From the NCBI GenBank assembly GCA_963797095.1, contig CAWCNY010000005.1, forward strand, positions 416,001 to 480,000: a stretch of 64,000 bases of DNA, in the 5' to 3' direction. Made by a program: the position numbers and the translations under genes. The notes under the pieces are model-generated. The model did not search any database and was not told the origin of the DNA. It saw only the letters and a program-made list of their open reading frames with translations. This document shows, one piece after another, positions 1 through 64,000 of the stretch; position 1 is the stretch's first letter; each line of letters begins with the position of its first letter. The DNA is from an uncultured Chloroflexia bacterium. Lineage in GTDB: Bacteria > Chloroflexota > Chloroflexia > QHBQ01 > JADMIH01.

Positions 1-613
1 ACTCGGCGGAAAAGCTGAGTATGTCGAAGGTGTTGCCGTTCAAGACGAGGGTGTCCTGGGCGTGCATAAGGCCCGGAAGACCACCGCCACCCAGCGCGGA
101 GTTGAGCAGGTAGGCGCTGTCGATTACCACGGCGGGCTTGCTTTGCACGGTGGTGTTCATTACCTGTAGGGTGCGGTAGCCGACCAGTTGGTTCTGGCGC
201 TGGAGTGCCCAGTTGGCGGCTGCCATCGCGAGGTCATCCTGCGGGGTGGGTTCGCCGCCTGTGATTGGCTTGGGCGCAAGTGTAGACTTGTCAAGCTGGC
301 GCACGCTGATGCGCGGCCCAAAAGAATAGTAAGTGTCGGGGTCGGCGGCAGCGAAGGCCGCGCCTGTTTCGTCCACGGTGGTCCAGGTGGAGGGATAGCT
401 GATGGTGGTGTCGCCTGCGGTGGCGGTGGTGGACTGGTTGGTAACCACGAACATCAGGGAGAGGCCGATTATCAGAGCGGCAGCCAGCGTGAGCCACACT
501 ACCCACTCAGGCTCTTCTTCGTTACGGAAGGCGCGTTTGACAGCATCTACCTCGTCGGACATATCGAGCATCTCGCGCACTTCACGCGTGGTTTCTTTCA
601 TGGCATCTCTCAT
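1..613 (-). CDS. Hypothetical membrane-anchored protein, partial (runs off the window start)
   Basis: ATG at 613 with AAGGAG SD upstream (617-622); open frame MRDAMKETTREV...WVVWLTLAAALIIGLSLMFVV (one TM) to the window edge; absent from the ORF track because it is truncated. Confidence 0.75.
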   Translation of the reverse strand, partial: MRDAMKETTREVREMLDMSDEVDAVKRAFRNEEEPEWVVWLTLAAALIIGLSLMFVVTNQSTTATAGDTTISYPSTWTTVDETGAAFAAADPDTYYSFGPRISVRQLDKSTLAPKPITGGEPTPQDDLAMAAANWALQRQNQLVGYRTLQVMNTTVQSKPAVVIDSAYLLNSALGGGGLPGLMHAQDTLVLNGNTFDILSFSAE

Positions 614-630
614 GTAAGCTCCTTCGTCCG

Positions 631-1602
631 CTAGCGTGCTGCGGCTAATGTGGCTTCGTTTAAGCGACGGATCATGGTGAAGAGGGCTACGAAGGTGCCG
701 CCGGCTATTATTACGGCTACTACAAGGCCGTACCAGGGGTTGAGGGAGAAGCCGCCTATTTTGGTAACTTCGCCGAGGACGTAGCTGGTGACGCCGTTCA
801 GGATGGCGGCGAGGGTCAGGCCCATTGGAAGCCAGAAGGGGCCTTTACGCTCGAATTTGGCGATACCGAGAAAATAGCCCATGACGCCCGCGAAGCTGGC
901 CTGGGCGAGCGCGGCAGTTACTACACGTATGACGCCTACAGCGAGGTCGACTCCGCCATTACTGAGGATGTATTGCAGGTTGAGCATGGTGGCGTACCCG
1001 AGTCCGGCGGCGGCCCCATAGATTATGCCGTCAACGCGCTCATCGAACTCCGCTGAGTAGAAGATGGTGTAGCGGACGGCGGCATACTTAAGGAATTCCT
1101 GTATGAAACCCGCGATCAGGATAGAGGCAAGGATGTTGATCAGTGCACTGCCGCTGGCCCAGTTCTGGATGCCAAAGAAGTCGCGGATAAGGGGCTGGCC
1201 CACAGCCTGGGCCAGGAGCGCGCCCAGGAGAAAGACGCCAATTACATAGCGTTTGGGTTCGGGTTCCAGGCGGTCTTGCTGGTAGAAGGCCACAAGCCAG
1301 ATCAAGGCAGGCACGACAGCCATGATCAGCCCCGCGATCAGGAGACCTGCTCCGCTCAACTCTATGTCGGCCAGGCCGAACAGGAGAGCGAGAATAGCCG
1401 CGAAAATGACCAGCACACCGACGGTGAAGATAAGGGGACCGGCTGCGGCCTTGTTCTCCCGCGCCAGGCGTGCATATTCGGCGGCACTATATGTGCGCCC
1501 ACCAATAGTGTAAGTCTTCTTGACAGTCACGACCGTGGAAGTAGCGACCGGGGTCGCAGGTGGGGTGGGGGGTGTCGGAGCCGGGGTAGGTTCGTTATCC
1601 AT
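631..1602 (-). CDS. PrsW-family intramembrane protease-like protein with degenerate catalytic motifs
   Basis: DRLEPEP, QEFLKY, FDERVDGIIYGAAAGLGY motifs typical of PrsW (M82); multiple TM helices; start at MDNEPTP preferred over 1638. Confidence 0.8.
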   Translation of the reverse strand: MDNEPTPAPTPPTPPATPVATSTVVTVKKTYTIGGRTYSAAEYARLARENKAAAGPLIFTVGVLVIFAAILALLFGLADIELSGAGLLIAGLIMAVVPALIWLVAFYQQDRLEPEPKRYVIGVFLLGALLAQAVGQPLIRDFFGIQNWASGSALINILASILIAGFIQEFLKYAAVRYTIFYSAEFDERVDGIIYGAAAGLGYATMLNLQYILSNGGVDLAVGVIRVVTAALAQASFAGVMGYFLGIAKFERKGPFWLPMGLTLAAILNGVTSYVLGEVTKIGGFSLNPWYGLVVAVIIAGGTFVALFTMIRRLNEATLAAAR

Positions 1603-1713
1603 AGACCTGCCTGTACCTCCTTCTAGAATATGGCGCATCTTGCGCGCTGCATCGGGCGAGACACATTACACCACGTGTCATGTGGACGCTCGTAAAGCGC
1701 CTCCGCTTCAGCA

Positions 1714-1743
1714 ATTATAGGAAGGCGTGTAGTTCTCTGTCAA
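1714..1743 (-). promoter_or_regulatory. Sigma70-type promoter TTGACA-N18-TATAAT
   Basis: Exact consensus hexamers on the minus strand (1743-1738, 1719-1714) upstream of the PrsW-like gene. Confidence 0.7.
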
Positions 1744-1745
1744 TA

Positions 1746-1778
1746 GTAGTGGGCGGGCCTGGTGTTTGCCCGCCCTAC
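1746..1778. repeat. GTAG...CTAC palindrome (REP-like or terminator hairpin)
   Basis: GTAG(T)GGGCGGGC-N9-GCCCGCCCTAC. Confidence 0.5.
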
Positions 1779-1888
1779 ATTATGATTATGGCACATAGAG
1801 CAGGGGAGTGGGGCATACAACGGGAGATACAGGGTAATATACAATAACAGGAAAAGCAGATCGAATATACAAACACAACTTGATACAG

Positions 1889-4450
1889 TTACGGAGTGAC
1901 CCAGCCGTTGCGCCTGGCGACCTCCGTACCCAGCAGGCCTAGCAGGACTTCGTTGGGGGTTCCGGCGTATTCCAGGTGATATTCGAAGCGGTTGCGCTCG
2001 AAGTACTGCACGAGATAGCCGTCTTCAACCAGTTCCCCTGAGATGGGGTAGCCGAAGATCGCCAGCCCACCGTGATCATTCCAGTACTTGAGGAACGCAC
2101 CTTTCAGAGAGTGCTGGGTCTCGTTGAAATAGACCTGGGTGGGGGTAATCTGGACCGGGGCTTCGGGCGGGAATATTCTACCTTTGGTCACTTCCACACC
2201 CAGCAGGCCCATCAGCACATCGTTCGAGCTGCCGCTGAACTCCGGGTGGTACTCGAAGCGGTTGCGCTCGAAGTACTGCACGGCGTAGGTCTGGCCGTCG
2301 GCGGGATTTATGTCCTGGAACTCTTCCGAGATGGGATAGCCGAAGATCGCCAGCCCGCCGTTTTCGTTCCAGAATTTGAGGAACGGACCCTTGAGGGTAT
2401 GCCCGACCTCCGGGAAGTAGACTACTTGCTCGGTATTGGTGAGCGGGGGCACGCGGTCAAAGGCTAAGGGACGCGGCTGCGGGATCAGGAAGTCGATCGT
2501 CTTGATGTCGCCCGCAGTGCCATCGACCTGCACCGTATAAGGCCCTATACGCATGCCCGTCGGCCCTGCGGCAGATAGAGCGTAGAAGCCGGATGCCAGG
2601 TTGTCGAACGTAAACGCGCCGTCGCCGTCGGGCTGGATCGATATCTCAGGTGCGTTCACACCGAGAGAAGGCTGTAGGTAGACAGTTACTGTGCCGGGGT
2701 CCGCGCCTCGTACGGTGCCCTTGATAGCCGACTGGCCCAGGCCGACCCCCGCCACAACTGTGAGGTCAACCGAGGCTTGCCGCCCACTGGAGGTACCTGT
2801 AGCGTTGAGCCTGGCGGAACCGATGGGCACATCTTTGGGCAGAGCCACCTCTGCACGGAAATCGCCTATGGCGTTTGCTTGCGCGTTGCCGAGTCCCCTG
2901 GCGGCTGCGTCGGCGGGGAGCCGGATGTCGAAATCAACGCTCTCGTTGGGATCGAAGCCTGAGCCGATGATAGCAAGCAGGCCACCCGGGGCCGCCGTGT
3001 TGCTGTCTAGCTGAATTGAGGCAGGTTGAGATGCTCCTGGGGTAGCCGTAGCTTCCGGCTCGGTTGTGGGCTGTGGGACGGGACTGGGGGTACGGGTTGG
3101 GAGGACACCGCCCGCCGCGATCTGCTGGGCCAGCTGCACGGCCTTAAAGGCGTTCAGTCTGCCTCGGCCCGTATATTCATCCCAGCCCTGAGGGCCGATA
3201 TCATCGGAGGAGTCCTCAAGGATATAGCGCACCTGCTGGGCGCTGAAGCCGGGGTTGATGCCCCAGACCAGGGCTGCCACGCCCACCACTATGGGGCAAG
3301 CGAACGATGTGCCGTTGCCGTACTCGTAACCAAGCTTGCCGTTGTCCCACGATGTACTGAGAATACCGACGCCCGGCGCGGAGATATCAAGGTAAGGCCC
3401 ATAGGAGGAGAAGCCTGTGGCGGCGTCATTCCTGACGGTAGCGCCCACGGCCATCGCGTAGTCGCTGGCGGCGGGGTAATGGGGCTTGCCATCCGGGCTG
3501 TTGCCGGCTGCCGCAATGAAGAGAACGTTCTTGTCGTAGGCATACTTGATAGCGTCTTCTTGAATTGCGCTATCTTCGTCGCCACCGAGGCTGACGTTGA
3601 GGATGTTGGCACCGTGGTCAACTGCCCAACGTATGCCTGCGGCCACCATTTCGTCTGTGCCTTCGCCATTGGAACCGCCCAGCACTTTGACCGGCATGAT
3701 GCGAGCGCCCCAGGATAGGCCCGCGATGCCTATGCTGTTGTTGCCGATGGCAGCGGCGATGCCTGCGGTCATGGTTCCGTGGCCGAAGTCATCATAGGGG
3801 TCGTCATCCTGGTTGTAGAAGTCGTAGCCGCCAACGTATTTGCCTTCAAGATCGGGGTGATCATAGGCAGTGCCTGTATCTATGACACCGATCGTGATGT
3901 TCTGGGAACCCGTCGTGACGTCCCACGCTTCCTCAGCATCGACCTGGCTGACATACCACTGCTGGTTACCGACGTATTCCTCGTCGTTGGGGGCTTTGTC
4001 TACCTTATAGATGTGATTGGGCTGGGCGTAGGAGACCAGGCCGGTAGATTGGAGGGCCGCAGAGGCGGCATTTATGTTCAGATCGGCGCCGTCGGCGCTG
4101 GTCATTTTGTAGACGCCTGGCAACACTTCGTCGCCGACACTTAGGCCGAACCGGTCCATCGTTTGATTGAGTGAGGACGAGGTGAGCGCCTCCGGCGACG
4201 AGAGCTTGACGAGTAGCTCGCCTGGGATGTAGTTGAGATCCATGCTGTCAGCCAGCTTGATGGAGAGCGCGGCCGCCGAAGGGGAAGAGGTGTCTATATG
4301 GTGGGATTGGAAGGAGATTGTCGAGGCGGAGGTTTGCGCTGGGTGTGCCCATAAAAGGGGAGACAGAGATAGGACGGGCACGATCAAGGCAAGGAATAAT
4401 CTGGCGGCGCGCCGCACCCCGGCGCTCTTAACTAATCGCATATATTGCAC
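1889..4450 (-). CDS. Secreted S8 (thermitase/subtilisin-like) serine peptidase with C-terminal Chloroflexi surface repeats
   Basis: Signal peptide; catalytic triad motifs IDTG, HGTMTAG, GTSFACP; P/T linker; two FPE.GH...GGLAIFGYPIS...VQYFERNRFEYH repeats. Confidence 0.9.
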   Translation of the reverse strand: MQYMRLVKSAGVRRAARLFLALIVPVLSLSPLLWAHPAQTSASTISFQSHHIDTSSPSAAALSIKLADSMDLNYIPGELLVKLSSPEALTSSSLNQTMDRFGLSVGDEVLPGVYKMTSADGADLNINAASAALQSTGLVSYAQPNHIYKVDKAPNDEEYVGNQQWYVSQVDAEEAWDVTTGSQNITIGVIDTGTAYDHPDLEGKYVGGYDFYNQDDDPYDDFGHGTMTAGIAAAIGNNSIGIAGLSWGARIMPVKVLGGSNGEGTDEMVAAGIRWAVDHGANILNVSLGGDEDSAIQEDAIKYAYDKNVLFIAAAGNSPDGKPHYPAASDYAMAVGATVRNDAATGFSSYGPYLDISAPGVGILSTSWDNGKLGYEYGNGTSFACPIVVGVAALVWGINPGFSAQQVRYILEDSSDDIGPQGWDEYTGRGRLNAFKAVQLAQQIAAGGVLPTRTPSPVPQPTTEPEATATPGASQPASIQLDSNTAAPGGLLAIIGSGFDPNESVDFDIRLPADAAARGLGNAQANAIGDFRAEVALPKDVPIGSARLNATGTSSGRQASVDLTVVAGVGLGQSAIKGTVRGADPGTVTVYLQPSLGVNAPEISIQPDGDGAFTFDNLASGFYALSAAGPTGMRIGPYTVQVDGTAGDIKTIDFLIPQPRPLAFDRVPPLTNTEQVVYFPEVGHTLKGPFLKFWNENGGLAIFGYPISEEFQDINPADGQTYAVQYFERNRFEYHPEFSGSSNDVLMGLLGVEVTKGRIFPPEAPVQITPTQVYFNETQHSLKGAFLKYWNDHGGLAIFGYPISGELVEDGYLVQYFERNRFEYHLEYAGTPNEVLLGLLGTEVARRNGWVTP

Positions 4451-4641
4451 CTTTCAAACAGGAATATGGTAGAGGCTAATTCACACGCTGGTATAAGGTG
4501 CGAAAGCACACTTCGGCTCATCAGGGATCGTATTGAAAATCGCGCGCATGTATGCAAGTAGATGTATACAGGCTAGACAGTCGGTAGCGCTACGCCACAT
4601 ACGGGTAGTATACCAAAAAATCGAACGAGGGAGCGCTATAC

Positions 4642-7425
4642 CTACCGGAGGGCGAAAACGTAGACGCCGTCTTTGTGGAATATTAGCTGGGTGTAATCGC
4701 TGGAAAGCATGAGTGGAACATTGAGAGCGCCACCGCGCGAGCCTACATAGATATGAGTAATGCCTACATCTTTGAGGCTTTGCCAGTTCTGAGGGGTCAT
4801 ATCCTTACTGAACGGCTCGTATTGAATGATGGAAAGCACCCCGTCAAGGTAATTTGGGTCGGCGAGACGCTCATTGTAGGCAGGCAGGGGAGGGACTGTG
4901 GTCTGGACGCCTGACATCAGAGGAATCCACATCCCGGCATCGGAACCATAGACATTGGTGGGCGCCCACTCGAACGCAAAGGGATTGGCGAGCACGGTAG
5001 CGTTGCGAGGGAGGTTGTCGCGCATCCAGAGGAGGGCTTCGCGGTCGGCTGGGGCGAAATAGGGCTTGCTGTCGAGATCGGAGGCTATGGGGAGTGCTAT
5101 CGCCAGCGCGATGAGCAAGAGGGCCACGGCAGATACGGCGCGCACGCCGGTACGCCAGAGGCGTGCGCGAAGGCCTGAGAAGGAATTGCCTGCCATCAGA
5201 ATCTGGCGCGACAGCAGTTCCAGGGCGTAGCCGGAAAGAAGGCCGAGAGGCAACCAGAGGCTTTGCGCCCAGGTCGTTATGTCAAGATAACCGGAGTAGG
5301 GGAGCCGCAATCCGGGCGCGATAAAGTCGAAGAGGTACGGGTCGGACCAGAGGCCGAGGAGCGCCCACGCGCCCGCTACCAGCAGTAGAGGCCACACGCG
5401 CTGCCGTATGGCGAGCAGGAGACCCAGCAAACCGGTGATGTACAAGGCCCACATGGTAGGGTGGGTAACTAAGCTGGATATGTTGCCCAGGTCGTAATAT
5501 TGGCGGGTTTCGGGGTTGTCGCGCCCTACGAGGTGGCTGTGGAAGTTCTGGGCAAGGTTAAGGAGCCAGGGGCTTAGAGCGGCCAGGGTGAGCAGCGCAA
5601 GCAGCCCGGCTCGCCTGATGAGCAATAAGGGGGTGATTTCCGGCCTGGTTGAGGGGTTGCCGGGTCGCGCGGGACGCCTCACTGTGCTTGCGAGCAGCCT
5701 ACCAACTACATAGAGAGCGAACATGACGGCGAAGATCATAGCGATCCGGTAATGGGTGAGGAAGAGGCCCGCCACGCCGATCACGCCGAGGATGTAAGGA
5801 CCGGAGCGCTGGAGCGCGAGATAGGTGGTGCGGAGCGCAGACGATGAATTGCTGTTGCCCTGATCTGCCACGACCAGTGACTGATCCCCGGACGCAGGGG
5901 AACGCCCCAATACATTGAGCGCAAGGAGCCACGCGACGGGCAGAACCGCGAGGCCCAGGCCCTGGGTGTAGCGACTCCAGTTGACGTAGTAGGCGGGGAA
6001 GATGCAGACGAGGCCGGCCAGCGCGCCCGCGATGAGGCCCGCCCAGCGATTGCCGAAGGCGCGCCATGCGAAAAGGGGGAGGGTGAGGACAGGGAGAGCT
6101 GTGGCGAACTGGCCTACCTGGGGCATCAGCGAGAGGAGGTCTTCGGGGCGGGTCTGAGAGGTGAGCCAGGCCACGCTCGCGATAAGGGTATGGAAGCCAT
6201 AGTGGTATGTGAAGGAGGCGAGCGGGGCATAGGGCTGGTAGTCGCCTGGGATGCCCCCGTTGTCGATGATCATGCGGGCAATTAGAGTGTGGTGGTATGC
6301 GTCGAGCCCCATGCCTGCGGGGGCATCGCGTAGGGAAACGAAGCGCACCGCCAGAGTGAGCACGAAAAGGAGAGCCAGCAGGCCCCAGAATAAGAGATCG
6401 ATGGGAAGGAGGCGCAAGCGGTCCCTGAGAGCGCGAAGGCCGCGCCCGGAGGAGGATGGACCTGTTTGTTGGCTACCGGCGCTTGAGGACCGCACACTCT
6501 TGTAGACCGCCCAGGCGCAGGCAATCGCGGAAATGAGCACTATGAGCCATAGGCCCAGCGCGCCAATGGGCAGACCCGACGCCTTCATTACCAGGAGGAA
6601 GACTGGCAGGACCAGCGCGGTGAGGGCGGGTGCCGCGAGCACGCTTTGCCCGCGATTGAATCCGGAAGGGATCCAGGACAAGAGGGCGAGGCCGGGCAGG
6701 AAGAGAAGGGCAATCCAGGCGAGTAGAGGAAAGAGCGCGCCGGAAAGGGTGGCAAGGATATCGCCCAGGAGGTCGGTAGCTTCGTAGCGATAATAAGCCG
6801 AGATGACAAGGTCCCCGTCCTGCGGGCCATCGTCTGTGTACATGCTTCCGGAAGAGAGCATGTCGAAGGAGTTATAGCGTACGGCGAAAGCCTGGGTTAG
6901 TGGTCTGTCAGGCGCTTGAAAGACAAGGGTGTAGGCCATGCCCTCAGAGTTGGAGATGGGCGGGAAAGCTACTGTAAGGAAAGGATCGCGGGCGAAGCTT
7001 GTGGAGCGAAATGGAGCGCTGTAGAGCACGCGGCCCGAAACGCCGTCGCCTTCGAGCAGGCGCACCTCGCCGGGGGCCGAAAGGTTGGGCCTGGTGGCAA
7101 GCTGCATGTCGATGCGGTCGAGGTTGTTCCTGGCTACGAGGAAGCTTTGTGCTACCAGAGTGGTGGTCGATGTGGTGGTATCGGCGTCGTACTGGTGCTG
7201 CTCCAGGGTGCGCAGTTCGATGCCGTTGGAGAGGCTGAAGAGCGCCCCTAGCCCCGCGAGCAGGAGCAATACAGGTGTGAGCCATAGAAGCAGAGCGCGC
7301 ACCGGCCTGGGCAACGGGCGGCGCAATACGGCCCAGGTGCGCCTGATCCAGGCGGTAGATCTGCCAAGGATGCTTCGCTTGCCTCCTGAGCCTGACCCAC
7401 CCACTGGACGAACAGGTAGCTGCAT
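4642..7425 (-). CDS. Large polytopic membrane protein, probable GT-C fold glycosyltransferase
   Basis: 927 aa, more than 12 TM segments; DAYHH loop, YHYGFH, C-terminal D.EALLWMRDNLP...GITHIYVG domain typical of GT-C-like proteins. Confidence 0.65.
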   Translation of the reverse strand: MQLPVRPVGGSGSGGKRSILGRSTAWIRRTWAVLRRPLPRPVRALLLWLTPVLLLLAGLGALFSLSNGIELRTLEQHQYDADTTTSTTTLVAQSFLVARNNLDRIDMQLATRPNLSAPGEVRLLEGDGVSGRVLYSAPFRSTSFARDPFLTVAFPPISNSEGMAYTLVFQAPDRPLTQAFAVRYNSFDMLSSGSMYTDDGPQDGDLVISAYYRYEATDLLGDILATLSGALFPLLAWIALLFLPGLALLSWIPSGFNRGQSVLAAPALTALVLPVFLLVMKASGLPIGALGLWLIVLISAIACAWAVYKSVRSSSAGSQQTGPSSSGRGLRALRDRLRLLPIDLLFWGLLALLFVLTLAVRFVSLRDAPAGMGLDAYHHTLIARMIIDNGGIPGDYQPYAPLASFTYHYGFHTLIASVAWLTSQTRPEDLLSLMPQVGQFATALPVLTLPLFAWRAFGNRWAGLIAGALAGLVCIFPAYYVNWSRYTQGLGLAVLPVAWLLALNVLGRSPASGDQSLVVADQGNSNSSSALRTTYLALQRSGPYILGVIGVAGLFLTHYRIAMIFAVMFALYVVGRLLASTVRRPARPGNPSTRPEITPLLLIRRAGLLALLTLAALSPWLLNLAQNFHSHLVGRDNPETRQYYDLGNISSLVTHPTMWALYITGLLGLLLAIRQRVWPLLLVAGAWALLGLWSDPYLFDFIAPGLRLPYSGYLDITTWAQSLWLPLGLLSGYALELLSRQILMAGNSFSGLRARLWRTGVRAVSAVALLLIALAIALPIASDLDSKPYFAPADREALLWMRDNLPRNATVLANPFAFEWAPTNVYGSDAGMWIPLMSGVQTTVPPLPAYNERLADPNYLDGVLSIIQYEPFSKDMTPQNWQSLKDVGITHIYVGSRGGALNVPLMLSSDYTQLIFHKDGVYVFALR

Positions 7426-7437
7426 CGGACTTACGTC

Positions 7438-8700
7438 TTAAACCTCGATGATGTCCCTTGTGGAGAATGTGAGCGCCTGCAAACCTTCCTGCGTCAGCAG
7501 GTATGTATCCTCAATGCCGATAGCGCCGCGACTCTCAAATATCAGCTTCGGCTCGATGGCGAGCACCATCCCAACTTCGAGGACCGCGTCGGTACCGCGC
7601 TGGAGGGCGGGCCATTCGTCCAACTCAAGGCCGACAGCGTGGCCGACGAAGGGCACGCGCTGGCCTGGAGATTCGCTTTCGGGTGGGCCCATAAAGTTGT
7701 CGCCATAGCCGAGATTGGTGGCGTATTCGACGGCCATAGTATAGAGATCGCCGCTGGTGATGCCGGGGCGGACGTTGCGCTCAAGATGTTGCTGCACCGC
7801 ACGCATGGCCGAGTAGGCGTCGAGCCAGAACTGCGAAAGCTTGCCTACGGAGAGGGTGCGGGTCTGGTCTGATATGTAGCCGCCCCACTCGGAGGCGAAA
7901 TCGAGCAACACAGGCTCGCCGCGCCGGATCAGCCGTCTGCCTGCCCCGAAAGGAGCCCAGGGGCCGAGGCCCGGCCCGCCCTGGGGCGAGTTCATAAAGG
8001 ATGGGATAGCACCCGACTCGCCTGCCAGCACGTGGCCCATGTGCATCTCCTGGCCTGGGAAACGCATGCGCTGTAGACCGCTGTGGCCGGCGATACGCGC
8101 CTCGGCCTCCACGCGGGCGGCAACCTCCAACTCGCTGATCCCTTCGCGCAGGTAGCGGGCTGCGGCCTTCACGATCACATCCGAGACCTGGGCGGCACGC
8201 TTGATCTGGGCTATCTCGTAGTCGCTTTTGAGGGCGCGCACACGCCTGAAGAGCATGGAGGCGTCCAGATGTTTCGCGCCCAGAGGTTGCAAAGCGCGCT
8301 CGAAAGCGCCGGAGGTTAGAACCGGCAGCGTATCAAGCTCCCAGCCTATGGCGGCGGGCTTGCGGCCACCGGCCTCCTCGATAAGGGCCGGAAGATCGCG
8401 CAGAGATCGCACCGCCACTATACGGCCCCAACCCTGACCAAGAGGCGAATCGGCCTCGGCGCGACCTGGGTGCTTGCGTACCATCAGGATCGGCTCGCCC
8501 TCAACGGGAAGGTATACCTGGGCTTGCTGGATCGCGCCCGACAGATAGAAGATGTCGGCGTTCTGTGTAGCCATCACCCCGTCGAGGTTAGCCTCGCGCA
8601 TGGCGGCTTGCAATCGGGCGGCACGAGCCTGTAATTCCGCGAGCGGGGTAGATTGGGGCTGAGGATAAAGCCCTTGCATGGTGACAGTATCGTGTATCAT
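7438..8700 (-). CDS. M24 family (Xaa-Pro) peptidase
   Basis: Creatinase-like N-domain; LLDFA..GGYISDQTRT, GHAVGLELDE, LAIEP, GIEDT motifs; start at 8700 or 8679 (the 8886 start overlaps the divergent gene). Confidence 0.85.
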   Translation of the reverse strand: MIHDTVTMQGLYPQPQSTPLAELQARAARLQAAMREANLDGVMATQNADIFYLSGAIQQAQVYLPVEGEPILMVRKHPGRAEADSPLGQGWGRIVAVRSLRDLPALIEEAGGRKPAAIGWELDTLPVLTSGAFERALQPLGAKHLDASMLFRRVRALKSDYEIAQIKRAAQVSDVIVKAAARYLREGISELEVAARVEAEARIAGHSGLQRMRFPGQEMHMGHVLAGESGAIPSFMNSPQGGPGLGPWAPFGAGRRLIRRGEPVLLDFASEWGGYISDQTRTLSVGKLSQFWLDAYSAMRAVQQHLERNVRPGITSGDLYTMAVEYATNLGYGDNFMGPPESESPGQRVPFVGHAVGLELDEWPALQRGTDAVLEVGMVLAIEPKLIFESRGAIGIEDTYLLTQEGLQALTFSTRDIIEV

Positions 8701-8823
8701 ACGCACGACAGTATACCATAGAGGTCGGTTGGCGGCTGCTTCGCTTGACGCTTGTGGTATAATCATGAGCGCCGGGTGGTAGGTGATTCCACGCCCGCTG
8801 ATAGGAAGAAAAAGGATAAGGAA

Positions 8824-9477
8824 ATGACACATCAGGATAATCCACAACAGACAGAACATAAAGAAGATCAGCATCACGACCACCACTCATATGGCCATAC
8901 ACATGGACACAGCCACGGACACGATCACGACAAGGAGCACGACGATTTCCGGAGGCAACTTGATACGCAGCGCAGGTTGAAGGATAAGTTTCTGTTGGAG
9001 CACCCACAATCACCGCTTTTGCCTGAGGACAAAGAGCACTTTGAGGGCGCACACTACTACCCGGTGGACGTGAAATACCGGGTGATGGCGACTTTCGAGC
9101 CTGAAGAGCACCCAGGCATATTCCGCGTTCAGACCAGCACCGGCGATTTCAAGGAGTACACTCGTGCCGGTAGGCTCCACTTCGAGATTGACGACCAGCA
9201 CTTAAGCCTGGTGGCATTCTTGCCGCCCGCCGATGAGCCAATGCACGGCAACCGCCTCTTCGTGCCGTTCCGCGATAAGACATCGGGAAAAGAGACTTAC
9301 GGAGCGGGCCGCTATCTCGACTTGAACAAGCGCCCAGGCGACCAGTATGTGCTAGACTTCAACCGGGCCTACAATCCATACTGCGCTTACAGCCCATACT
9401 ATTCGTGCCCAATACCCCCGGGTGAAAACAACCTGCCTGTAGAGATCAGAGCGGGTGAAAAAGCGTTTCACGATTGA
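8824..9477 (+). CDS. DUF1684 family protein with His-rich N-terminus
   Basis: FRDKTSGKETYGAGRYLD and LDFNRAYNPYCAYSPYYSCPIPP motifs; TGgTATAAT at 8755-8763; AAGGA SD before ATG 8824. Confidence 0.85.
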   Translation: MTHQDNPQQTEHKEDQHHDHHSYGHTHGHSHGHDHDKEHDDFRRQLDTQRRLKDKFLLEHPQSPLLPEDKEHFEGAHYYPVDVKYRVMATFEPEEHPGIFRVQTSTGDFKEYTRAGRLHFEIDDQHLSLVAFLPPADEPMHGNRLFVPFRDKTSGKETYGAGRYLDLNKRPGDQYVLDFNRAYNPYCAYSPYYSCPIPPGENNLPVEIRAGEKAFHD

Positions 9478-9492
9478 GCGCGAACGCCATAG

Positions 9493-9632
9493 GTGATACG
9501 TGAATTGTTACAGCCTTCGTATGTAGTAGGGGAAACAATTAATACTCTAAGCGCACGCAGCATGTATCTCGCTGCATATAGAGCAGTAAGCAATAATCAC
9601 GTATCACATATTGCGTACCACGAAAATTCACG
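9493..9632. repeat. Period-7 repeat (ATCACGT type) with inverted upstream arm
   Basis: ATCACGT ATCACAT ATTGCGT ACCACGA at 9596-9623; GTGATACGTGA (9493-9503) is the reverse complement of 9597-9607. Confidence 0.6.
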
Positions 9633-9661
9633 TTACACCTTAGCCGCAAGGAGGATCTAGC

Positions 9662-10225
9662 GTGGACACAGACCAGGGAACATACATCGACGATGAGGAA
9701 GCGGAAGAAGAGCCTGCAAAACGAGGTCGTGGATGCCTCCCGTGGGTTATCATACTCGTTATCATCGTTGTGGGTGGACTGGCTACAGCGCCGCTTATCG
9801 GCCAGATAATCTTTCGTGAGGAAACCCCCTTGCCTGGGGAGGAATTCATCACAGACCTGGGGCTGCGCCTGCTGGCGGTTCCGAGTGACTATACCGACCG
9901 CAAGATGCCGGGCGGCACTGACCCCGCCACGGTACAATCGATGGCAGATAAGGGCAAAGAGCTGTTCGGGGTGGAATGCGCTGTGTGCCACGGCCAGGAT
10001 GGTAGGAGTGGCGTAGGCTGGGGTATCGCCATGTACCCGCCGCCCGCCAATCTGCACGCCGACCGCACGCAGACCAAGACTGATGGGCAGCTATTCTGGG
10101 AAATAGCTCATGGGATCAACCTCACAGGTATGCCCGCTTTCGGCAAAGACTTCCCAGGTGGTTATCACACGGATGAGGAGATCTGGTATCTGATCGCATA
10201 TATCCGCACTCTCAAGAACCAGTAA
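9662..10225 (+). CDS. Membrane-anchored monoheme c-type cytochrome
   Basis: One TM; CAVCH heme motif; MYPPPANL, DGQLFW.I.HGI..TGMPAFG; AGGAGG SD before GTG. Confidence 0.9.
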   Translation: MDTDQGTYIDDEEAEEEPAKRGRGCLPWVIILVIIVVGGLATAPLIGQIIFREETPLPGEEFITDLGLRLLAVPSDYTDRKMPGGTDPATVQSMADKGKELFGVECAVCHGQDGRSGVGWGIAMYPPPANLHADRTQTKTDGQLFWEIAHGINLTGMPAFGKDFPGGYHTDEEIWYLIAYIRTLKNQ

Positions 10226-10247
10226 CTCAAGCCCCTGAGCTCGCAAC

Positions 10248-10290
10248 AACCGAGTGGGAGGTCTCAACCGGAGGCTTCCACTCGGTTTTG
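10248..10290 (+). terminator. Intrinsic terminator
   Basis: AACCGAGTGGGAGGTCTC / GAGGCTTCCACTCGGTT stem followed by TTTTG. Confidence 0.7.
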
Positions 10291-10321
10291 ATTATTACAA
10301 TAGGGCAAAGGAGGCGATTGC

Positions 10322-10813
10322 ATGGACAAGATTTTCATTTTCGGTGACATTGATTATGTTACGATTGCTCGTGTCTTTCTGGCATTCGTGCTTGGAGGTG
10401 TCGTGGGGTTCGAGCGCGAGCGGGTGCACCGGCCAGCGGGGCTACGCACCCACATGCTCGTGGCGGCGGGGGCCGCGTGCTTCACGGTGGCCTCGATCTA
10501 CGGGTTCGATGGTCTTGGTACGTCACGCGACCCTGCACGGCTGGCGGCGCAGATCGTGACCGGCATTGGTTTCCTGGGGGCCGGGGCGATATTTCGCACA
10601 CGCTCGACTGTGCGCGGCTTGACTACAGCTTCGAGTATCTGGATAACGGCGGCCATCGGTATTGTTGCGGGCCTGGGTATGCTGACTCTTGCGGTTTTTA
10701 CCACGATTATTACGTGGTTCGCCCTTTATGTGCTCAAAGGGTTGGAGTTGCGAGAGGTGAGGGGCCGCGACAAGGGAGAGCCGTTCCAGACACAGCACGA
10801 TCAGGTGAATTGA
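10322..10813 (+). CDS. MgtC/SapB family membrane protein
   Basis: GFERE...AGLRTHMLV, DPARLAAQIVTGIGFLGAG, GLTTASSIW. Confidence 0.92.
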   Translation: MDKIFIFGDIDYVTIARVFLAFVLGGVVGFERERVHRPAGLRTHMLVAAGAACFTVASIYGFDGLGTSRDPARLAAQIVTGIGFLGAGAIFRTRSTVRGLTTASSIWITAAIGIVAGLGMLTLAVFTTIITWFALYVLKGLELREVRGRDKGEPFQTQHDQVN

Positions 10814-10873
10814 TGGTACAAGAGTTGAAGTCAGTTTGAGGTTTAGAGTGCTTTTATTCTGGGGAGATATTGC

Positions 10874-11380
10874 TTGAAAGCGGTCAGGATGATCGACAAT
10901 GGCATGATGGGAACCCGCAGGGTGGCGCGAGTGCGCAGGTTTGCTGAGGTTATGTTTGGGGTCACTTTGTGCTTGCTTCTGCTTGCCGGGTGCCTTGAAC
11001 AGGTACAGACGACACGTATTGCCGGGGGTGCACTGAGCAACTTCTTTGTTCACCTGGAAAAAGGAGAGCTTGACGACGCGATGGCCTATTTCGCGCCGGG
11101 GCTTGTTACGCCCTCCGCCGAGTTGGATTCGTCGGTTCAGGATGCCTCCAACGCCATCAGAAAGTATGAGTTCAGACAGGTGAAGTCCAGTGAGGAAGAC
11201 CTGGACAATGGCGAGAAGCAGGTAACATTGAAGGGGCAGGATCGCCAACGCACGCCTGATGGACAACCCACGCCCCGCCCCGATGATGGCTGGCAGGACA
11301 CTGACATCATTACCGCTCGCATGGTGGAGATAGGATCGGGGTGGCGGCTGCTCGATTTTGAGTTGTTGTGCTGCCGGTAG
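10874..11380 (+). CDS. Hypothetical lipoprotein (NTF2-like fold possible)
   Basis: LLLLAGC lipobox; C-terminal GWRLLD; start codon uncertain. Confidence 0.65.
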   Translation: MKAVRMIDNGMMGTRRVARVRRFAEVMFGVTLCLLLLAGCLEQVQTTRIAGGALSNFFVHLEKGELDDAMAYFAPGLVTPSAELDSSVQDASNAIRKYEFRQVKSSEEDLDNGEKQVTLKGQDRQRTPDGQPTPRPDDGWQDTDIITARMVEIGSGWRLLDFELLCCR

Positions 11381-11463
11381 TCGGTATTTCCTGCTTCCTA
11401 CAATCGTCAATAGTCCCTACCGACTACCGACTACCGACTACCGACTACCGACTACCGACTACC
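11375..11463. repeat. Heptamer tandem repeat (CTACCGA)x6.7 with inverted arm
   Basis: Six perfect CTACCGA units at 11417-11458 plus CTACC; inverted arm CGGTAGTCGGTA at 11375-11386 contains the TAG stop; lies between convergent genes. Confidence 0.95.
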
Positions 11464-11466
11464 CTA

Positions 11467-12030
11467 TCAATAGTAATCGGTATAAAGAAGCAAGCCAAAG
11501 AGGCCGAGGTTGGCGAGGATCAACGTCAGGTCGCGCTTCTGGTCGTCGGTGAGGTCGCCTTGCCGCCAGCGTCCTGCCAGTTGAGCGAAGTAGAGCAGCA
11601 TGTACGAGAACTGGGTTGCCATATAGATGAAGTGGTAATAACCGAGCAGATTCCAGCGCCAGGGGCGAGGCATGGTCCAGTTGACGAGGCCGCCCCGCCC
11701 CTGTGCTACATGGAATAAGAGAGACACCGCGCTACCACCCAGGATCGGCAGAAGGGCGGTTCGCCCGCTGAGCTTGGGCTGCCAGCGCACGAATGACCTA
11801 ATTATCAGCACATTGATAAATGGCAGGATGATCCCATCGCCGAATATGGCTGAACGAAAGGTGAGCGTTGGCCTGTACTGCTTGATAAGTGGATTGCCTG
11901 TAATAAGCATCCAGACGTTCGTACCGCCCGACACTCCCAGGGCCGCCGCGAACGTGGCCAGCGCGGTGGCGATCAGCAACGCAGGATCCTGGGGATTTTG
12001 GATTTTGGACTTTGGATTTTGGATTTTCAT
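11467..12030 (-). CDS. Hypothetical integral membrane protein (N-terminus encoded by a heptamer repeat)
   Basis: About 5 TM segments; ATG 12030 is followed directly by the repeat-encoded KIQNPKSKIQNP. Confidence 0.7.
   Translation of the reverse strand: MKIQNPKSKIQNPQDPALLIATALATFAAALGVSGGTNVWMLITGNPLIKQYRPTLTFRSAIFGDGIILPFINVLIIRSFVRWQPKLSGRTALLPILGGSAVSLLFHVAQGRGGLVNWTMPRPWRWNLLGYYHFIYMATQFSYMLLYFAQLAGRWRQGDLTDDQKRDLTLILANLGLFGLLLYTDYY
11993..12027. repeat. Heptamer tandem repeat (GGATTTT)x5, CCAAAAT type on the minus strand
   Basis: GGATTTT GGATTTT GGACTTT GGATTTT GGATTTT adjacent to CAT 12028-12030. Confidence 0.9.
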
Positions 12031-12126
12031 TTTGCTCAGGTAATCTATCGCATTTCGGCTGGCGGTCGTCCGGTGCCTGGTCTCATGATATAATATCGTA
12101 CCGCTGAAAAAGTAAGGAGCACAAAC

Positions 12127-13320
12127 GTGATCCAGACCGATCCCTATCTTGCCCGTATGGCTCAACGGGTGCGCCCTATTGGCGTTTCGATCTTCTCAGA
12201 AATGAGCCGTCTGGCAATGGAACACAAGGCCGTGAACCTGTCGCAAGGCTTCCCAGACTTCGAGACACCCGATTGGATCAAAGAGGCCGCGCGGGAGGCG
12301 ATTTCTCGCAACATCAACCAGTACGCCATCAGCAACGGCTCGGTGCGTCTGCGGAGGGCCGTGGCTCGCAAGTCGGAGAGGACAATGGGCATCAGTTGGC
12401 ACGAAGACCGAGAAGTCACCGTAACCAACGGGTGCACCGAAGCTATTTTTGACGTAATCCAGGCGCTTGTCAACCCCGGCGACGAAGTTATCGTCTTCGA
12501 GCCGTACTACAACTCGTATGTTCCCTCAATCGAGATCGCGGGCGGATTACCCAGATTCGTCACACTCAGGGCGCCCGACTGGTCTTTCAACCACGAAGAG
12601 CTTATAGCCGCTTTCAATAGCAAAACACGCGCCATCATCATCAACACTCCCCACAACCCCACAGGCAAAGTCTTCTCAGAAGAGGAGATGCTTTTCATAG
12701 CGAACCTGTGCCGGCAGCACGATGCGCTGGCTATCACCGATGAGGTCTATGAACACCTGATCTTTGATGGGGCAACGCATGTCTACATGGCGTCGCTGCC
12801 CGGCATGCGTGACCGGACGGTCACGATGAGCTCGGCATCCAAGACCTTCTCGGTTACGGGGTGGAAGGCGGGGTGGGTGGTGGCCGCGCCCGACCTCACC
12901 GACGCGCTCAGGCGGGTGCACCAGTTCGTGACCTATTGCAGCGCTGCGCCTTTGCAGGAAGCGGTAGCGATTGCTCTTGAGGAAGCAGAAGGGAACGGCT
13001 ATTACGAGAAATTCGTCGAGGATTATACGCCCAGGCTGGACCTATTGCAGTCGTATCTTGAAGAAGCTGGGCTAAATCCGATCAGGCCGCAGGGCACTTT
13101 CTTTGTCATGTCCGATATTTCGGGGCTGGGGTTCGATGATGACGTACAGTTCGCCCGGTATATGACCGCCGAGGTGGGGGTTGCCTGCATACCACCTTCG
13201 GCTTTCTACTCCACGTCGGACGACGGCAAGCAACTGGCCCGGTGGTGCTTTGCCAAGCGCGACGAGACCTTGCGGGCGGCGGGTGAGCGGCTGGTCAAAT
13301 GGGCAGCGGGCAGACGATAG
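12127..13320 (+). CDS. PLP-dependent class I/II aminotransferase (methionine aminotransferase/YbdL-like)
   Basis: NLSQGFPDF, NTPHNPTGKV, DEVYEH, SASKTFSVTGWK; TGaTATAAT at 12086-12094; AAGGAG SD. Confidence 0.9.
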   Translation: MIQTDPYLARMAQRVRPIGVSIFSEMSRLAMEHKAVNLSQGFPDFETPDWIKEAAREAISRNINQYAISNGSVRLRRAVARKSERTMGISWHEDREVTVTNGCTEAIFDVIQALVNPGDEVIVFEPYYNSYVPSIEIAGGLPRFVTLRAPDWSFNHEELIAAFNSKTRAIIINTPHNPTGKVFSEEEMLFIANLCRQHDALAITDEVYEHLIFDGATHVYMASLPGMRDRTVTMSSASKTFSVTGWKAGWVVAAPDLTDALRRVHQFVTYCSAAPLQEAVAIALEEAEGNGYYEKFVEDYTPRLDLLQSYLEEAGLNPIRPQGTFFVMSDISGLGFDDDVQFARYMTAEVGVACIPPSAFYSTSDDGKQLARWCFAKRDETLRAAGERLVKWAAGRR

Positions 13321-13338
13321 CCGACCGGTTGGTATCCA
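13320..13338 (+). promoter_or_regulatory. Putative TetR-type operator palindrome overlapping an extended -10
   Basis: GCCGACCGGTTGGT is 12/14 to the palindrome ACCGACCGGTCGGT; a related site is at 17901-17914. Confidence 0.35.
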
Positions 13339-13367
13339 AATTTGCGATGCAGAATGGGGAGGGTTCG

Positions 13368-13601
13368 ATGAAACGATTGTCTTTTGTGGTGCTAGCGATC
13401 GTCGCGGTGGTTGTGATCGTCCGGGTGGCGAAGGAATCTGCGCGTGCAAGGGAATGGCTTGTGGACCCCCGGTGGAAGGAAGCGGTAGAAAATTACAATA
13501 AGGCCCGCGAGCGCCATGCTCCGCAGGTTGAGATAGAGCAAAGAAAGCGCGAGATCGGTCAGATAGTTAAGCAACTGCGGGCGGAACAAGCCCAAAGATA
13601 G
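13368..13601 (+). CDS. Small hypothetical membrane protein
   Basis: GGAGG SD, ATG 13368, N-terminal TM, charged helical tail. Confidence 0.65.
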   Translation: MKRLSFVVLAIVAVVVIVRVAKESARAREWLVDPRWKEAVENYNKARERHAPQVEIEQRKREIGQIVKQLRAEQAQR

Positions 13602-13633
13602 AAAACAAAAGGAACGAGGATAGCAAAATACAT

Positions 13634-14770
13634 ATGGACTTTAATCTCAATCCACATCAAATAGAGCTTCGAAACAGAATCAGGGCATTTGCGGAGCGCG
13701 AGCTTCAACCGACCGTGGCGGAACGAGACGACGCGGGCCGGTTCGACAGGTGGGTATTCGATAAGTGCGTGGAGGCCGGGCTGGCCGGGCTGCCTTTTCC
13801 CGAGGCGTATTGGGGGGGAGGAGGGAGCATCCTCGATTACATAGTGGCCCTGGAGGAGATCGGGCGAGTAGAGTTGGCACAGGTGCTCGTGCTGGCATCG
13901 CATATCGCCCCGATGACATGCCTGTTGCAGCATGGCACGGAGGAACAGAAGCAGAAATGGCTCGCACCACTGTGCAAGGGTGAGAAGCTGGCGTGCTTCA
14001 GCATCACCGAGCCGGGAGCAGGGTCCGACCCGGCTTCCATGAAGTCCACGGCAGTGCGCGAAGGGGACGATTATGTGTTGAACGGCAGGAAGACCTTCGC
14101 CACCAATTCCGGTGCCGCCGATACTTATGTGATCTTTGTCTCGACAAACCTGGAGGCCGGTGGCAGAGGGGTAACGGCCTTTATCGTGGAACGTGATACT
14201 CCCGGCCTGTCGTTCGGGGAGCCTATACAGAAGATGGGTGTGCGCACATCGGTGCAGCGCGAGGTGTACCTGGAAAATGTGCGCGTACCTGCCGAGCAGC
14301 GGCTGGGAGATGAGGGGCAGGGTCTGCGGATTGCACTGGCGGCGCTTGACGTGGGTCGCATCGAGATCGCGGCGCAGGGGGTAGGGATCGGGCAAGCGTC
14401 GTATGACTTCGCGCTGAATCACGCCAAGCAGAGGCAGCAATTCGGGTCGGCCATCGGGCAGAACCAGGCGGTCAGCTTTATGCTGGCCGATATGCACGTG
14501 GGGATCGAGTCGGCGCGGTTCCTGACATACAGGGCGGCGTGCAACTACGACGAGGGTAAGCCGTTTGCGAAGGAAGCGGCCATGGCGAAACTACTCGCCA
14601 CCGACACGGCTATGAAAGTCAGCGTGGATGCGGTGCAATTGCTTGGCGGGTTCGGGGTGACTAAAGCAAGCCCGGTGGAGCGATTCATGAGGGACGCGAA
14701 GGTGACCCAAATCTACGAGGGCACGAACCAGGTGCAGCGCATGGTGATCGCTGGGCACATAATGAAGTGA
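13634..14770 (+). CDS. Acyl-CoA dehydrogenase
   Basis: FSITEPGAGSD, LNGRKTFATN, KMGVR, RDAKVTQIYEGTNQVQR. Confidence 0.95.
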   Translation: MDFNLNPHQIELRNRIRAFAERELQPTVAERDDAGRFDRWVFDKCVEAGLAGLPFPEAYWGGGGSILDYIVALEEIGRVELAQVLVLASHIAPMTCLLQHGTEEQKQKWLAPLCKGEKLACFSITEPGAGSDPASMKSTAVREGDDYVLNGRKTFATNSGAADTYVIFVSTNLEAGGRGVTAFIVERDTPGLSFGEPIQKMGVRTSVQREVYLENVRVPAEQRLGDEGQGLRIALAALDVGRIEIAAQGVGIGQASYDFALNHAKQRQQFGSAIGQNQAVSFMLADMHVGIESARFLTYRAACNYDEGKPFAKEAAMAKLLATDTAMKVSVDAVQLLGGFGVTKASPVERFMRDAKVTQIYEGTNQVQRMVIAGHIMK

Positions 14771-14954
14771 GAGCGGCCCGGCTGCCGCCGGTTGTTTTGG
14801 GCGCGGCGATTGAAGTGGGGAAGGGAACGGAAATTGCTCGGAATGATGGGATTCCGTCACATTTCCTGGGCGTGTTCCGTCATAGTGGTGGCTGGGCAAG
14901 CCTGGCCGAGGAGCGGTAATGAGGTAATAAGTAAAGAGTGAGGCTAAAGCCAAA

Positions 14955-15404
14955 ATGAGCGCATCGAAGATATTAGCACGGCAGGGGCACAGAATGCTGC
15001 AGCTTGGGATAGGCCATTTCGTGTTTTCGGGTCTGGAGGGGTTTGCGATCCCGGTCCTGCCAGTACCGGCTCTGGGGCGATCCGTGCATACCCTGAGCGG
15101 CCTTCAGGGGGTCATGTTGCTGGCGCTGGGGTTGTTGTGGCCCAGGCTCAAGCTGGGGGCTACGGCTTCGCGGGTGGCATACTTGACCTATGTATATTCG
15201 AGCCTGGCGACGCTGGTGCCATTCGTGCTGGCCGCGATGTGGGGAGCAGGGAATACGACGATACCGCTGGCCGCTGGAAGCGCACGCGGGACCAAACGGC
15301 AGGAGGCCATCATCAAAGGTGTAATTTACTCGGCTGCGCCGACGTTTTTCGTGTCTATGGCTCTGGTGCTGTGGGGTCTGCGCAGCGAGGATAAGAAGGG
15401 CTGA
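14955..15404 (+). CDS. Four-TM membrane protein, possibly related to heme-binding styrene-oxide isomerase (StyC)
   Basis: GRSVHTLSGLQGVMLLALGLLWPRL resembles the His-heme helix of StyC as recalled; 4 hydrophobic segments. Confidence 0.45.
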   Translation: MSASKILARQGHRMLQLGIGHFVFSGLEGFAIPVLPVPALGRSVHTLSGLQGVMLLALGLLWPRLKLGATASRVAYLTYVYSSLATLVPFVLAAMWGAGNTTIPLAAGSARGTKRQEAIIKGVIYSAAPTFFVSMALVLWGLRSEDKKG

Positions 15405-15418
15405 AGAGAAATAAGAGA

Positions 15419-16042
15419 TTAGAGATCGGGCACAACCAACCATTCTTTCAGGAGAAGCATAGCTCGCTCCACAGCAGCTACGTTCTCAGGCTCGTTGAGC
15501 CAACGGCTTACGCCTGATGGGTGTGGGAGTGGGAGGTAGCGCACGCCATCGCGCACAAAGCCGGTGCCGACGACGGCGCTGAGAGAGGGGACGCGCCCGA
15601 GGAAAGTGTGGATAGCTAGCAAGCCGACCAGGAGGACGAATCGAGGCCGGAGCAAGGCAAACTGGCCGTCGAGCCAGGGGCGGCAAAGCTCTTGCTCGCG
15701 TGGGGTGGGCACGCGGTCGCCTCGCGCGCCGGGGCGGCGACCGGGATAGCATTTGGTCACGGCGCTGAAGTGGATCATGCGCCAGAAGTCGTCGCGGGGG
15801 ATGCCCGCCAATTCCATCCAGTCGCGCAGCTTGTCACCGGCGGCGCCCGCGAAGGGTCTGTTCTCGTTTGTGGCGCGGAGGCCAGGGGCCTGACCTACAA
15901 GCAAGATGCGTGGGAGAGGCGCATCCGGCTCAGGGTCGCGGGCCACGGGCACCGACTCACGCTCATCGAGGAAGCCCTCAATATGGCAAAGTCGGCACGC
16001 GCGCAGCCTCCGGTTGAAGTCGATGATAGAGGCATGATCCAA
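15419..16042 (-). CDS. Uracil-DNA glycosylase family protein (family 4/5-like, Fe-S)
   Basis: CRLC, LLVGQAPG, AVTKCYPG, LCRPWL, LPHPS. Confidence 0.88.
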   Translation of the reverse strand: MDHASIIDFNRRLRACRLCHIEGFLDERESVPVARDPEPDAPLPRILLVGQAPGLRATNENRPFAGAAGDKLRDWMELAGIPRDDFWRMIHFSAVTKCYPGRRPGARGDRVPTPREQELCRPWLDGQFALLRPRFVLLVGLLAIHTFLGRVPSLSAVVGTGFVRDGVRYLPLPHPSGVSRWLNEPENVAAVERAMLLLKEWLVVPDL

Positions 16043-16072
16043 AGCGAGTGCTCTTTTTGTGCACGTAGGGTT

Positions 16073-16948
16073 TCAGGGCTCGCGTATGAGACTGCGGAGG
16101 AGTGCCATGTTCTCCTTGTCTTCGGCCAGGTCTTCCCCTTTGGGCGTTTCGAGGATCTTGGGTATGCCTGCCAGGCGTGAGTCGTTCATTATGAAGCGGA
16201 ACGGCTCCAGGCCAAGCATGCCCTTGCCGATATGGTCGTGGCGATCCACGCGCGAGCCGAGTCCCTTCTTCGAGTCGTTCATGTGAATGGCGCGTAGCCT
16301 TTCCAGCCCCACGATTCTATCGAACAACTCCACCATACGCTCGTACTTGTATTCGTCGGTGAAGTCGATGCCCGCCGCGTAGAGGTGGCAGGTGTCCCAG
16401 CATACGCCAATGCGCGGCTTATTCTCCTGGTCCACGTCGGCTATCACATCGCGTAGGTGCTCAAAAGCGTAGCAGAGAGATGTGCCTTGCCCGGCGGTCG
16501 TTTCCAGGAGCACGGTCACATTCTGGCCTGGTCGTTCGGCCAGGATGCGGTCCAGCCCGGCTGCAATCCTGCGCAGACCTGCTTCCTCGCCCGATCCCAT
16601 GTGCGCCCCGGCGTGGGTCACAAGGCCGGGGATGCCGAGGGCAGCGCACCTGTCCAACTCGTGGCCGAAGGCCGCCAGCGACTTCTCCCACAGCGCGTCG
16701 TCGGGGGTTGCGAGGTTGATCAGGTAGGAGTCGTGCGCTACCAGATCGGAATTAATGTATCCGGCCCGATTGAGCGAATTCTTGAAAAGCTCGATCTCGT
16801 TGTCGGCGATTGGTTTGGCCGCCCATTGGTTTGCGTTCTTGGTGAAAAGCTGCACGACTGTGCACCCGATGCCGCAGCCTCGGTCGAGTGCTTTGTAATA
16901 GCCGCCGGCGATAGACATATGCGCGCCTAGTTTCAATTCCTGGCTCAA
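16073..16948 (-). CDS. nfo: Endonuclease IV
   Basis: GAHMSIAGG, HDSYLINL, LLETTAGQG, CWDTCH, HMNDSK..LGSRVDRH, ILETP. Confidence 0.95.
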   Translation of the reverse strand: MSQELKLGAHMSIAGGYYKALDRGCGIGCTVVQLFTKNANQWAAKPIADNEIELFKNSLNRAGYINSDLVAHDSYLINLATPDDALWEKSLAAFGHELDRCAALGIPGLVTHAGAHMGSGEEAGLRRIAAGLDRILAERPGQNVTVLLETTAGQGTSLCYAFEHLRDVIADVDQENKPRIGVCWDTCHLYAAGIDFTDEYKYERMVELFDRIVGLERLRAIHMNDSKKGLGSRVDRHDHIGKGMLGLEPFRFIMNDSRLAGIPKILETPKGEDLAEDKENMALLRSLIREP

Positions 16949-16983
16949 AGATGGTTTCTCCTAACGGTAAGATTATTGAGGCT

Positions 16984-17760
16984 TTACCTGCTGAACTTGA
17001 TAGTTGACAGAATCTTGTATGTAGTTGTGATAGCAGAGGTAAGCGGAGTATCGTTTACATCAGCCGACATAGCCGAGACAGTCGTCCATTCGATATTGAC
17101 CACTGGCGGGTTAGTTTGGAAGTTGATGTCGCCCTGGATGTTGGCCGAAGCCGTGCCAACATCCGCCATCTTCGATTGGCTCTGAGCGGCATAGAGTACA
17201 CGTTGGCCTGAGATAACGAACGCACCATGTAGAGGATAAAGGTCATCCCTTATGTTGGGCGGAGCGAACAGAAGCGTACCATCAGGATAAAGCGTCCAGA
17301 TTGTGCCCAAGAAGCGATCCCTCGCACTATCCACCCACTCCGGTTTGCCTTCGACCTGTTCCAGTTGAAGTATCACATCAGCTTGAAAAACTGAGGGATA
17401 GCTAAGCTGATTGGGGTCAGTAATTACCAGGGTTGCCGAGCCGCTGGGGGTTGAAGTTGGTGAAGGTGTGGAAGTGGGCGTTTCGACAAGAACAACGGTC
17501 GATGACGTTGTATTGGATGACGTTGTATTGGGTGATATAGACGAGGTTGTAGGCTGGTCGGTAACGATCTTTGCCACTATAGGCCCACCCAGCCCTACTA
17601 TGGCGGCAAGTAGGCTGAATATGCCTGTGACTATGGCAACTCTAATGGCAGAATTGTCGTTCGACGCGCTAACTGCTGCCCTATCTCCTGAGGTGTCTTT
17701 CGGGATGTCTGCTGGAGTGCCTTCGGCGCGCGTGTCGAGCTGTGGATCGTGAGAGGCCAT
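16984..17760 (-). CDS. Hypothetical membrane-anchored protein with S/T/P-rich linker
   Basis: One TM (VAIVTGIFSLLAAIVGLGG), low-complexity linker, extracellular domain. Confidence 0.65.
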   Translation of the reverse strand: MASHDPQLDTRAEGTPADIPKDTSGDRAAVSASNDNSAIRVAIVTGIFSLLAAIVGLGGPIVAKIVTDQPTTSSISPNTTSSNTTSSTVVLVETPTSTPSPTSTPSGSATLVITDPNQLSYPSVFQADVILQLEQVEGKPEWVDSARDRFLGTIWTLYPDGTLLFAPPNIRDDLYPLHGAFVISGQRVLYAAQSQSKMADVGTASANIQGDINFQTNPPVVNIEWTTVSAMSADVNDTPLTSAITTTYKILSTIKFSR

Positions 17761-17878
17761 CGCCACATCCTTGCGTACCAACAAAGTGATGTTGTGTGGA
17801 TTTTAGCATAGGACATCATGGACCGCAACGCAACCTGCAAACGCCAACAGAGCACTTTGCAGGGTGGCGGATGTTCGA

Positions 17879-17914
17879 TTGACACCTTGCCCTACTGATG
17901 ATAGACTGGTCGGT
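17879..17914 (+). promoter_or_regulatory. Promoter TTGACA-N17-(TG)TAGACT with overlapping TetR-like site
   Basis: -35 at 17879-17884, -10 at 17902-17907, TG at 17899-17900; ATAGACTGGTCGGT at 17901-17914. Confidence 0.65.
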
Positions 17915-17975
17915 GTAAGATGGCTCATAGTGGCCTGAAAATGAGAGGTCACAATATCAACATGAGGTGCAATTG

Positions 17976-19232
17976 ATGGATTTTCTACTCAACGAAGAGC
18001 AGAGAGCAGTACAGAAACTAACATACGATTTCGCCCAGAACGAAATCGCTCCCTATGCACGCGAGCATGACGAGCAGGGCACTATCAACTGGGATGCCCT
18101 CAAGAAGTTGGGGCAGTTGGGCCTGCTTGGAGGACCGATCCCCGAGGAATATGGAGGGTCCGGCTTCGATTATGTGTCGTTCGGCCTGATTTGCGAAGAG
18201 ATCGAGCGTGCCGAGACCGCGTTCAGGGTGGTCCAGAGCGTTCACGTGGGCCTCAATTCGCTGACACTGCTACAGTGGGGCAATGAGGAGCAGAAGCAGA
18301 AGTACCTAGTCCCTCAAGCCAAAGGCGAGAAGCTGGCGACCTTCGGCCTCACCGAGCCGGGCGCTGGGTCTGATGCGGGCAACGTCGCTACCACAGCGCG
18401 CAAAGACGGCGATCACTACATCCTGAATGGCTCTAAACTCTGGATCAGCCTGGCCGATGTGGCCGACCACTTCCTGGTGTTCGCCTCGCTCGACCGCTCG
18501 AAGAAGCACCACGGCATGGGCGCTTTCATTCTTGAGCGCGGTATGGAAGGGCTGAGCACAGGCACGATCCACGGCAAACTGGGCGTGCGCGCGGGGAACA
18601 CAGGCGAGATCGTCATGCAGGACGTACGCGTGCCCAAAGAAAACCTTGTAGGAGAGGAAGGCGAAGGTTTCGCCATAGCCATGTCCGCGTTGGACTGGGG
18701 GCGCTTCACGGTCGGTACTGGCGCGGTGGGGTTGGCCCAGGCATGCCTGGATGCCTCGGTGAAATATGCCAATGAGAGGAACGCCTTCGGCAGGCCTGTA
18801 GGCAAGTTCCAGCTTGTGCAACAAATGATCGCCAAGATGGTGGCGGGTATTGAGACCTCACGATTATTGTGCTATCGCGTGGGGTGGATGAAGAATTACG
18901 GTATGAAAACCACCCGCGAAACGTCCCTTGCCAAGTGGCACGCCTGCAACGTGGCCTTCGAGAGCGCCAACGACGCGATAGAGGTTCACGGCGCATATGG
19001 CTACTCGTCCGAATATCCTGTAGAGCGCTATCTACGGAACAGCCGGGGTGCGGTCATTTATGAGGGCACCCGCGAGATTCACACGGTGATGCAGGGCGAG
19101 TACGCACTCGGATACCGCCAGGATAAGCCATACCGCTGCCCACCGCCGCCCGCTGTCGGCTACGAACGCAAGGATATGTACAACTCGGTGAGCGCACTGC
19201 ACTATCCGTTCGCGCTACCGCAGGATGAGTAG
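17976..19232 (+). CDS. Acyl-CoA dehydrogenase
   Basis: FGLTEPGAGSD, LNGSKLWIS, KLGVRA, IYEGTREIH. Confidence 0.95.
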   Translation: MDFLLNEEQRAVQKLTYDFAQNEIAPYAREHDEQGTINWDALKKLGQLGLLGGPIPEEYGGSGFDYVSFGLICEEIERAETAFRVVQSVHVGLNSLTLLQWGNEEQKQKYLVPQAKGEKLATFGLTEPGAGSDAGNVATTARKDGDHYILNGSKLWISLADVADHFLVFASLDRSKKHHGMGAFILERGMEGLSTGTIHGKLGVRAGNTGEIVMQDVRVPKENLVGEEGEGFAIAMSALDWGRFTVGTGAVGLAQACLDASVKYANERNAFGRPVGKFQLVQQMIAKMVAGIETSRLLCYRVGWMKNYGMKTTRETSLAKWHACNVAFESANDAIEVHGAYGYSSEYPVERYLRNSRGAVIYEGTREIHTVMQGEYALGYRQDKPYRCPPPPAVGYERKDMYNSVSALHYPFALPQDE

Positions 19233-19272
19233 TCAAAGTAATGCAAAGACGAGTATCAAAGGAGATAGTAAG

Positions 19273-20466
19273 ATGGCAACAAATAACCACCCGGTAATTC
19301 TGTCCGCTGTGCGAACGCCCTTCGGCAAGTTCGGAGGCGGGCTTACGCCGCTTTCGGCGGTGGAATTGGGATCCATCGCCATGCGGGAGGCTATGAAGCG
19401 CGCCGAGATCGATACAAACGACGTAACGCATAACATCATGGGGTGCGTGGTGCAGGCTGGGTTGGGGCAGGTGCCCTCGCGCCAGGCGGCATTTAAGGCC
19501 GGGTTGGGAAGGGAAGTTACTTCCGACACCATCAACCGGGTGTGCGCCAGTGGCATGAGGGCCGTCACCCTCTCCAGCGACCTGATCAGGCTTGGGCACC
19601 ACAGCCTGATCGTGGCTGGCGGCATGGAATCCATGTCGAATGCGCCCTATTATGCGATGGGTGCGCGCTGGGGCTTGCGCATGGGCAACGGTGAACTTGT
19701 GGATGGCGTTGTGTACGACGGCCTGACAGACCCTGTGATGAAGGTGCACATGGGATCGCATGGCTCGAAGGTAGCCGCCGAGGAGGAGTGCAGCCGCGAG
19801 CAGCAAGACGGCTGGGCGTATCGCTCTCATCAGCGGGCAATAGCGGCCATCGATTCGGGGATCATGGCGCAGGAAATAGTGCCCGTATCCATACCCGACA
19901 AAAAGAAGGGTGAGATCGTGATCGATACGGATGAAGGGCCGCGCCGCGATACCTCGCTGGAGGCACTGGCGAAGCTCAAGCCCGTGTTCGACCCGAACGG
20001 CACGGTAACGGCGGGCAACGCTCCTGGCCTTAACGACGGCGCGGGTGCGCTGGTGGTGGCATCTTCAGATTATGCGAAGGCACACGGTCTGAAGCCGCTT
20101 GCTCGCATCCTCGGATATGGGGAAGCCGCCTGGGACACACCATACCTGGCGTATACTCCGGCGATGGCAGGGGAAAGGGCGCTCAAGAAACTCGGCATGA
20201 CCGTTGACGACCTCGATCTTGTGGAGATCAACGAAGCGTTCGCCAGCGTGACACTGATCAGCGCGTCGAAGCTCGGTTTGCCTGAGGAAAAAGTGAATGT
20301 CAATGGCGGTGCGATCGCGCTCGGGCACCCCATCGGCGCGTCGGGCGCACGCCTCATCACCACTTTGATCCACGAGCTTGGCCGTAGAGGCGGCGGCATC
20401 GGGATGGCCGCGATCTGCTCCGGTACGGCCCAAGGCGATGCGATTATTCTGCAAGTAGGTGAATAA
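19273..20466 (+). CDS. Acetyl-CoA C-acyltransferase (thiolase)
   Basis: AVRTPFGKFGG, INRVCASG, EINEAF, GGAIALGHPIGASG, AAICSG; AGGAG SD. Confidence 0.95.
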   Translation: MATNNHPVILSAVRTPFGKFGGGLTPLSAVELGSIAMREAMKRAEIDTNDVTHNIMGCVVQAGLGQVPSRQAAFKAGLGREVTSDTINRVCASGMRAVTLSSDLIRLGHHSLIVAGGMESMSNAPYYAMGARWGLRMGNGELVDGVVYDGLTDPVMKVHMGSHGSKVAAEEECSREQQDGWAYRSHQRAIAAIDSGIMAQEIVPVSIPDKKKGEIVIDTDEGPRRDTSLEALAKLKPVFDPNGTVTAGNAPGLNDGAGALVVASSDYAKAHGLKPLARILGYGEAAWDTPYLAYTPAMAGERALKKLGMTVDDLDLVEINEAFASVTLISASKLGLPEEKVNVNGGAIALGHPIGASGARLITTLIHELGRRGGGIGMAAICSGTAQGDAIILQVGE

Positions 20467-20467
20467 G

Positions 20468-20524
20468 TCCAAGTTCCAAGTTCCTGGTTCCATGCTCTAA
20501 CTCAGGAACCAGGAACCAGGAACC
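20468..20524. repeat. Heptamer inverted arms (TCCAAGT/TCCTGGT versus CAGGAAC)
   Basis: TCCAAGT TCCAAGT TCCTGGT TCC (20468-20491) and CAGGAAC x3 (20503-20523) are complementary arms. Confidence 0.85.
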
Positions 20525-20539
20525 TCTGAAGGAGACACA

Positions 20540-21040
20540 ATGGATTTTTTAGCTACGGCCCGAAGACAGATGCTTGCCGGACAGGTGAACGATGCACGCG
20601 AGCGACTGCTGGCCTCTTTCGAGAATCTTTCAGCAGAAGATATGCTTGAACCTGGGGCGAAAGGTAACTGGTCGATACGCGACATCCTGATCAATATCGC
20701 TGCCTGGGACCGTACCACAGCCGAGTGTTTCCGCGCAATGCTGGCGGGAGAGCGGCACCCACTACTGGATATGGACGAGGAGGGGGTGGCACAGTTTGAC
20801 CACGCCGCTTACGAGGCAGGTAAAGATAAGATGGTGGCTGACGCAGTACATGACCTTGATTCCGCTCGTGAAGACCTGGTCGATCTACTGAAAGATGTAT
20901 CGAACAGCGATATGTTTGCGCCCGCACCCGGCGATGAACACGCCGACATGTCGATAGCCGCCTGCCTTGCAGTTACAATCCACCTGGATGAAGAGAGCGC
21001 CGAGGCTATCGAACGATGGAGAGAGGCAAACGACAAGTAA
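20540..21040 (+). CDS. DinB superfamily protein
   Basis: WSIRDILINIAAWD motif, helical; AGGAG SD. Confidence 0.75.
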   Translation: MDFLATARRQMLAGQVNDARERLLASFENLSAEDMLEPGAKGNWSIRDILINIAAWDRTTAECFRAMLAGERHPLLDMDEEGVAQFDHAAYEAGKDKMVADAVHDLDSAREDLVDLLKDVSNSDMFAPAPGDEHADMSIAACLAVTIHLDEESAEAIERWREANDK

Positions 21041-21072
21041 GTCAGCTTCTATGATCTTTTCCTTCAGAATAC

Positions 21073-21108
21073 AAAACGGAGGCATGAGTGCATGCCTCCG
21101 TCCTTTAT
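21073..21108. terminator. Bidirectional intrinsic terminator
   Basis: ACGGAGGCATG-agtg-CATGCCTCCGT with A- and T-rich flanks between convergent genes. Confidence 0.8.
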
Positions 21109-21123
21109 TAACATCGTTTAGCG

Positions 21124-21363
21124 CTATTTCTTCTCTTCGCTATATTTGGCGTTGACCTCCAGCTCCCAGTACTCTTGCAGTTCTTTCTCGCGCTTGTGCT
21201 GGGCTTCCTGCCCTGCCTTCATTATCTCATCCACACGCGTCTTGATCTGCTCACGACTTACTTTGCCTGATGTCGGCGCAAGCAACATCGCGGCCACAGC
21301 GCCAACCCCTGCTCCCAGGGCCAGGCCCAACGTAAACTTCAGGGTCTTGCTAATGATGTTCAT
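21124..21363 (-). CDS. YtxH-like protein
   Basis: GLALGAGVGAVAAMLLAPTSG..SREQI; AGGAGG SD; TGCTATAAT at 21393-21385. Confidence 0.85.
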   Translation of the reverse strand: MNIISKTLKFTLGLALGAGVGAVAAMLLAPTSGKVSREQIKTRVDEIMKAGQEAQHKREKELQEYWELEVNAKYSEEKK

Positions 21364-21407
21364 CTTCCGCCTCCTTTCCGGTTCATTATAGCATAGCGGT
21401 CAGGAAC

Positions 21408-21449
21408 GAGTAAGGAGTGACGAGTGACGAGTGACGAGTGACGAGGGAT
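21408..21449. repeat. Heptamer tandem repeat (GAGTGAC)x4 plus 2 degenerate units
   Basis: GAGTAAG (GAGTGAC)4 GAGGGAT between the thrS stop and the ytxH promoter. Confidence 0.9.
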
Positions 21450-21469
21450 GTGTTTGGTGGTTGTGTTGT

Positions 21470-23314
21470 TTATAGTTCTGCGGACCTCTTGGCGATCCGG
21501 TCTTTCACCAGGGCATAGAAGTCGGCTAGAGGCATGTTGTTTTGCTGAGAGCCATCTCGCTTGCGCAGGGACACCGCGTTCTCTTGCATTTCGCGCGCGC
21601 CTACTACCAGCATGTAGGGTATCTTCATTAGCTGCGCGGCCCTGATCTTGGCGTTCATGCGGTCGTTGCCCAGGTCGGCTTCGGCCCGCACGTCCATATC
21701 TTTGAGTTCCTGGGCGATACGTGCTGCGTACTCGTTGTGAGCTTCGGCGACCGGGATCACTTTTACCTGGTCGGGTGAGAGCCACACAGGGAAGTTGCCC
21801 GCATAATGCTCAAGCAAGAATCCGACCATGCGCTCGTGCGTGCCGAGGGGGGCGCGGTGGATGCAGAGGGGCGTCTCGTCTTTGCCCTCATGGTTCGTGA
21901 AGACTAAGTCGAAGCGGGGAGGGACGGCAAAGTCTACCTGGTTCGTAGCAAGGGAGAACTCTCGACCTATGGCGCTCCAGATCTGAACATCTATCTTGGG
22001 GCCGTAGAAGGCTGCTTCGTCGGCCACCTCTACGAAGGGGATGCCGCCGTCTTGCATGGCGCGGCGCACCATATCCTCCGTATGGAGCCACAGGCGGTCG
22101 TTATCCACGTACTTCTTGCCGAGGCCCTTCTTGTCGTGCGTGCTGAAGCGCATTACGTACTTTTCGATGCCGAAAATCTCGAAGTATTTCAGATAGAGGT
22201 CGATCACTCCCAGGAACTCCTGCTCGAATTGCTCCTCCGAGCAATAGATGTGAGCATCGTTCATCTGCATGGAGCGGACGCGCATCAGGCCGAACAACTC
22301 CCCGCTCTTTTCGTAGCGATAGCACGTGCCGTATTCGGCGAGGCGCAGGGGCAGGTCGCGCCAGCTTCTCGTTTTGGCTGCGAAGATCTTGTGGTGGAAG
22401 GGGCAGTTCATCGGCTTCATGTAGTAGCGCACGCCTTCCAATTCCATAGGCGGGTACATACTCTCAGAGTAGTAGGGGAGATGGCCCGACCGTAGGAAAA
22501 GGGCTTCCTTCGAGAGGTGAGGGGACCTAACCCGCTCGTAACCGGCTTTGCGCTCCATTTCTTTGCCGAGATTCTCAAGCTCATCAATAATGATAGCGCC
22601 GCGAGGCTGCCACAAGGGGAGACCTGGGCCTACTTCGTCATCGAAGATGAAGATTTCAAGCTCGCGCCCAAGCTTGCGATGGTCGCGCTTCTTGGCCTCT
22701 TCGAGATATTGGAGGTGAGCCTGCAGCTCCTTCTTGTTTGACCATGACGTGCCGTAGATGCGCTGGAGCATGGGGTTGTGCTCGTCGCCGCGCCAGTAAG
22801 CTCCTGCTACGCTCTGTAGCTCGAAGGCATCGGGAGGCACCTGGCCCGTGTTCTCAACATGCGGCCCACGACACAAGTCTTCGAACGTGTCGTGCTTGTA
22901 CGTGCTGATCACCACATCTCCCTGGACTTCGTTGCCGTATTCGTCTACCTCGCCCTTGGCAAGCCCATCGATTAGCTCCAACTTGTAAGGTTGGTCGGCG
23001 AAAAGTTGGCGTGCCTCGTCGGCGCTCACCTGGCGATAAACGAATGGATACTTGCCCGCGATGATCTGGCGCATGCGCTTGGCGATCTTTTCGAGGTCGT
23101 CGGGCTGGAATGTACGCGGCTTGCCGTGTTCGTCGCGGCCCAGGTCGAAGTCGTAGTAGAAGCCGTTCTCTATAGGTGGGCCGATGGCGATCTTGGCCTC
23201 CGGGTAAAGCTCAAGCACCGCCTCGGCCATAATGTGCGCGGCGCTGTGCCTGATCTTATAGAGTTGGTCCTTTTTTTCCTGGCTGACCTCTCCAGGCATC
23301 TCAATTGCAACCAT
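21470..23314 (-). CDS. thrS: Threonine--tRNA ligase
   Basis: RHSAAHIMA, DLCRGPH, RDHRKLG, KPMNCP, FYGPKID, IHRAPLG; real start ATG 23314 after an AGGAGG SD. Confidence 0.98.
   Translation of the reverse strand: MVAIEMPGEVSQEKKDQLYKIRHSAAHIMAEAVLELYPEAKIAIGPPIENGFYYDFDLGRDEHGKPRTFQPDDLEKIAKRMRQIIAGKYPFVYRQVSADEARQLFADQPYKLELIDGLAKGEVDEYGNEVQGDVVISTYKHDTFEDLCRGPHVENTGQVPPDAFELQSVAGAYWRGDEHNPMLQRIYGTSWSNKKELQAHLQYLEEAKKRDHRKLGRELEIFIFDDEVGPGLPLWQPRGAIIIDELENLGKEMERKAGYERVRSPHLSKEALFLRSGHLPYYSESMYPPMELEGVRYYMKPMNCPFHHKIFAAKTRSWRDLPLRLAEYGTCYRYEKSGELFGLMRVRSMQMNDAHIYCSEEQFEQEFLGVIDLYLKYFEIFGIEKYVMRFSTHDKKGLGKKYVDNDRLWLHTEDMVRRAMQDGGIPFVEVADEAAFYGPKIDVQIWSAIGREFSLATNQVDFAVPPRFDLVFTNHEGKDETPLCIHRAPLGTHERMVGFLLEHYAGNFPVWLSPDQVKVIPVAEAHNEYAARIAQELKDMDVRAEADLGNDRMNAKIRAAQLMKIPYMLVVGAREMQENAVSLRKRDGSQQNNMPLADFYALVKDRIAKRSAEL
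23226..23281. repeat. Direct repeat copy 1 (thrS codons ~12-30)
   Basis: GCCATAATGTGCGCGGCGCTGTGCCTGATCTTATAGAGTTGGTCC(T7)CCTG; identical to 24782-24835 except for T-run length. Confidence 0.95.
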
Positions 23315-23326
23315 GTCAATCCTCCT

Positions 23327-23390
23327 ATTTTGGATTTTGGATCTTGGATTTTGGATTTTGGTCTTCAATCCGCAATCTATAATCCAAAAT
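23327..23390. repeat. Heptamer inverted arms (ATTTTGG)x5 / AATCCAA type in the thrS leader
   Basis: ATTTTGG ATTTTGG ATCTTGG ATTTTGG ATTTTGG, 5-nt loop, AATCCGC AATCTAT AATCCAA AAT; lies between the T-box terminator and the SD. Confidence 0.9.
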
Positions 23391-23662
23391 AAAAAGCCCC
23401 TCGCCCATACGGGACGAGAGGTTTGGCTCACGTGGTTCCACCCGAGTTTGACGCTGTCCTTCGACGATTAGTTGAAAAGGTGAGGCGTCCTCGTTTTGCC
23501 TGTAACGGTGCTATCCGGCATCGCATACTTGCCTTGTTGGCTTTGGGCGATGCAGCTATCAGGTGGTTTTCGCCGGGGGTTGGGTTGGGAGGCTCTCAGC
23601 CTGGGGCCTCTCCTCTCTGATTTCCCTGTGGCCGGGTACTCGTCCTGGTCGGTGCTTTTGGG
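23386..23662 (-). promoter_or_regulatory. T-box riboswitch, Thr specifier
   Basis: AGTA, AGAGA and GCTGAGA boxes; specifier loop GAAAACCA with ACC (Thr) at 23567-23565; T-box GGGTGGAACCACG at 23443-23431; terminator CCTCTCGTCCC-GTAT-GGGCGAGGGG-CTTTTT. Confidence 0.93.
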
Positions 23663-23759
23663 TCGGATATTGAGTTGTGTTGTTAATTATATCAGGGGTG
23701 TGGGTTGTGGTCAAGGGACCGGGAGACGTAGAAATAGTACATCTCAAGTTTGACCGGAC

Positions 23760-24548
23760 CTATGGAAGGCTCTCCGGCCCCTTGTCTACCCAGGTCTGAT
23801 AGAAGGTTAGGATTTCGTTGAAGTTGTACTCTTTCATGAGCAGAAGGCGGTCCCAGGCAGCGATGGCGAGAGGAGTGGTCATGCCTGTGGTATAGGGGGT
23901 GACTATGAGTTTGACGCTACCATATTTGCTTGGGGGCAGCTTGTTGAATAAGTCCTTTAGCTGCTGCTTTACGGCGTCAGAAACATCGGGTCGATAGTAG
24001 AGAACCACAGCACCGTGCTCCATGCTGTGAACGAAGTAGCCCTCAGGGATCTCAACGTCCGAGAAGCCATAGGGCGCCGTAGAGGGGTAGTGCGGGCCCG
24101 ACGAGGGAGGATACGTCCGGTAAATGATCATCGTCCCAGGGGCAACATGAGCATTACCTTCGTTGGGCACAGGCGTGCCAATACCGAGCACCGGGTTGGG
24201 CGTTGACCCGGCGGACTGGCTTGTTGATGTAGAGGATACAGTGCCGGTGTCTCGGGTGAGAAGGATGAATCCACCGAGCACCACGAGCACGATCAAGGTG
24301 AGCAGCCCATACAGCAGGGTTGGTCGAGTGGCGCGGTTTGAGGGAGATCCAGCCGCGGGTCGGGCTTGTTGATTACGCTGTCCTACGGGTCGCCCCGTAA
24401 TAGGTGGTAAAGCCGTGGCGGTAGAGGCAATTACCGTACGCGGCGTGTACGTCGGTAAGGGCGCATGATCGTGAGAAATGTCCTTACCACAATAGCCGCA
24501 GAAGGCGCTGCCAACAGGGATATTCTTGCCACAATATGGACAGGACAT
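23760..24548 (-). CDS. Zinc-ribbon + TM + DUF3105 domain protein
   Basis: CPYC..FCGYCG N-terminus; one TM; YPPSSGPHY, VHSMEHGAVVLYY, AIAAW. Confidence 0.85.
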   Translation of the reverse strand: MSCPYCGKNIPVGSAFCGYCGKDISHDHAPLPTYTPRTVIASTATALPPITGRPVGQRNQQARPAAGSPSNRATRPTLLYGLLTLIVLVVLGGFILLTRDTGTVSSTSTSQSAGSTPNPVLGIGTPVPNEGNAHVAPGTMIIYRTYPPSSGPHYPSTAPYGFSDVEIPEGYFVHSMEHGAVVLYYRPDVSDAVKQQLKDLFNKLPPSKYGSVKLIVTPYTTGMTTPLAIAAWDRLLLMKEYNFNEILTFYQTWVDKGPESLP

Positions 24549-24781
24549 TAACCGCCCCTCACAATGAATTAATAGTACGGGACAGGTAGCTGAATGGTCG
24601 TCGTAGGGTTTGTGGGTGAAAGTGTTGCTCTGGTTACAATAATGGATTACCTACGTCTGCGTCAATGAAAGCGGTCGCTAGATTGAGCGGCGAAGCACCA
24701 ACCTTAGCATTGGCCGCCTCGCACCCGGCGAACGTGCTGGTACAGGGCAACGTGTTTACCGTGCTATTGCAGGTGGTTGGT

Positions 24782-24835
24782 GCCATAATGTGCGCGGCGC
24801 TGTGCCTGATCTTATAGAGTTGGTCCTTTTTCCTG
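24782..24835. repeat. Direct repeat copy 2: intergenic 54-bp fragment of thrS
   Basis: Same orientation as 23226-23281, with T7 shortened to T5. Confidence 0.95.
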
Positions 24836-24862
24836 ATAGACCTTATCTCGCACGCATCAGGT

Positions 24863-24911
24863 CGAGAGCAAAGATCGGCCTTCCTATCGAAGATGCCGAT
24901 CTTTGCTCTCG
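24863..24911. terminator. Long hairpin (17-bp perfect stem), probable terminator
   Basis: CGAGAGCAAAGATCGGC / GCCGATCTTTGCTCTCG just past the stop of the 24938..25561 gene. Confidence 0.7.
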
Positions 24912-24937
24912 CTTAGGAAGGCTAGATCTCCCGCCGG

Positions 24938-25561
24938 CTACTGGATGCGCACAGCAGGCGCTATCTCCAACGCTTGCAAAGCAATTGTAAAAACTGCCAG
25001 GAGCATCACCAGGATAATGACGTTCCTGTAAAGGCGTTTCAAGCTGCCACCCGCCAGGGCGCTACCTACAAAATAGCCGGTGAGCGCCAGTTCGGCTGTC
25101 TGCCCAGCGAACCATCCGGCCAGCAGCGCTATACTCGCCGTTGAGATCGAGGCAAGTCCGAGCACCAAGGCACTCCACACAGCTGCACCCAACTTGAGGC
25201 CAAACAACGCGCCTTCGCGTCCACCGGCGATATGCAGGCTAAGCATGAGCCGGACCAATGTACCCGATAGCACCAGAAACGATGCATAGCCAACCGGGAT
25301 AAGCGCGAAAGCCTGAGCCGGAGGCAGCAAGAAGGGGTCAGGCTGAACGTACAACCCGGCCAGCAGACCACCATGCAGGAAAAAGTCGAAACCCAGCATG
25401 GCGAGCCAACCGAGTAGGACGATAAGAGTTATCCTCCCGGCGCTGTTCGGCAGCGCCACCTGATGCGCAACAATACCTGCTCTCTGCATGGCGATTAATT
25501 CTCCCAGTCTATCGTATGCGGAACTCAACGAGCGCCTACGGGAAGACCTCTCTGCTTGCAT
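24938..25561 (-). CDS. Hypothetical integral membrane protein
   Basis: About 5 TM segments, DFFLHGGLLA motif; start uncertain. Confidence 0.7.
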   Translation of the reverse strand: MQAERSSRRRSLSSAYDRLGELIAMQRAGIVAHQVALPNSAGRITLIVLLGWLAMLGFDFFLHGGLLAGLYVQPDPFLLPPAQAFALIPVGYASFLVLSGTLVRLMLSLHIAGGREGALFGLKLGAAVWSALVLGLASISTASIALLAGWFAGQTAELALTGYFVGSALAGGSLKRLYRNVIILVMLLAVFTIALQALEIAPAVRIQ

Positions 25562-25690
25562 GGTAACGACACAAGGTAAACAGATGGGTCAAAGCAGGTG
25601 GAAAGTTGGTATAATTAGATAAACATATCACCATCCACCATAGCACCCGTAAATCCCCACCAGGCAATTATCATAAGAGGAACACCAATC

Positions 25691-26926
25691 ATGGGCATCC
25701 ATTCAAACGGAACTACATCCAATAACGGCATACCGATGCGGTCGGTCTACCTGGACCACGCGGCCACCACAGGCGTGCTGCCTGAGGTGCTGGACGCGAT
25801 GATCCCCTATTACAGCGAGAAATACGGCAACCCATCGAGCGTACATGCATGGGGCCGGGCGGCGCACCAGGGTATGGAGGGCGCGCGGCGGCAGGTGGCG
25901 AAGGTGCTCCATTGCAGAGCGCGTGAGATCGTGTTCACGTCGGGAGGGACCGAGTCGGATAACCTGGCGATAAAAGGTGTGGCCTCGGCTTACAGGCGCG
26001 GTCAGAATCCCAACAAGCAGCCCACCGTGGGGCCGGGCCACATCATTATCTCTGCTATCGAGCACCACGCAATCATCCACTCGGCAGAAGAATTGGAGCA
26101 CTTCGGGTTTGAGGTGACAACCCTGCCCGTGGATAGCTACGGCATAGTGGACCCAGCCGATGTGGAGAGGGCGATGAGGCCCGATACTATATTGGTGAGC
26201 ATCATGTATGCAAACAACGAGATCGGCACGATCCAGCCTGTGCGCCAAATCTCTGAGATAGCGCACAAGGGCGGGGCCTACTTTCACACAGACGCAGTGC
26301 AGGGTGGCGCGTACCTCCCCTTGAATGTCGATGCGCTAGGAGCCGACCTGCTATCGCTGTCAGCCCACAAGTTCTATGGGCCGAAGGGGGTCGGCGTCCT
26401 CTACATCAGAAATGAGACGGCGATCCTGCCGATCCAGCACGGCGGCTCTCAAGAGATGAGGCGCAGAGCCTCGACCGAGAACGTGCCGGGGATCGTAGGG
26501 CTGGGAGTTGCGCTGGCGAGAGCACATGCCAACCTGGAGGCCGAAGGCGCATATGTAAGCGGGCTGCGCGATAAGCTGATCGCGAGCATACAGAAGCGGA
26601 TACCGGGTGCCCATCTGATGGGACACGCCACCAACCGCCTCCCCAACAACGTTAACTTCTGCATTGAGGGTATCGAGGCCGAGACCCTGCTACTCAAATT
26701 GGATATGCGCGGGATCGGCGCATCGAGTGGAGCAGCATGCGCTTCCGGGTCCACCGAGCCTAGCCATGTATTGCGCGCACTCGGAGTGCCTCGCGACCTG
26801 GCAGAGGGAAGCCTGCGCCTGACGCTTGGTATAGATAACAGCATCGAGGATATTGATTACGCATTGGATGTGCTGGAAAGCTGCGTCGCGGAGCTTCGCA
26901 CGAGCGAGCCGGCGCTCAATCTATAA
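25691..26926 (+). CDS. iscS: Cysteine desulfurase (IscS/NifS group I)
   Basis: YLDHAATT, GNPSS.H, FTSGGTESDN, SAHKFYGPKG, SSGAACASG; TGgTATAAT at 25607-25615. Confidence 0.93.
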   Translation: MGIHSNGTTSNNGIPMRSVYLDHAATTGVLPEVLDAMIPYYSEKYGNPSSVHAWGRAAHQGMEGARRQVAKVLHCRAREIVFTSGGTESDNLAIKGVASAYRRGQNPNKQPTVGPGHIIISAIEHHAIIHSAEELEHFGFEVTTLPVDSYGIVDPADVERAMRPDTILVSIMYANNEIGTIQPVRQISEIAHKGGAYFHTDAVQGGAYLPLNVDALGADLLSLSAHKFYGPKGVGVLYIRNETAILPIQHGGSQEMRRRASTENVPGIVGLGVALARAHANLEAEGAYVSGLRDKLIASIQKRIPGAHLMGHATNRLPNNVNFCIEGIEAETLLLKLDMRGIGASSGAACASGSTEPSHVLRALGVPRDLAEGSLRLTLGIDNSIEDIDYALDVLESCVAELRTSEPALNL

Positions 26927-26935
26927 AGGGACCAC

Positions 26936-27004
26936 GGAAGAAGGACGCACGACGAAAGACGAAGGTGCTAGATGCCACCGTCCTTCGTCTTTCGGCCTTC
27001 TTCC
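26936..27004. repeat. Heptamer inverted arms (GACGAAG / CTTCGTC type)
   Basis: GAAGAAG GACGCAC GACGAAA GACGAAG G versus CGTC CTTCGTC TTTCGGC CTTCTTC; the right arm encodes the ScpB C-terminus. Confidence 0.8.
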
Positions 27005-27591
27005 CGCTCTATGGTCGGCAATTGGTCGGGCCGCTCCAGCCCGAAGTGTTGGAGGAAGGCCAGCGTCGTCCCATAGAGGATGGGGTGTCCGACTGTATCT
27101 AGCCTGCCCACTTCCTGTATTAGGCCGCGCTGTAGAAGTGTATTGGTCACGCCTGTGCAGTCCACGCCCCGGACCGCCTCTATCTGGGGGCGCGTAACCG
27201 GCTGGCGGTACGCGATGAGAGCCAGGGTTTCCAGCGCTGCATCAGAGAGGCGCTGGCTAGCCTGGTGTCCCTTCAACTTATCAATGTAGAGAGCGGTTTC
27301 GGGCGCGCTCACCAGCCGGACTACGTCATTGAAGCGCTGCAAGCGAACGCCACGCATGCCTTCGGACAAGCTTTTGCCCAGGAAGTCAAGCACGCGCGCA
27401 AGGGTGGCCTGTCGAATGGCAAGCACGCGCCGCAGGTCGGCAAGAGAGAGCGGCTCTGCCGACACAAACAGCAGGGCTTCGGTGGCGGTCGCCATCTCCT
27501 GAATATCCTCGCGTTCCTCGCCGGGCTGGAGGGGATTGATGGGGGTTGGCGACCCCGCTCCCGTCTCCGTGGGAAGTGTATCGGTTGTCAT
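26968..27591 (-). CDS. scpB: SMC-Scp complex subunit ScpB
   Basis: EALLFVS, LSDAALETLALIAYRQPVTR.QIEAVRGVD, G.PILYGTT..FLQHFGL. Confidence 0.95.
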   Translation of the reverse strand: MTTDTLPTETGAGSPTPINPLQPGEEREDIQEMATATEALLFVSAEPLSLADLRRVLAIRQATLARVLDFLGKSLSEGMRGVRLQRFNDVVRLVSAPETALYIDKLKGHQASQRLSDAALETLALIAYRQPVTRPQIEAVRGVDCTGVTNTLLQRGLIQEVGRLDTVGHPILYGTTLAFLQHFGLERPDQLPTIEREEGRKTKDGGI

Positions 27592-27680
27592 CCGCCCGAC
27601 CTCGCTGGGGTCGAATAGCGAGCGGCGAGCGGCAGAGTCGTAATATCGCGCATAATGGCGCGGAAGCGAGCTGCGATCAT
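27588..27680 (-). CDS. 30-aa small ORF translationally coupled to scpB
   Basis: AGGAGA SD, ATG 27680, MIAARFRAIMRDITTLPLAARYSTPARSGG*, stop overlaps the scpB start as ATGA. Confidence 0.5.
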   Translation of the reverse strand: MIAARFRAIMRDITTLPLAARYSTPARSGG

Positions 27681-27774
27681 TGTGTCTCCTATTGCATCCT
27701 TAATAGCAGATGTGCCCGTCCCGCGCAAGGCAAATGCAGAGGCAATTGGCATTGTCTTTTCTAGCACCCACCTG

Positions 27775-27803
27775 TTGCCGCAGGCGTAGGGCTAAGGTAT
27801 AAT
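27775..27803 (+). promoter_or_regulatory. tRNA promoter TTGCCG-N17-TATAAT
   Basis: -35 at 27775-27780, -10 at 27798-27803. Confidence 0.75.
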
Positions 27804-27820
27804 AGTTGAGCAACAGTTCC

Positions 27821-27906
27821 GCGCGAGTGGCGTAACGGCAGCCGCGCTAGCCTTAGGAGCTAGTGCCCGTGAGGGCGTAAGGGTTCGAATCCCTTCTCGC
27901 GCACCA
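27821..27906 (+). tRNA. tRNA-Leu (anticodon TAG)
   Basis: Acceptor stem GCGCGAG/CTCGCGC, anticodon arm CTAGC-CTTAGGA-GCTAG (TAG at 27854-27856), long variable arm, GGTTCGAATCC, encoded CCA. Confidence 0.97.
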
Positions 27907-27940
27907 GGTCTTTTTGTACATATACGCTGATCCTGGATCA

Positions 27941-27975
27941 AGGAAAATTGGCGGCTAAGCCGCCAATTTTCTTTG
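27941..27975. terminator. Bidirectional terminator
   Basis: GAAAATTGGCGGC-taa-GCCGCCAATTTTC between the tRNA and convergent htrA. Confidence 0.85.
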
Positions 27976-28014
27976 TCTCGAACTAAGTCCTTTGTTTGCA
28001 AAGACATCACCTGC

Positions 28015-29271
28015 TCAAGGAGCGCCTGGGCCTGTGCCTGGAGCCGTACCTGCCGGGCGCGTACCGAGCGTGGCTGTAAGCGTCAGTGCCTGCCCGTTGC
28101 GCAATACGTGCAGAGTGACCTGGTCTCCCGGCCTGTGATTGAGCAGCGTATTTACAAGAGGGTGATCCGAGTCGATGGTAGTATCATCAACGGCTGTGAT
28201 CACGTCGCCGGGCTGCAGCCCTGCGTCAGCGGCGGGGCTGCTTTCGGCCACCTGTACTACCAATTCCCCATTGAGAAGAAGATTGCCGCTTGGATCGCGC
28301 AGGTCATAATAAGATGATAGCTGGCGGCTTACGGGCTGGCTATAGATTCCGAGGAAGGGCCGTGCAATATTGCCCGTGCTGACAAGCTGAGTTGTAACTT
28401 CCTTGGCGGTATTCACAGGTATCGCAAAACCAAGCCCTTCAGCCACGTCGGTGCCGGTTGAGCTATCGGTGCCCCGGATTACGGCAGTGTTTATACCGAT
28501 CACGTTGCCGTTCAGATCGAGCAGCGGACCGCCGGAATTGCCGTGGTTAATTGCCGCATCTGTCTGGATCATCGGCTCTATATCGGTGCCTACCGCGCCC
28601 GGCAAAGTGCGGTCCAGCCCGCTGACCACTCCCACCGTAACTGTGTTCTGGAAATCTCCCAGCGCCGACCCGATAGCGATGACCATCTGGCCCACCTGCA
28701 ACTGCGACGAATCGCCGAGGGTCACGGTGGCGGTGACCGGCCTGTCGATCTTGAGAACGGCCAGGTCGCTAACTTCATCTGCCCCCACCAGCGTAGCGGG
28801 CACGTTATCACCGTTGGCGAATATAACGCTCAATCCGCCCTCTGCGGCTCCTTCGATCACATGATTGTTGGTGAATATATGCCCGTCGGTGTCCGCGATC
28901 ATGCCTGTGCCCAGGGCTTCGCCCCCAAATCCTGCCTGGCTGGGGTCCAGCTTGTTCACAACGGTGACCACCGCAGGCCGTGTGCGATTCACAACATCAA
29001 TTATTGCTTGCTGCTCAGGAAAGGATTGCCAGGTAGATGTAGCAGTTGAACTTGTGCTGGATTGGCCTGATGCCGCATCGGATGTGCCGGGAGCGCTCCC
29101 CTGTTGAGATGTTTGCGTGCTCCCAATTGTGCCAGACCCGGCAACTGTAGATGTTGGATTAGCCCCACTGGTAGAATTAAGAGGGCTGTCACAGCCTGCC
29201 AGCAAGAAAAGGAGGAGAAGAATTACTACTAATATTCGGGGTTTGGTTGATAAATCGACTGGCCTATACAT
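28015..29271 (-). CDS. htrA: HtrA/DegP-family serine protease lipoprotein with one PDZ domain
   Basis: LLAGC lipobox; TNNHVI, DLAVLK, IQTDAAINHGNSGGPL; PDZ SPAADAGLQPGDVI. Confidence 0.9.
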   Translation of the reverse strand: MYRPVDLSTKPRILVVILLLLFLLAGCDSPLNSTSGANPTSTVAGSGTIGSTQTSQQGSAPGTSDAASGQSSTSSTATSTWQSFPEQQAIIDVVNRTRPAVVTVVNKLDPSQAGFGGEALGTGMIADTDGHIFTNNHVIEGAAEGGLSVIFANGDNVPATLVGADEVSDLAVLKIDRPVTATVTLGDSSQLQVGQMVIAIGSALGDFQNTVTVGVVSGLDRTLPGAVGTDIEPMIQTDAAINHGNSGGPLLDLNGNVIGINTAVIRGTDSSTGTDVAEGLGFAIPVNTAKEVTTQLVSTGNIARPFLGIYSQPVSRQLSSYYDLRDPSGNLLLNGELVVQVAESSPAADAGLQPGDVITAVDDTTIDSDHPLVNTLLNHRPGDQVTLHVLRNGQALTLTATLGTRPAGTAPGTGPGAP

Positions 29272-29455
29272 GGTGGATCTCCCTTTAAACACACTAACAT
29301 ATCATGCCGGGTCGCTGTACAGGTGGCAAGATGTGTGCCATGAGAGATGCCAGGTGAGACTACCAATCTTGCAAATCTACGAAGGAAGTAAGGGTGCTCT
29401 AAAGTGCTATAATAGCCCTACGTTGCTCGTTGGGCTTCTCGCGAGGGGATTCGTT

Positions 29456-32260
29456 ATGGCTGCTAATACGGCACAGTTGATAGGAGCGCTGCCAACAGGC
29501 ACTGTTACGTTTCTCTACACAGACGTCGAGGGCAGCACCAAGCGCTGGGAGCAGCACCCCGGCGAAATGAAGGCAGCGGTCGAGGTACACGATGCCATTT
29601 TGAGAAAGGCTATCGAAGCCAATGGCGGGGTCGTGTTCAGGACGATGGGAGATGCTTTTTGCGCGGCCTTCTCTACCGCGCCCCAGGCTATGATTGCGGC
29701 CCTCGACGCTCAACGGACCCTGTTTGCATACGATTGGGGTGTCGCGCTTGGGCCGGTAAGAGTGCGCATGGCTCTCCATACCGGGCTGGGGGAAGTGCGC
29801 GACGGCGACTATGTGGGCCAGCACTTGAACAGGATCGCCCGTTTGCTGGCGGCAGGGCATGGCGGCCAGACGCTGCTGACGCAGGCCGTCTATGAATTGG
29901 TCTATGACAACATGCCGGCGGGCACATCGCTGGAAGACCTTGGAGAGAAGCGATTACGCGACCTGCAAAGACCTGAGCATGTCTTCCAGATTGTTGTGGC
30001 GGACCTCCCTTCGCAGTTTCCCCCACTCAAGACCCTCGATGTGCGACCCCACAACCTACCCACACAAACCACTCCATTCATCGGCAGGGAGAAGGTGCTT
30101 GATGCCGCTTGCGACCTGCTGAGCAGTCCCGATGTGCGCTTGCTGACGCTCACCGGGCCAGGCGGCACGGGCAAGACCCGCCTGGGGTTGGAGATAGCCA
30201 GGTCGAGCGTCGCCGATATGGAAGAGGGCGTGTTCTTTGTACCGCTGGCTTCTGTCAGCGATCCTCAACTGGTTGGCCCGGCGATTGCCCAGGCGTTGGG
30301 GTTGGCAGATACCAGCGGCAGTCGCGAGAGCCTGATAGATTTCCTGCGCGAAAAGCAGATTCTGTTGATGTTCGACAATTTCGAGCAGGTGATGGGGGCT
30401 GCTACTCTCCTTGCCGATCTGCTTTCGGGCGCGGCCAGGCTCAAGATGATCGTGACCAGTCGCGAGGCCTTGCACGTGTACGGCGAGACGGAGTTTCCGG
30501 TCCCACCACTTGTATTGCCCGATCCACGGCATTTGCCCCCTGTCGATCAGTTGACGCAATACGAAGCGGTGCGGCTCTTCATCGACAGGGCGCGGTCGGT
30601 CAAGCCCGATTTTACTGTCACCAACGAGAATGCCCCTGCGGTAGCCGAGATATGCTACAGGCTGGATGGCCTTCCCCTGGCGATTGAGCTGGCGGCAGCG
30701 AGGATCAAGCTGCTGCCGCCAGCCGTGATCCTGTCCAAGCTGCAAAGCAGGTTGAGGCTCCTTACCGGTGGGGCCAGGGACCTCCCTGCCCGGCAGCAAA
30801 CCCTGCGAGGCGCAATCGAGTGGGGGTACGACCTCCTCAACCCTGGAGAGAGAAGACTCTTTCGCAGCCTGGCTGTATTCGTGGGGGGTTGCACCCTGGA
30901 GGCGGCGGATCGTGTGTGCGGCGAATGGCTGGCTGAAGATGACCCCTCGATTGATCTGCTGGATGGCCTCGGATCGCTGCTAGATAAGAGCTTCTTGAAA
31001 CAGGAAGCAGATGAAGACGATGTGCGCTTCTTCATGCTCGAAACCATACGAGAGTTTGCCCTGGAGAAACTGGACGAGTTTGGGGATAAAGAGGTATTGC
31101 AGAGGAGGCACGCAGATTATTACAAGGGGCTGGTGGAAGAAGCCGCGCAGACTATGAGGCGTGGCAACCGGAAGCACTGGCTCAATTCGCTCGAATCTGA
31201 GCTCGACAATATCAGAGCAGTCTTGCAAATGAGCCTCGATAATGCGGTCGCATCAGCCCAATACGCAGAAACCGGATTAAGAATGATCGGCGGGCTGGAA
31301 GACTTCTGGACATTGAGGGGGCATGTGTATGAAGGGGAGCGCTGGGGCGAGGCCATGCTGGGAGCAACCGCGGGGCGCACCGCGTTGCGCGCCAGGGCGA
31401 TGCATGCGACCGGATATACAGCCTTTATTGGGAGTGACCTGCAAATGGCTCGTAAGTGGTTCGAGATGGCGCTGGACATTTACCGCGAATTGAATGACCC
31501 GGCAGGTATTGCCTACTCCATACACATGCTTGGGGCGTGCGTGGCTTTTATGGAAGACCCGGCTGTGGGGCGTGCCCTGAGCATACAAGGGATGGAGATC
31601 TTCCGGTCAATGCCGATCCTAGACAACTGGGGCCTGTCCCAGGCGGGCATGGCGTTGGGTGTGCTTACCCTCTTGCAAGGTGACTACGCGAAAAGCCTTG
31701 AATTGCTTGAGGAGAGTGAGAAGTTCGGAAGAGCCTCAGGCGACATGTACATGGTGGCCCAGGTGCGCAACTACCTCGGAGATATAGCCAGGATGCAGTG
31801 CGATTATCCGAGAGCGGAAGCCATGTACAGGGAAGCCTTGCCCATTTATGAGGACGTGGGCAGCAGGACCGATCTGCCCGCCATATTGCACAACATGGCT
31901 TACGTCTCCCTGGCACTTGGCCGCCAGCAAGAGGCGCTGTCTCAGTTCAGCGAAGCGGTGGCTCTGCAAAAGGAACTGGGCAGCAAGCCGGGGATATTGG
32001 AAGGACTCGCGGGGCTGGCGTCGGTTGCCGGGGCGCAAGGAAAGCCCGAATACGCCGCGAGATTGCTGGGAGCAGTGGCCGCTGCCCGCGAGAGGTTGGG
32101 TGGGCAAATGTGGCCCGCCGAGCAGGTCGAGTTCGAGCGCAGCCTTGCCTCGGTGCGCGATCAGATGGACGAAGCAACATTCGAAAAAACTTGGAGCGCC
32201 GGTCGAAATATGGGCTTCGACGAGGCGCTCCGGTATGCCCTGGAAACCAGGGTCGATTAG
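29456..32260 (+). CDS. Class III adenylate/guanylate cyclase + STAND NTPase + TPR protein
   Basis: TFLYTDVEGST, GDAF, RMALHTG, N..ARL; Walker A GPGGTGKT, FDNFEQ, LDGLPLAIELAAAR; C-terminal TPRs; TGcTATAAT at 29405-29413. Confidence 0.9.
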   Translation: MAANTAQLIGALPTGTVTFLYTDVEGSTKRWEQHPGEMKAAVEVHDAILRKAIEANGGVVFRTMGDAFCAAFSTAPQAMIAALDAQRTLFAYDWGVALGPVRVRMALHTGLGEVRDGDYVGQHLNRIARLLAAGHGGQTLLTQAVYELVYDNMPAGTSLEDLGEKRLRDLQRPEHVFQIVVADLPSQFPPLKTLDVRPHNLPTQTTPFIGREKVLDAACDLLSSPDVRLLTLTGPGGTGKTRLGLEIARSSVADMEEGVFFVPLASVSDPQLVGPAIAQALGLADTSGSRESLIDFLREKQILLMFDNFEQVMGAATLLADLLSGAARLKMIVTSREALHVYGETEFPVPPLVLPDPRHLPPVDQLTQYEAVRLFIDRARSVKPDFTVTNENAPAVAEICYRLDGLPLAIELAAARIKLLPPAVILSKLQSRLRLLTGGARDLPARQQTLRGAIEWGYDLLNPGERRLFRSLAVFVGGCTLEAADRVCGEWLAEDDPSIDLLDGLGSLLDKSFLKQEADEDDVRFFMLETIREFALEKLDEFGDKEVLQRRHADYYKGLVEEAAQTMRRGNRKHWLNSLESELDNIRAVLQMSLDNAVASAQYAETGLRMIGGLEDFWTLRGHVYEGERWGEAMLGATAGRTALRARAMHATGYTAFIGSDLQMARKWFEMALDIYRELNDPAGIAYSIHMLGACVAFMEDPAVGRALSIQGMEIFRSMPILDNWGLSQAGMALGVLTLLQGDYAKSLELLEESEKFGRASGDMYMVAQVRNYLGDIARMQCDYPRAEAMYREALPIYEDVGSRTDLPAILHNMAYVSLALGRQQEALSQFSEAVALQKELGSKPGILEGLAGLASVAGAQGKPEYAARLLGAVAAARERLGGQMWPAEQVEFERSLASVRDQMDEATFEKTWSAGRNMGFDEALRYALETRVD

Positions 32261-32284
32261 CGAACTACTCTGTCTCTTTGCGTT

Positions 32285-32761
32285 TTACTTCACTACCAGC
32301 GTCGCCCGCTGACCCCTCTGTGCGTGGCCCGGCAAGCTGCAAATCAGCGTATAGGTGCCGGCCTGGAGAGTGACTTCGAGCGTTTGCGGGCTGTCGCTTG
32401 GTTGGAAGGTAGGCGTCGCCCCGATTATGGCCCCGCTGCCATCCAGCACGGTGAGATTGTGGCCCATCGTGCCCGTGTTGTTGACTGTGAACGTCACTGT
32501 GCCAGCCGGCACCTCGCTCTGGCTGAGGTCGATTGCCCACTCTCTTAATGTTGCCTGCATGGTGGTGGCGGTGCCGCCTGTCGTGCTATCGGTAGAAAGG
32601 CTCTGATCTGTGGCAGCCGCCTGTTGTGTGGGGGCTGCGGTGGTGGGTGTAGCCGCATCGCCACCACATGCTGCCAGGCTCAATATGGAAAGCATAGCTA
32701 TCATACTCATCAAAATATAGACCATTTTCCGATTTAGGCCATCTGTCTTGTTCAAGGTCAT
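32285..32761 (-). CDS. Cupredoxin (blue copper) lipoprotein
   Basis: LAAC lipobox, A/T-rich linker, GHNL and YTLICSLPGHAQRGQ copper motif. Confidence 0.85.
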   Translation of the reverse strand: MTLNKTDGLNRKMVYILMSMIAMLSILSLAACGGDAATPTTAAPTQQAAATDQSLSTDSTTGGTATTMQATLREWAIDLSQSEVPAGTVTFTVNNTGTMGHNLTVLDGSGAIIGATPTFQPSDSPQTLEVTLQAGTYTLICSLPGHAQRGQRATLVVK

Positions 32762-32997
32762 CGTGCGTTTTCCTCTTTCTATATGGGTCTAGACATCATC
32801 AAATGCCGGGACGGATAGCGTTGTCTCTCCCTACATGTTAGGGTCCAAGAATTAAAGGAGATGCCAAGAAAAGTTAAGAGTTGATTAATCGGCCCCCGGC
32901 ATTCCCTGCTACAAGCCGCAAAGTAACCGTAGCACGTATAATAGATACTGCTCTTACTTCAATACGCATCTTGGTTACTCTCACGAAAGGCCAACCC

Positions 32998-34572
32998 ATG
33001 AGCAAAAGCCTTACGCGAACCGGGGCGCTGGCCCTCGCTCTCCCCGTTTTACTGTTAGCTCTCCTGACTCCCGGCGCGCCCGTCGGGGCCGCCGCCACGC
33101 CCAGGTCCGCCGTGCGCCTCACAGGGGGCGAGAAATGCTTTGCAGAAACCGGTAGGTGCATGCATGGTGTCTTTCTCGGCTTCTGGCAGGCCAAAGGCGG
33201 GGTAGCCCAGTTCGGCTATCCCATCACCGATGAGCTAACGGAAAACGGGCGCACCGTACAATATACAGAGCGCGCCCGATTCGAGTTCCATCCTGAATAT
33301 CGCGACACTCCCAACGAGGTGCTGTTGAGCTTGCTTGGGAACGCGCTGGTGTCAGGCAGAAGCGATGCGCCGTTCAAGCGTGTAAATGCACCCGCGAGCG
33401 GCAACTATTTCCCGCAAACCGGGCATACCCTGCCGGAACCTTTCAATACCTACTGGCAGAAGAACGGCGGCCTACCTGTGTTCGGCTACCCGATCTCGGA
33501 GCCGTTCAATGAGAAAAGCGCCACCGACGGCAAGACCTACCTCGTGCAGTATTTCGAGCGCAACAGGCTGGAATACCACCCGGAAGCCAAAGGCACCAAA
33601 GACGAGATACAACTCGGATTGCTGGGCAAAGAGTTCTATCAGCGCACTTATAGTGATGCGCCGCCACCCGACCCGCAGCCCTACCCGGTATCGATTGCCG
33701 CCCTGCGGCAGATGATGCGCTGGGGCAACGACTTGAAGGTAGTGCGCACCGTGGCGACCACCGCCGCCTACACTCAGTACGCGATCACCTACAGGAGCGG
33801 CAACCTCAACATTACGGGCCAGATGTACGTGCCGAAAGGGAGCGGGCCGTTCCCGGTGATGATCATGAACCACGGCTATCTCCCCGTAGATGAGTACACG
33901 TCGGGCACGGACTCCCACCGGGAGTCGCCGTTCGTGGCATCCAATGGCTATGTCGCCATACACCCCGATTTCCGCAATTACGCAGGCTCGGATATAGACG
34001 AAAACGCAGAGCAGAACCTGACCGCCTTCGGCTGGGCCGACAATTCGCTGAACCTTGTGGATGCCGTCAAGCACTCCGACCTGCCTTACCTGGATAAAAC
34101 GCGCGTTGGCTATTGGGGCCACTCCAACGGCGGGCAGGTGAGCATGATGGCCCTCGTCGCGCAACAGCAGCCCGACATTAAGGCGTTCGTACTCTTCGCA
34201 CCTACTTCGCCCGATTTCGCCGACAACTTCAACCGCTGGACGCGCCCCAGAACCGCACAGTCGGACAGCATCCGCGAGCGCCACGGCTGGCCGGAGGACA
34301 ACCCCGCCTTCTACGAGGGGCTATCGGTCGGCCCGGCGTTCAAGGACGCTGTAACGAAAGGGCCTGTGCTCCTTTTCCACGGCACGGGCGACACCAACAC
34401 ACCCTATGAATGGTCGGTGCGCACCAATGAATTGATGAAAGCCGCGGGCATAGATGTTACCTTCGTGTCGCCAAAGGGAGAAAACCACCTCTTCAGCGAT
34501 GCGGCATGGCGCGGGGGCATCGCTTCGCAATTCCTGTCGTTCATTGACAAGTACGTGAAGAACGCGAAATAG
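32998..34572 (+). CDS. Secreted alpha/beta hydrolase (S9-like) with N-terminal Chloroflexi surface repeats
   Basis: Signal peptide; two F.ETG...GYPI...VQY.ER.R.E.HPE repeats; GHSNGG nucleophile motif, HGTGD, ENHLF. Confidence 0.85.
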   Translation: MSKSLTRTGALALALPVLLLALLTPGAPVGAAATPRSAVRLTGGEKCFAETGRCMHGVFLGFWQAKGGVAQFGYPITDELTENGRTVQYTERARFEFHPEYRDTPNEVLLSLLGNALVSGRSDAPFKRVNAPASGNYFPQTGHTLPEPFNTYWQKNGGLPVFGYPISEPFNEKSATDGKTYLVQYFERNRLEYHPEAKGTKDEIQLGLLGKEFYQRTYSDAPPPDPQPYPVSIAALRQMMRWGNDLKVVRTVATTAAYTQYAITYRSGNLNITGQMYVPKGSGPFPVMIMNHGYLPVDEYTSGTDSHRESPFVASNGYVAIHPDFRNYAGSDIDENAEQNLTAFGWADNSLNLVDAVKHSDLPYLDKTRVGYWGHSNGGQVSMMALVAQQQPDIKAFVLFAPTSPDFADNFNRWTRPRTAQSDSIRERHGWPEDNPAFYEGLSVGPAFKDAVTKGPVLLFHGTGDTNTPYEWSVRTNELMKAAGIDVTFVSPKGENHLFSDAAWRGGIASQFLSFIDKYVKNAK

Positions 34573-34589
34573 CACGGGCATCTTAAGCC

Positions 34590-34627
34590 AAGAAGATGGG
34601 CGGTTGTACCGCCCATCTTCTTTGTTT
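34590..34627. terminator. Bidirectional terminator
   Basis: AAGAAGATGGGCGGT-tgt-ACCGCCCATCTTCTT. Confidence 0.85.
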
Positions 34628-34647
34628 ACCGACCTGATCAGATCAAA

Positions 34648-34842
34648 TTAGCCTACACGCTCGTTCTTGCTGAGCGTGCGAAGGCATCGCGTGCAGATCT
34701 TAAGGCGAACCATCTCGCCGCCCACAAGCATGCGCTTTACCTGAATATTGGGGATCCACCGGCGCGGGGTGTGATTCTTTGCATGGCTCACGTTATGACC
34801 ATACTCCGGCCTCTTCCCGCATACCTCACACTTTACCGCCAT
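34648..34842 (-). CDS. rpmB: 50S ribosomal protein L28 (Zn-binding form)
   Basis: CEVCGK...GHNVSHAKNHT.RRW.PNIQ...CTRCLR. Confidence 0.97.
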   Translation of the reverse strand: MAVKCEVCGKRPEYGHNVSHAKNHTPRRWIPNIQVKRMLVGGEMVRLKICTRCLRTLSKNERVG

Positions 34843-35033
34843 CTCTCACTACCTCTCTTGTTATCTGTTGCCGGCAACCGGGCGTAGATCGCCGGGGCAA
34901 CCGACCGTAAATTATAGACCTTTGGCTACTTTACGAAATCAAGCATTTCGATTATAGTTATCAAGATAAGTGCGCTCTTTGCCGCACAGAGAATGATCTT
35001 ACCATATATCAAGCCTTTTGGCAAGGTGTCACC

Positions 35034-35534
35034 ATGGTTTCCAGGAACCGCAAAGACGGCCCCAACCTCGACTTGCAAAGCGTCTCGCCGAACGGAGTAA
35101 GCCCGACCGACGGCCACTCCCACAAAGAAGTCCACCCAGGCCCAACCGCGGGCCTGAGTAACGCTTCCGGCAAGAGCCATGCCGATTCTGTGAGCGAGCA
35201 TTCCGGCAAGATCGAAGTTTCACCGAAAGCCATCTCGCACCTGGCATCACGCGCTGCCCAACGTTCCTATGGTGTGGTTGGCCTCGCCTCTAAGACGGCG
35301 CGCCCAGGGTGGGCCGAGCTTCTCCGCCGCGAGGAGATATCCAAAGGGGTGGAGGTATCCTTCCAGGATGGTCACGTGATCGTCAACCTCTACGTAGTGA
35401 TCGAATACGGCACGCGCATATCAGAGGTGGCGCGCAACATCATGAGCAACGTCAAGTTCGCCCTTGAATCGTCTCTCGGTGTAGAGGTCGTGCAGGTGAA
35501 CGTGACCGTGCAAGGGATACGAGTGAGCAAGTGA
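35034..35534 (+). CDS. Asp23/Gls24 family protein (YloU-like)
   Basis: GKIEVSP.AI...SYGVVGLA, VVIEYGTRISEVA, VNVTVQGIRV; conserved position between rpmB and fakA. Confidence 0.9.
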   Translation: MVSRNRKDGPNLDLQSVSPNGVSPTDGHSHKEVHPGPTAGLSNASGKSHADSVSEHSGKIEVSPKAISHLASRAAQRSYGVVGLASKTARPGWAELLRREEISKGVEVSFQDGHVIVNLYVVIEYGTRISEVARNIMSNVKFALESSLGVEVVQVNVTVQGIRVSK

Positions 35535-35536
35535 GC

Positions 35537-35578
35537 AGTAGTCGGTTCTTCTACTCCGACTATCGACTACCGACTACT
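35537..35578. repeat. Heptamer inverted arms (CCGACTA type)
   Basis: AGTAGTCGGT (35537-35546) versus CCGACTA TCGACTA CCGACTA CT; same unit type as 11417. Confidence 0.85.
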
Positions 35579-35592
35579 TCCCGAAGGGAATT

Positions 35593-37371
35593 ATGAGCAC
35601 CGCCCAGAAAGCAAACACCAAAAAGCAAGACAGCAGCGAGGGAGACACAGCCCAGCATAAACACGTGCCCGTAGGGCCGGGAGACCTCTGGGGAGGTCAG
35701 GATTTCAAGCGCGTGGTGACAGCCGCCACTGTATGGCTCACGCGCAACCTTGATGCAATCAACGCGCTCAACGTCTTTCCTGTACCCGATGGCGACACCG
35801 GCACCAATATGGCGCTCACAATGCAGGCCGCGATCAAGCAGATAGCCGACTCACCCAGCCACTCGGTTGCCCAAATTGCTTCCTCTGTATCGTACGGTGC
35901 GCTCATGGGCGCGAGAGGTAATTCAGGGGTGATCCTCTCCCAGATATGGCGCGGCTTCTCCGAGGGGGTGGCCGGTCACAACCAGATCTCAGCGCAGGAC
36001 TTCGCGAATGCTCTGGTAGCCGCCACAGCCACCGCCTACCGGGCCGTCCTCAAGCCCGTGGAGGGCACGATCCTCACCGTTATCAAGGACACCGGCGAAG
36101 CTGCAACCGCAGCCGCAGGCAAGCTCAATTCGTTCGGCTATCTGCTCCCTGAGGTGGCGAAGGCCGCCAAAGCATCGGTTGCACGCACGCCCCTGCTCCT
36201 GGACAGGCTCAGGGATGCAGGCGTGGTGGACGCCGGGGGCCAGGGCTTATGGGTGCTGCTGGACGGTATGCGGCGTTTTGCCGAAGGTGAGGAGGTCGAG
36301 ACCCTGGAAGTGGAAGCAGCGTCGGGAAACGCCGCTCTGGAGGAGGCGACGAGCGGAGTGCACGTGGAGCATGGTGAATATGGTTATTGCACCAATTTCC
36401 TACTTGTAGGGAGTGGGTGGGATTTCGATGAAGTGCGCGCCCGAATCGCATCTCTTGGCGATTCGGCGGTAATCGTGGGTGATGACCGGATCGTGAAAGT
36501 GCATATCCACACCGAGACACCAGGCACAGTGCTCAACTACGCTTGCTCGCTCGGCAGCCTGCGCCAGATCAGCATCGCCAACATGCAGGACCAGCACGAA
36601 GAGTTCCTTGATTTGCACGCGCAGGCCGGGGTGAAGAGCGAGGCCGGGGCAGTACACGCCGATGCTGGCGCGGCACAGGTGTCGGGGCGCGACCCCAATA
36701 CAGCCGTCGCGCAGAGCAGAATAGCGGTGCTGGCGGTGGCCTCTGGGCCGGGCATAGTCAAGACCTTCAAGAGTATGGGCGCTGCTGCCATCATCGAGGG
36801 CGGCCAGACCATGAACCCCAGTACGGAGGACATCCTCAAGGTGGTAGAGGCCGTACCTCAGAATGAGGTGATCATCCTCCCCAACAACGGCAATATCGTA
36901 ATGGCAGCCCGCCAGACCCAAAGCCTCACCAAAAAGCGTGTGGCAGTGGTGCCTACCGACACTATACCGCAAGGCATCTCGGCGTTGATCGCGCTGAACT
37001 ATGATGCAAGCCTGGAAGATAACGCGAACGCGATGCAAAGCGCGGCCAAAGCAGTGCAAACCGGTGAATTGACCCGCGCTGTGCGCGACGCCAAAGTGAA
37101 CGGCATAGCCGTAAAAGAGGGACAGGTGATCGGGCTGGTGAATAACGCCCTGGTAACCACCGGAACCAAGCGCGATGACGTGGCCTGGGACTTGCTGGGG
37201 CGAATGAATGCAGACGACAGCGAGTTGATCACTATCTATTGGGGTGGAGACATGGCGGAAGCGGATGCCCAGGCATTCCGCGACCGAGTTCAAGATCATT
37301 ACGCTGACGCCGAAGTGGAGTTGGTTTACGGCGGCCAACCCTTCTACGACTATATAATCTCAGCCGAATAA
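35593..37371 (+). CDS. fakA: DAK2-domain fatty acid kinase subunit A (YloV)
   Basis: INALNVFPVPDGDTGTNM, GARGNSGVILSQ, KPVEGTILTV, GGQTMNPS, GGQPFYDYIISAE. Confidence 0.9.
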   Translation: MSTAQKANTKKQDSSEGDTAQHKHVPVGPGDLWGGQDFKRVVTAATVWLTRNLDAINALNVFPVPDGDTGTNMALTMQAAIKQIADSPSHSVAQIASSVSYGALMGARGNSGVILSQIWRGFSEGVAGHNQISAQDFANALVAATATAYRAVLKPVEGTILTVIKDTGEAATAAAGKLNSFGYLLPEVAKAAKASVARTPLLLDRLRDAGVVDAGGQGLWVLLDGMRRFAEGEEVETLEVEAASGNAALEEATSGVHVEHGEYGYCTNFLLVGSGWDFDEVRARIASLGDSAVIVGDDRIVKVHIHTETPGTVLNYACSLGSLRQISIANMQDQHEEFLDLHAQAGVKSEAGAVHADAGAAQVSGRDPNTAVAQSRIAVLAVASGPGIVKTFKSMGAAAIIEGGQTMNPSTEDILKVVEAVPQNEVIILPNNGNIVMAARQTQSLTKKRVAVVPTDTIPQGISALIALNYDASLEDNANAMQSAAKAVQTGELTRAVRDAKVNGIAVKEGQVIGLVNNALVTTGTKRDDVAWDLLGRMNADDSELITIYWGGDMAEADAQAFRDRVQDHYADAEVELVYGGQPFYDYIISAE

Positions 37372-37381
37372 GCCCAAAAGC

Positions 37382-37500
37382 GAGTGCAGAATGCGGAATG
37401 GCATATGAGATACGATTACAAATATGTAGCTCTTCGCCCGACGCATCATGCGCCTGATCGTACAGCGTGCATTCCGCACTCCACGCTCCGCATTTCGCAC
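37382..37500. repeat. Heptamer inverted arms (GAATGCG / ATTCCGC type)
   Basis: GAGTGCA GAATGCG GAATG after the fakA stop; ATTCCGC ACTCCAC GCTCCGC ATTTCGC AC before the degV start. Confidence 0.8.
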
Positions 37501-37506
37501 TAACCA

Positions 37507-38379
37507 ATGCCTCGCATCAGAGTAGTAACCGACAGCGCCTGCGACATACCTGAGGGCCTCCAGCGCCAGCACGACATCACTGTCGTGCCGATGCTTGTGC
37601 GTTGGGGCGCTGAGAGCTACCTTGATAAGTTGAGCATCACCACCGACGATCTCATAGCGCACCAACATGACGATTGGAGCCAGGCGCGCATGCCGGAGGT
37701 CGAGTCGCCCTCAGTGGAGGATTTCAGCAGAACATACCGCCTGCTACGCGAAACGTGCGATGGGGTCATATCGATCCACATCTCCTCCAAAATGAGCGAT
37801 ACGATAGCCAACGCGGGAATCGCCCGCGAGGCTTTCGGACCAATAGGGCAGGGTGGACCATTCCCGGTGGCTGTAGTCGATTCCCTCTCATTTTCGATGG
37901 GACTCGGCTGGATCGTGGTGGAGGTGGCAAAGGCCGCCGAGCGAGGGCTAGACCTGCCGAAGCTGGTTGCCCTGGCTACCCGCCTCACCGGGTTGAGCCA
38001 CGTGGCCTTCTTTACCGAGCAAACAGAAATACTCCTTGCAAGCGGTCACGCCAGCAGGCTCACCAGCCAGGCCGAGAGTTTGGCCAGTATGCGCCCCCTC
38101 TTCCATGTGGACGAGGGTCGTATCTCCGTTTACGAAAAGACACGCACCCGCCCCAAGGCCCGCGACTCGCTGTATAACTTCGTGGAGGACTTTCCCAGCA
38201 TAGGCGAGCTTGCGGTACTGCACACTAACGTCACCCAGAACGACGTGGAGCACTTGCTGACGCGCATCGGCGCTATTTATCCACGCGACCGTATCCCGAT
38301 CATCCAGATTTGCCCGGCATTAGCCTCGTGGCTTGGCCCCGACGTGTTGGGCGTAGCGGTGCTTGAGGGAGAGGAGTAG
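37507..38379 (+). CDS. DegV family protein, divergent paralog
   Basis: VVTDSACDIP, IHISSKMS, VVDS..SMGLG; ligand-binding residues altered. Confidence 0.85.
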   Translation: MPRIRVVTDSACDIPEGLQRQHDITVVPMLVRWGAESYLDKLSITTDDLIAHQHDDWSQARMPEVESPSVEDFSRTYRLLRETCDGVISIHISSKMSDTIANAGIAREAFGPIGQGGPFPVAVVDSLSFSMGLGWIVVEVAKAAERGLDLPKLVALATRLTGLSHVAFFTEQTEILLASGHASRLTSQAESLASMRPLFHVDEGRISVYEKTRTRPKARDSLYNFVEDFPSIGELAVLHTNVTQNDVEHLLTRIGAIYPRDRIPIIQICPALASWLGPDVLGVAVLEGEE

Positions 38380-38386
38380 AATTAGC

Positions 38387-39247
38387 ATGAGCCAGCGTCC
38401 GGTCAGAGTAGTCACCGACAGCGCCGCTGACATACCACGCGAGCTTGCCAGGGAGCTTGGCATCACGGTTGTGCCGTTGCGCGTCCACATGGGCGGCAGA
38501 ACCTACCTTGATGGCGTTGATATCAGCGGCGAGGCGTTTTACCATGAGCTTGAGGCCACCCGCAGCGTGACCACCACCTCGCTCCCGTCGTTAGGCAGCT
38601 TCGAGCAGGCATACCGCCAGATCACAGGCGACGGTTACGATGTAGTGAGCATACATATGTCGTCCAAGCTGAGCGGTACATTCAACGCCGCACTCATGGC
38701 CTCCACAGGCGACGACATACCCGCCGAGTCGATAGCTGTAGTCGATACACACACACTCTGCATGGCGCAGGGCTGGGTCGCCATCGAGGCTGCCGAAGCC
38801 GCCCATGCGGGCGCATCTATGGAGGAAGTGGAGCGCGTGGCAGAGAACGCCGTGGGGCGAGTCGCCCTCTACGGCGCATTGGAAACGCTTGAGTATGTGA
38901 TGAAATCGGGCAGGGTAAGCAGGCTGCCGGGCACAGTCGGTACGCTTCTGAGCATCAAGCCGGTGCTGACCACTCTTCCCAATGGCGAGGCCACCATCCT
39001 GGAGCGGGTGCGCACTCGCAAGAAGGTGCTTGAGCGCCTTGTGGAGCTTACCGCCGAGCTTGGCCCTCTTTCGCGGTTAGCCGTGATGCACGGGGCCGAC
39101 CCGGAAGGCGCAGCCCAATTGCTCGAAATGCTGAAACCGCTCAACCCGCCTGAGCCTGTGCTTGTGGGCCACATTGGTGCCGTACTCGGCACGCATATCG
39201 GGCCGGGTGGGGTAGGGATATGCTGTTTGGCGGATAAAGGAAGATAG
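38387..39247 (+). CDS. DegV family fatty-acid-binding protein (FakB-like)
   Basis: VVTDSAADIP, TTSLPS, SSKLSGT, KSGRV, LGTHIGPG; GGAGGAG-like SD. Confidence 0.9.
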   Translation: MSQRPVRVVTDSAADIPRELARELGITVVPLRVHMGGRTYLDGVDISGEAFYHELEATRSVTTTSLPSLGSFEQAYRQITGDGYDVVSIHMSSKLSGTFNAALMASTGDDIPAESIAVVDTHTLCMAQGWVAIEAAEAAHAGASMEEVERVAENAVGRVALYGALETLEYVMKSGRVSRLPGTVGTLLSIKPVLTTLPNGEATILERVRTRKKVLERLVELTAELGPLSRLAVMHGADPEGAAQLLEMLKPLNPPEPVLVGHIGAVLGTHIGPGGVGICCLADKGR

Positions 39248-39259
39248 CCCTGAACACCT

Positions 39260-40102
39260 ATGTCAACCGAAAATTCGCTGGCCAAAGTAGGCGTCTACAT
39301 CGACGTTGCCAACCTGACACGCAATGGCGGGTACGGTATGCGCTACGACATCCTGCGCATGTTTGCCTGCCGTGACGGGGCAGAGCCGATCCGCCTTAAT
39401 GCCTATGTTAGCTTTGACGAAGATCGCTCGCGAGAGGACCCGGCCTACCGGAGCGCCCAGTTCAACTTCTATTCTCTCCTGCGCGACTTCGGCTACAAAG
39501 TAATACAGAAGGTCGTCAAGTGGTATTACGACGAGAACGGGCGGGCGTTCGGCAAGGCCAACGCCGACCTCGATATGGCGGTCGATGCCCTTTTGCAATC
39601 GGAGAACATTGACCGGGTCTTGTTGTGCACAGGTGATGGTGATTTTGTTCGCGTGGTGCAAGCCCTCCAGAACAGAGGCTGCCGTGTAGAGGTGGTGGCG
39701 TTCGAGAACGTGTCACAGGAGTTGCGGCGCGAGGCCGACCTCTTCATGTCGGGATATTTGATCCCCAACCTGCTGCCCACATCTTCAGGACGGGTTGGCC
39801 CAAACTGGGGGGAGATCGGGTCTAGAGTGCGCGGATTTTGTTATAATCACGCGCCCGACAAGAGCTTCGGCTTCCTGCGAGTAATGAAGAATATCGCCCC
39901 CGACCTGTGGAAGATCAACTCGCGCCTGGCGAACTCGCCCTATGAGAGCGTGTTCTTCCACGACTCGCAACTACCGGAAGGCGTCTATGCGGGTGAACTG
40001 CCCAACCGGAACGTCATTTTCGAGTTCGAGCTGGCGAAGTCGGAAAACAGGGAGAGCGGCTCGCAGGCGGTCAGTATGCAGTTGGTCAGCCCTCGCCGAT
40101 AA
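39260..40102 (+). CDS. NYN domain (LabA/DUF88) protein with C-terminal OB-like domain
   Basis: VYIDVAN, KANADLDMAVD, LCTGDGDF, GCRVEVVAF, LRREADLF; C-terminal FGFLR...VFFH. Confidence 0.88.
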   Translation: MSTENSLAKVGVYIDVANLTRNGGYGMRYDILRMFACRDGAEPIRLNAYVSFDEDRSREDPAYRSAQFNFYSLLRDFGYKVIQKVVKWYYDENGRAFGKANADLDMAVDALLQSENIDRVLLCTGDGDFVRVVQALQNRGCRVEVVAFENVSQELRREADLFMSGYLIPNLLPTSSGRVGPNWGEIGSRVRGFCYNHAPDKSFGFLRVMKNIAPDLWKINSRLANSPYESVFFHDSQLPEGVYAGELPNRNVIFEFELAKSENRESGSQAVSMQLVSPRR

Positions 40103-40109
40103 ATAATAT

Positions 40110-40134
40110 GTAGCGATACATACGCTGCTATAAT
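40110..40134 (+). promoter_or_regulatory. Extended -10 promoter with overlapping imperfect palindrome
   Basis: TGcTATAAT at 40126-40134; GTAGCG-N7-CGCTGC. Confidence 0.5.
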
Positions 40135-40155
40135 AAGCGGAGGAGACTACTCTCA

Positions 40156-40383
40156 ATGATCGATCATGAGGTGATCACACGCAATCCTAATATCCTGGGC
40201 GGAACGCCTGTTTTCAAAGGGACTCGTGTGCCAATACAGGCTCTATTTGATTATCTGGAAGCGGGCGACTCGCTCGATGTCTTCCTGGATCACTTCCCAT
40301 CGGTGGAACGTGAACAGGCCGTGGAATTGCTGGAAACGCTCAAGGAAATTGCTCTTTCTCAAACACCGCTATCACATAAATGA
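40156..40383 (+). CDS. DUF433 antitoxin-like protein
   Basis: NPNILGGTPVFKGTRVPIQALFDYLEAG.SLD.FLDHFPSV. Confidence 0.92.
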   Translation: MIDHEVITRNPNILGGTPVFKGTRVPIQALFDYLEAGDSLDVFLDHFPSVEREQAVELLETLKEIALSQTPLSHK

Positions 40384-40574
40384 GAATACTTCTCGATGAG
40401 TGTGTGCCGCGTCCGCTCAGGAATGAACTGCCTGGACATGAGGTTAGAACTGTCCGGCAAATGGGCTGGTTGGGAATAGAGAATGGAGATCTGCTTCGGC
40501 TGGCCGGGACGCTAGCGGAATCCGAACAGAGCGCGGGGAAGCAGGAAACCGAGCAGCGGATGTGCTACAATTGA
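40380..40574 (+). pseudogene. Truncated DUF5615 PIN-like toxin
   Basis: MRILLDEC...MGW.G..NG.LL matches the intact paralog at 50356 for about 42 aa, then diverges; lacks FD.LLT.D. Confidence 0.8.
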
Positions 40575-40590
40575 CTGACCTGCAACACCC

Positions 40591-40632
40591 GTTCTATATT
40601 CCACATTCTACATCACTCACCCCGCACTCCAT
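40591..40632. repeat. Degenerate heptamer tract (ATTCCAC type) abutting the recG start
   Basis: GTTCTAT ATTCCAC ATTCTAC ATCACTC ACCCCGC ACTCCAT then ATG 40633. Confidence 0.65.
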
Positions 40633-43203
40633 ATGCCCATCCCCACAAACGTCTTCCGCAATATCCTCCGCCTGGAGGAGCACAAAGGCTACACAGATGC
40701 CTCCGTACAGGGCGGCCTCGAAGCGTTCGCCCGGCGCTGGGCCGACCAGATAATTGCCCAGGAGCGCGAGGCCCAAGCCATCTCGTCCGCAATTGCAGGC
40801 GCGTTCAACCGCTACAACTACCTTGACGCATCATCGCGACAAAGCGCTGTCCAGACCGCCAACGAACTGCTCCAGCTTTTCGAGCGTGGCGTGCGCGACT
40901 TGCCCCCGCACCTTGCAACCGCCGGAGGCGCAAACGGCCACCAGGATAAAACTGCGCAAAACGGCAACGGTTATCTCCCAACCAGCCTGGACGACTTCCA
41001 GGGCTGGGACGAGACCGACCCTCGCGCAAAAGCCCCGGTTTCCAAGCGCATGAGCGGCATCGCGCCCGCCCCCGCCGATGGCATAGGGCCTCAACCCCCC
41101 GCATCGAGCCGGGTGGCGCGCCGCAACGCTAACCTCGATTCGCCTGTCACAGTGCTCCGGGGGGTGCAGGACGCTACCGCCCGCCTCCTCAAGCGCCTGG
41201 GCGTCTACACCGTGCGCGATGCCCTCCTCTTCTTCCCGTTCCGCTATGACGACTTTTCCGATATGAAATCCATCGCGGAATTGGAGCCGGACGTGAACCA
41301 GACCATAGTTGGCACTATTTGGGAGGTTGAGGCGCGCAAGACCCGCACCGGCAGGCCGCTCGTCACAGCGGTGCTGGCCGACGACACAGGCACCATCTCG
41401 GTGTCATGGTTCAACCAGGAATATCTGCTCAAGTCGTTGCACCAGGGAGATCCTATCGTCGTTTCCGGCAAGCCTACCCCCTTCAACGGCAGGCTAACCT
41501 TTAATGCGCCGGAATGGGAGCCTTACGACAACGAGTTGCTCCATACTGGGCGCATTGTGCCTGTGTACCGCTCGACCGAGGGACTATACAGGCGCACGCT
41601 GCGGCGTATCATGCACGACGCGGTTGACCGCTTCTGCGACCAATTAGAGGATTACCTGCCCGAAACAATGAAGCGCGACGCGGGGTTGGTCGATCTTCAG
41701 ACCGCCGTGCGGCAGATACACTTCCCCGACTCGAAGATGGATGCGGCCGGGGCTACCAAGCGTCTAGCTTTTGACGAGTTCTTGATGATCCAGTTAGGGA
41801 TGCTTCAGCGCAGGCGCGAATGGCAGGAGTTGCAGAAGGGGCTGGCGATGCCATCCGATCCGCTGGTGCTCGACGGCTTCCTGCGCTCGCTGCCGTTCGA
41901 GTTGACGGGCGCACAGAGACGTGTGGTTGGCGAGATATTAAAGGACATTTCGTCGACAGTGCCAATGACGCGCTTGCTCCAGGGTGATGTCGGTTCGGGT
42001 AAGACTGTTGTGGCCGCCATCGCCCTCCTTGTGGCCGTGCAGAACGGCGCTCAGGGCGCTATCATGGCCCCCACCGAAATCCTGGCCGAGCAGCACTACA
42101 AAAGCATCACGCGCATGGTAGAAAACCTTGGCGAGGCCACGCCAACCGTGCGACTCCTCAAAGGGAGCACCCCCGCCAAAGAGAAGCGCCAGATTTACGC
42201 GGAGATCGCCTCCGGTGCCGTGGATATTGTGGTTGGCACGCACGCGATTATCCAGGAAGGGGTGTCGTTCAAGAAGCTTGGCTTGATAGTTGTGGACGAG
42301 CAGCATCGATTCGGTGTGCTCCAGCGCGACGCCCTCCGCCAGAAGGGGTTAGAGGCGGGCCTCATGCCTCACACTCTGGTGATGACCGCCACCCCCATCC
42401 CGCGCTCGCTGGCCCTCACGATCTACGGAGACCTGGACGTTTCGGTCATTGACGAGATGCCCCCCGGCAGGCGGCTCATCAAGACGCGCTGGGTGGACGG
42501 CCTGCGACGCCAGCAAGCATACGATTTCATCGAGAAGAAGGTGGCCGAAGGACAGCAAGCGTTCGTGATCTGCCCCCTGGTCGAAGAGTCGGACAAAATC
42601 GAGGCCAGGGCCGCTACTGCCGAGCATGAGCGCCTTCAAGCAGAGGTGTTCCCTACCCGCCGTCTGGCCCTCCTGCACGGGCGTATGAAGCCCAAAGAGA
42701 AGGATGAAGTGATGCAATCCTTCCGCGCTGGCGAGGCCGACATCCTGGTATCGACCAGCGTGGTAGAGGTAGGCATAGACGTGCCCAACGCCACCGTGAT
42801 GCTGGTAGAAGGAGCGGACCGCTTCGGCCTGTCACAGTTACACCAGTTCAGGGGGCGCGTGGGACGCGGCGAGCACCAGTCCTATTGTGTGCTGCTGGCC
42901 GAGAACGCGCAGGGTGTAGCCTTCGACCGCATGCAGATCATCCAGGACACGCACGATGGGTTCAAACTGGCCGAAGCCGATCTTGAGATACGCGGTCCAG
43001 GCGAGTTCTTCGGCACTCGCCAGTCAGGTATGCCCGACCTCCGCATGGCAAAGCTGTCGGATATGGCAACCCTCTCGCTTGCGCGGGAGCAGGCAAAATC
43101 CCTATTCGCCCGCGACCCTGACCTTGTGCAGCCTGAGCACACGCCGCTGAAAGAAGTGCTAGAGGCGTTCTGGTCGAGGGCTGAGACGGACGCCAATCAG
43201 TAG
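40633..43203 (+). CDS. recG: ATP-dependent DNA helicase RecG
   Basis: RLAFDEF, LLQGDVGSGKT, DEQHRFG, MTATPIPR, QLHQFRGRVGRG, DLEIRGPGE. Confidence 0.98.
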   Translation: MPIPTNVFRNILRLEEHKGYTDASVQGGLEAFARRWADQIIAQEREAQAISSAIAGAFNRYNYLDASSRQSAVQTANELLQLFERGVRDLPPHLATAGGANGHQDKTAQNGNGYLPTSLDDFQGWDETDPRAKAPVSKRMSGIAPAPADGIGPQPPASSRVARRNANLDSPVTVLRGVQDATARLLKRLGVYTVRDALLFFPFRYDDFSDMKSIAELEPDVNQTIVGTIWEVEARKTRTGRPLVTAVLADDTGTISVSWFNQEYLLKSLHQGDPIVVSGKPTPFNGRLTFNAPEWEPYDNELLHTGRIVPVYRSTEGLYRRTLRRIMHDAVDRFCDQLEDYLPETMKRDAGLVDLQTAVRQIHFPDSKMDAAGATKRLAFDEFLMIQLGMLQRRREWQELQKGLAMPSDPLVLDGFLRSLPFELTGAQRRVVGEILKDISSTVPMTRLLQGDVGSGKTVVAAIALLVAVQNGAQGAIMAPTEILAEQHYKSITRMVENLGEATPTVRLLKGSTPAKEKRQIYAEIASGAVDIVVGTHAIIQEGVSFKKLGLIVVDEQHRFGVLQRDALRQKGLEAGLMPHTLVMTATPIPRSLALTIYGDLDVSVIDEMPPGRRLIKTRWVDGLRRQQAYDFIEKKVAEGQQAFVICPLVEESDKIEARAATAEHERLQAEVFPTRRLALLHGRMKPKEKDEVMQSFRAGEADILVSTSVVEVGIDVPNATVMLVEGADRFGLSQLHQFRGRVGRGEHQSYCVLLAENAQGVAFDRMQIIQDTHDGFKLAEADLEIRGPGEFFGTRQSGMPDLRMAKLSDMATLSLAREQAKSLFARDPDLVQPEHTPLKEVLEAFWSRAETDANQ

Positions 43204-43241
43204 TGCCTGAACCACAACATCACACAGAGATCACAAAGCTC

Positions 43242-43530
43242 TTAAGAATTCGGTGTTACTGAGTTTGCAGGCCCCAGAATATCGTCTACAGCCAGCGCCA
43301 ATTCGCGCACTGCATGGGCGACAATATATTCACCCAGGCCTAGCTCTTTCTGCTTCCGGTACTCTCCTTGCTTGGGCTCCAAGTATACATGTACCTTTTC
43401 CCCTTCGAGATCGACCACCCAAACCTCTGCAATTGCCGCCCGCGCATATAGCGGCACTTTAGTTTCATGGTCATAGCCAATCGATGTATCCGACACTTCT
43501 ACAATCAGGTGAACATCAGCCGGACCACCA
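43242..43530 (-). pseudogene. Uma2/DUF820 endonuclease-like gene fragment (C-terminal half)
   Basis: PADVHLIVEVSDTSIGYD..TKVPLYARAAIAEVWVVDL; the N-terminal ELI.G...H and PEPD regions are absent. Confidence 0.75.
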
Positions 43531-43630
43531 GAAACTACTCGCCGCCGAGTTTTGCCACGCAGCCCACAGCCTGTTATGATTTTATCACACAAGACCTAAC
43601 AGAGAGCCAGGGTAGTAAGCAAAGAGCAAG

Positions 43631-44203
43631 ATGCGTGTAATCTCCGGCACAGCCAAAGGACGCCAGCTTAAAGGTCCGCCAGGCGTGGGCACCCGCCCCA
43701 TGACCGACCGCCTCAAGACCTCGCTTTTCGATACGCTCGTTCCGTACGGTATCGCGGGCGCGCGAGTGCTCGACCTGTATGCGGGTAGCGGCTCGCTTGG
43801 CATCGAGATGCTGTCACGTGGGGCCGAATGGTGCGACTTCGTGGAGCAGAGTGCCCCTGTTTGCCGGGTAATCCGCGACAACCTGGAGATCACTCGATTG
43901 GCAGATAAGGGGCGCGTGCACCAGATGGCTGTAGCCCGATTTCTGAATAGTATGGGGTCCGTGCCCGACCTGCCGCCTTATGATATAATATCGCTCGACC
44001 CACCTTATGCAGACCCGGAGATTAGGAGTACCCTCGACACGATAGCGCGCTGGCCGAAGCTCGCCCCACATGGATTGGTGGTTATCGGCCACGCCACCCA
44101 GGTGGCGCTGGCGGACGATTATGGCGATGGGCATATCCGGCGGTTGAAGCACCGGGTAATGGGTGGCTCGGCATTCTCCATCTACGAGGTAACGGACGAG
44201 TGA
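43631..44203 (+). CDS. rsmD: 16S rRNA m2G966 methyltransferase
   Basis: MRVISGTAKGR.L, RPMTDR, LDLYAGSGSLGIE, DPPY; located between recG and coaD. Confidence 0.92.
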   Translation: MRVISGTAKGRQLKGPPGVGTRPMTDRLKTSLFDTLVPYGIAGARVLDLYAGSGSLGIEMLSRGAEWCDFVEQSAPVCRVIRDNLEITRLADKGRVHQMAVARFLNSMGSVPDLPPYDIISLDPPYADPEIRSTLDTIARWPKLAPHGLVVIGHATQVALADDYGDGHIRRLKHRVMGGSAFSIYEVTDE

Positions 44204-44280
44204 CGAATAATATGCGATACCTGACCACCTTCGGTGGCCTACCTCAAACTCCCTCGGCTTCCGTCGTTCGTCCTTCGTCC
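44194..44280. repeat. Heptamer inverted arms (GACGAAG / CTTCGTC type)
   Basis: GGACGAGTGACGAA (contains the rsmD stop) versus TTCCGTC GTTCGTC CTTCGTC C before the coaD start. Confidence 0.75.
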
Positions 44281-44288
44281 AACAAAAC

Positions 44289-44828
44289 ATGAAAAACTCC
44301 ACATCTAAAGAGCGCATAGCCGTCTATCCTGGCACATTCGACCCAATCACTATGGGCCACCTGGATATCGCTACACGTGCCCTGCGCCTGTGCGACCGCT
44401 TGATCATCGCGGTAGGCGACAATCGCAATAAGAACCCCCTCTTCAATACCGAGGAGCGCATCGACCTGATCCGGCGCTCGCTTGAATGGCGGGAGGTGCA
44501 CGGATCGATAACCGTCACATCGTATTCCGGCCTCACAGTCCATTTTGCCCGCGAGGTAGGCGCGAGCCTTATCGTAAGGGGCTTGCGCGCCGTCACCGAT
44601 TTCGAGTGGGAGTTCCAGCTAGCCCTCATCAATCGAGGTCAGGACCCTACTATCGAAACCGTATGCTTGATGACCAGCGAAGAATACTCGTTCCTCAGCG
44701 CCAGCACTGTCCGTGAACTGGCCCTTCTGGGGGGCAAACTGGACCGTGTGGTCCCTCCGCCCGTGGCAGAGGCGCTACGGGCCAGGTTCAGTCAATCCGC
44801 AAAAAGCGCGGATGTACGCGACATATAA
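44289..44828 (+). CDS. coaD: Phosphopantetheine adenylyltransferase
   Basis: YPGTFDPITMGHLDI, RGLRAVTDFEWE, SFLSASTVRE. Confidence 0.97.
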   Translation: MKNSTSKERIAVYPGTFDPITMGHLDIATRALRLCDRLIIAVGDNRNKNPLFNTEERIDLIRRSLEWREVHGSITVTSYSGLTVHFAREVGASLIVRGLRAVTDFEWEFQLALINRGQDPTIETVCLMTSEEYSFLSASTVRELALLGGKLDRVVPPPVAEALRARFSQSAKSADVRDI

Positions 44829-44892
44829 GGGGTCGGGCAACCGCGATCGGGGTGGTCTTGCGAATACCCCGATCGCGGTTCCCAATTCCTGA
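44829..44892. repeat. Inverted repeat with period-7 arms (GGGGTCG / CCCCGAT type)
   Basis: 15-bp perfect stem AACCGCGATCGGGGT / ACCCCGATCGCGGTT; flanks GGGGTCG and CCCAATT CCTGA. Confidence 0.7.
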
Positions 44893-44923
44893 AGGGAAGG
44901 TGATAGCCATCGCTTCCGACAAC

Positions 44924-45376
44924 ATGAGAATGGACCTCCAGTATCTCATAGACAGGCTGGAGACGATGGTGACGAGCGCCAAGAGGATGCCGATCACCAA
45001 CAAACTGATGATGGATGAGCAGGAACTGGCCGACTTGATCGACCAGATGCGCACGGTACTGCCCGAAGAGGTGCGCGCCGCCCGCAAAGTCCTGCGCGAG
45101 CGAGATACTATCATATCGGAGGCACAGCAACAGGCAGATGAAGTGCTCAAGACCGCCCACGAGCAAGCCGAAATGCTGCTCGACCAGGAGGGGCTGATGG
45201 CCGAGGCCCAGGCGCGCGCCAACCAGCATCTCGAAGAGGCAATGCAGGTCGCCCAGGAGCGCATCGACGGGGCCGACGATTACGCCCGTGAGGTCCTAAG
45301 TTCTCTACAACAACAACTCACCCGCCACCTCTCTATTATCGAGAAAGGTATCTCGGCGCTCAATAGCCGAGAGTAG
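44924..45376 (+). CDS. Conserved coiled-coil protein usually found downstream of coaD
   Basis: LIDRLE.MV..AKRMP, LPEEV..AR, GADDYA.EVL; typical synteny. Confidence 0.8.
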   Translation: MRMDLQYLIDRLETMVTSAKRMPITNKLMMDEQELADLIDQMRTVLPEEVRAARKVLRERDTIISEAQQQADEVLKTAHEQAEMLLDQEGLMAEAQARANQHLEEAMQVAQERIDGADDYAREVLSSLQQQLTRHLSIIEKGISALNSRE

Positions 45377-45480
45377 CAAATGACAATAGCACAGTTGTAA
45401 TTTCAATCCCAATACAGGCGTCTAACTTCATAGGCCGGGCAAGGATCTTGCTTTCTGTAAACTCAATCACATGGTTGTAA

Positions 45481-45502
45481 ATATGTGAGCAGACTCACCT
45501 TT
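45481..45502. promoter_or_regulatory. Possible CRP/FNR-family binding site
   Basis: ATA-TGTGA-gcagac-TCACC-TTT versus consensus AAA-TGTGA-N6-TCACA-TTT. Confidence 0.35.
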
Positions 45503-45648
45503 CACAAATGGCACAGCCTCTATTTGGCGGATGCGCCTCAACCCTTCCTGACCTGTACCGCTCGCGCTTACTAAACGACCGCGGTAAAGTCGTAGCACCC
45601 CTGGAACACTTGGTCTGCCCACCATTTGTCCCTCCTTCATAATTCGCA

Positions 45649-47982
45649 TTGTTTGGAAACAGATCCCTTCCTCGTATCCTACTAATTGCCTGGCTGGCTT
45701 TCCTGCTGATCGCTGCCTTAGCTGCGCATTTCCTGGCGGGCGAGACAGATATATCTGTCAACAAGGACGGAGCCCGAATCTGGGCCGAAGTGCGAGGCAC
45801 CCAACTTGATGTGCCCACAAGCACTCTTCAGCTAGATCAGCTAGCCCAAATCAAGCTTCCGTCACTCGCCGAGCTAAAGATCGAGCCGCCTTCAAGCTCG
45901 CTCTACTGGCAGCCTGCCCAGCAAAACACCTTTTATGCTATCGGCGTGGCGGGCGAATGGCTGCAACAGACCTTGAGACCGCCATCCGAGTGGGTATCCG
46001 CCCGGGTAACTTATCAGAGCGGCAACTACAAACTAACTGCCGGCCGGGCGCTGGCGCTGGTCCCACTGGAGAGCAGCCCCGGAAATGGGGTGGTGCTGCT
46101 GGTGCGCCCTGAGCGCTCACTGATCCAGTGGTGGACATTAGAGAACGGCCAACCGCAAGACCAGTTGGTCGATACCAATTACCGGCCATCAGGCTTTGTC
46201 TCTGCGGGCGACCTTCTATCGGAGGTGGCCCTGATAGCGCTGGCTGCCGGGCTACTTTGCATGTTTGCCTGGCTTGTGGTCGTCTTCCTGGTGGCTATTT
46301 ACCGCCGCTCCATTGGGCCACTCTCGGCCACAAATGCGTTCCGAAGCCCACTGATCGGCGCGAACCTTGATACTACTCCTTCGACTTCAGCAACCACACC
46401 TACAGACGATGCACAAGTCCAGAGCAGAAGTTCCGTCCTCATGAGGATACGCCCCTCATACGTTGCGCTGGCCTTTTTCGCGCTTGGAACGGCGATCACT
46501 TCGGGGGCTTGCCTCCTTGTACTGGATGGCATTCCCCACGTACAGGACAGTGTCGCCTACCTGTTCCAGGGCAAGATATTCGCGCATTTGACCTCGTGGG
46601 CACCTGAGCCTCCTTCGCCTGAGTTCTTCCAGAACTCCTATATAGAATTCTTCCAGGGTCGTTGGTTCACCAAATACCCACCCGGCTATCCTTTGATGCT
46701 TACTTTGGGGGTGTGGGCCGGCCTCCCCTGGCTGATCAACGCTCTTAGCGCGGGTGCGGCTCTCGCCTTCATCTATGCCACCGGCCTGCGGATGTTCAAC
46801 ACGCACGTAGCCATGTGGGCGGCCCTGTTCGGGTTGATCTCGCCCTGGGTGATCTTCATGTCCGGCTCTTACATGTCGCACCCGACCACCATGATGTGGG
46901 TTGCCCTTTTCATATATGGGCTTGTGCAGCTACGGCTCTCTTATGCTCAGGCTAAACCTTCGCGCTTTCTCACTACCCCCTCAAGATGGGGCCTCCTGTC
47001 CGGATTCGCTATCGGTATGGCCTTTATCACCCGCGAATGGACCGCATTGGGTATCGGAGTTGGCGCTGCTATCTGGGGCATCGGTGACATAGCCTCGGCG
47101 GGTCGCCGTGCGCTTCGGAAACTGGTCCCATATATCATGATGGTAGCGGGTTTCGTGCCGCCTTTCCTCTTCCTCCTCTTTGAGAACCACGAACTGACCG
47201 GCGATTGGTTCCTCCTCCCCCAGGACCTCGTAGGCTCGTACGATCAACCAGGCTTTGGACCCGGCCACGGTAGCGAGATCGGCCATACTCCCGCGATGGG
47301 CCTCTACAACGCCCTGGTTTACTTGCGCACCCTGGCGATGGTCTTCAACGGCTGGCCTGCCCCCTTCGCCCTCGCACCGATCTTCCTGGGGCTTTTCGCA
47401 TGGATAATCGATAGACGTGACAAGCTGGCATGGGACCTGCTCCTGTGGCTTTCTCTGGCGGGATTGCTCGTGGCCTACTTTGCGTGGTGGTCCTCTACTA
47501 CCATCTTCGGCCCGCGCTACTGGTACGAGGGCATGCCCTTCCTCCTCTTGATGGCGGGGCGAGGCATGGATCTGCTTGGCCGCGCGGCAGCGCATTTATT
47601 TAGCGGGATTTGGGCACAGCGCGTGCGATGGGTCGTGCCCGCCACCATACTTGTCTTGTTCTCCCTCTACACTCTCACGCAAACCATGCCTGAGCAGGTG
47701 CAGGAGTACACCAACTATAACGATGTCAGCGCCGAATCTGTGAATGCCGTCAGCAAGGCTGGGCTAACAAACGCCCTGATATTCGTGGCACTCGACCCCG
47801 ACCAGAAGAACCGCGACTACGGCAAGGTCTTCTTCGCGAACGACCCCTTCCTGGAAGGCAATATCGTATACGTGCGCGACCTGGGGCTCGACGCCAACAC
47901 CTACTACGCCAGTCTCTACCCATCACGCCAACCCTACTATCTGCCCCTCACCGGCCCGCCCAAGCCCGGGGTCAGCCCCTAG
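45649..47982 (+). CDS. ArnT/GT39-like (GT-C) membrane glycosyltransferase
   Basis: PHVQDSVAY, KYPPGYP, SYMSHP, GPRYWYE; about 12 TM. Confidence 0.8.
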   Translation: MFGNRSLPRILLIAWLAFLLIAALAAHFLAGETDISVNKDGARIWAEVRGTQLDVPTSTLQLDQLAQIKLPSLAELKIEPPSSSLYWQPAQQNTFYAIGVAGEWLQQTLRPPSEWVSARVTYQSGNYKLTAGRALALVPLESSPGNGVVLLVRPERSLIQWWTLENGQPQDQLVDTNYRPSGFVSAGDLLSEVALIALAAGLLCMFAWLVVVFLVAIYRRSIGPLSATNAFRSPLIGANLDTTPSTSATTPTDDAQVQSRSSVLMRIRPSYVALAFFALGTAITSGACLLVLDGIPHVQDSVAYLFQGKIFAHLTSWAPEPPSPEFFQNSYIEFFQGRWFTKYPPGYPLMLTLGVWAGLPWLINALSAGAALAFIYATGLRMFNTHVAMWAALFGLISPWVIFMSGSYMSHPTTMMWVALFIYGLVQLRLSYAQAKPSRFLTTPSRWGLLSGFAIGMAFITREWTALGIGVGAAIWGIGDIASAGRRALRKLVPYIMMVAGFVPPFLFLLFENHELTGDWFLLPQDLVGSYDQPGFGPGHGSEIGHTPAMGLYNALVYLRTLAMVFNGWPAPFALAPIFLGLFAWIIDRRDKLAWDLLLWLSLAGLLVAYFAWWSSTTIFGPRYWYEGMPFLLLMAGRGMDLLGRAAAHLFSGIWAQRVRWVVPATILVLFSLYTLTQTMPEQVQEYTNYNDVSAESVNAVSKAGLTNALIFVALDPDQKNRDYGKVFFANDPFLEGNIVYVRDLGLDANTYYASLYPSRQPYYLPLTGPPKPGVSP

Positions 47983-48036
47983 CCGTTTGCATGTGTTATA
48001 ATCTCCCAGACCTATGTGGCCGGAGATTCTTGCATA

Positions 48037-48987
48037 ATGACCCAGAAGGCAACTAGATCGCAGGGCACAGACGACCGCGAGCAATTGAATTTACGCCCCG
48101 GTATTTCGGTATTTTTCCCGGCATATAACGATGCAGGCACCATTGCCTCTATGGTGCTTGCTGCTCTTCGCACCTGCGCCCGGCTCACCGATGACTACGA
48201 GGTGATAGTGGTCGAAAACGGCAGCGACGACTATACGGTCGAAGTCCTCGAAGACCTGGCGAATACCTACGACCACCTGCGCATCTTCAGCCACCGCGAA
48301 GCTCTCGGCTATGGCGGCGCGCTCCAGAAGGGCTTCAAAGAGGCCACCAAGGAACTAGTTTTCTACACCGATGGCGACGCCCAATATGACCCGCATGAGC
48401 TTGCCCTCATGTATGCTGCCTTGCGCCCTGAGGTGGACGTAGTGCAGGGCTATAAGATTGCCCGCAACGACCCCGTCTTTCGCAAGATCATCGGGCGCAC
48501 CTATCACTGGATCGTCAAGATCGCTTTCGGCCTACCCATACGCGACACAGACTGCGACTTTCGCCTGATCCGCAAGTCGGCCCTAGCCCGCTTTGACCTC
48601 AAGTCAAAGACGGGCACAATCCCCCTTGAATTGGTCAAGAAGCTCACAGACTCCGGCGCGGTCTTCGCCGAAGTACCCGTACACCACTACCACCGCGTGT
48701 ACGGGCGGTCGCAGTTCTTCAACTTCCCACGCCTCTGGGCTACGGGCGTCAATCTAATCCAACTCTGGATCGAGTTGGTCCTCATACCTCTGATCACCAA
48801 GCGCAAGCCCGTCAAAAACGTCAAACCTCGCACCCATAGCGTGCCGGTCAACCCATCGCTCGCCTACCAGACCGAGGCTCAGGCACGTGCCCTGACAAAC
48901 GGCGTCCCAACGGAAGATATCGCCGCCGAACAGCTGCCTATCCAAAATCCGGAATCCAGCACCCAAAATAGAGTGGAGGAAAGATAG
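48037..48987 (+). CDS. GT2 glycosyltransferase (polyprenol-phosphate sugar synthase-like)
   Basis: FFPAYND, VVENGSDD, GYGGAL..G, YTDGDAQYDP, DTDCDFRL; TGtTATAAT at 47994-48002. Confidence 0.9.
   Translation: MTQKATRSQGTDDREQLNLRPGISVFFPAYNDAGTIASMVLAALRTCARLTDDYEVIVVENGSDDYTVEVLEDLANTYDHLRIFSHREALGYGGALQKGFKEATKELVFYTDGDAQYDPHELALMYAALRPEVDVVQGYKIARNDPVFRKIIGRTYHWIVKIAFGLPIRDTDCDFRLIRKSALARFDLKSKTGTIPLELVKKLTDSGAVFAEVPVHHYHRVYGRSQFFNFPRLWATGVNLIQLWIELVLIPLITKRKPVKNVKPRTHSVPVNPSLAYQTEAQARALTNGVPTEDIAAEQLPIQNPESSTQNRVEER
48940..48969. repeat. Degenerate heptamer tract (ATCCAAA type) in the GT2 C-terminus
   Basis: ATCCAAA ATCCGGA ATCCAGC ACCCAAA AT just before the SD of the next gene. Confidence 0.65.
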
Positions 48988-50069
48988 TGCCAGGTACACT
49001 TCCCGGCAGCGGGCCGGTGCGTGCCTGGGACACCGGGGTGCTGGACGATCCACCGACGGACGACAGCGTGCGCCCGCCCGCCCCCTACGAAGAGATCTAC
49101 GCTGGCAAGAAAGTGATGATCACCGGCGGGTTGGGGTTCATCGGCTCCAATCTTGCCCGCAGACTGGTACACATCGGGGCCAATGTGCTCCTGGTCGATT
49201 CGCTGATCCCGAACTACGGGGGCAACCGCCGCAATATCGCGGGCATCGAAGATCGGGTGCGCGTCAATATCGCCGATGTACGCACCCAATGGTCCATGAA
49301 CTTTCTGGTACAAGGGCAGGACTACCTCTTCAACCTGGCCGGGCAGGTCAGTCATCTCGACTCGATGATCGACCCCATGACCGACCTGGAGATCAACTGC
49401 CGCAGCCAGCTTTCGATCCTCGAAGCCTGCCGCCACAACAACCCGCAGGTAAAGATCGTGTTCGCTGGCACGCGCCAGCAGTACGGCAAACCCGACTACC
49501 TCCCCATAGACGAAAACCACCCGATGCACCCCACCGACGTGAACGGCATCAACAAGATGGCGGGTGAGTGGTACCACATCCTCTACAACAATGTGCACGG
49601 CATCAGGGCCGCATCCTTGCGCCTCACCAACACCTATGGCCCGCGCCAGTATATGAAAGACTCTCGCATGGGCTTCATAGGCTGGTTCATCCGGAGGGCG
49701 GTGCTCGGTGAGGAGATAGCGATCTATGGCGAGGGCACTCAGATACGCGACTTCAACTATGTAGACGACGTCGTAGATGCCTTCCTGCGAGTAGGCGCGA
49801 GCGAGGAGGCCAACGGGCAGGTGTTCAACCTCGGCGGTGAACCGATCAACCACCTCGACCTCACCAGGCTATTGATCAGAGTGGCCGGAAGCGGCTCCTA
49901 CACGCTGATCCCCTGGCCGCCCGACCGCAAGAAGATCGACATAGGCAACGTGTACAGCTCCTATGCCAAAATAGAGCGCGCTCTCGGCTGGAAGCCGACC
50001 GTTAGGCTGGCCGAAGGCTTGCGCCGGACCGTGGAGTTCTACCGACGCGAAGGCCAGTATTATTGGTAG
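48987..50069 (+). CDS. NAD-dependent epimerase/dehydratase (extended SDR)
   Basis: ITGGLGFIGSNL, FNLAG, NTYGPR, RDFNYVDD; the catalytic YxxxK reads NGINK. Confidence 0.9.
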   Translation: MPGTLPGSGPVRAWDTGVLDDPPTDDSVRPPAPYEEIYAGKKVMITGGLGFIGSNLARRLVHIGANVLLVDSLIPNYGGNRRNIAGIEDRVRVNIADVRTQWSMNFLVQGQDYLFNLAGQVSHLDSMIDPMTDLEINCRSQLSILEACRHNNPQVKIVFAGTRQQYGKPDYLPIDENHPMHPTDVNGINKMAGEWYHILYNNVHGIRAASLRLTNTYGPRQYMKDSRMGFIGWFIRRAVLGEEIAIYGEGTQIRDFNYVDDVVDAFLRVGASEEANGQVFNLGGEPINHLDLTRLLIRVAGSGSYTLIPWPPDRKKIDIGNVYSSYAKIERALGWKPTVRLAEGLRRTVEFYRREGQYYW

Positions 50070-50128
50070 ACGGGGAATGGCTAACAGATGCTGTGCTATA
50101 ATCAAAGCATAGCCGAATGGAGGGTGCT

Positions 50129-50359
50129 ATGCTGGACACACAGGACATTTCCCAACTGATCAATCGCGACCCGGAGATAATGTCCGGTACACCGGTCTTT
50201 ATGGGCACGCGCGTACCTGTCCAAACATTATTCGACTGGCTGGAAGATGGCGAGTATTCGCTTGATGATTTCCTCGATAACTTCCCTAGTGTGTCACGTG
50301 AGCAAGCCGTTGCTGTACTCGAAGTGTACAGAAAATTGCTCCTAGCAGAGGTGCAATGA
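50129..50359 (+). CDS. DUF433 antitoxin-like protein
   Basis: DPEIMSGTPVFMGTRVPV..LFDWLE; own TGcTATAAT at 50094-50102 flanked by ATGCT/AGCAT. Confidence 0.92.
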   Translation: MLDTQDISQLINRDPEIMSGTPVFMGTRVPVQTLFDWLEDGEYSLDDFLDNFPSVSREQAVAVLEVYRKLLLAEVQ

Positions 50360-50673
50360 GGATACTGCTGGACGAATGCCTACCAAGACTGTTGAAACGA
50401 GACCTCGCCGATCATCAAGTTGCAACTGTTACGGAAATGGGCTGGTCAGGCATGATGAACGGCAAGTTGCTCACAATAGCTGAAGAGCACTTTGACATAT
50501 TGCTCACAGTTGACAGCGGAATAGAGCATCAACAGAACCTCAAGAACAAACAGATAGCGATCGTGATATTGGACGCCCCTAATAAGGTCCGCTATCTGCA
50601 ATTGCTTGTGCCTGCTCTGCTTGATGCGCTACCTACGATCCAGCCAGGAACCATTGTGCACATTAGCGAATGA
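50356..50673 (+). CDS. DUF5615 PIN-like toxin
   Basis: MRILLDECLP, MGWSG..NGKLL, FDILLTVD, QQNL; ATGA overlap with DUF433. Confidence 0.9.
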   Translation: MRILLDECLPRLLKRDLADHQVATVTEMGWSGMMNGKLLTIAEEHFDILLTVDSGIEHQQNLKNKQIAIVILDAPNKVRYLQLLVPALLDALPTIQPGTIVHISE

Positions 50674-50735
50674 TATTGAGGTGATACCTTTGAGAGTAGG
50701 GCCGCTGCGTCGTGCGCAGTGACTTGACTAGCAGC

Positions 50736-51854
50736 ATGATCTACATCAACAACACTCGCGCCCAATACAACTCCATCAAGGACGAAATCCTGCGCGCCAC
50801 CGAGGCGGTGATGGAGAAGAGCTACTTCATCCTGGGCGAGAACGTGGCTGCTTTCGAGCGAGAATTCGCCGACGAGTGCGGCACAAAATACGCGGTGGGC
50901 GTCGCCAACGGTACCGACGCTATAGCGCTGGCTTGCAGGGCGCTGGGGTGCGGACCGGGCGATGAGGTAGTCACATCTCCGCACACCGCCACATTCAGCG
51001 CACTTGGAATCTCCATGTCGGGCGCAACCCCCACCTTCGCCGATATCGAGCCGGACACCGGCAACATCGACCCGGCGAAGGTCGAAGCCGCCATCACCCC
51101 CCGCACGAAGGCCCTCATGCCGATCCACCTCTACGGGCAGATGGCCGACATGGACCCCATCCTCGAGATCGGCCAGCGCCACGGCATACCCGTGATCGAA
51201 GATGCAGCACAGGCCCACGGCGCGACCTACCGGGGCCGAAAATCAGGCTCCTTAGGGGCCATAGGCGCGTTCTCCTTCTACCCGACCAAGAACCTCGGCG
51301 CTTACGGCGATGGCGGCGCGCTCACTACCGACGACCCTGAGATTGCGCAGCTACTAAAAGAGATGCGCAACGGCGGGCAGCGTACCCGCTACGACCATGT
51401 GCGCCTCGGTGTGAACAGCCGCATGGACGAGCTACAGGCCGCCATCCTTCGCGTGAAGCTGCCGCACCTGGACGACTGGAACCTGGCGCGCCGCCGCAAC
51501 GCCGAACGCTACGCCAGGCTCCTGGCAGAAGCCGGCATACCCGTGCGCCCCCTCGCGATCAGAGATTACGGCGAGACGTGCATGCACCTTTATATCGTGC
51601 GCGTTCGAGCGGAAGAGCGCGACCCGTTGATCGCCCATCTGGCCGACCACGGCATCGCCGCCATGATCCACTATCCCGTGCCCGTCCATCTATCAACTGC
51701 TTACAGCTTCCTCGATCTCCCAGAAGGCTCCTACCCCCACGCCGAGAGCATGGCCCGCGAGATAATCACTCTACCAATGTACCCGGAATTGACCGCCGAG
51801 CAGGCCGGTCAAGTAGTAGATGCGCTGGTCTCATTCTATCAAGGGGATCAATGA
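50736..51854 (+). CDS. DegT/DnrJ/EryC1/StrS sugar aminotransferase
   Basis: VANGTDA, PIHLYGQ, IEDAAQAHGA, FSFYPTKNLGAYGDGG, NSRMDELQAA. Confidence 0.95.
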   Translation: MIYINNTRAQYNSIKDEILRATEAVMEKSYFILGENVAAFEREFADECGTKYAVGVANGTDAIALACRALGCGPGDEVVTSPHTATFSALGISMSGATPTFADIEPDTGNIDPAKVEAAITPRTKALMPIHLYGQMADMDPILEIGQRHGIPVIEDAAQAHGATYRGRKSGSLGAIGAFSFYPTKNLGAYGDGGALTTDDPEIAQLLKEMRNGGQRTRYDHVRLGVNSRMDELQAAILRVKLPHLDDWNLARRRNAERYARLLAEAGIPVRPLAIRDYGETCMHLYIVRVRAEERDPLIAHLADHGIAAMIHYPVPVHLSTAYSFLDLPEGSYPHAESMAREIITLPMYPELTAEQAGQVVDALVSFYQGDQ

Positions 51855-51949
51855 GGGAATCTTGAAGCAACTTGGGAGCGCAAAGAGCCTCGAACGCGAA
51901 ATATCTCCGGTGCGCCGCCTGGTACGCCGATTTCCATACTGGAACCACT

Positions 51950-52447
51950 ATGAAACAATCTGATCCGCCCCACGAGCCGCCGAAGAACCAAATAGGTGCT
52001 GGTGCGCTTTTTCTCGATGCGTCAGGCAATATACTCATCGTCAAACCATCGTATAGAGGAGGGTAGCTGTTGCCGGGCGGCATAGTCGAAGCAGGCGAAT
52101 CGCCCTTGCAAGCGTGTATCCGCGAGGTTGCCGAGGAGGTGGGCATTACACTCCATATCGAGCAACTCCTGTGCGTAGACTATTCTCACCAATCACGCGG
52201 AAAACCGGAAAGCCTCCAATTCGTCTTCTATGGTGGAGTGTTCCCCGATCAGACGCGCATTAACCTACCAAACGGCGAGCTAATTGCATATTACTTCGTT
52301 CCCTTCGAACAAGCTCGTACTATGCTGACTGCCAGGTCGGCGCGCCGGATCGCTCGTTGCATTGACGCGTTGAACGACGGCACGACCCTCTACCTTGAGA
52401 ACGGCGAAGATGCATTTCCCGGTTCGCCCAAAACAAACAGTGTATAA
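51950..52447 (+). pseudogene. NUDIX hydrolase interrupted by an in-frame TAG
   Basis: AGALFLD..GNILIVKPSYRGG*LLPGGIVEAGES...REVAEEVG; TAG at 52064-52066 where Trp is expected. Confidence 0.85.
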
Positions 52448-52455
52448 TTACACAC

Positions 52456-52932
52456 ATGGAACCGGAAGCCCATTTCGCGATTGCCGAGGCCGAAGAAGAC
52501 CGGCATCAAGCCCAAACAGCCGCTAAACAGAGAGGAGCTTTAAAGATGGACGCCGCCTGGTGGAGCACGTTTGGCCTGCTGATGATCGCCATGTGCCTGA
52601 CCGTTACCGGCGAACTGCTGCTCAAGTCAGGCATGAACCGCCACGGCGAGTTGAACGTCAGTTTCTCAACTCTTATCCCAACTGCGGTCAAGCTCTTTAG
52701 CAGCCCGTGGGTGGTGGGTGGCTTCGTCTTTGTGTTCAGTGGCGCCCTCTTCTGGCTGGCCGTGCTTTCTCGCTGGCCCCTCTCAATGGCCTATCCTCTC
52801 CTCTCAATAAGCTATATCATCGGCATCATCGCCTCGGTGCTCTTCCTGGGCGAAAAAGTCAACACTATCCAGGTGGTGGGTGTGCTAGTGATCATCCTCG
52901 GAGTCTTCCTGATCAGCAGGAGCAATGGATGA
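52456..52932 (+). CDS. EamA/SMR small transporter (ArnE/ArnF flippase-like)
   Basis: GELLLKSGM, WLAVLSR.PLSMAYPLLS, LFLGEKV; 4 TM. Confidence 0.85.
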   Translation: MEPEAHFAIAEAEEDRHQAQTAAKQRGALKMDAAWWSTFGLLMIAMCLTVTGELLLKSGMNRHGELNVSFSTLIPTAVKLFSSPWVVGGFVFVFSGALFWLAVLSRWPLSMAYPLLSISYIIGIIASVLFLGEKVNTIQVVGVLVIILGVFLISRSNG

Positions 52933-54053
52933 ACGTGGACGAAGAACGAACGACCAGGGACCCAGGATCGCAGCCCTCGGTCTCACCCACCGCTGAGCCG
53001 CGCCCTATCGCGGTCGCGCCGCACACGGGCAGGATGGCTCACCATTCGCTCAAAGAGATCCAGATGGCAACAGGCACAGTACCTCCCCAACCACAGCCTG
53101 CCCCTGTGGAAGAAAAGTCAGACGAATACACCCTTTCGGTAGTGATCCCGGCGTATAACGAGGGCGACTCGGTTGACCGTGTCATCTACAAGATCCGCGA
53201 GCTACGCCCCCTGGCCGAGATCATCGTGGTGGACGACGGCTCACGCGACGACACAGCAGATGCGGCCCGCCGGGCAGGCGCGCGCGTAATACGGCACCCT
53301 TACAACAAGGGCAACGGCGCTGCCGTCAAGACAGGCTTGCGCGCCGCCCGCGGCGATGTGGTACTCCTGCTCGACGCCGACGGTCAGCACCCCCCTGAGG
53401 ACATAAAGCGGGTGCTTGCACCGATAGGCGAATATGACCTGGTGGTGGGTGCGCGCACGCGCCAATCGCAAAGCGCCTTCATCCGCGATGTTGGCAACTC
53501 CATATTCAACAGCCTGGCAAGCTATCTGGCAGGGAGGAGCATCCCCGATCTGACATCAGGCTTCCGCGCCATGAAACGCGATATGATCATGGAGTTCATC
53601 CATCTCTTGCCCAACCTCTACTCCTACCCTACTACCAGCACCCTGGCCTTCCTTAAGGCAGGTTACAATGTTGAGTTTGTGCCTATAGTCGCTCGCAAGG
53701 GCACCGGCCGCAGCAACACCAAGATCTTCCGCGACGGCACACGCGCCATCGTGATCATCCTGCGCATTATCACCCTGTTCGCGCCCATGAAGATATTTCT
53801 GCCGTTGAGCATAATTCTGTTCCTCGGCGGCGTGGTCTACGGCCTCGCCAACATCTTCCTGGCGGGCATCAGCCGCATCCCCAACGGCTCTGTGCTCCTC
53901 ATCCTGAGCAGCCTCTTCATCTTCCTCTTCGGCCTCATCTCCGAGCAGATCGCCGCCATGCGCTTCGAGTCCAGCCAGAGGCCACGCGCCACGGGCGACG
54001 GGCCATGGTCCATTGAAGATGGACGTACAAATACCGGCAAGGATCAAAAATAG
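52929..54053 (+). CDS. GT2 glycosyltransferase with two C-terminal TM helices (ArnC/GtrB-like)
   Basis: VVIPAYNE, VVDDGSRD, NKGNGAAVKTG, LDADGQHPP, DLTSGFRA; ATGA overlap with the upstream gene. Confidence 0.9.
   Translation: MNVDEERTTRDPGSQPSVSPTAEPRPIAVAPHTGRMAHHSLKEIQMATGTVPPQPQPAPVEEKSDEYTLSVVIPAYNEGDSVDRVIYKIRELRPLAEIIVVDDGSRDDTADAARRAGARVIRHPYNKGNGAAVKTGLRAARGDVVLLLDADGQHPPEDIKRVLAPIGEYDLVVGARTRQSQSAFIRDVGNSIFNSLASYLAGRSIPDLTSGFRAMKRDMIMEFIHLLPNLYSYPTTSTLAFLKAGYNVEFVPIVARKGTGRSNTKIFRDGTRAIVIILRIITLFAPMKIFLPLSIILFLGGVVYGLANIFLAGISRIPNGSVLLILSSLFIFLFGLISEQIAAMRFESSQRPRATGDGPWSIEDGRTNTGKDQK
52938..52972. repeat. Degenerate heptamer tract (GACGAAG type)
   Basis: GACGAAG AACGAAC GACCAGG GACCCAG GATCGCA right after the stop at 52932. 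Confidence 0.55.
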
Positions 54054-54089
54054 CCGAAGCAAAACCTCTGCGCCTCCGCGGCAAGACAT

Positions 54090-54176
54090 ATTCTGCATTC
54101 CGCACCTGGAATTCCGCACTCCGCATTTCTAATGACTTAATCCGAAATCCGAAATCCGAAATCCGAAATCCGAAAT
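54090..54176. repeat. Two adjacent heptamer tracts: ATTCCGC type x6 and (AATCCGA)x5
   Basis: ATTCTGC ATTCCGC ACCTGGA ATTCCGC ACTCCGC ATTTCTA (54090-54131); five perfect AATCCGA (54139-54173). Confidence 0.92.
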
Positions 54177-54203
54177 TGGTCCCTCCGGATCGGAGGCACG
54201 GCC

Positions 54204-55097
54204 CTGTTTGTCGCCCTCCTCATATGGCTCGACCTGCGCGGCGATTTGCGTCTCGGTGACATCTTCTCCACGCTCGGCACCGCCAACCTCCTCCTTGTTG
54301 GCCTCTCCATAGCTCTCTACGTGGGGTTTCTAACTGTGAAGGCCGAGCGCTGGCGGCTGGTATCTACCGATATGGGAATGCCCCTGACATGGGGGCAGGC
54401 ATGGCGCATCTATGCAATCGGACTGGCAGCGGGTACCTTCACACCGGGCCAGGCAGGCGATGCGCTCAAGGCGTGGTACCTGCAGCGCCTGGGCTATGGG
54501 CTGGGCCGCGCCCTCGGCAGTTCCATCCTCGACAGGCTATTCGATGTGGCCGCCCTCGCCCTACTCGGGCTGCTGGGTGTTGCCGTCTATGGCAGCAAGT
54601 TCGCGGGCCAAACCCCCGCCCTCATCGGCCTGACCCTTCTGTGCATCGGCATAGCCGCCTTCTTTGCCTACAACCGCACCCGCCGGTGGGCCGTTAACCT
54701 CTTGATACGCAGGCTGGCACGCTTCAGGGGCCAGGAGCCGGGGAGCGCGACCCAGGGACCTGGCTGGACCCTCCACCGGGCGACCATCATCAACGTAGCT
54801 CTCCTTACAGTCGCCAGTTTCACGTTCTCGATCTTCCGCGTGTGGCTGCTGGCCGCCGCCATAGGCGTAGGGCTTGGCCCACTTGAGGTATCAGGCTACG
54901 TGGGGCTGACCACCGCTGCCGCTCTCGTGCCCGTCACCGTGGGTGGCATCGGCACGCGCGACGTAGTTTCGGCCCTGGCCCTGCAACAACTAGGGTATGC
55001 GCCTGAGGTTGGCGTAGCTCTCTCTGCGCTGATCCTGCTGCTCAATCTATCGCAGGCGATCATAGGCTGGCTCGTCTGGCTGAGGTATCACAAGTGA
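54204..55097 (+). CDS. Lysylphosphatidylglycerol synthase TM-domain (flippase-like) protein
   Basis: KAERW, FTPGQAGD..K, LDRLFD, PVTVGGIGTRD; the frame is open upstream to a TAA at 54138; start uncertain (54204 CTG, 54246 TTG, or 54132 ATG if the stop is an error). Confidence 0.8.
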   Translation: MFVALLIWLDLRGDLRLGDIFSTLGTANLLLVGLSIALYVGFLTVKAERWRLVSTDMGMPLTWGQAWRIYAIGLAAGTFTPGQAGDALKAWYLQRLGYGLGRALGSSILDRLFDVAALALLGLLGVAVYGSKFAGQTPALIGLTLLCIGIAAFFAYNRTRRWAVNLLIRRLARFRGQEPGSATQGPGWTLHRATIINVALLTVASFTFSIFRVWLLAAAIGVGLGPLEVSGYVGLTTAAALVPVTVGGIGTRDVVSALALQQLGYAPEVGVALSALILLLNLSQAIIGWLVWLRYHK

Positions 55098-57136
55098 TCA
55101 CGAATTTCACAACCCAATACCTGCCTCCTCTCTTGCTGGCGGTCATCATTGCGCTGGCTGCCGTGCTCTTGCTCTACTGGCTGTCGCGTCGCGGGATTGC
55201 CACCTCGTTGTGGGGCTTTGTCGTGCGCTATCGTGGGGCGCTTGGCTTCTTGTTCGCGATTCTCTTGTTCATCGTAGCCTTCATTACATTCCTTGTACGC
55301 AAGGATGCGGTGGACCAACTTCGCAACCGCGAGGCGCAAGGCTACTTCTCCTCCTACAATCTGCTATTTGGTGCCCCTCTTATTTCAAGCCCTATCACTG
55401 CCACTCTGGAAACAGCCCAGGATAAGGGCAGCCAGATAGTGCAGGATGGCGAGTGGGCATACGGTATCGACCCGCAGTCCTCGGCGATGTCTCCAATGAT
55501 AGCTGTGAGGCCAGGCGTAAGCTACAGGTACAGCTTCTATGACGATGTCAGGGGCCCATACCTGGATGCCCAGGTGCAGGTCAGGATGCTCTGGTTCGAT
55601 CCGGCACATGATGTATTGTCCTGGAATGATTCACCTGAATGGACGGTCCCAGGCGATACTTCCTACACCAACGAGCCGCAGTTTCACACCGCCGCCTATG
55701 CAGCGCCTCCGAACGCAGCCTACCTGAGGCTTCAGATCCGTAACGCAAATCCCCTCTACTTGACACAGCCGGAGACAAGCAGCAACACAACTATCTGGAT
55801 CACGCAGCCGAAGCTATCCCCCGAAGGCATCTATGTCGAGTCCCACCCCAACGCCACCTCCGGAAGCCTTGCCTTCTCCTTCGATTGGGAAACCGCCATG
55901 GGCGGGGCCATTCACTCGAAGGGCGATGCGAACCACGACGTGGCGGGCGCTGCCCAGCACGGCCTTGATATGCGCCAGGGGGCCGGTTGGCTCAACGACC
56001 TCTTTGTGACCAACCATATCAGCGCCACCTTCTACTCCACCGGCTACAACCTGCTCGACGGCAACACCGAACATCTCACCTTCAACGGCGACCCCACGTA
56101 CACATGGGCCTCACCCAAGAACGGTTGGGGCTCTGACTACTGGCTCACCCACCCCTGGTTCAGCGACGACCCCTTCGGCACCTACCAGACCGATCCCGCC
56201 TGGTACTTCGGCGACCAGACCCGCGCCCTCCTCGCCGCCGGGCACGAAATAGGGTCCCACACCTTCGCCCACATTTATGTGCGCGGCTCCAACCCCCAGG
56301 AACTGGCAACCGACCTCGACGAGTGGATCAAATACGCTGCACTGGCGGGCGTGCCCCCACCCACCACATTCGCCTTCCCCTGGCGCAGCAGCAACTCCCT
56401 CACCAAAGAATTCTACGATGTTCTCTACGGCCGGGGCATCCGCACCGTCACACGCCTTTACGCACCCGACCTGAAAGACCTCTACACCCTCGGCAACGCG
56501 ATCGTTTACACCGACATCAAACAGGCCCAACTTTATCCTGATATGGCCGTCATGCCCGACTTCTTGCTCGGCTCCCCTTCTGCCAACGCGGGCGAGGAAG
56601 CGGGTGGCGGATCCACCACTCGCGACCAGGGCTTGAACATCATACAGGAGGTGCTGGCCCGCCGTGGCACAACCTCATTCTGGCAGCACCCAGAACAACT
56701 GGCCGACGATCCCTCGTTCGAAGGTGTGCGCGCCACCTGGACCGATGTGGTCGAGGCCGCCGCCCGCGAGCGCGACAACGGCAGGCTCTGGATCGCCACC
56801 GTGGCCGATATTACCGCCTTCCAGCATGACGTAATGAGCGTCACCTCCACCCTGCAACCGCCCGGCATATTCGGCGGCAAATGGCAAATCGAGGTCCGCA
56901 ACAACTCCGGCAAAGAGCTTCACGGCGTCACGCTCACCCTCCCCGGCGAGGCCGCTTCCGCCATAGACCAGGGCGGCACTGTCCAATCGGTGTCGCACCC
57001 CGATGCTGATGCCACGAGCCTGAGCGCGCCAGGCAAATTCGAGGGGCCATCGCGCCAGATTGTGCTATCGATCCTACAGCCGGGCACAACCACCATCGAA
57101 GTCGAGTGGGCGAAAGGGCAGGAGCCGCCACAGTGA
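55094..57136 (+). CDS. Membrane-anchored polysaccharide deacetylase (NodB-like) protein
   Basis: Two N-terminal TM; FSFDWE, ISATFY, GHEIGSHTFAH, FAFPW, FWQHP. Confidence 0.8.
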   Translation: MITNFTTQYLPPLLLAVIIALAAVLLLYWLSRRGIATSLWGFVVRYRGALGFLFAILLFIVAFITFLVRKDAVDQLRNREAQGYFSSYNLLFGAPLISSPITATLETAQDKGSQIVQDGEWAYGIDPQSSAMSPMIAVRPGVSYRYSFYDDVRGPYLDAQVQVRMLWFDPAHDVLSWNDSPEWTVPGDTSYTNEPQFHTAAYAAPPNAAYLRLQIRNANPLYLTQPETSSNTTIWITQPKLSPEGIYVESHPNATSGSLAFSFDWETAMGGAIHSKGDANHDVAGAAQHGLDMRQGAGWLNDLFVTNHISATFYSTGYNLLDGNTEHLTFNGDPTYTWASPKNGWGSDYWLTHPWFSDDPFGTYQTDPAWYFGDQTRALLAAGHEIGSHTFAHIYVRGSNPQELATDLDEWIKYAALAGVPPPTTFAFPWRSSNSLTKEFYDVLYGRGIRTVTRLYAPDLKDLYTLGNAIVYTDIKQAQLYPDMAVMPDFLLGSPSANAGEEAGGGSTTRDQGLNIIQEVLARRGTTSFWQHPEQLADDPSFEGVRATWTDVVEAAARERDNGRLWIATVADITAFQHDVMSVTSTLQPPGIFGGKWQIEVRNNSGKELHGVTLTLPGEAASAIDQGGTVQSVSHPDADATSLSAPGKFEGPSRQIVLSILQPGTTTIEVEWAKGQEPPQ

Positions 57137-59715
57137 TCCGGCCCGGCCTCCCTCCCCTCTTCAGGAATCGCCATACCATCTCACTCTCCGCCATCCTTGT
57201 CCTCACGCTGGCGGGCCTCATAATAGCCTACCGCCTGCAATATTCCCCAACACTCGATCTCGGCTCGCCCGGCGACTCGCCGTTCCTCCAGGGCTTCTAC
57301 GCCGACGAGCCGGACATAGATTATCGTTACAGGTGGAGCACAGCCCACTCTGAGATCAGCCTGCCGGGGCTGGGAAGCGCAAAACCCTATAAGGTGAAGC
57401 TGCGCCTCCAGAGCCTGGAAATCCCGTATCCGGGCCGCCCGTTGACGGTAACGGTTGCCATCAACGGGATAAGACTGCCCCAAGATGGGGGGACCGGGCC
57501 GGGGAACGAAGAGGCAGACTCGGTTACAACCGACATTCAGACTTACACATATATGTTTGAGGACGCGCACTACATGAACGACATCAGTGCGCCCTACGTG
57601 ATTTCAATAGATACCGGCACCTATCGCCCTCCCGGCGACCCTCGCGACCTCGGCCTCAAGGTCGATTACATGACCCTGGGCCAGTTCGGGCAGGATTGGA
57701 ACTGGCCTTCTTCTTACGTGGCCCTGTGGGTGCTCCTCACGGTACTCGCCGTCTATCTACTTCTCGCAAGTTTACCCGTCACTGTCACGATGCTCCTCAC
57801 TGCGTTGGCGGGGGTGGCGCTCGATATCGCGTCCTATGTCAGCCCCTTCTATGTGGCAGCCTATCTCCCCACCGTAACCATAGCTCTTGCTGTTCTGAGC
57901 GCCCTGGTCTGGCAACGCGCGCGCATTCTCCGTGTGCTCGATCTCCTTAGCACGCAAGCTCAAACGCTTGCCGGTCGCAACGCCGCAAGCAAGCCCGATT
58001 ACGCCCGCGTCAGCATGGTCGTGGCCCTTATCCTCTTCACCGCGCTGGCACTCTGGACCATCCCGCGGGTAGTCTGGATCGGCCACGCCGACTACGCCGA
58101 AAACGCCAATGTGGCCCGCAGCTTAGTAGAAGGACGGGGCCTCACAGTCGATTACGTGGCCCAGTTCTACCAGGATCGCCCCACCATCACGCACCCCGCC
58201 GATACCTGGCCCATGCTGCAACCTCTCATGATCGCGCCTTTCTTCGCCCTGTTCGGCCCGCAGACCTGGGCCGCCAAGCTCCCCAACCTCCTGATTCTGC
58301 TGGCCCTGGCGTGGGGCGTCTTCGCCGTTGGCTCTCGCGTATGGGATCGCCGTGTTGGGCTATTGGCCGGACTGTTCACTCTTTTGCATGCCTACTTCTT
58401 CAACTCTCTCCTCTATCCGATCAACGACCTGGCCTTCACCGCCATCTTTTTCGCACTGGCCTATCTCGCTTTCCAGGCAATATATCCTGAACACCTCGCA
58501 GACGAGCAACCGCAAAGCACCTCGCGCTCCAGGCCACGTTTCCTGCCTTTCCTGCTAATCGGCGCTCTGGCGGCCCTCCTGATCTGGAGCAAGCCAACAG
58601 GGGTTGTGTTACTGGTGGGGCTGGCTCTCTGGGCGGCCTGGGGTTGGTGGGCGAACAGAAAGCAGGCAAAAGATGATCACCCCTGGGCCGATAGGCCGCG
58701 AGCTATCCCATTGCCCGGCCTCCTCGTAGCTGGAGGGGCGTTTATCATCGTCCTCCTGCCCTTGCTCGTCCGCAATATGCTCGCTTTCGGCAGCCCCTTC
58801 TACAGCACCGAAAGCTTCGACGCCTGGATATTGCGCTATTGGCCCTTCTACGAATGGGAAAACATCTACAAATATTACGTAGGCAGCGAGCTACCTCATA
58901 TCCGCTGGGTGATAGGTGGGAAGTTCGGCTACGCCAACCTGTTCGACGCGATAGGCTTCCACCTGCGGGCTGTGTGGGACAAAGGCGTTATGAACCCCAG
59001 CGGCAGCGAGTTTGTCATAGGCGTCTGGCCTCTCTTAGGCGCGCTCGTGGGCCTGCTGACCGCCCCCCGGCGATGCGTGCGCCTGGCACTTCTGGCGCTC
59101 TCCTCCATCACCCTCTACGCGGTCTTCGTGCTCCTCTACTGGCACTTCGAGGGGCGCTACTTTCAGGTTGCCATCCCCTGGCTCTATCTGCTTCTGTCAG
59201 GCGCGGTAGTATGGATCTCCGGCCTGGCTGCCCGTGCCATACGAGGTATAGCGGGGCAAGTAGCATCCACACTGCTGGTAGCGATTATGGCCGCTGCTAT
59301 CCTCTGGCCCAACGTCGAATCTATCAGCAACGAGCTTATGTACAGCACGCGCCGCACCAGTTTCACGGTCGCCATGGATTGGCTGGTAGCCAATAGCTCT
59401 CCCGACGATATTGTGATGACCCGCGATCCGTGGGAGCTAAACTGGCACTCGCGCCGCCGCGCAGTGATGATCCCCTTCGACAACCTCGATACCATTCTCA
59501 AAGTAGCCCGCGAATACGGCGTCACCATGCTGCAATTGGGCGGCCCCACCGATGGTATCGATGTGAAAACCTGTCCATCAAGCCCCAACGCGGCACACTT
59601 CCCCACAGGCTCTCGCGCCGCCCTCGGCAAGCTCTATTGTGGATATGAGATTCCCGGCTTCACCCTCCTCTACAAGAACGGCGACCTGACCATCTACAGG
59701 CTCTCAAATGAGTAG
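57133..59715 (+). CDS. ArnT/GT39-like (GT-C) membrane glycosyltransferase
   Basis: HADYAENANVARSL..GRG, WPMLQP, NDLAF, WSKPTG, EGRYF; many TM; GTGA overlap. Confidence 0.8.
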   Translation: MIRPGLPPLFRNRHTISLSAILVLTLAGLIIAYRLQYSPTLDLGSPGDSPFLQGFYADEPDIDYRYRWSTAHSEISLPGLGSAKPYKVKLRLQSLEIPYPGRPLTVTVAINGIRLPQDGGTGPGNEEADSVTTDIQTYTYMFEDAHYMNDISAPYVISIDTGTYRPPGDPRDLGLKVDYMTLGQFGQDWNWPSSYVALWVLLTVLAVYLLLASLPVTVTMLLTALAGVALDIASYVSPFYVAAYLPTVTIALAVLSALVWQRARILRVLDLLSTQAQTLAGRNAASKPDYARVSMVVALILFTALALWTIPRVVWIGHADYAENANVARSLVEGRGLTVDYVAQFYQDRPTITHPADTWPMLQPLMIAPFFALFGPQTWAAKLPNLLILLALAWGVFAVGSRVWDRRVGLLAGLFTLLHAYFFNSLLYPINDLAFTAIFFALAYLAFQAIYPEHLADEQPQSTSRSRPRFLPFLLIGALAALLIWSKPTGVVLLVGLALWAAWGWWANRKQAKDDHPWADRPRAIPLPGLLVAGGAFIIVLLPLLVRNMLAFGSPFYSTESFDAWILRYWPFYEWENIYKYYVGSELPHIRWVIGGKFGYANLFDAIGFHLRAVWDKGVMNPSGSEFVIGVWPLLGALVGLLTAPRRCVRLALLALSSITLYAVFVLLYWHFEGRYFQVAIPWLYLLLSGAVVWISGLAARAIRGIAGQVASTLLVAIMAAAILWPNVESISNELMYSTRRTSFTVAMDWLVANSSPDDIVMTRDPWELNWHSRRRAVMIPFDNLDTILKVAREYGVTMLQLGGPTDGIDVKTCPSSPNAAHFPTGSRAALGKLYCGYEIPGFTLLYKNGDLTIYRLSNE

Positions 59716-59741
59716 AGACAAGGTTGAAACCTCGTCTCTAT
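59712..59741. repeat. GTAG-type palindrome (REP-like or terminator)
   Basis: GTAGAGACAAGGTT-ga-AACCTCGTCTCTAT between convergent genes. Confidence 0.5.
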
Positions 59742-59757
59742 AACAACAAAATCTACG

Positions 59758-60333
59758 TTACGCGGCCACAGGCAGCGCTTCGTCCTCAAGCTCATCATCG
59801 TCGTGGACGAGTCGCAGGACGGCTGCCGCCGGTGTGCTTGGCGGATTCGGCCCCAGGATGCGCGCATAGGCGGCCTGGCGCTTCGGCCCAAAGCCGGGCA
59901 GCTTGATCACCTCTCCGCGCCGTGCGGCATCGGCCAGTTCGGCGGGCGAGCGCACACCCAACTCTTTGTGCAGGCGTATAGCCAGCTTGGGCCCCACCCC
60001 GTGCACATTCATAAGATGGTCTACTGCGGGTGGCAGGTCTGCTCTTAGCTCCACGTAGAAGCTCATCGAGCCGTCGCGCACCAGTTCCCTGATCTTGTTA
60101 CCCAGGCGCTTGCCGAGGCCCAGCTTGGGCCACTGCTCTTCGTCGAGGGCCATCTCCAGGGCAGGTGTGCCAAGGTTCATGAAGGTCACGGCTGCCTGGC
60201 GATAGTGGGCGATCCTGTAAGGGTTGGCCCCCGCCATCTGCAAAAGCGTGGCGCAGTTGAACAGCACCTCGGATACCTGCTCGTACCCCAAAGCCGGTCT
60301 ATTGCTAATTATCTTCAAGTTACTCTTATCCAT
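59758..60333 (-). CDS. Helix-hairpin-helix protein equivalent to the DNA polymerase X N-terminus only
   Basis: A.LL...GANPYRI..YRQAA, GLGKRLG.KI.E, V.GVGPKLA.RL..ELGV, LPGFGPK; no palm or PHP domain. Confidence 0.8.
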   Translation of the reverse strand: MDKSNLKIISNRPALGYEQVSEVLFNCATLLQMAGANPYRIAHYRQAAVTFMNLGTPALEMALDEEQWPKLGLGKRLGNKIRELVRDGSMSFYVELRADLPPAVDHLMNVHGVGPKLAIRLHKELGVRSPAELADAARRGEVIKLPGFGPKRQAAYARILGPNPPSTPAAAVLRLVHDDDELEDEALPVAA

Positions 60334-60396
60334 CTCCAAACTCTCTTTCACGCTCTCACAACGCTCTATCATCGATACTACGGCCCCAAACAACTG

Positions 60397-60439
60397 GAAC
60401 CACCGTTCTAATTATACACGCAAAACGTCAAAATTGCAA
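60397..60439 (-). promoter_or_regulatory. Promoter TTGCAA-N17-TATAAT with LexA-type box GAAC-N4-GTTC
   Basis: -35 at 60439-60434, -10 at 60416-60411, GAACCACCGTTC at 60397-60408 over the expected start site. Confidence 0.7.
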
Positions 60440-60552
60440 GTGCCCGAAGGTATATATTCTCTTGGGAGCGAGCAGGTTGGCGGCGTCACAACAGTGACTA
60501 AAAGATGATTCGTTTTAGCTAAGATAATTATCTTTGACAGGTGGTTTACTAG

Positions 60553-63500
60553 CTAACGGGTTGAACCGCACGCAGGCGAGAATGTATTTGCCACTATCTT
60601 CGATATTTGTCCTCTAGTTGAGTTGTTCTGGGGCCGGAAGTAAGAGCCTGGGCACGGCTCGCCCTCCCCACCGCACGGGTAACCTATGATGATACTATGT
60701 AAGTAGACCCTCTCCACGTAGACCCAGAACGTGCTCGAGGGGAGCACATCATTGAAGGTTTGCTGACCGGCTGGTATATCGTCATCATATCCGGCTGCTG
60801 TGCTGTCTATTTTGGCTAGCTGTCCCCTCGTGAGGTTATTAGCAGGGCGGAAGTAAGAGCCTGGGCACGGCTCGCCCTCCCCACCGCACGGGTACCCCGA
60901 TATAGCTCCGTGCAGCGCTACCCTCTCTACGTAGACCCAGAAGGTACTGCCCGTTGGTACATCATTGAACATCTGCCGGTCGGGTGGAATAACATCTTGA
61001 TAGTTGGCCGCATTCGAGATAATCTTGGCTGCCTGCGCCCTGGTCACATTGTTGTTGGGGTGGAAAGTGCCGTCTTCATACCCCGATATTATCCCGCGAC
61101 ACGCCAGGCATTCTATGTAAGCATAGAAAGTCGACCCAGGCGGCACATCTGAGAATGAGATTGCGCAAACTGTGGGTGACATAGTGGCAGTAGCGGTCAG
61201 CACACCAGGCGTATTTGTAGGCGATAAAGATGGAGTGGTGGTAGAGGTCGGCACGACAGGTGTATTTGTCGATGACACGGTGCTGGTCGGTTCTGCGGGC
61301 GTATCCGATACAACCGGAGTGGAAGTAGGGGTAGAAGTGGCCGTTAGTACAGGCTCGGATGGGGTGGCAGTGGGAGTACTCACCGGCTGCAGGGCTATAA
61401 TCGCCACAAATGCGTCAAGGATCCCACCGGCATAATCTGCCTGAAATGCATTCTGGGCCGGGAAATCGGGTAAATCGGTTTGCCCGAAAATGTACACTTG
61501 CCCTGCCGCATCCAGCGCAATATTGCTCCCCTGCTCGGTGTATACGTTGCCCCCGTTTGTGCCTGTACCTCCCAGGAATGTGGAGAAGCGGAGCGATGAT
61601 CCTGTTGGATCAAGAATTGCCACGAATGCATCGTAATTAACTCCATTGAAGCTGTCTTGGATGGGGTCTTGCAATGGGAAGTCCGGCGAGTCTGTTCTGC
61701 CCGTAATATAGACATTGCCCTCTCCATCCAATATGATCCCCATCACCTCTTCGGTGTCGTATGAGAAGGTTACCACACCATTTCCGCCAAGATAGGTAGA
61801 ATAGAGCAACTGCTGGTCAGGCTCGGCATTGGGATCGATCTTGGCCGCGAAACCATCGCTAAGCCCTCCACCATAGGTGGTCTGGAAGGCGTCAGGTGTG
61901 ATCGGGAAATCGGATGTGCTGGCCGCCCCGCCTACGTATATAAGGCCTGTTAAATCGACAGCTATGCTCCTGGCGAGATCGTCCAGGCTACCAGCGGCAA
62001 TATTGCCGCCCATATATGTTGAGTAGATTAATTGCTGCTGCCCTGTTCGGCCTGGATCGAGCACGCTTATGAAAGCGTCAAAATTGAACGAACCTAATAC
62101 GTATCCACCACCTGTTGGCTGGAAGGCATTGTGTGTTGGAAAGTCGATCGAACTGGTGCTGCCTGTGAAATATATCTTTCCCGATGCGTCTAACGTGATA
62201 TCGACTCCGAAGTCCCAGCTTAAGCCCCCGATATATGTCGAATAGAGAAGCTCGGACCCTGAGGCGCTGAGCTTTGCCACGAACGCGTCGTATACCCCAC
62301 GCATGATGGGTTGGTAGGGGTTGACCATAGGTAAGTTGGTGGAAGCCGTTTCTCCAGCCAGATACACCTCCCCTTCAGGGTCTATGGTGAGCGCAGCATC
62401 ATCCCAATCATTGCCTCCCAGGTAGGTGGAATAGACAAGTGCTGTGCCGGTGGGATTCAATTTGGTAACGAAAGCGTCAAAATCACCACCACCATAGGTC
62501 GATTGGTAAGCGTTGTACAAGGGAAAATTGGTTGAACTTGTTGCACCGGATAAGTAAATATACCCGTCTGCGTCCAGGGCGATAGACTGTCCAATGTCAT
62601 CACCCGACCCGACATCTGGGCTGCCAGCATCATCCACCTCGCCAAGGCTGCCCCCACCCAGATAGGTGGCATATACTAGCTGCTCGTCCGGCGGCGCGTT
62701 CGGATTCAATTTGGCAACAAAAGCATCACCGTAATCTACTCCGCCATGATAGTGTAATTGATAAGCATCATTCAAAGGGAAGTCTGCTGAGGTGGTTGAG
62801 CCAACCACATAGACAAAACCATCGGCGTCTACGACCATACTATTACCTGCGACGGTCCTCTCCTGAGCGCCACCACCCAGGAAAGTCGAGTATGTGATAG
62901 TGGGGTCGATAGTTAGGGGGTAGTCCGGGTCATATGCGCCCAGTTCGAAGCCTATGCTGCCACCCGCGCTCAAACTGTAATCCACGTCAACGGGAATGCG
63001 CGCTTCACCGATCTGCTGCCATGCAACCGGCGCTTGCTCGATGAGCGTGTTACCCCCACCTTGGGCTCCCGCACCCATTACCTGCATCTGGAGGTTGCCA
63101 GCATCATCCATGCTCACCGTGCGGGTACCTTCGTAATGCCACCGGATCTGCTCTGGGTCAGCCGAGGGGGCAACTATATATGTGCCTTTCAACTGCGAAC
63201 CGGTTCCGGAATAGGTCAGGTCGATGCCCTGGTACAGGTTGGAGTAGGTAATGCCGGAATATGTAGGGAGATTGGAACGCCAGGCATTCGGGTCATTGCC
63301 CAGGAAATAGCTGACCCTGGCCGGCAGAAGATCGGCCGTTCCAATGGTCGCGCCAGGGTTTGAGCCTTCAAAGCTCAAGAATACAGGAGCGAAGTCCGTG
63401 GCTGGCCGATCTTTGCCGCCGCTATGCTGCTCCACCAACTGTGTCTCAATATTAGTAGGGTCGCCTACGCTACCGAGGGCTTCGGATGTGTCAGTGTCAT

Positions 63501-63798
63501 TGGTTGCGCCGGAGTTCGCCAATGCCAGCATTACCCTGGTGGGGGAGAAAGCCATTGTGCCTGCATTCGTATGCGCTATGAAACGTACATTGCTATCAAC
63601 TTGCCCGGCGTTTGGCTCAAAGGCAAGTTGCATCTGGCCGAAATCAAGGTTCGCTGGTCCGGCACTAGATGAGCCCTTTGGACTGTTGAACAAGCCGAGC
63701 AGAAGTGGCGCGGCTAGCAGGGAAACCAGTAACCCCACCAGCAAAATAAGCCCGAATGCATAGCTACGGCCATACTGTCTCATCACAAGAGTTGGCAT
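60553..63798 (-). CDS. Surface protein with SBBP beta-propeller repeats and C-terminal SLH domains
   Basis: N-terminal TM/signal; FEPNAGQ...IDP domain; repeated YV.G.T.S.DFP...DAFVAKL...L.YSTYLGG; P/T linker; three SLH-like repeats (FSDVP, GIISGY, F.P.NN.TR.Q). Confidence 0.88.
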   Translation of the reverse strand: MPTLVMRQYGRSYAFGLILLVGLLVSLLAAPLLLGLFNSPKGSSSAGPANLDFGQMQLAFEPNAGQVDSNVRFIAHTNAGTMAFSPTRVMLALANSGATNDTDTSEALGSVGDPTNIETQLVEQHSGGKDRPATDFAPVFLSFEGSNPGATIGTADLLPARVSYFLGNDPNAWRSNLPTYSGITYSNLYQGIDLTYSGTGSQLKGTYIVAPSADPEQIRWHYEGTRTVSMDDAGNLQMQVMGAGAQGGGNTLIEQAPVAWQQIGEARIPVDVDYSLSAGGSIGFELGAYDPDYPLTIDPTITYSTFLGGGAQERTVAGNSMVVDADGFVYVVGSTTSADFPLNDAYQLHYHGGVDYGDAFVAKLNPNAPPDEQLVYATYLGGGSLGEVDDAGSPDVGSGDDIGQSIALDADGYIYLSGATSSTNFPLYNAYQSTYGGGDFDAFVTKLNPTGTALVYSTYLGGNDWDDAALTIDPEGEVYLAGETASTNLPMVNPYQPIMRGVYDAFVAKLSASGSELLYSTYIGGLSWDFGVDITLDASGKIYFTGSTSSIDFPTHNAFQPTGGGYVLGSFNFDAFISVLDPGRTGQQQLIYSTYMGGNIAAGSLDDLARSIAVDLTGLIYVGGAASTSDFPITPDAFQTTYGGGLSDGFAAKIDPNAEPDQQLLYSTYLGGNGVVTFSYDTEEVMGIILDGEGNVYITGRTDSPDFPLQDPIQDSFNGVNYDAFVAILDPTGSSLRFSTFLGGTGTNGGNVYTEQGSNIALDAAGQVYIFGQTDLPDFPAQNAFQADYAGGILDAFVAIIALQPVSTPTATPSEPVLTATSTPTSTPVVSDTPAEPTSTVSSTNTPVVPTSTTTPSLSPTNTPGVLTATATMSPTVCAISFSDVPPGSTFYAYIECLACRGIISGYEDGTFHPNNNVTRAQAAKIISNAANYQDVIPPDRQMFNDVPTGSTFWVYVERVALHGAISGYPCGGEGEPCPGSYFRPANNLTRGQLAKIDSTAAGYDDDIPAGQQTFNDVLPSSTFWVYVERVYLHSIIIGYPCGGEGEPCPGSYFRPQNNSTRGQISKIVANTFSPACGSTR
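60635..60894. repeat. 47-bp exact direct repeat between SLH repeats
   Basis: CGGAAGTAAGAGCCTGGGCACGGCTCGCCCTCCCCACCGCACGGGTA at 60635-60681 and 60848-60894. Confidence 0.9.
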
Positions 63799-64000
63799 AG
63801 CTCTCCCTCCCTCTCGCAACGAATACTCTAACGAATACCCCGTTATGTATCAAAAAGATGCCGTGTTGGGCGAGTGGTTGGGCTGCTCACCCTCCAATTG
63901 TACACCCAAGCTCCCAGAATGCAAGTAGCCAAAGGTACACATTCTTGTCGGATATTGTACTTCAAGAGCTTCACGCAAGCCGGTAATCTGACCTGGTAGG

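Follow-up and report, generated by a model that had tools for sequence, protein, structure and literature searches.

Heptanucleotide repeats at gene junctions of a Chloroflexia bacterium: a known kind of repeat with a candidate role as RNA leaders and stem-loops

In the 64,000-nt stretch of Chloroflexia DNA analysed here (the window), short tracts built from 7-nt units lie at one gene junction after another, which raises the question of what kind of repeat they are and why they sit where they do. They are a real and already described kind of bacterial repeat, for which any function remains a candidate only. An excess of heptamer repeats is cited for many bacteria, with the heptanucleotide class said in secondary citations to be the most abundant in most genomes and polymerase slippage to have been proposed as its origin; heptamer satellites have been published for Chloroflexus aurantiacus.

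The first-pass annotation had staked its reading on an excess of period 7 over periods 5, 8 and 10, and strict, lag and relaxed scans all found that excess. Tandem Repeats Finder (TRF) returned 30 rows for the window, 14 of them with period 7 and one further row, on the array at 23327, with period 21; the remaining 15 rows have periods of 8-12 and 15, each with at most 2.6 copies. A strict scan (at least 3 copies, periods 2-15) gave six period-7 arrays and nothing at periods 5, 6 or 8-15, while 30 order-3 Markov simulations gave 0.0 arrays at every period of 6 or more. With a threshold of 12/14 matches, a lag scan gave 10 arrays of period 7 vs 0.25 expected, and 0-1 at other periods from 4 to 12; the gap persists when the threshold is relaxed (8, 10 and 16 observed vs 0.0, 0.2 and 1.35 expected). 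Period 7 is the sole enriched tandem period within the window.

About 16 tracts (17 starts) had been listed at first pass, and most hold up as period-7 tandem repeats by TRF or the scans: 11375/11417, 11993, 20468, 21408, 23327, 26936/26979, 35537/35556, 40591, 44194/44262, 53981 and 54139. The tract at 9493 appears at the relaxed threshold alone, which flags 9582-9611, and five starts (37382, 44829, 48940, 52938 and 54090) are flagged as tandem by none of TRF and the strict, lag and relaxed scans. Among these five, 37382, 48940 and 54090 have exact words of 11-12 bases in common with flagged arrays, and the 54090 tract is in phase with the 54139 array; 44829 was rejected as a tandem array, being a plain 18-bp hairpin without a TRF row, and 52938 has support from none of the scans. 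The features, by junction (J), are as follows (SD, Shine-Dalgarno sequence; z, fold relative to shuffles).

9484..9506, + strand: J1, G-rich 5' arm, 6 nt past the TGA (9475-9477) of the upstream ORF; inverted repeats; z = -3.55.
9595..9640, + strand: J1, C-rich 3' arm of degenerate heptamers (G 5, C 13), inverted repeat with the 9484 arm; its 3' end lies directly before SD AAGGAGG (9648-9654) and the GTG (9662) of a cytochrome c gene.
11375..11386, unstranded: J2, short arm including the TAG stop of a + strand lipoprotein-like ORF (10874-11380).
11417..11463, unstranded: J2, perfect array (CTACCGA) x 6.7 (TRF score 94, 100% matches; strict and lag scans) at a convergent-gene junction, the - strand ORF stopping at 11467; z = -5.2 on + and -6.1 on -.
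11993..12027, - strand: J3, array (AAAATCC) x 5 on the mRNA strand (TRF), at or inside the 5' end of the membrane-protein ORF that ends at 11467.
20468..20524, + strand: J4, paired arrays (GTTCCAA/GTTCCTG) then (GGAACCA) x 3 (TRF, inverted repeat, z = -4.74), filling the thiolase-to-DinB spacer from 1 nt past the stop to 15 nt before the ATG; G/C polarity ambiguous.
21406..21445, - strand: J5, lone C-rich array with mRNA-strand unit (CTCGTCA) x ~5 (TRF), between the thrS stop (21470) and the TATAAT, SD and ATG of a 79-aa ORF (21363-21124); unstructured in the fold, junction z 0.09.
23327..23361, - strand: J6, array (CCAAAAT) x 5 on the mRNA strand (TRF), directly 5' of SD AGGAGG and the thrS ATG (23316).
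23367..23391, - strand: J6, partner arm, G-rich and made of degenerate heptamers, immediately 3' of the T-box terminator; inverted repeats; z = -3.15.
23407..23661, - strand: thrS T-box leader (RF00230, 81.6 bits, E = 3.6e-18, below the gathering score of 93), with a promoter-like site at 23714-23686 and a terminator at 23421-23397.
26936..27004, unstranded: J7, hairpin (arms 26936-26965 and 26979-27004; TRF and inverted repeat) between a convergent class-V aminotransferase-family gene and scpB; z = -3.3 on + and -5.3 on -.
35538-35545, + strand: J8, 8-nt G arm, 3 nt past the Asp23 stop.
35556-35577, + strand: J8, array (CCGACTA) x 3.3 (TRF), ending 15 nt before the fakA ATG; fold weak, z = -1.5.
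37382..37402, + strand: J9, G-rich arm (inverted repeat), beginning 10 nt past the fakA TAA.
37470..37504, + strand: J9, five degenerate units of CAyTCCG type forming the C-rich arm, which stops 2 nt short of the degV ATG; 12-nt identity to J16; z = -1.6.
40576..40632, + strand: J10, the entire recG leader, eight 7-nt units (TRF 40592) between a conserved extended -10 box (TGCTACAAT, 40563-40571) and the ATG (40633); unstructured, fold -0.7 kcal/mol.
44192..44207, + strand: J11, G-rich arm overlapping the rsmD TGA stop (44201-44203), with 12-nt identity to the J5 unit.
44259..44280, + strand: J11, C-rich arm (CGTCCTT-type) x 3 (TRF 44262), ending 8 nt before the coaD ATG; z = -1.9.
44829..44883, + strand: J12, G-first hairpin directly after the coaD TAA (arms 44836-44853 and 44866-44883; inverted repeat); fold -45.7 kcal/mol, z = -5.9.
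48942..48969, + strand: J13, four degenerate units with CCAAAAT at each end, unflagged by TRF, contained in the final codons of a GT2 gene, immediately ahead of the next gene's SD GGAGG; 11/11 identity to the J3 and J6 arrays.
53980..54005, + strand: J15, weak period-7 tract (TRF 78% matches).
54090..54176, + strand: J16, one in-phase 7-nt lattice of 12.4 units (phase counted; TRF 54139, 100% matches), ATTCCGC-type units and then (AATCCGA) x 5.4, downstream of a GT2 stop (54051-54053) in the leader of an LPG-synthase-like gene; unstructured, z = -0.6.

The tracts are almost confined to the non-coding spacers between genes. Eight of the 10 lag-scan arrays are clearly non-coding, one is at a disputed ORF 5' end and one is coding; counting the disputed one, 9/10 lie outside coding sequence, vs 10.7% of the window outside stop-to-stop ORFs (p ~2e-8). 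The 53981 tract falls in coding sequence for the C-terminal portion of a GT2 protein and probably does not belong to the heptamer system. The J6 repeats lie between the T-box terminator and the SD and are therefore transcribed. Before the ATGs of degV, recG and coaD (J9, J10 and J11), no SD could be read in the sequence.

The first-pass annotation had counted nine inverted-arm pairs, and the inverted-repeat search and the folds confirm all nine: 9484/9597, 11375/11417, 20468/20503, 23327/23367, 26936/26979, 35538/35556, 37382/37470, 44192/44259 and 44836/44866. At all nine, one of the complementary arms is found at the preceding stop or no more than ~10 nt away from it, and the spacer is almost wholly closed as a long imperfect stem-loop. 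The arms adjoin the gene ends even across long spacers, as at J1 (spacer 184 nt, arm 6 nt from the stop) and J9 (spacer 135 nt, gaps of 10 nt to the stop and 2 nt to the start). J1, J2, J4, J6, J7 and J12 fold far better than shuffles (z about -3.2 to -6.1), and J8, J9 and J11 weakly better (z -1.5 to -1.9). Intrinsic terminators were considered for the pairs and rejected, 0/9 being flagged as such.

The order stop, G arm, C arm, start holds within the window. At 10/10 co-directional junctions the start-adjacent array has more C than G on the mRNA (p = 0.002 vs a background of 0.54), and the C arms, with G:C = 42:144, hold only 2 ATG/GTG/TTG start triplets vs 18.2 expected in 387 positions; this C-rich, G-poor form has almost no such triplets and is predicted to lack structure. 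The single polarity claimed at first pass thus stands for the window, but it is partly an illusion, since a G-arm-first hairpin looks identical from both strands; the order is also found in 4/4 non-repeat intergenic hairpins of the window, and G-first polarity is therefore not specific to the repeats. In 80 loci (1.26 Mb), automated polarity calls gave a weak, non-significant bias with noisy gene calls (C>G before starts 17 vs 12, G>C after stops 13 vs 8). Among Chloroflexota loci, L035 and L049 (two cases each) and L017 have G arrays that begin between -1 and +8 nt relative to a stop; Thermoflexus L037 has the opposite polarity, with a G-rich array before a start, and Saganbacteria and Clostridia loci have C-first pairs.

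The nine unit types of the first-pass annotation reduce to five clusters when the 14 arrays are clustered, and its view of many sequences with none conserved was overstated, as identical units recur at unlinked junctions (J2 = J8, J3 = J6 = J13, J7 = J11). Seven of the 14 arrays form one network with links of 1-2 base differences around an A(A/T)TCC(A/G)(A/C)-like unit. The J3 and J6 arrays show 94% identity across 33 nt, and about midway along each of them one unit carries a T-to-C change. No similarity was found among the spacer interiors compared across junctions.

Arrays gain and lose whole 7-nt units in place. We conclude this from two cases: at J7, where the scpB ORF crosses the right arm and has its stop codon in the loop, the left arm is longer than the right by one 7-nt unit; and at the one orthologous junction compared, the recG leader of a relative (L001, RecG 91% identical) has 10.9 purer units vs ~8 degenerate ones in the window. 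Both leaders are of the ATTCCGC/ATTCCAC family; the -10 box and the start are conserved, and the upstream DNA is not alignable. In the 80 loci, period 7 was counted 68 times vs 10, 16, 7 and 4 for periods 5, 8, 10 and 11, an excess that turns up patchily in phyla unrelated to one another. These observations and the literature weaken the earlier statement that the tracts are hard to explain by plain slippage.

We lean, at somewhat better than even confidence, towards the view that the tracts are transcribed, slippage-type heptanucleotide microsatellites, of the type named STRR in cyanobacteria and heptameric long simple-sequence repeats in other groups, which form the untranslated intergenic spacers and are kept as cis-acting RNA leaders and stem-loops. 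Pure slippage by itself leaves the identical units at unlinked junctions, and the same unit in both arms, unexplained. Also at odds with this view, a Haemophilus heptamer hairpin (hmw1A) has its repeat in the 5' arm and its G-rich arm on the 3' side, an order reversed relative to the window junctions, and its authors argue against simple polymerase slippage.

A purely neutral origin is rather unlikely. It would have a replication or repair bias make 7-nt units slip more, so that functionless arrays build up in spacers, and the polarity would reflect selection against G-rich, start-codon-bearing, SD-like sequence beside real starts. The period-7 excess, patchy over unrelated phyla and reported for many bacteria, fits this account, as do the range of array purity from perfect to heavily degenerate, which resembles a microsatellite life cycle, and the ~89% coding density of the window (stop-to-stop ORFs), which puts any spacer element near a stop or start. 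It leaves unexplained, however, the same-unit complementary arms at 9 junctions, the arms at both extremes of long spacers, the identical units at unlinked loci, and the array kept between -10 box and recG start in two species despite diverged flanks.

It is doubtful that each array offers a row of sites to a protein that binds single-stranded nucleic acid with a 7-nt footprint, for instance through a cold-shock-domain or S1-like OB fold; the period and the genome-specific unit repertoire would then mirror that protein. For B. subtilis CspB, binding of one protein to each heptamer of direct repeats is reported (MacGregor 2015); a few unit families recur in the genome, the AAAATCC unit is found again in Thermoflexus, Saganbacteria and Clostridia loci, and arrays adjoin start codons where no SD could be read. 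Against this stand at least five unrelated unit clusters in one genome, the reportedly weak specificity of CSPs, and the absence of a candidate protein from the window ORFs in Pfam/NCBIfam scans.

We think it very unlikely that array copy number is a heritable, reversible expression rheostat for the flanking genes, in which repeat change might itself depend on transcription and RNase III. The precedent is Haemophilus hmw1A, where a heptamer array and a G-rich arm form an RNase III-processed 5'-UTR hairpin that sets expression; a longer repeat lowers expression, and repeat change needs the hairpin, transcription and RNase III. The recG-leader copy number does differ between two close relatives, but the genes flanking the arrays are housekeeping (thrS, recG, coaD, fakA/degV) rather than surface or contingency genes, and many arrays are too degenerate for slippage.

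That a templated polymerase, recombinase or transposase lays heptamer arrays or hairpin scars at gene boundaries, a kind of mechanism suggested at first pass, is highly improbable: the identical units at unlinked loci, the J3/J6 match and a prokaryotic-satellite paper that deems species-specific short-repeat satellites probably transposed, with a heptamer-derived C. aurantiacus family as its clearest case, speak for it, whereas the spacer interiors lack similarity and are therefore not copies of one element, in-place unit indels account for the variation seen, no target-site duplications could be read at the arrays, and the window ORFs hold no transposase, reverse transcriptase or Y1-transposase-like families (Pfam, NCBIfam; a weak test at 64 kb).

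Under the microsatellite reading a dedicated writing enzyme is not needed. A general slippage bias toward 7-nt units would set the period; selection would purge arrays from coding regions, 7 not being divisible by 3; and the remaining arrays would be retained as cis-acting RNA. We infer every functional step for the arrays in this organism. It is reasonable to suppose, as suggested at first pass, that RNA hairpins are selected for where cistrons meet: this matches what has been demonstrated for one Haemophilus heptamer hairpin and what has already been proposed for the cyanobacterial STRR hairpins between hupS and hupL, namely transcript stability or translational coupling. A lone array may serve as a structure-free, start-codon-free leader, able to replace the Shine-Dalgarno sequence (recG, degV, coaD). 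Paired arms may form a stem-loop that makes use of the downstream start depend on the upstream gene being translated: a ribosome that terminates within the G arm or next to it would open the stem. The stem-loop might also be an element for processing by a double-strand RNase or for stability.

Repeats with a period of seven nucleotides dominate the tandem arrays of the window. Tandem Repeats Finder returned 30 rows, of which 14 have period 7 and one, of period 21, lies on the 23327 array; the 15 others have at most 2.6 copies each. In a strict scan (periods 2-15, at least three copies) six period-7 arrays were found, and periods 5, 6 and 8-15 yielded nothing; the 30 Markov-3 simulations used as control gave no arrays. 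A lag scan recovered ten period-7 arrays where 0.25 were expected, compared with zero or one for each of the other periods from 4 to 12, a contrast that persists at relaxed thresholds. The first-pass annotation had described a system of tracts with 7-bp units throughout; that head-to-tail 7-nt units prevail over other periods is clearly the case. Its list of 17 array starts held in part: 11 were flagged as tandem period 7 and 9493 at the relaxed threshold alone, but five (37382, 44829, 48940, 52938 and 54090) were unflagged. Three of these five have exact words of 11-12 nt in common with flagged arrays. The tract at 44829 is a plain hairpin instead of a tandem array, and the scans gave no support for 52938 as a period-7 tract.

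The tracts lie at gene junctions that we number from left to right:

J1: ~9484
J2: 11375-11463
J3: 11993-12027
J4: 20468-20524
J5: 21406-21445
J6: 23327-23391
J7: 26936-27004
J8: 35538-35577
J9: 37382-37504 (fakA-degV)
J10: 40576-40632 (recG leader)
J11: 44192-44280 (rsmD-coaD)
J12: 44829-44883
J13: 48942-48969
J15: 53980-54005
J16: 54090-54176

The view that many different sequences share the one period goes too far. The 14 arrays of the window fall into five unit clusters, and the consensus units are identical at J2 and J8, at J3, J6 and J13, and at J7 and J11. A single network of units that differ by one or two bases (AAAATCC, AATCCGA, ATTCCGC, CACTCCG and CATTCCA) takes in seven of the 14, and within-unit shuffles were as similar as the observed units in only 6 of 500 trials. 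The unlinked (GGATTTT)-type arrays at 11993-12027 and 23327-23361 match at 94% identity along 33 nt; both consist of ~5 copies, with a T-to-C variant in a near-middle unit, and the likeness could be due to coincidence, to stabilisation by interruption or to copying of a whole array.

The window has 58% G+C, and its genes are, by Pfam, the usual housekeeping ones of an organism of the Chloroflexota type, including thrS, recG, fakA with two degV genes, rsmD, coaD, scpB, acyl-CoA dehydrogenases, a thiolase and a polysaccharide cluster. GC skew tracks gene orientation over the whole window without a single replication-type switch, and the sense-strand skew is +0.19, -0.13 and -0.14 at codon positions 1, 2 and 3. 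Other features observed among the genes are:

4642-7425 (-): large ORF of 927 aa, coding-type GC3, no Pfam or NCBIfam match
29117-32260 (+): 1047-aa signalling protein, adenylate/guanylate cyclase with NB-ARC/AAA ATPase and TPR repeats
43242-43592 (-): 116-aa ORF between recG and rsmD, matching the Uma2 putative endonuclease family
45649-47982 (+): large ORF of 777 aa, coding-type GC3, no Pfam or NCBIfam match
50117-50673 (+): overlapping DUF433 / DUF5615 genes within a sugar-modification cluster

Pfam and NCBIfam scans of these two large ORFs, of 8752-9477 and of others lacking annotation returned nothing relevant. The Uma2-type ORF covers the C-terminal half of the profile alone (positions 87-171 of 172) and, from this match, appears to be a truncated copy. 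The arrangement of the DUF433 / DUF5615 genes may resemble that of small toxin-antitoxin-like pairs.

Eight of the ten strict arrays are clearly non-coding, one (11993) lies at an ORF 5' end that is disputed, and one (53981) is coding. With the disputed case counted as non-coding, nine in ten are outside coding sequence, although stop-to-stop ORFs leave only 10.7% of the window uncovered (p ~2e-8). Since 7 is not divisible by 3, such confinement is expected from selection alone. Placement within the spacer was determined with junctions read in the sense of their own genes. The G arm and the C arm, the G-rich and C-rich complementary halves of the spacer hairpin, sit at opposite ends: relative to the end of the preceding stop, the G arm starts anywhere from 12 nt before to 10 nt past, and the C arm ends 1-21 nt 5' of the next start, with the Shine-Dalgarno sequence, where present, in between. 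This array-to-start distance is seen at J1, J4, J6, J8, J9, J10, J11 and J13, and the arms keep to the spacer extremes even where the spacer is long (184 nt at J1, 135 nt at J9). The order of stop, G arm, C arm and start described in the first-pass annotation is upheld in the window. The spacer interiors are mutually unrelated. No Shine-Dalgarno sequence could be read in front of recG, degV or coaD, where the array reaches up to the ATG. A literature search, supplements aside, found no published description of this stop/start geometry in Chloroflexota.

At one junction the repeats stand next to a riboswitch:

23407-23661 (-): thrS T-box leader (RF00230, 81.6 bits, E = 3.6e-18)
23714-23686: promoter-like site upstream of the leader, consensus-like
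23421-23397: T-box terminator

The leader scores below the Rfam gathering score of 93, so that the default search missed it; at gathering thresholds Rfam gave only a tRNA-Leu in the window, and no known RNA family covered the heptamer tracts. As the J6 repeats lie between the T-box terminator and the Shine-Dalgarno sequence of thrS, we infer that they are transcribed.

Complementary arms are present at nine junctions. Compared with shuffled sequences, six of these pairs are predicted to fold far better (z -3.2 to -6.1) and three weakly so (z -1.5 to -1.9), and the single C-rich leaders are predicted to be unstructured. The pairs do not resemble intrinsic (Rho-independent) terminators: a scan restricted to loops of 3-8 nt flagged none of the nine heptamer pairs, while it did flag the terminators at 21076 and of the T-box, and by reading the sequence 3' of the arms lacks a T run. 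Octamer palindromes of the cyanobacterial type, considered because of the J12 arms, are not enriched (one match, 2.65 expected).

The G arm comes first, which is one of two orders a pair can have, in all eight unambiguous pairs (sign test p = 0.004; J4 is ambiguous), and to this extent the single polarity claimed earlier is correct. As a signature of the repeats, however, it fails. A hairpin with the G arm first is identical on both strands and so carries no information on the direction of transcription; moreover, the same order is found in all four of the strongest intergenic hairpins outside the repeats, which makes it a property of hairpins here generally. The T-box terminator is C-first. 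The informative asymmetry is instead the C-richness of the mRNA strand: at all ten co-directional junctions (J1, J3, J5, J6, J8, J9, J10, J11, J13 and J16) that strand carries the longer, purer array in its C-rich form (p = 0.002, the coding-strand background being 0.54). Start triplets occur twice within the C arms where 18.2 are expected, and the G arms of the window, by reading, contain GG runs only.

The tracts change in place. At J7 the two arms differ in length by one extra 7-nt unit. Of the RecG matches from a collection of species-level genomes, the closest, locus L001, is a 3.4-kb contig of a MAG labelled Chloroflexia with 91% identity; all others have at most 57%, the next best being Chloroflexota/Anaerolineales. 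At the recG leader the start is conserved between the window and L001, as is the extended -10 box, and the DNA upstream is unalignable; ~8 degenerate units in the window correspond to 10.9 purer ones of the same family in L001. Copy number differs at the one orthologous junction compared. At J16 two unit families follow each other in a single unbroken 7-nt phase over 12.4 units, a pattern consistent with in-place divergence and subsequent re-expansion.

REP/BIME palindromes and MITEs resemble the window tracts in being hairpin-forming and in lying in intercistronic and 3' spacers, but the tracts have a tandem 7-nt substructure and no conserved element beyond the heptamers: in an all-against-all blastn of 14 junctions, similarity was confined to the heptamer arrays. 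Pfam and NCBIfam scans found no transposase family among the window ORFs. With spacer interiors unrelated as well, the suggestion of a dedicated writing mechanism is left without support in the window.

We then consider the 80 RecG-bearing comparison loci (1.26 Mb). Here 68 arrays have period 7, a count that includes low-GC matches such as AAAAAAT in Clostridia, which are probably A/T low complexity; periods 5, 8, 10 and 11 gave 10, 16, 7 and 4 arrays, and periods 6, 9 and 12 gave 46, 45 and 56, mostly coding-type. The distribution of period 7 is patchy. Arrays occur in Kouleothrix, Roseiflexaceae, Herpetosiphonaceae, Thermoflexus and two 'Chloroflexota' MAGs, and outside the phylum in one Armatimonadota, one Nitrospiraceae, some Clostridia and one Saganbacteria locus; none was found in 118 kb of Anaerolineales/Anaerolineae or 87 kb of Dehalococcoidia. 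On a GC3-based gene map of the Chloroflexota loci, G-rich arrays begin -1 to +8 nt from stops (two each in L035 and L049, one in L017) and C-rich arrays lie 5' of starts (two in L035, one each in L057, L001 and L048), with exceptions in L037 and at position 6175 of L057. Automated polarity over the 80 loci is weak (C over G before starts, 17 vs 12; G over C after stops, 13 vs 8) and used longest-ORF gene calls, which are noisy in GC-rich DNA and in the window chose the spurious ORFs 10523-11410(-) and 53556-54119(-). Automated pairs (12-mer, at most one mismatch), a detection that missed several curated pairs, are of mixed order outside Chloroflexota, L075 and L077 being C-first.

In a Thermoflexus sp. 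MAG (L037, 65-359), a very long (GGATTTT/AGATTTT)n array runs for 11 + 17 copies with an N run between, in G-rich orientation just 5' of a gene start, opposite to the rule of the window. In a Chloroflexota MAG (L035, 14129-16484), G-rich (GGGGAGT-type) and C-rich arrays alternate between co-directional genes; a G array of ~80 nt at a stop is partnered by a C array ~380 nt further on, 2 nt short of the next start. Unlike those of the window, the L035 G arms have runs of 3-4 G by reading and, judging by these runs, could form quadruplexes.

Several known systems come close. Cyanobacterial STRR (short tandemly repeated repetitive) sequences are 7-bp repeats forming hairpins between cistrons (hupS-hupL), and have been proposed to stabilise transcripts or to couple translation (PMC2670836); in Nostoc the distance from heptamers to starts is within 30-100 nt (10.1101/2022.06.06.494920). 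The tracts of the window share with STRR the 7-bp tandem units in few families per genome, the spacer location near start codons and the capacity for intercistronic hairpins (PMC2670836, PMC4692102), and differ in phylum and in the C-richness on mRNA and stop/start abutment quantified here. In the window, period, dispersal in few families and intergenic position near starts are those of STRR-like or heptameric long simple-sequence repeats, and copy number differs at one locus, the recG leader. STRR in the strict sense, those of (heterocystous) cyanobacteria, do not apply on grounds of lineage, the closest relative, L001, being labelled Chloroflexia and the next best matches Chloroflexota/Anaerolineales.

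Another is the class of heptameric long SSRs, which exceed expectation in many bacteria. In the 2007 survey by Mrazek, Guo and Shah, heptanucleotides were the top long SSR class in most genomes, and polymerase slippage was proposed, according to citing papers (PMC4692102, PMC4679880). Examples include Xanthomonas GGGAATC arrays and the (GATAGRA)n satellites of Chloroflexus aurantiacus (PMC4692102, PMC4679880, PMC6749651), where 22 satellites derive from one heptamer, so that a Chloroflexi genome rich in heptamer-derived satellites is already on record (PMC6749651). Common to these and the window are an excess of period 7 over other non-triplet periods, intergenic position, occasional inverted pairs, and copy number and sequence that differ among close relatives at the same junction. 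These reports mostly describe one dominant unit per genome, whereas 64 kb here hold at least five clusters, and most arrays of the window, unlike those reported, lie within stop-to-start hairpins.

Other systems match in part. In marine Beggiatoaceae, TAACTGA direct repeats apparently replace Shine-Dalgarno sequences, also at housekeeping genes (MacGregor 2015, PMC4679880). Like the window arrays, they lie a few nt 5' of starts, in forward orientation, and are predicted to be unstructured; they differ in having a single unit, one inverted repeat in 170 sets and no paired arms at stops (PMC4679880). At Haemophilus influenzae hmw1A, transcribed (ATCTTTC)n and a G-rich arm form a long imperfect 5'-UTR hairpin that RNase III cuts, affecting expression in cis (PMC12721329). 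Both have a heptamer array that pairs with a G-rich complement to give a long imperfect stem, the pairing in the window being predicted. The arm order of hmw1A is opposite (repeats 5', G-rich arm 3'), and it is one phase-variable adhesin locus of a pathogen with at least 11 repeats, compared with many housekeeping junctions of 3-7 copies. Phase-variation contingency SSRs belong to the promoter, 5' UTR or ORF of surface or host-interaction genes and switch length within populations; the flanking genes here are housekeeping, and at one locus two species have arrays of unequal length. CRISPR arrays, with repeats of ~24-48 nt and unique spacers of similar length, are excluded by contiguous units of 7 nt.

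What the window shows is a genuine and distinct case of a repeat type already known, in a lineage that has received little study. Our best reading is that the tracts are slippage-type microsatellites that have been retained, presumably for function, as cis-acting RNA leaders and intercistronic stem-loops. We can also speculate, though we consider it improbable, that the heptamer lattice is an RNA-level code common to Chloroflexota, cyanobacteria, Armatimonadota, Nitrospirota and others, with one RNA-centred mechanism. C-rich arrays would then be polymeric landing pads for an OB-fold protein with a 7-nt footprint or for the 30S subunit, on which initiation could proceed without a Shine-Dalgarno sequence; the pad would be gated by the G-rich arm lying at the upstream stop and would open only upon ribosome termination there; and transcription and processing of the hairpin might drive gain and loss of repeats, by analogy with the proposal for hmw1A. 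If so, period, polarity and sequence turnover would stem from an RNA mechanism and not from DNA polymerase slippage.

The repeats also matter for annotation, as they distort ORF calls. The scpB ORF (26968-27004 (-)) and a GT2 ORF (48942-48987 (+)) end in repeat-encoded tails, and the longest thrS ORF (21470-23431 (-)) begins 115 nt upstream of the Shine-Dalgarno-led ATG, running through the repeats. Long heptamer arrays such as that of L037 may also break assemblies.

Why bacteria favour 7-base repeats, and what role these play, has been a question since STRR were first described in cyanobacteria and since the 2007 survey. The window adds a clean, quantified example from another phylum, with arrays set exactly from stop to start and without exception C-rich on the mRNA beside the start, sometimes in place of the ribosome-binding site, and at one junction between a T-box riboswitch and its gene. 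The stop-to-start geometry leads to concrete predictions on translational coupling, RNase processing and Shine-Dalgarno-free initiation, which are testable in cultivable repeat-bearing relatives, for example Chloroflexus, Roseiflexus, Herpetosiphon, Kouleothrix or Thermoflexus.
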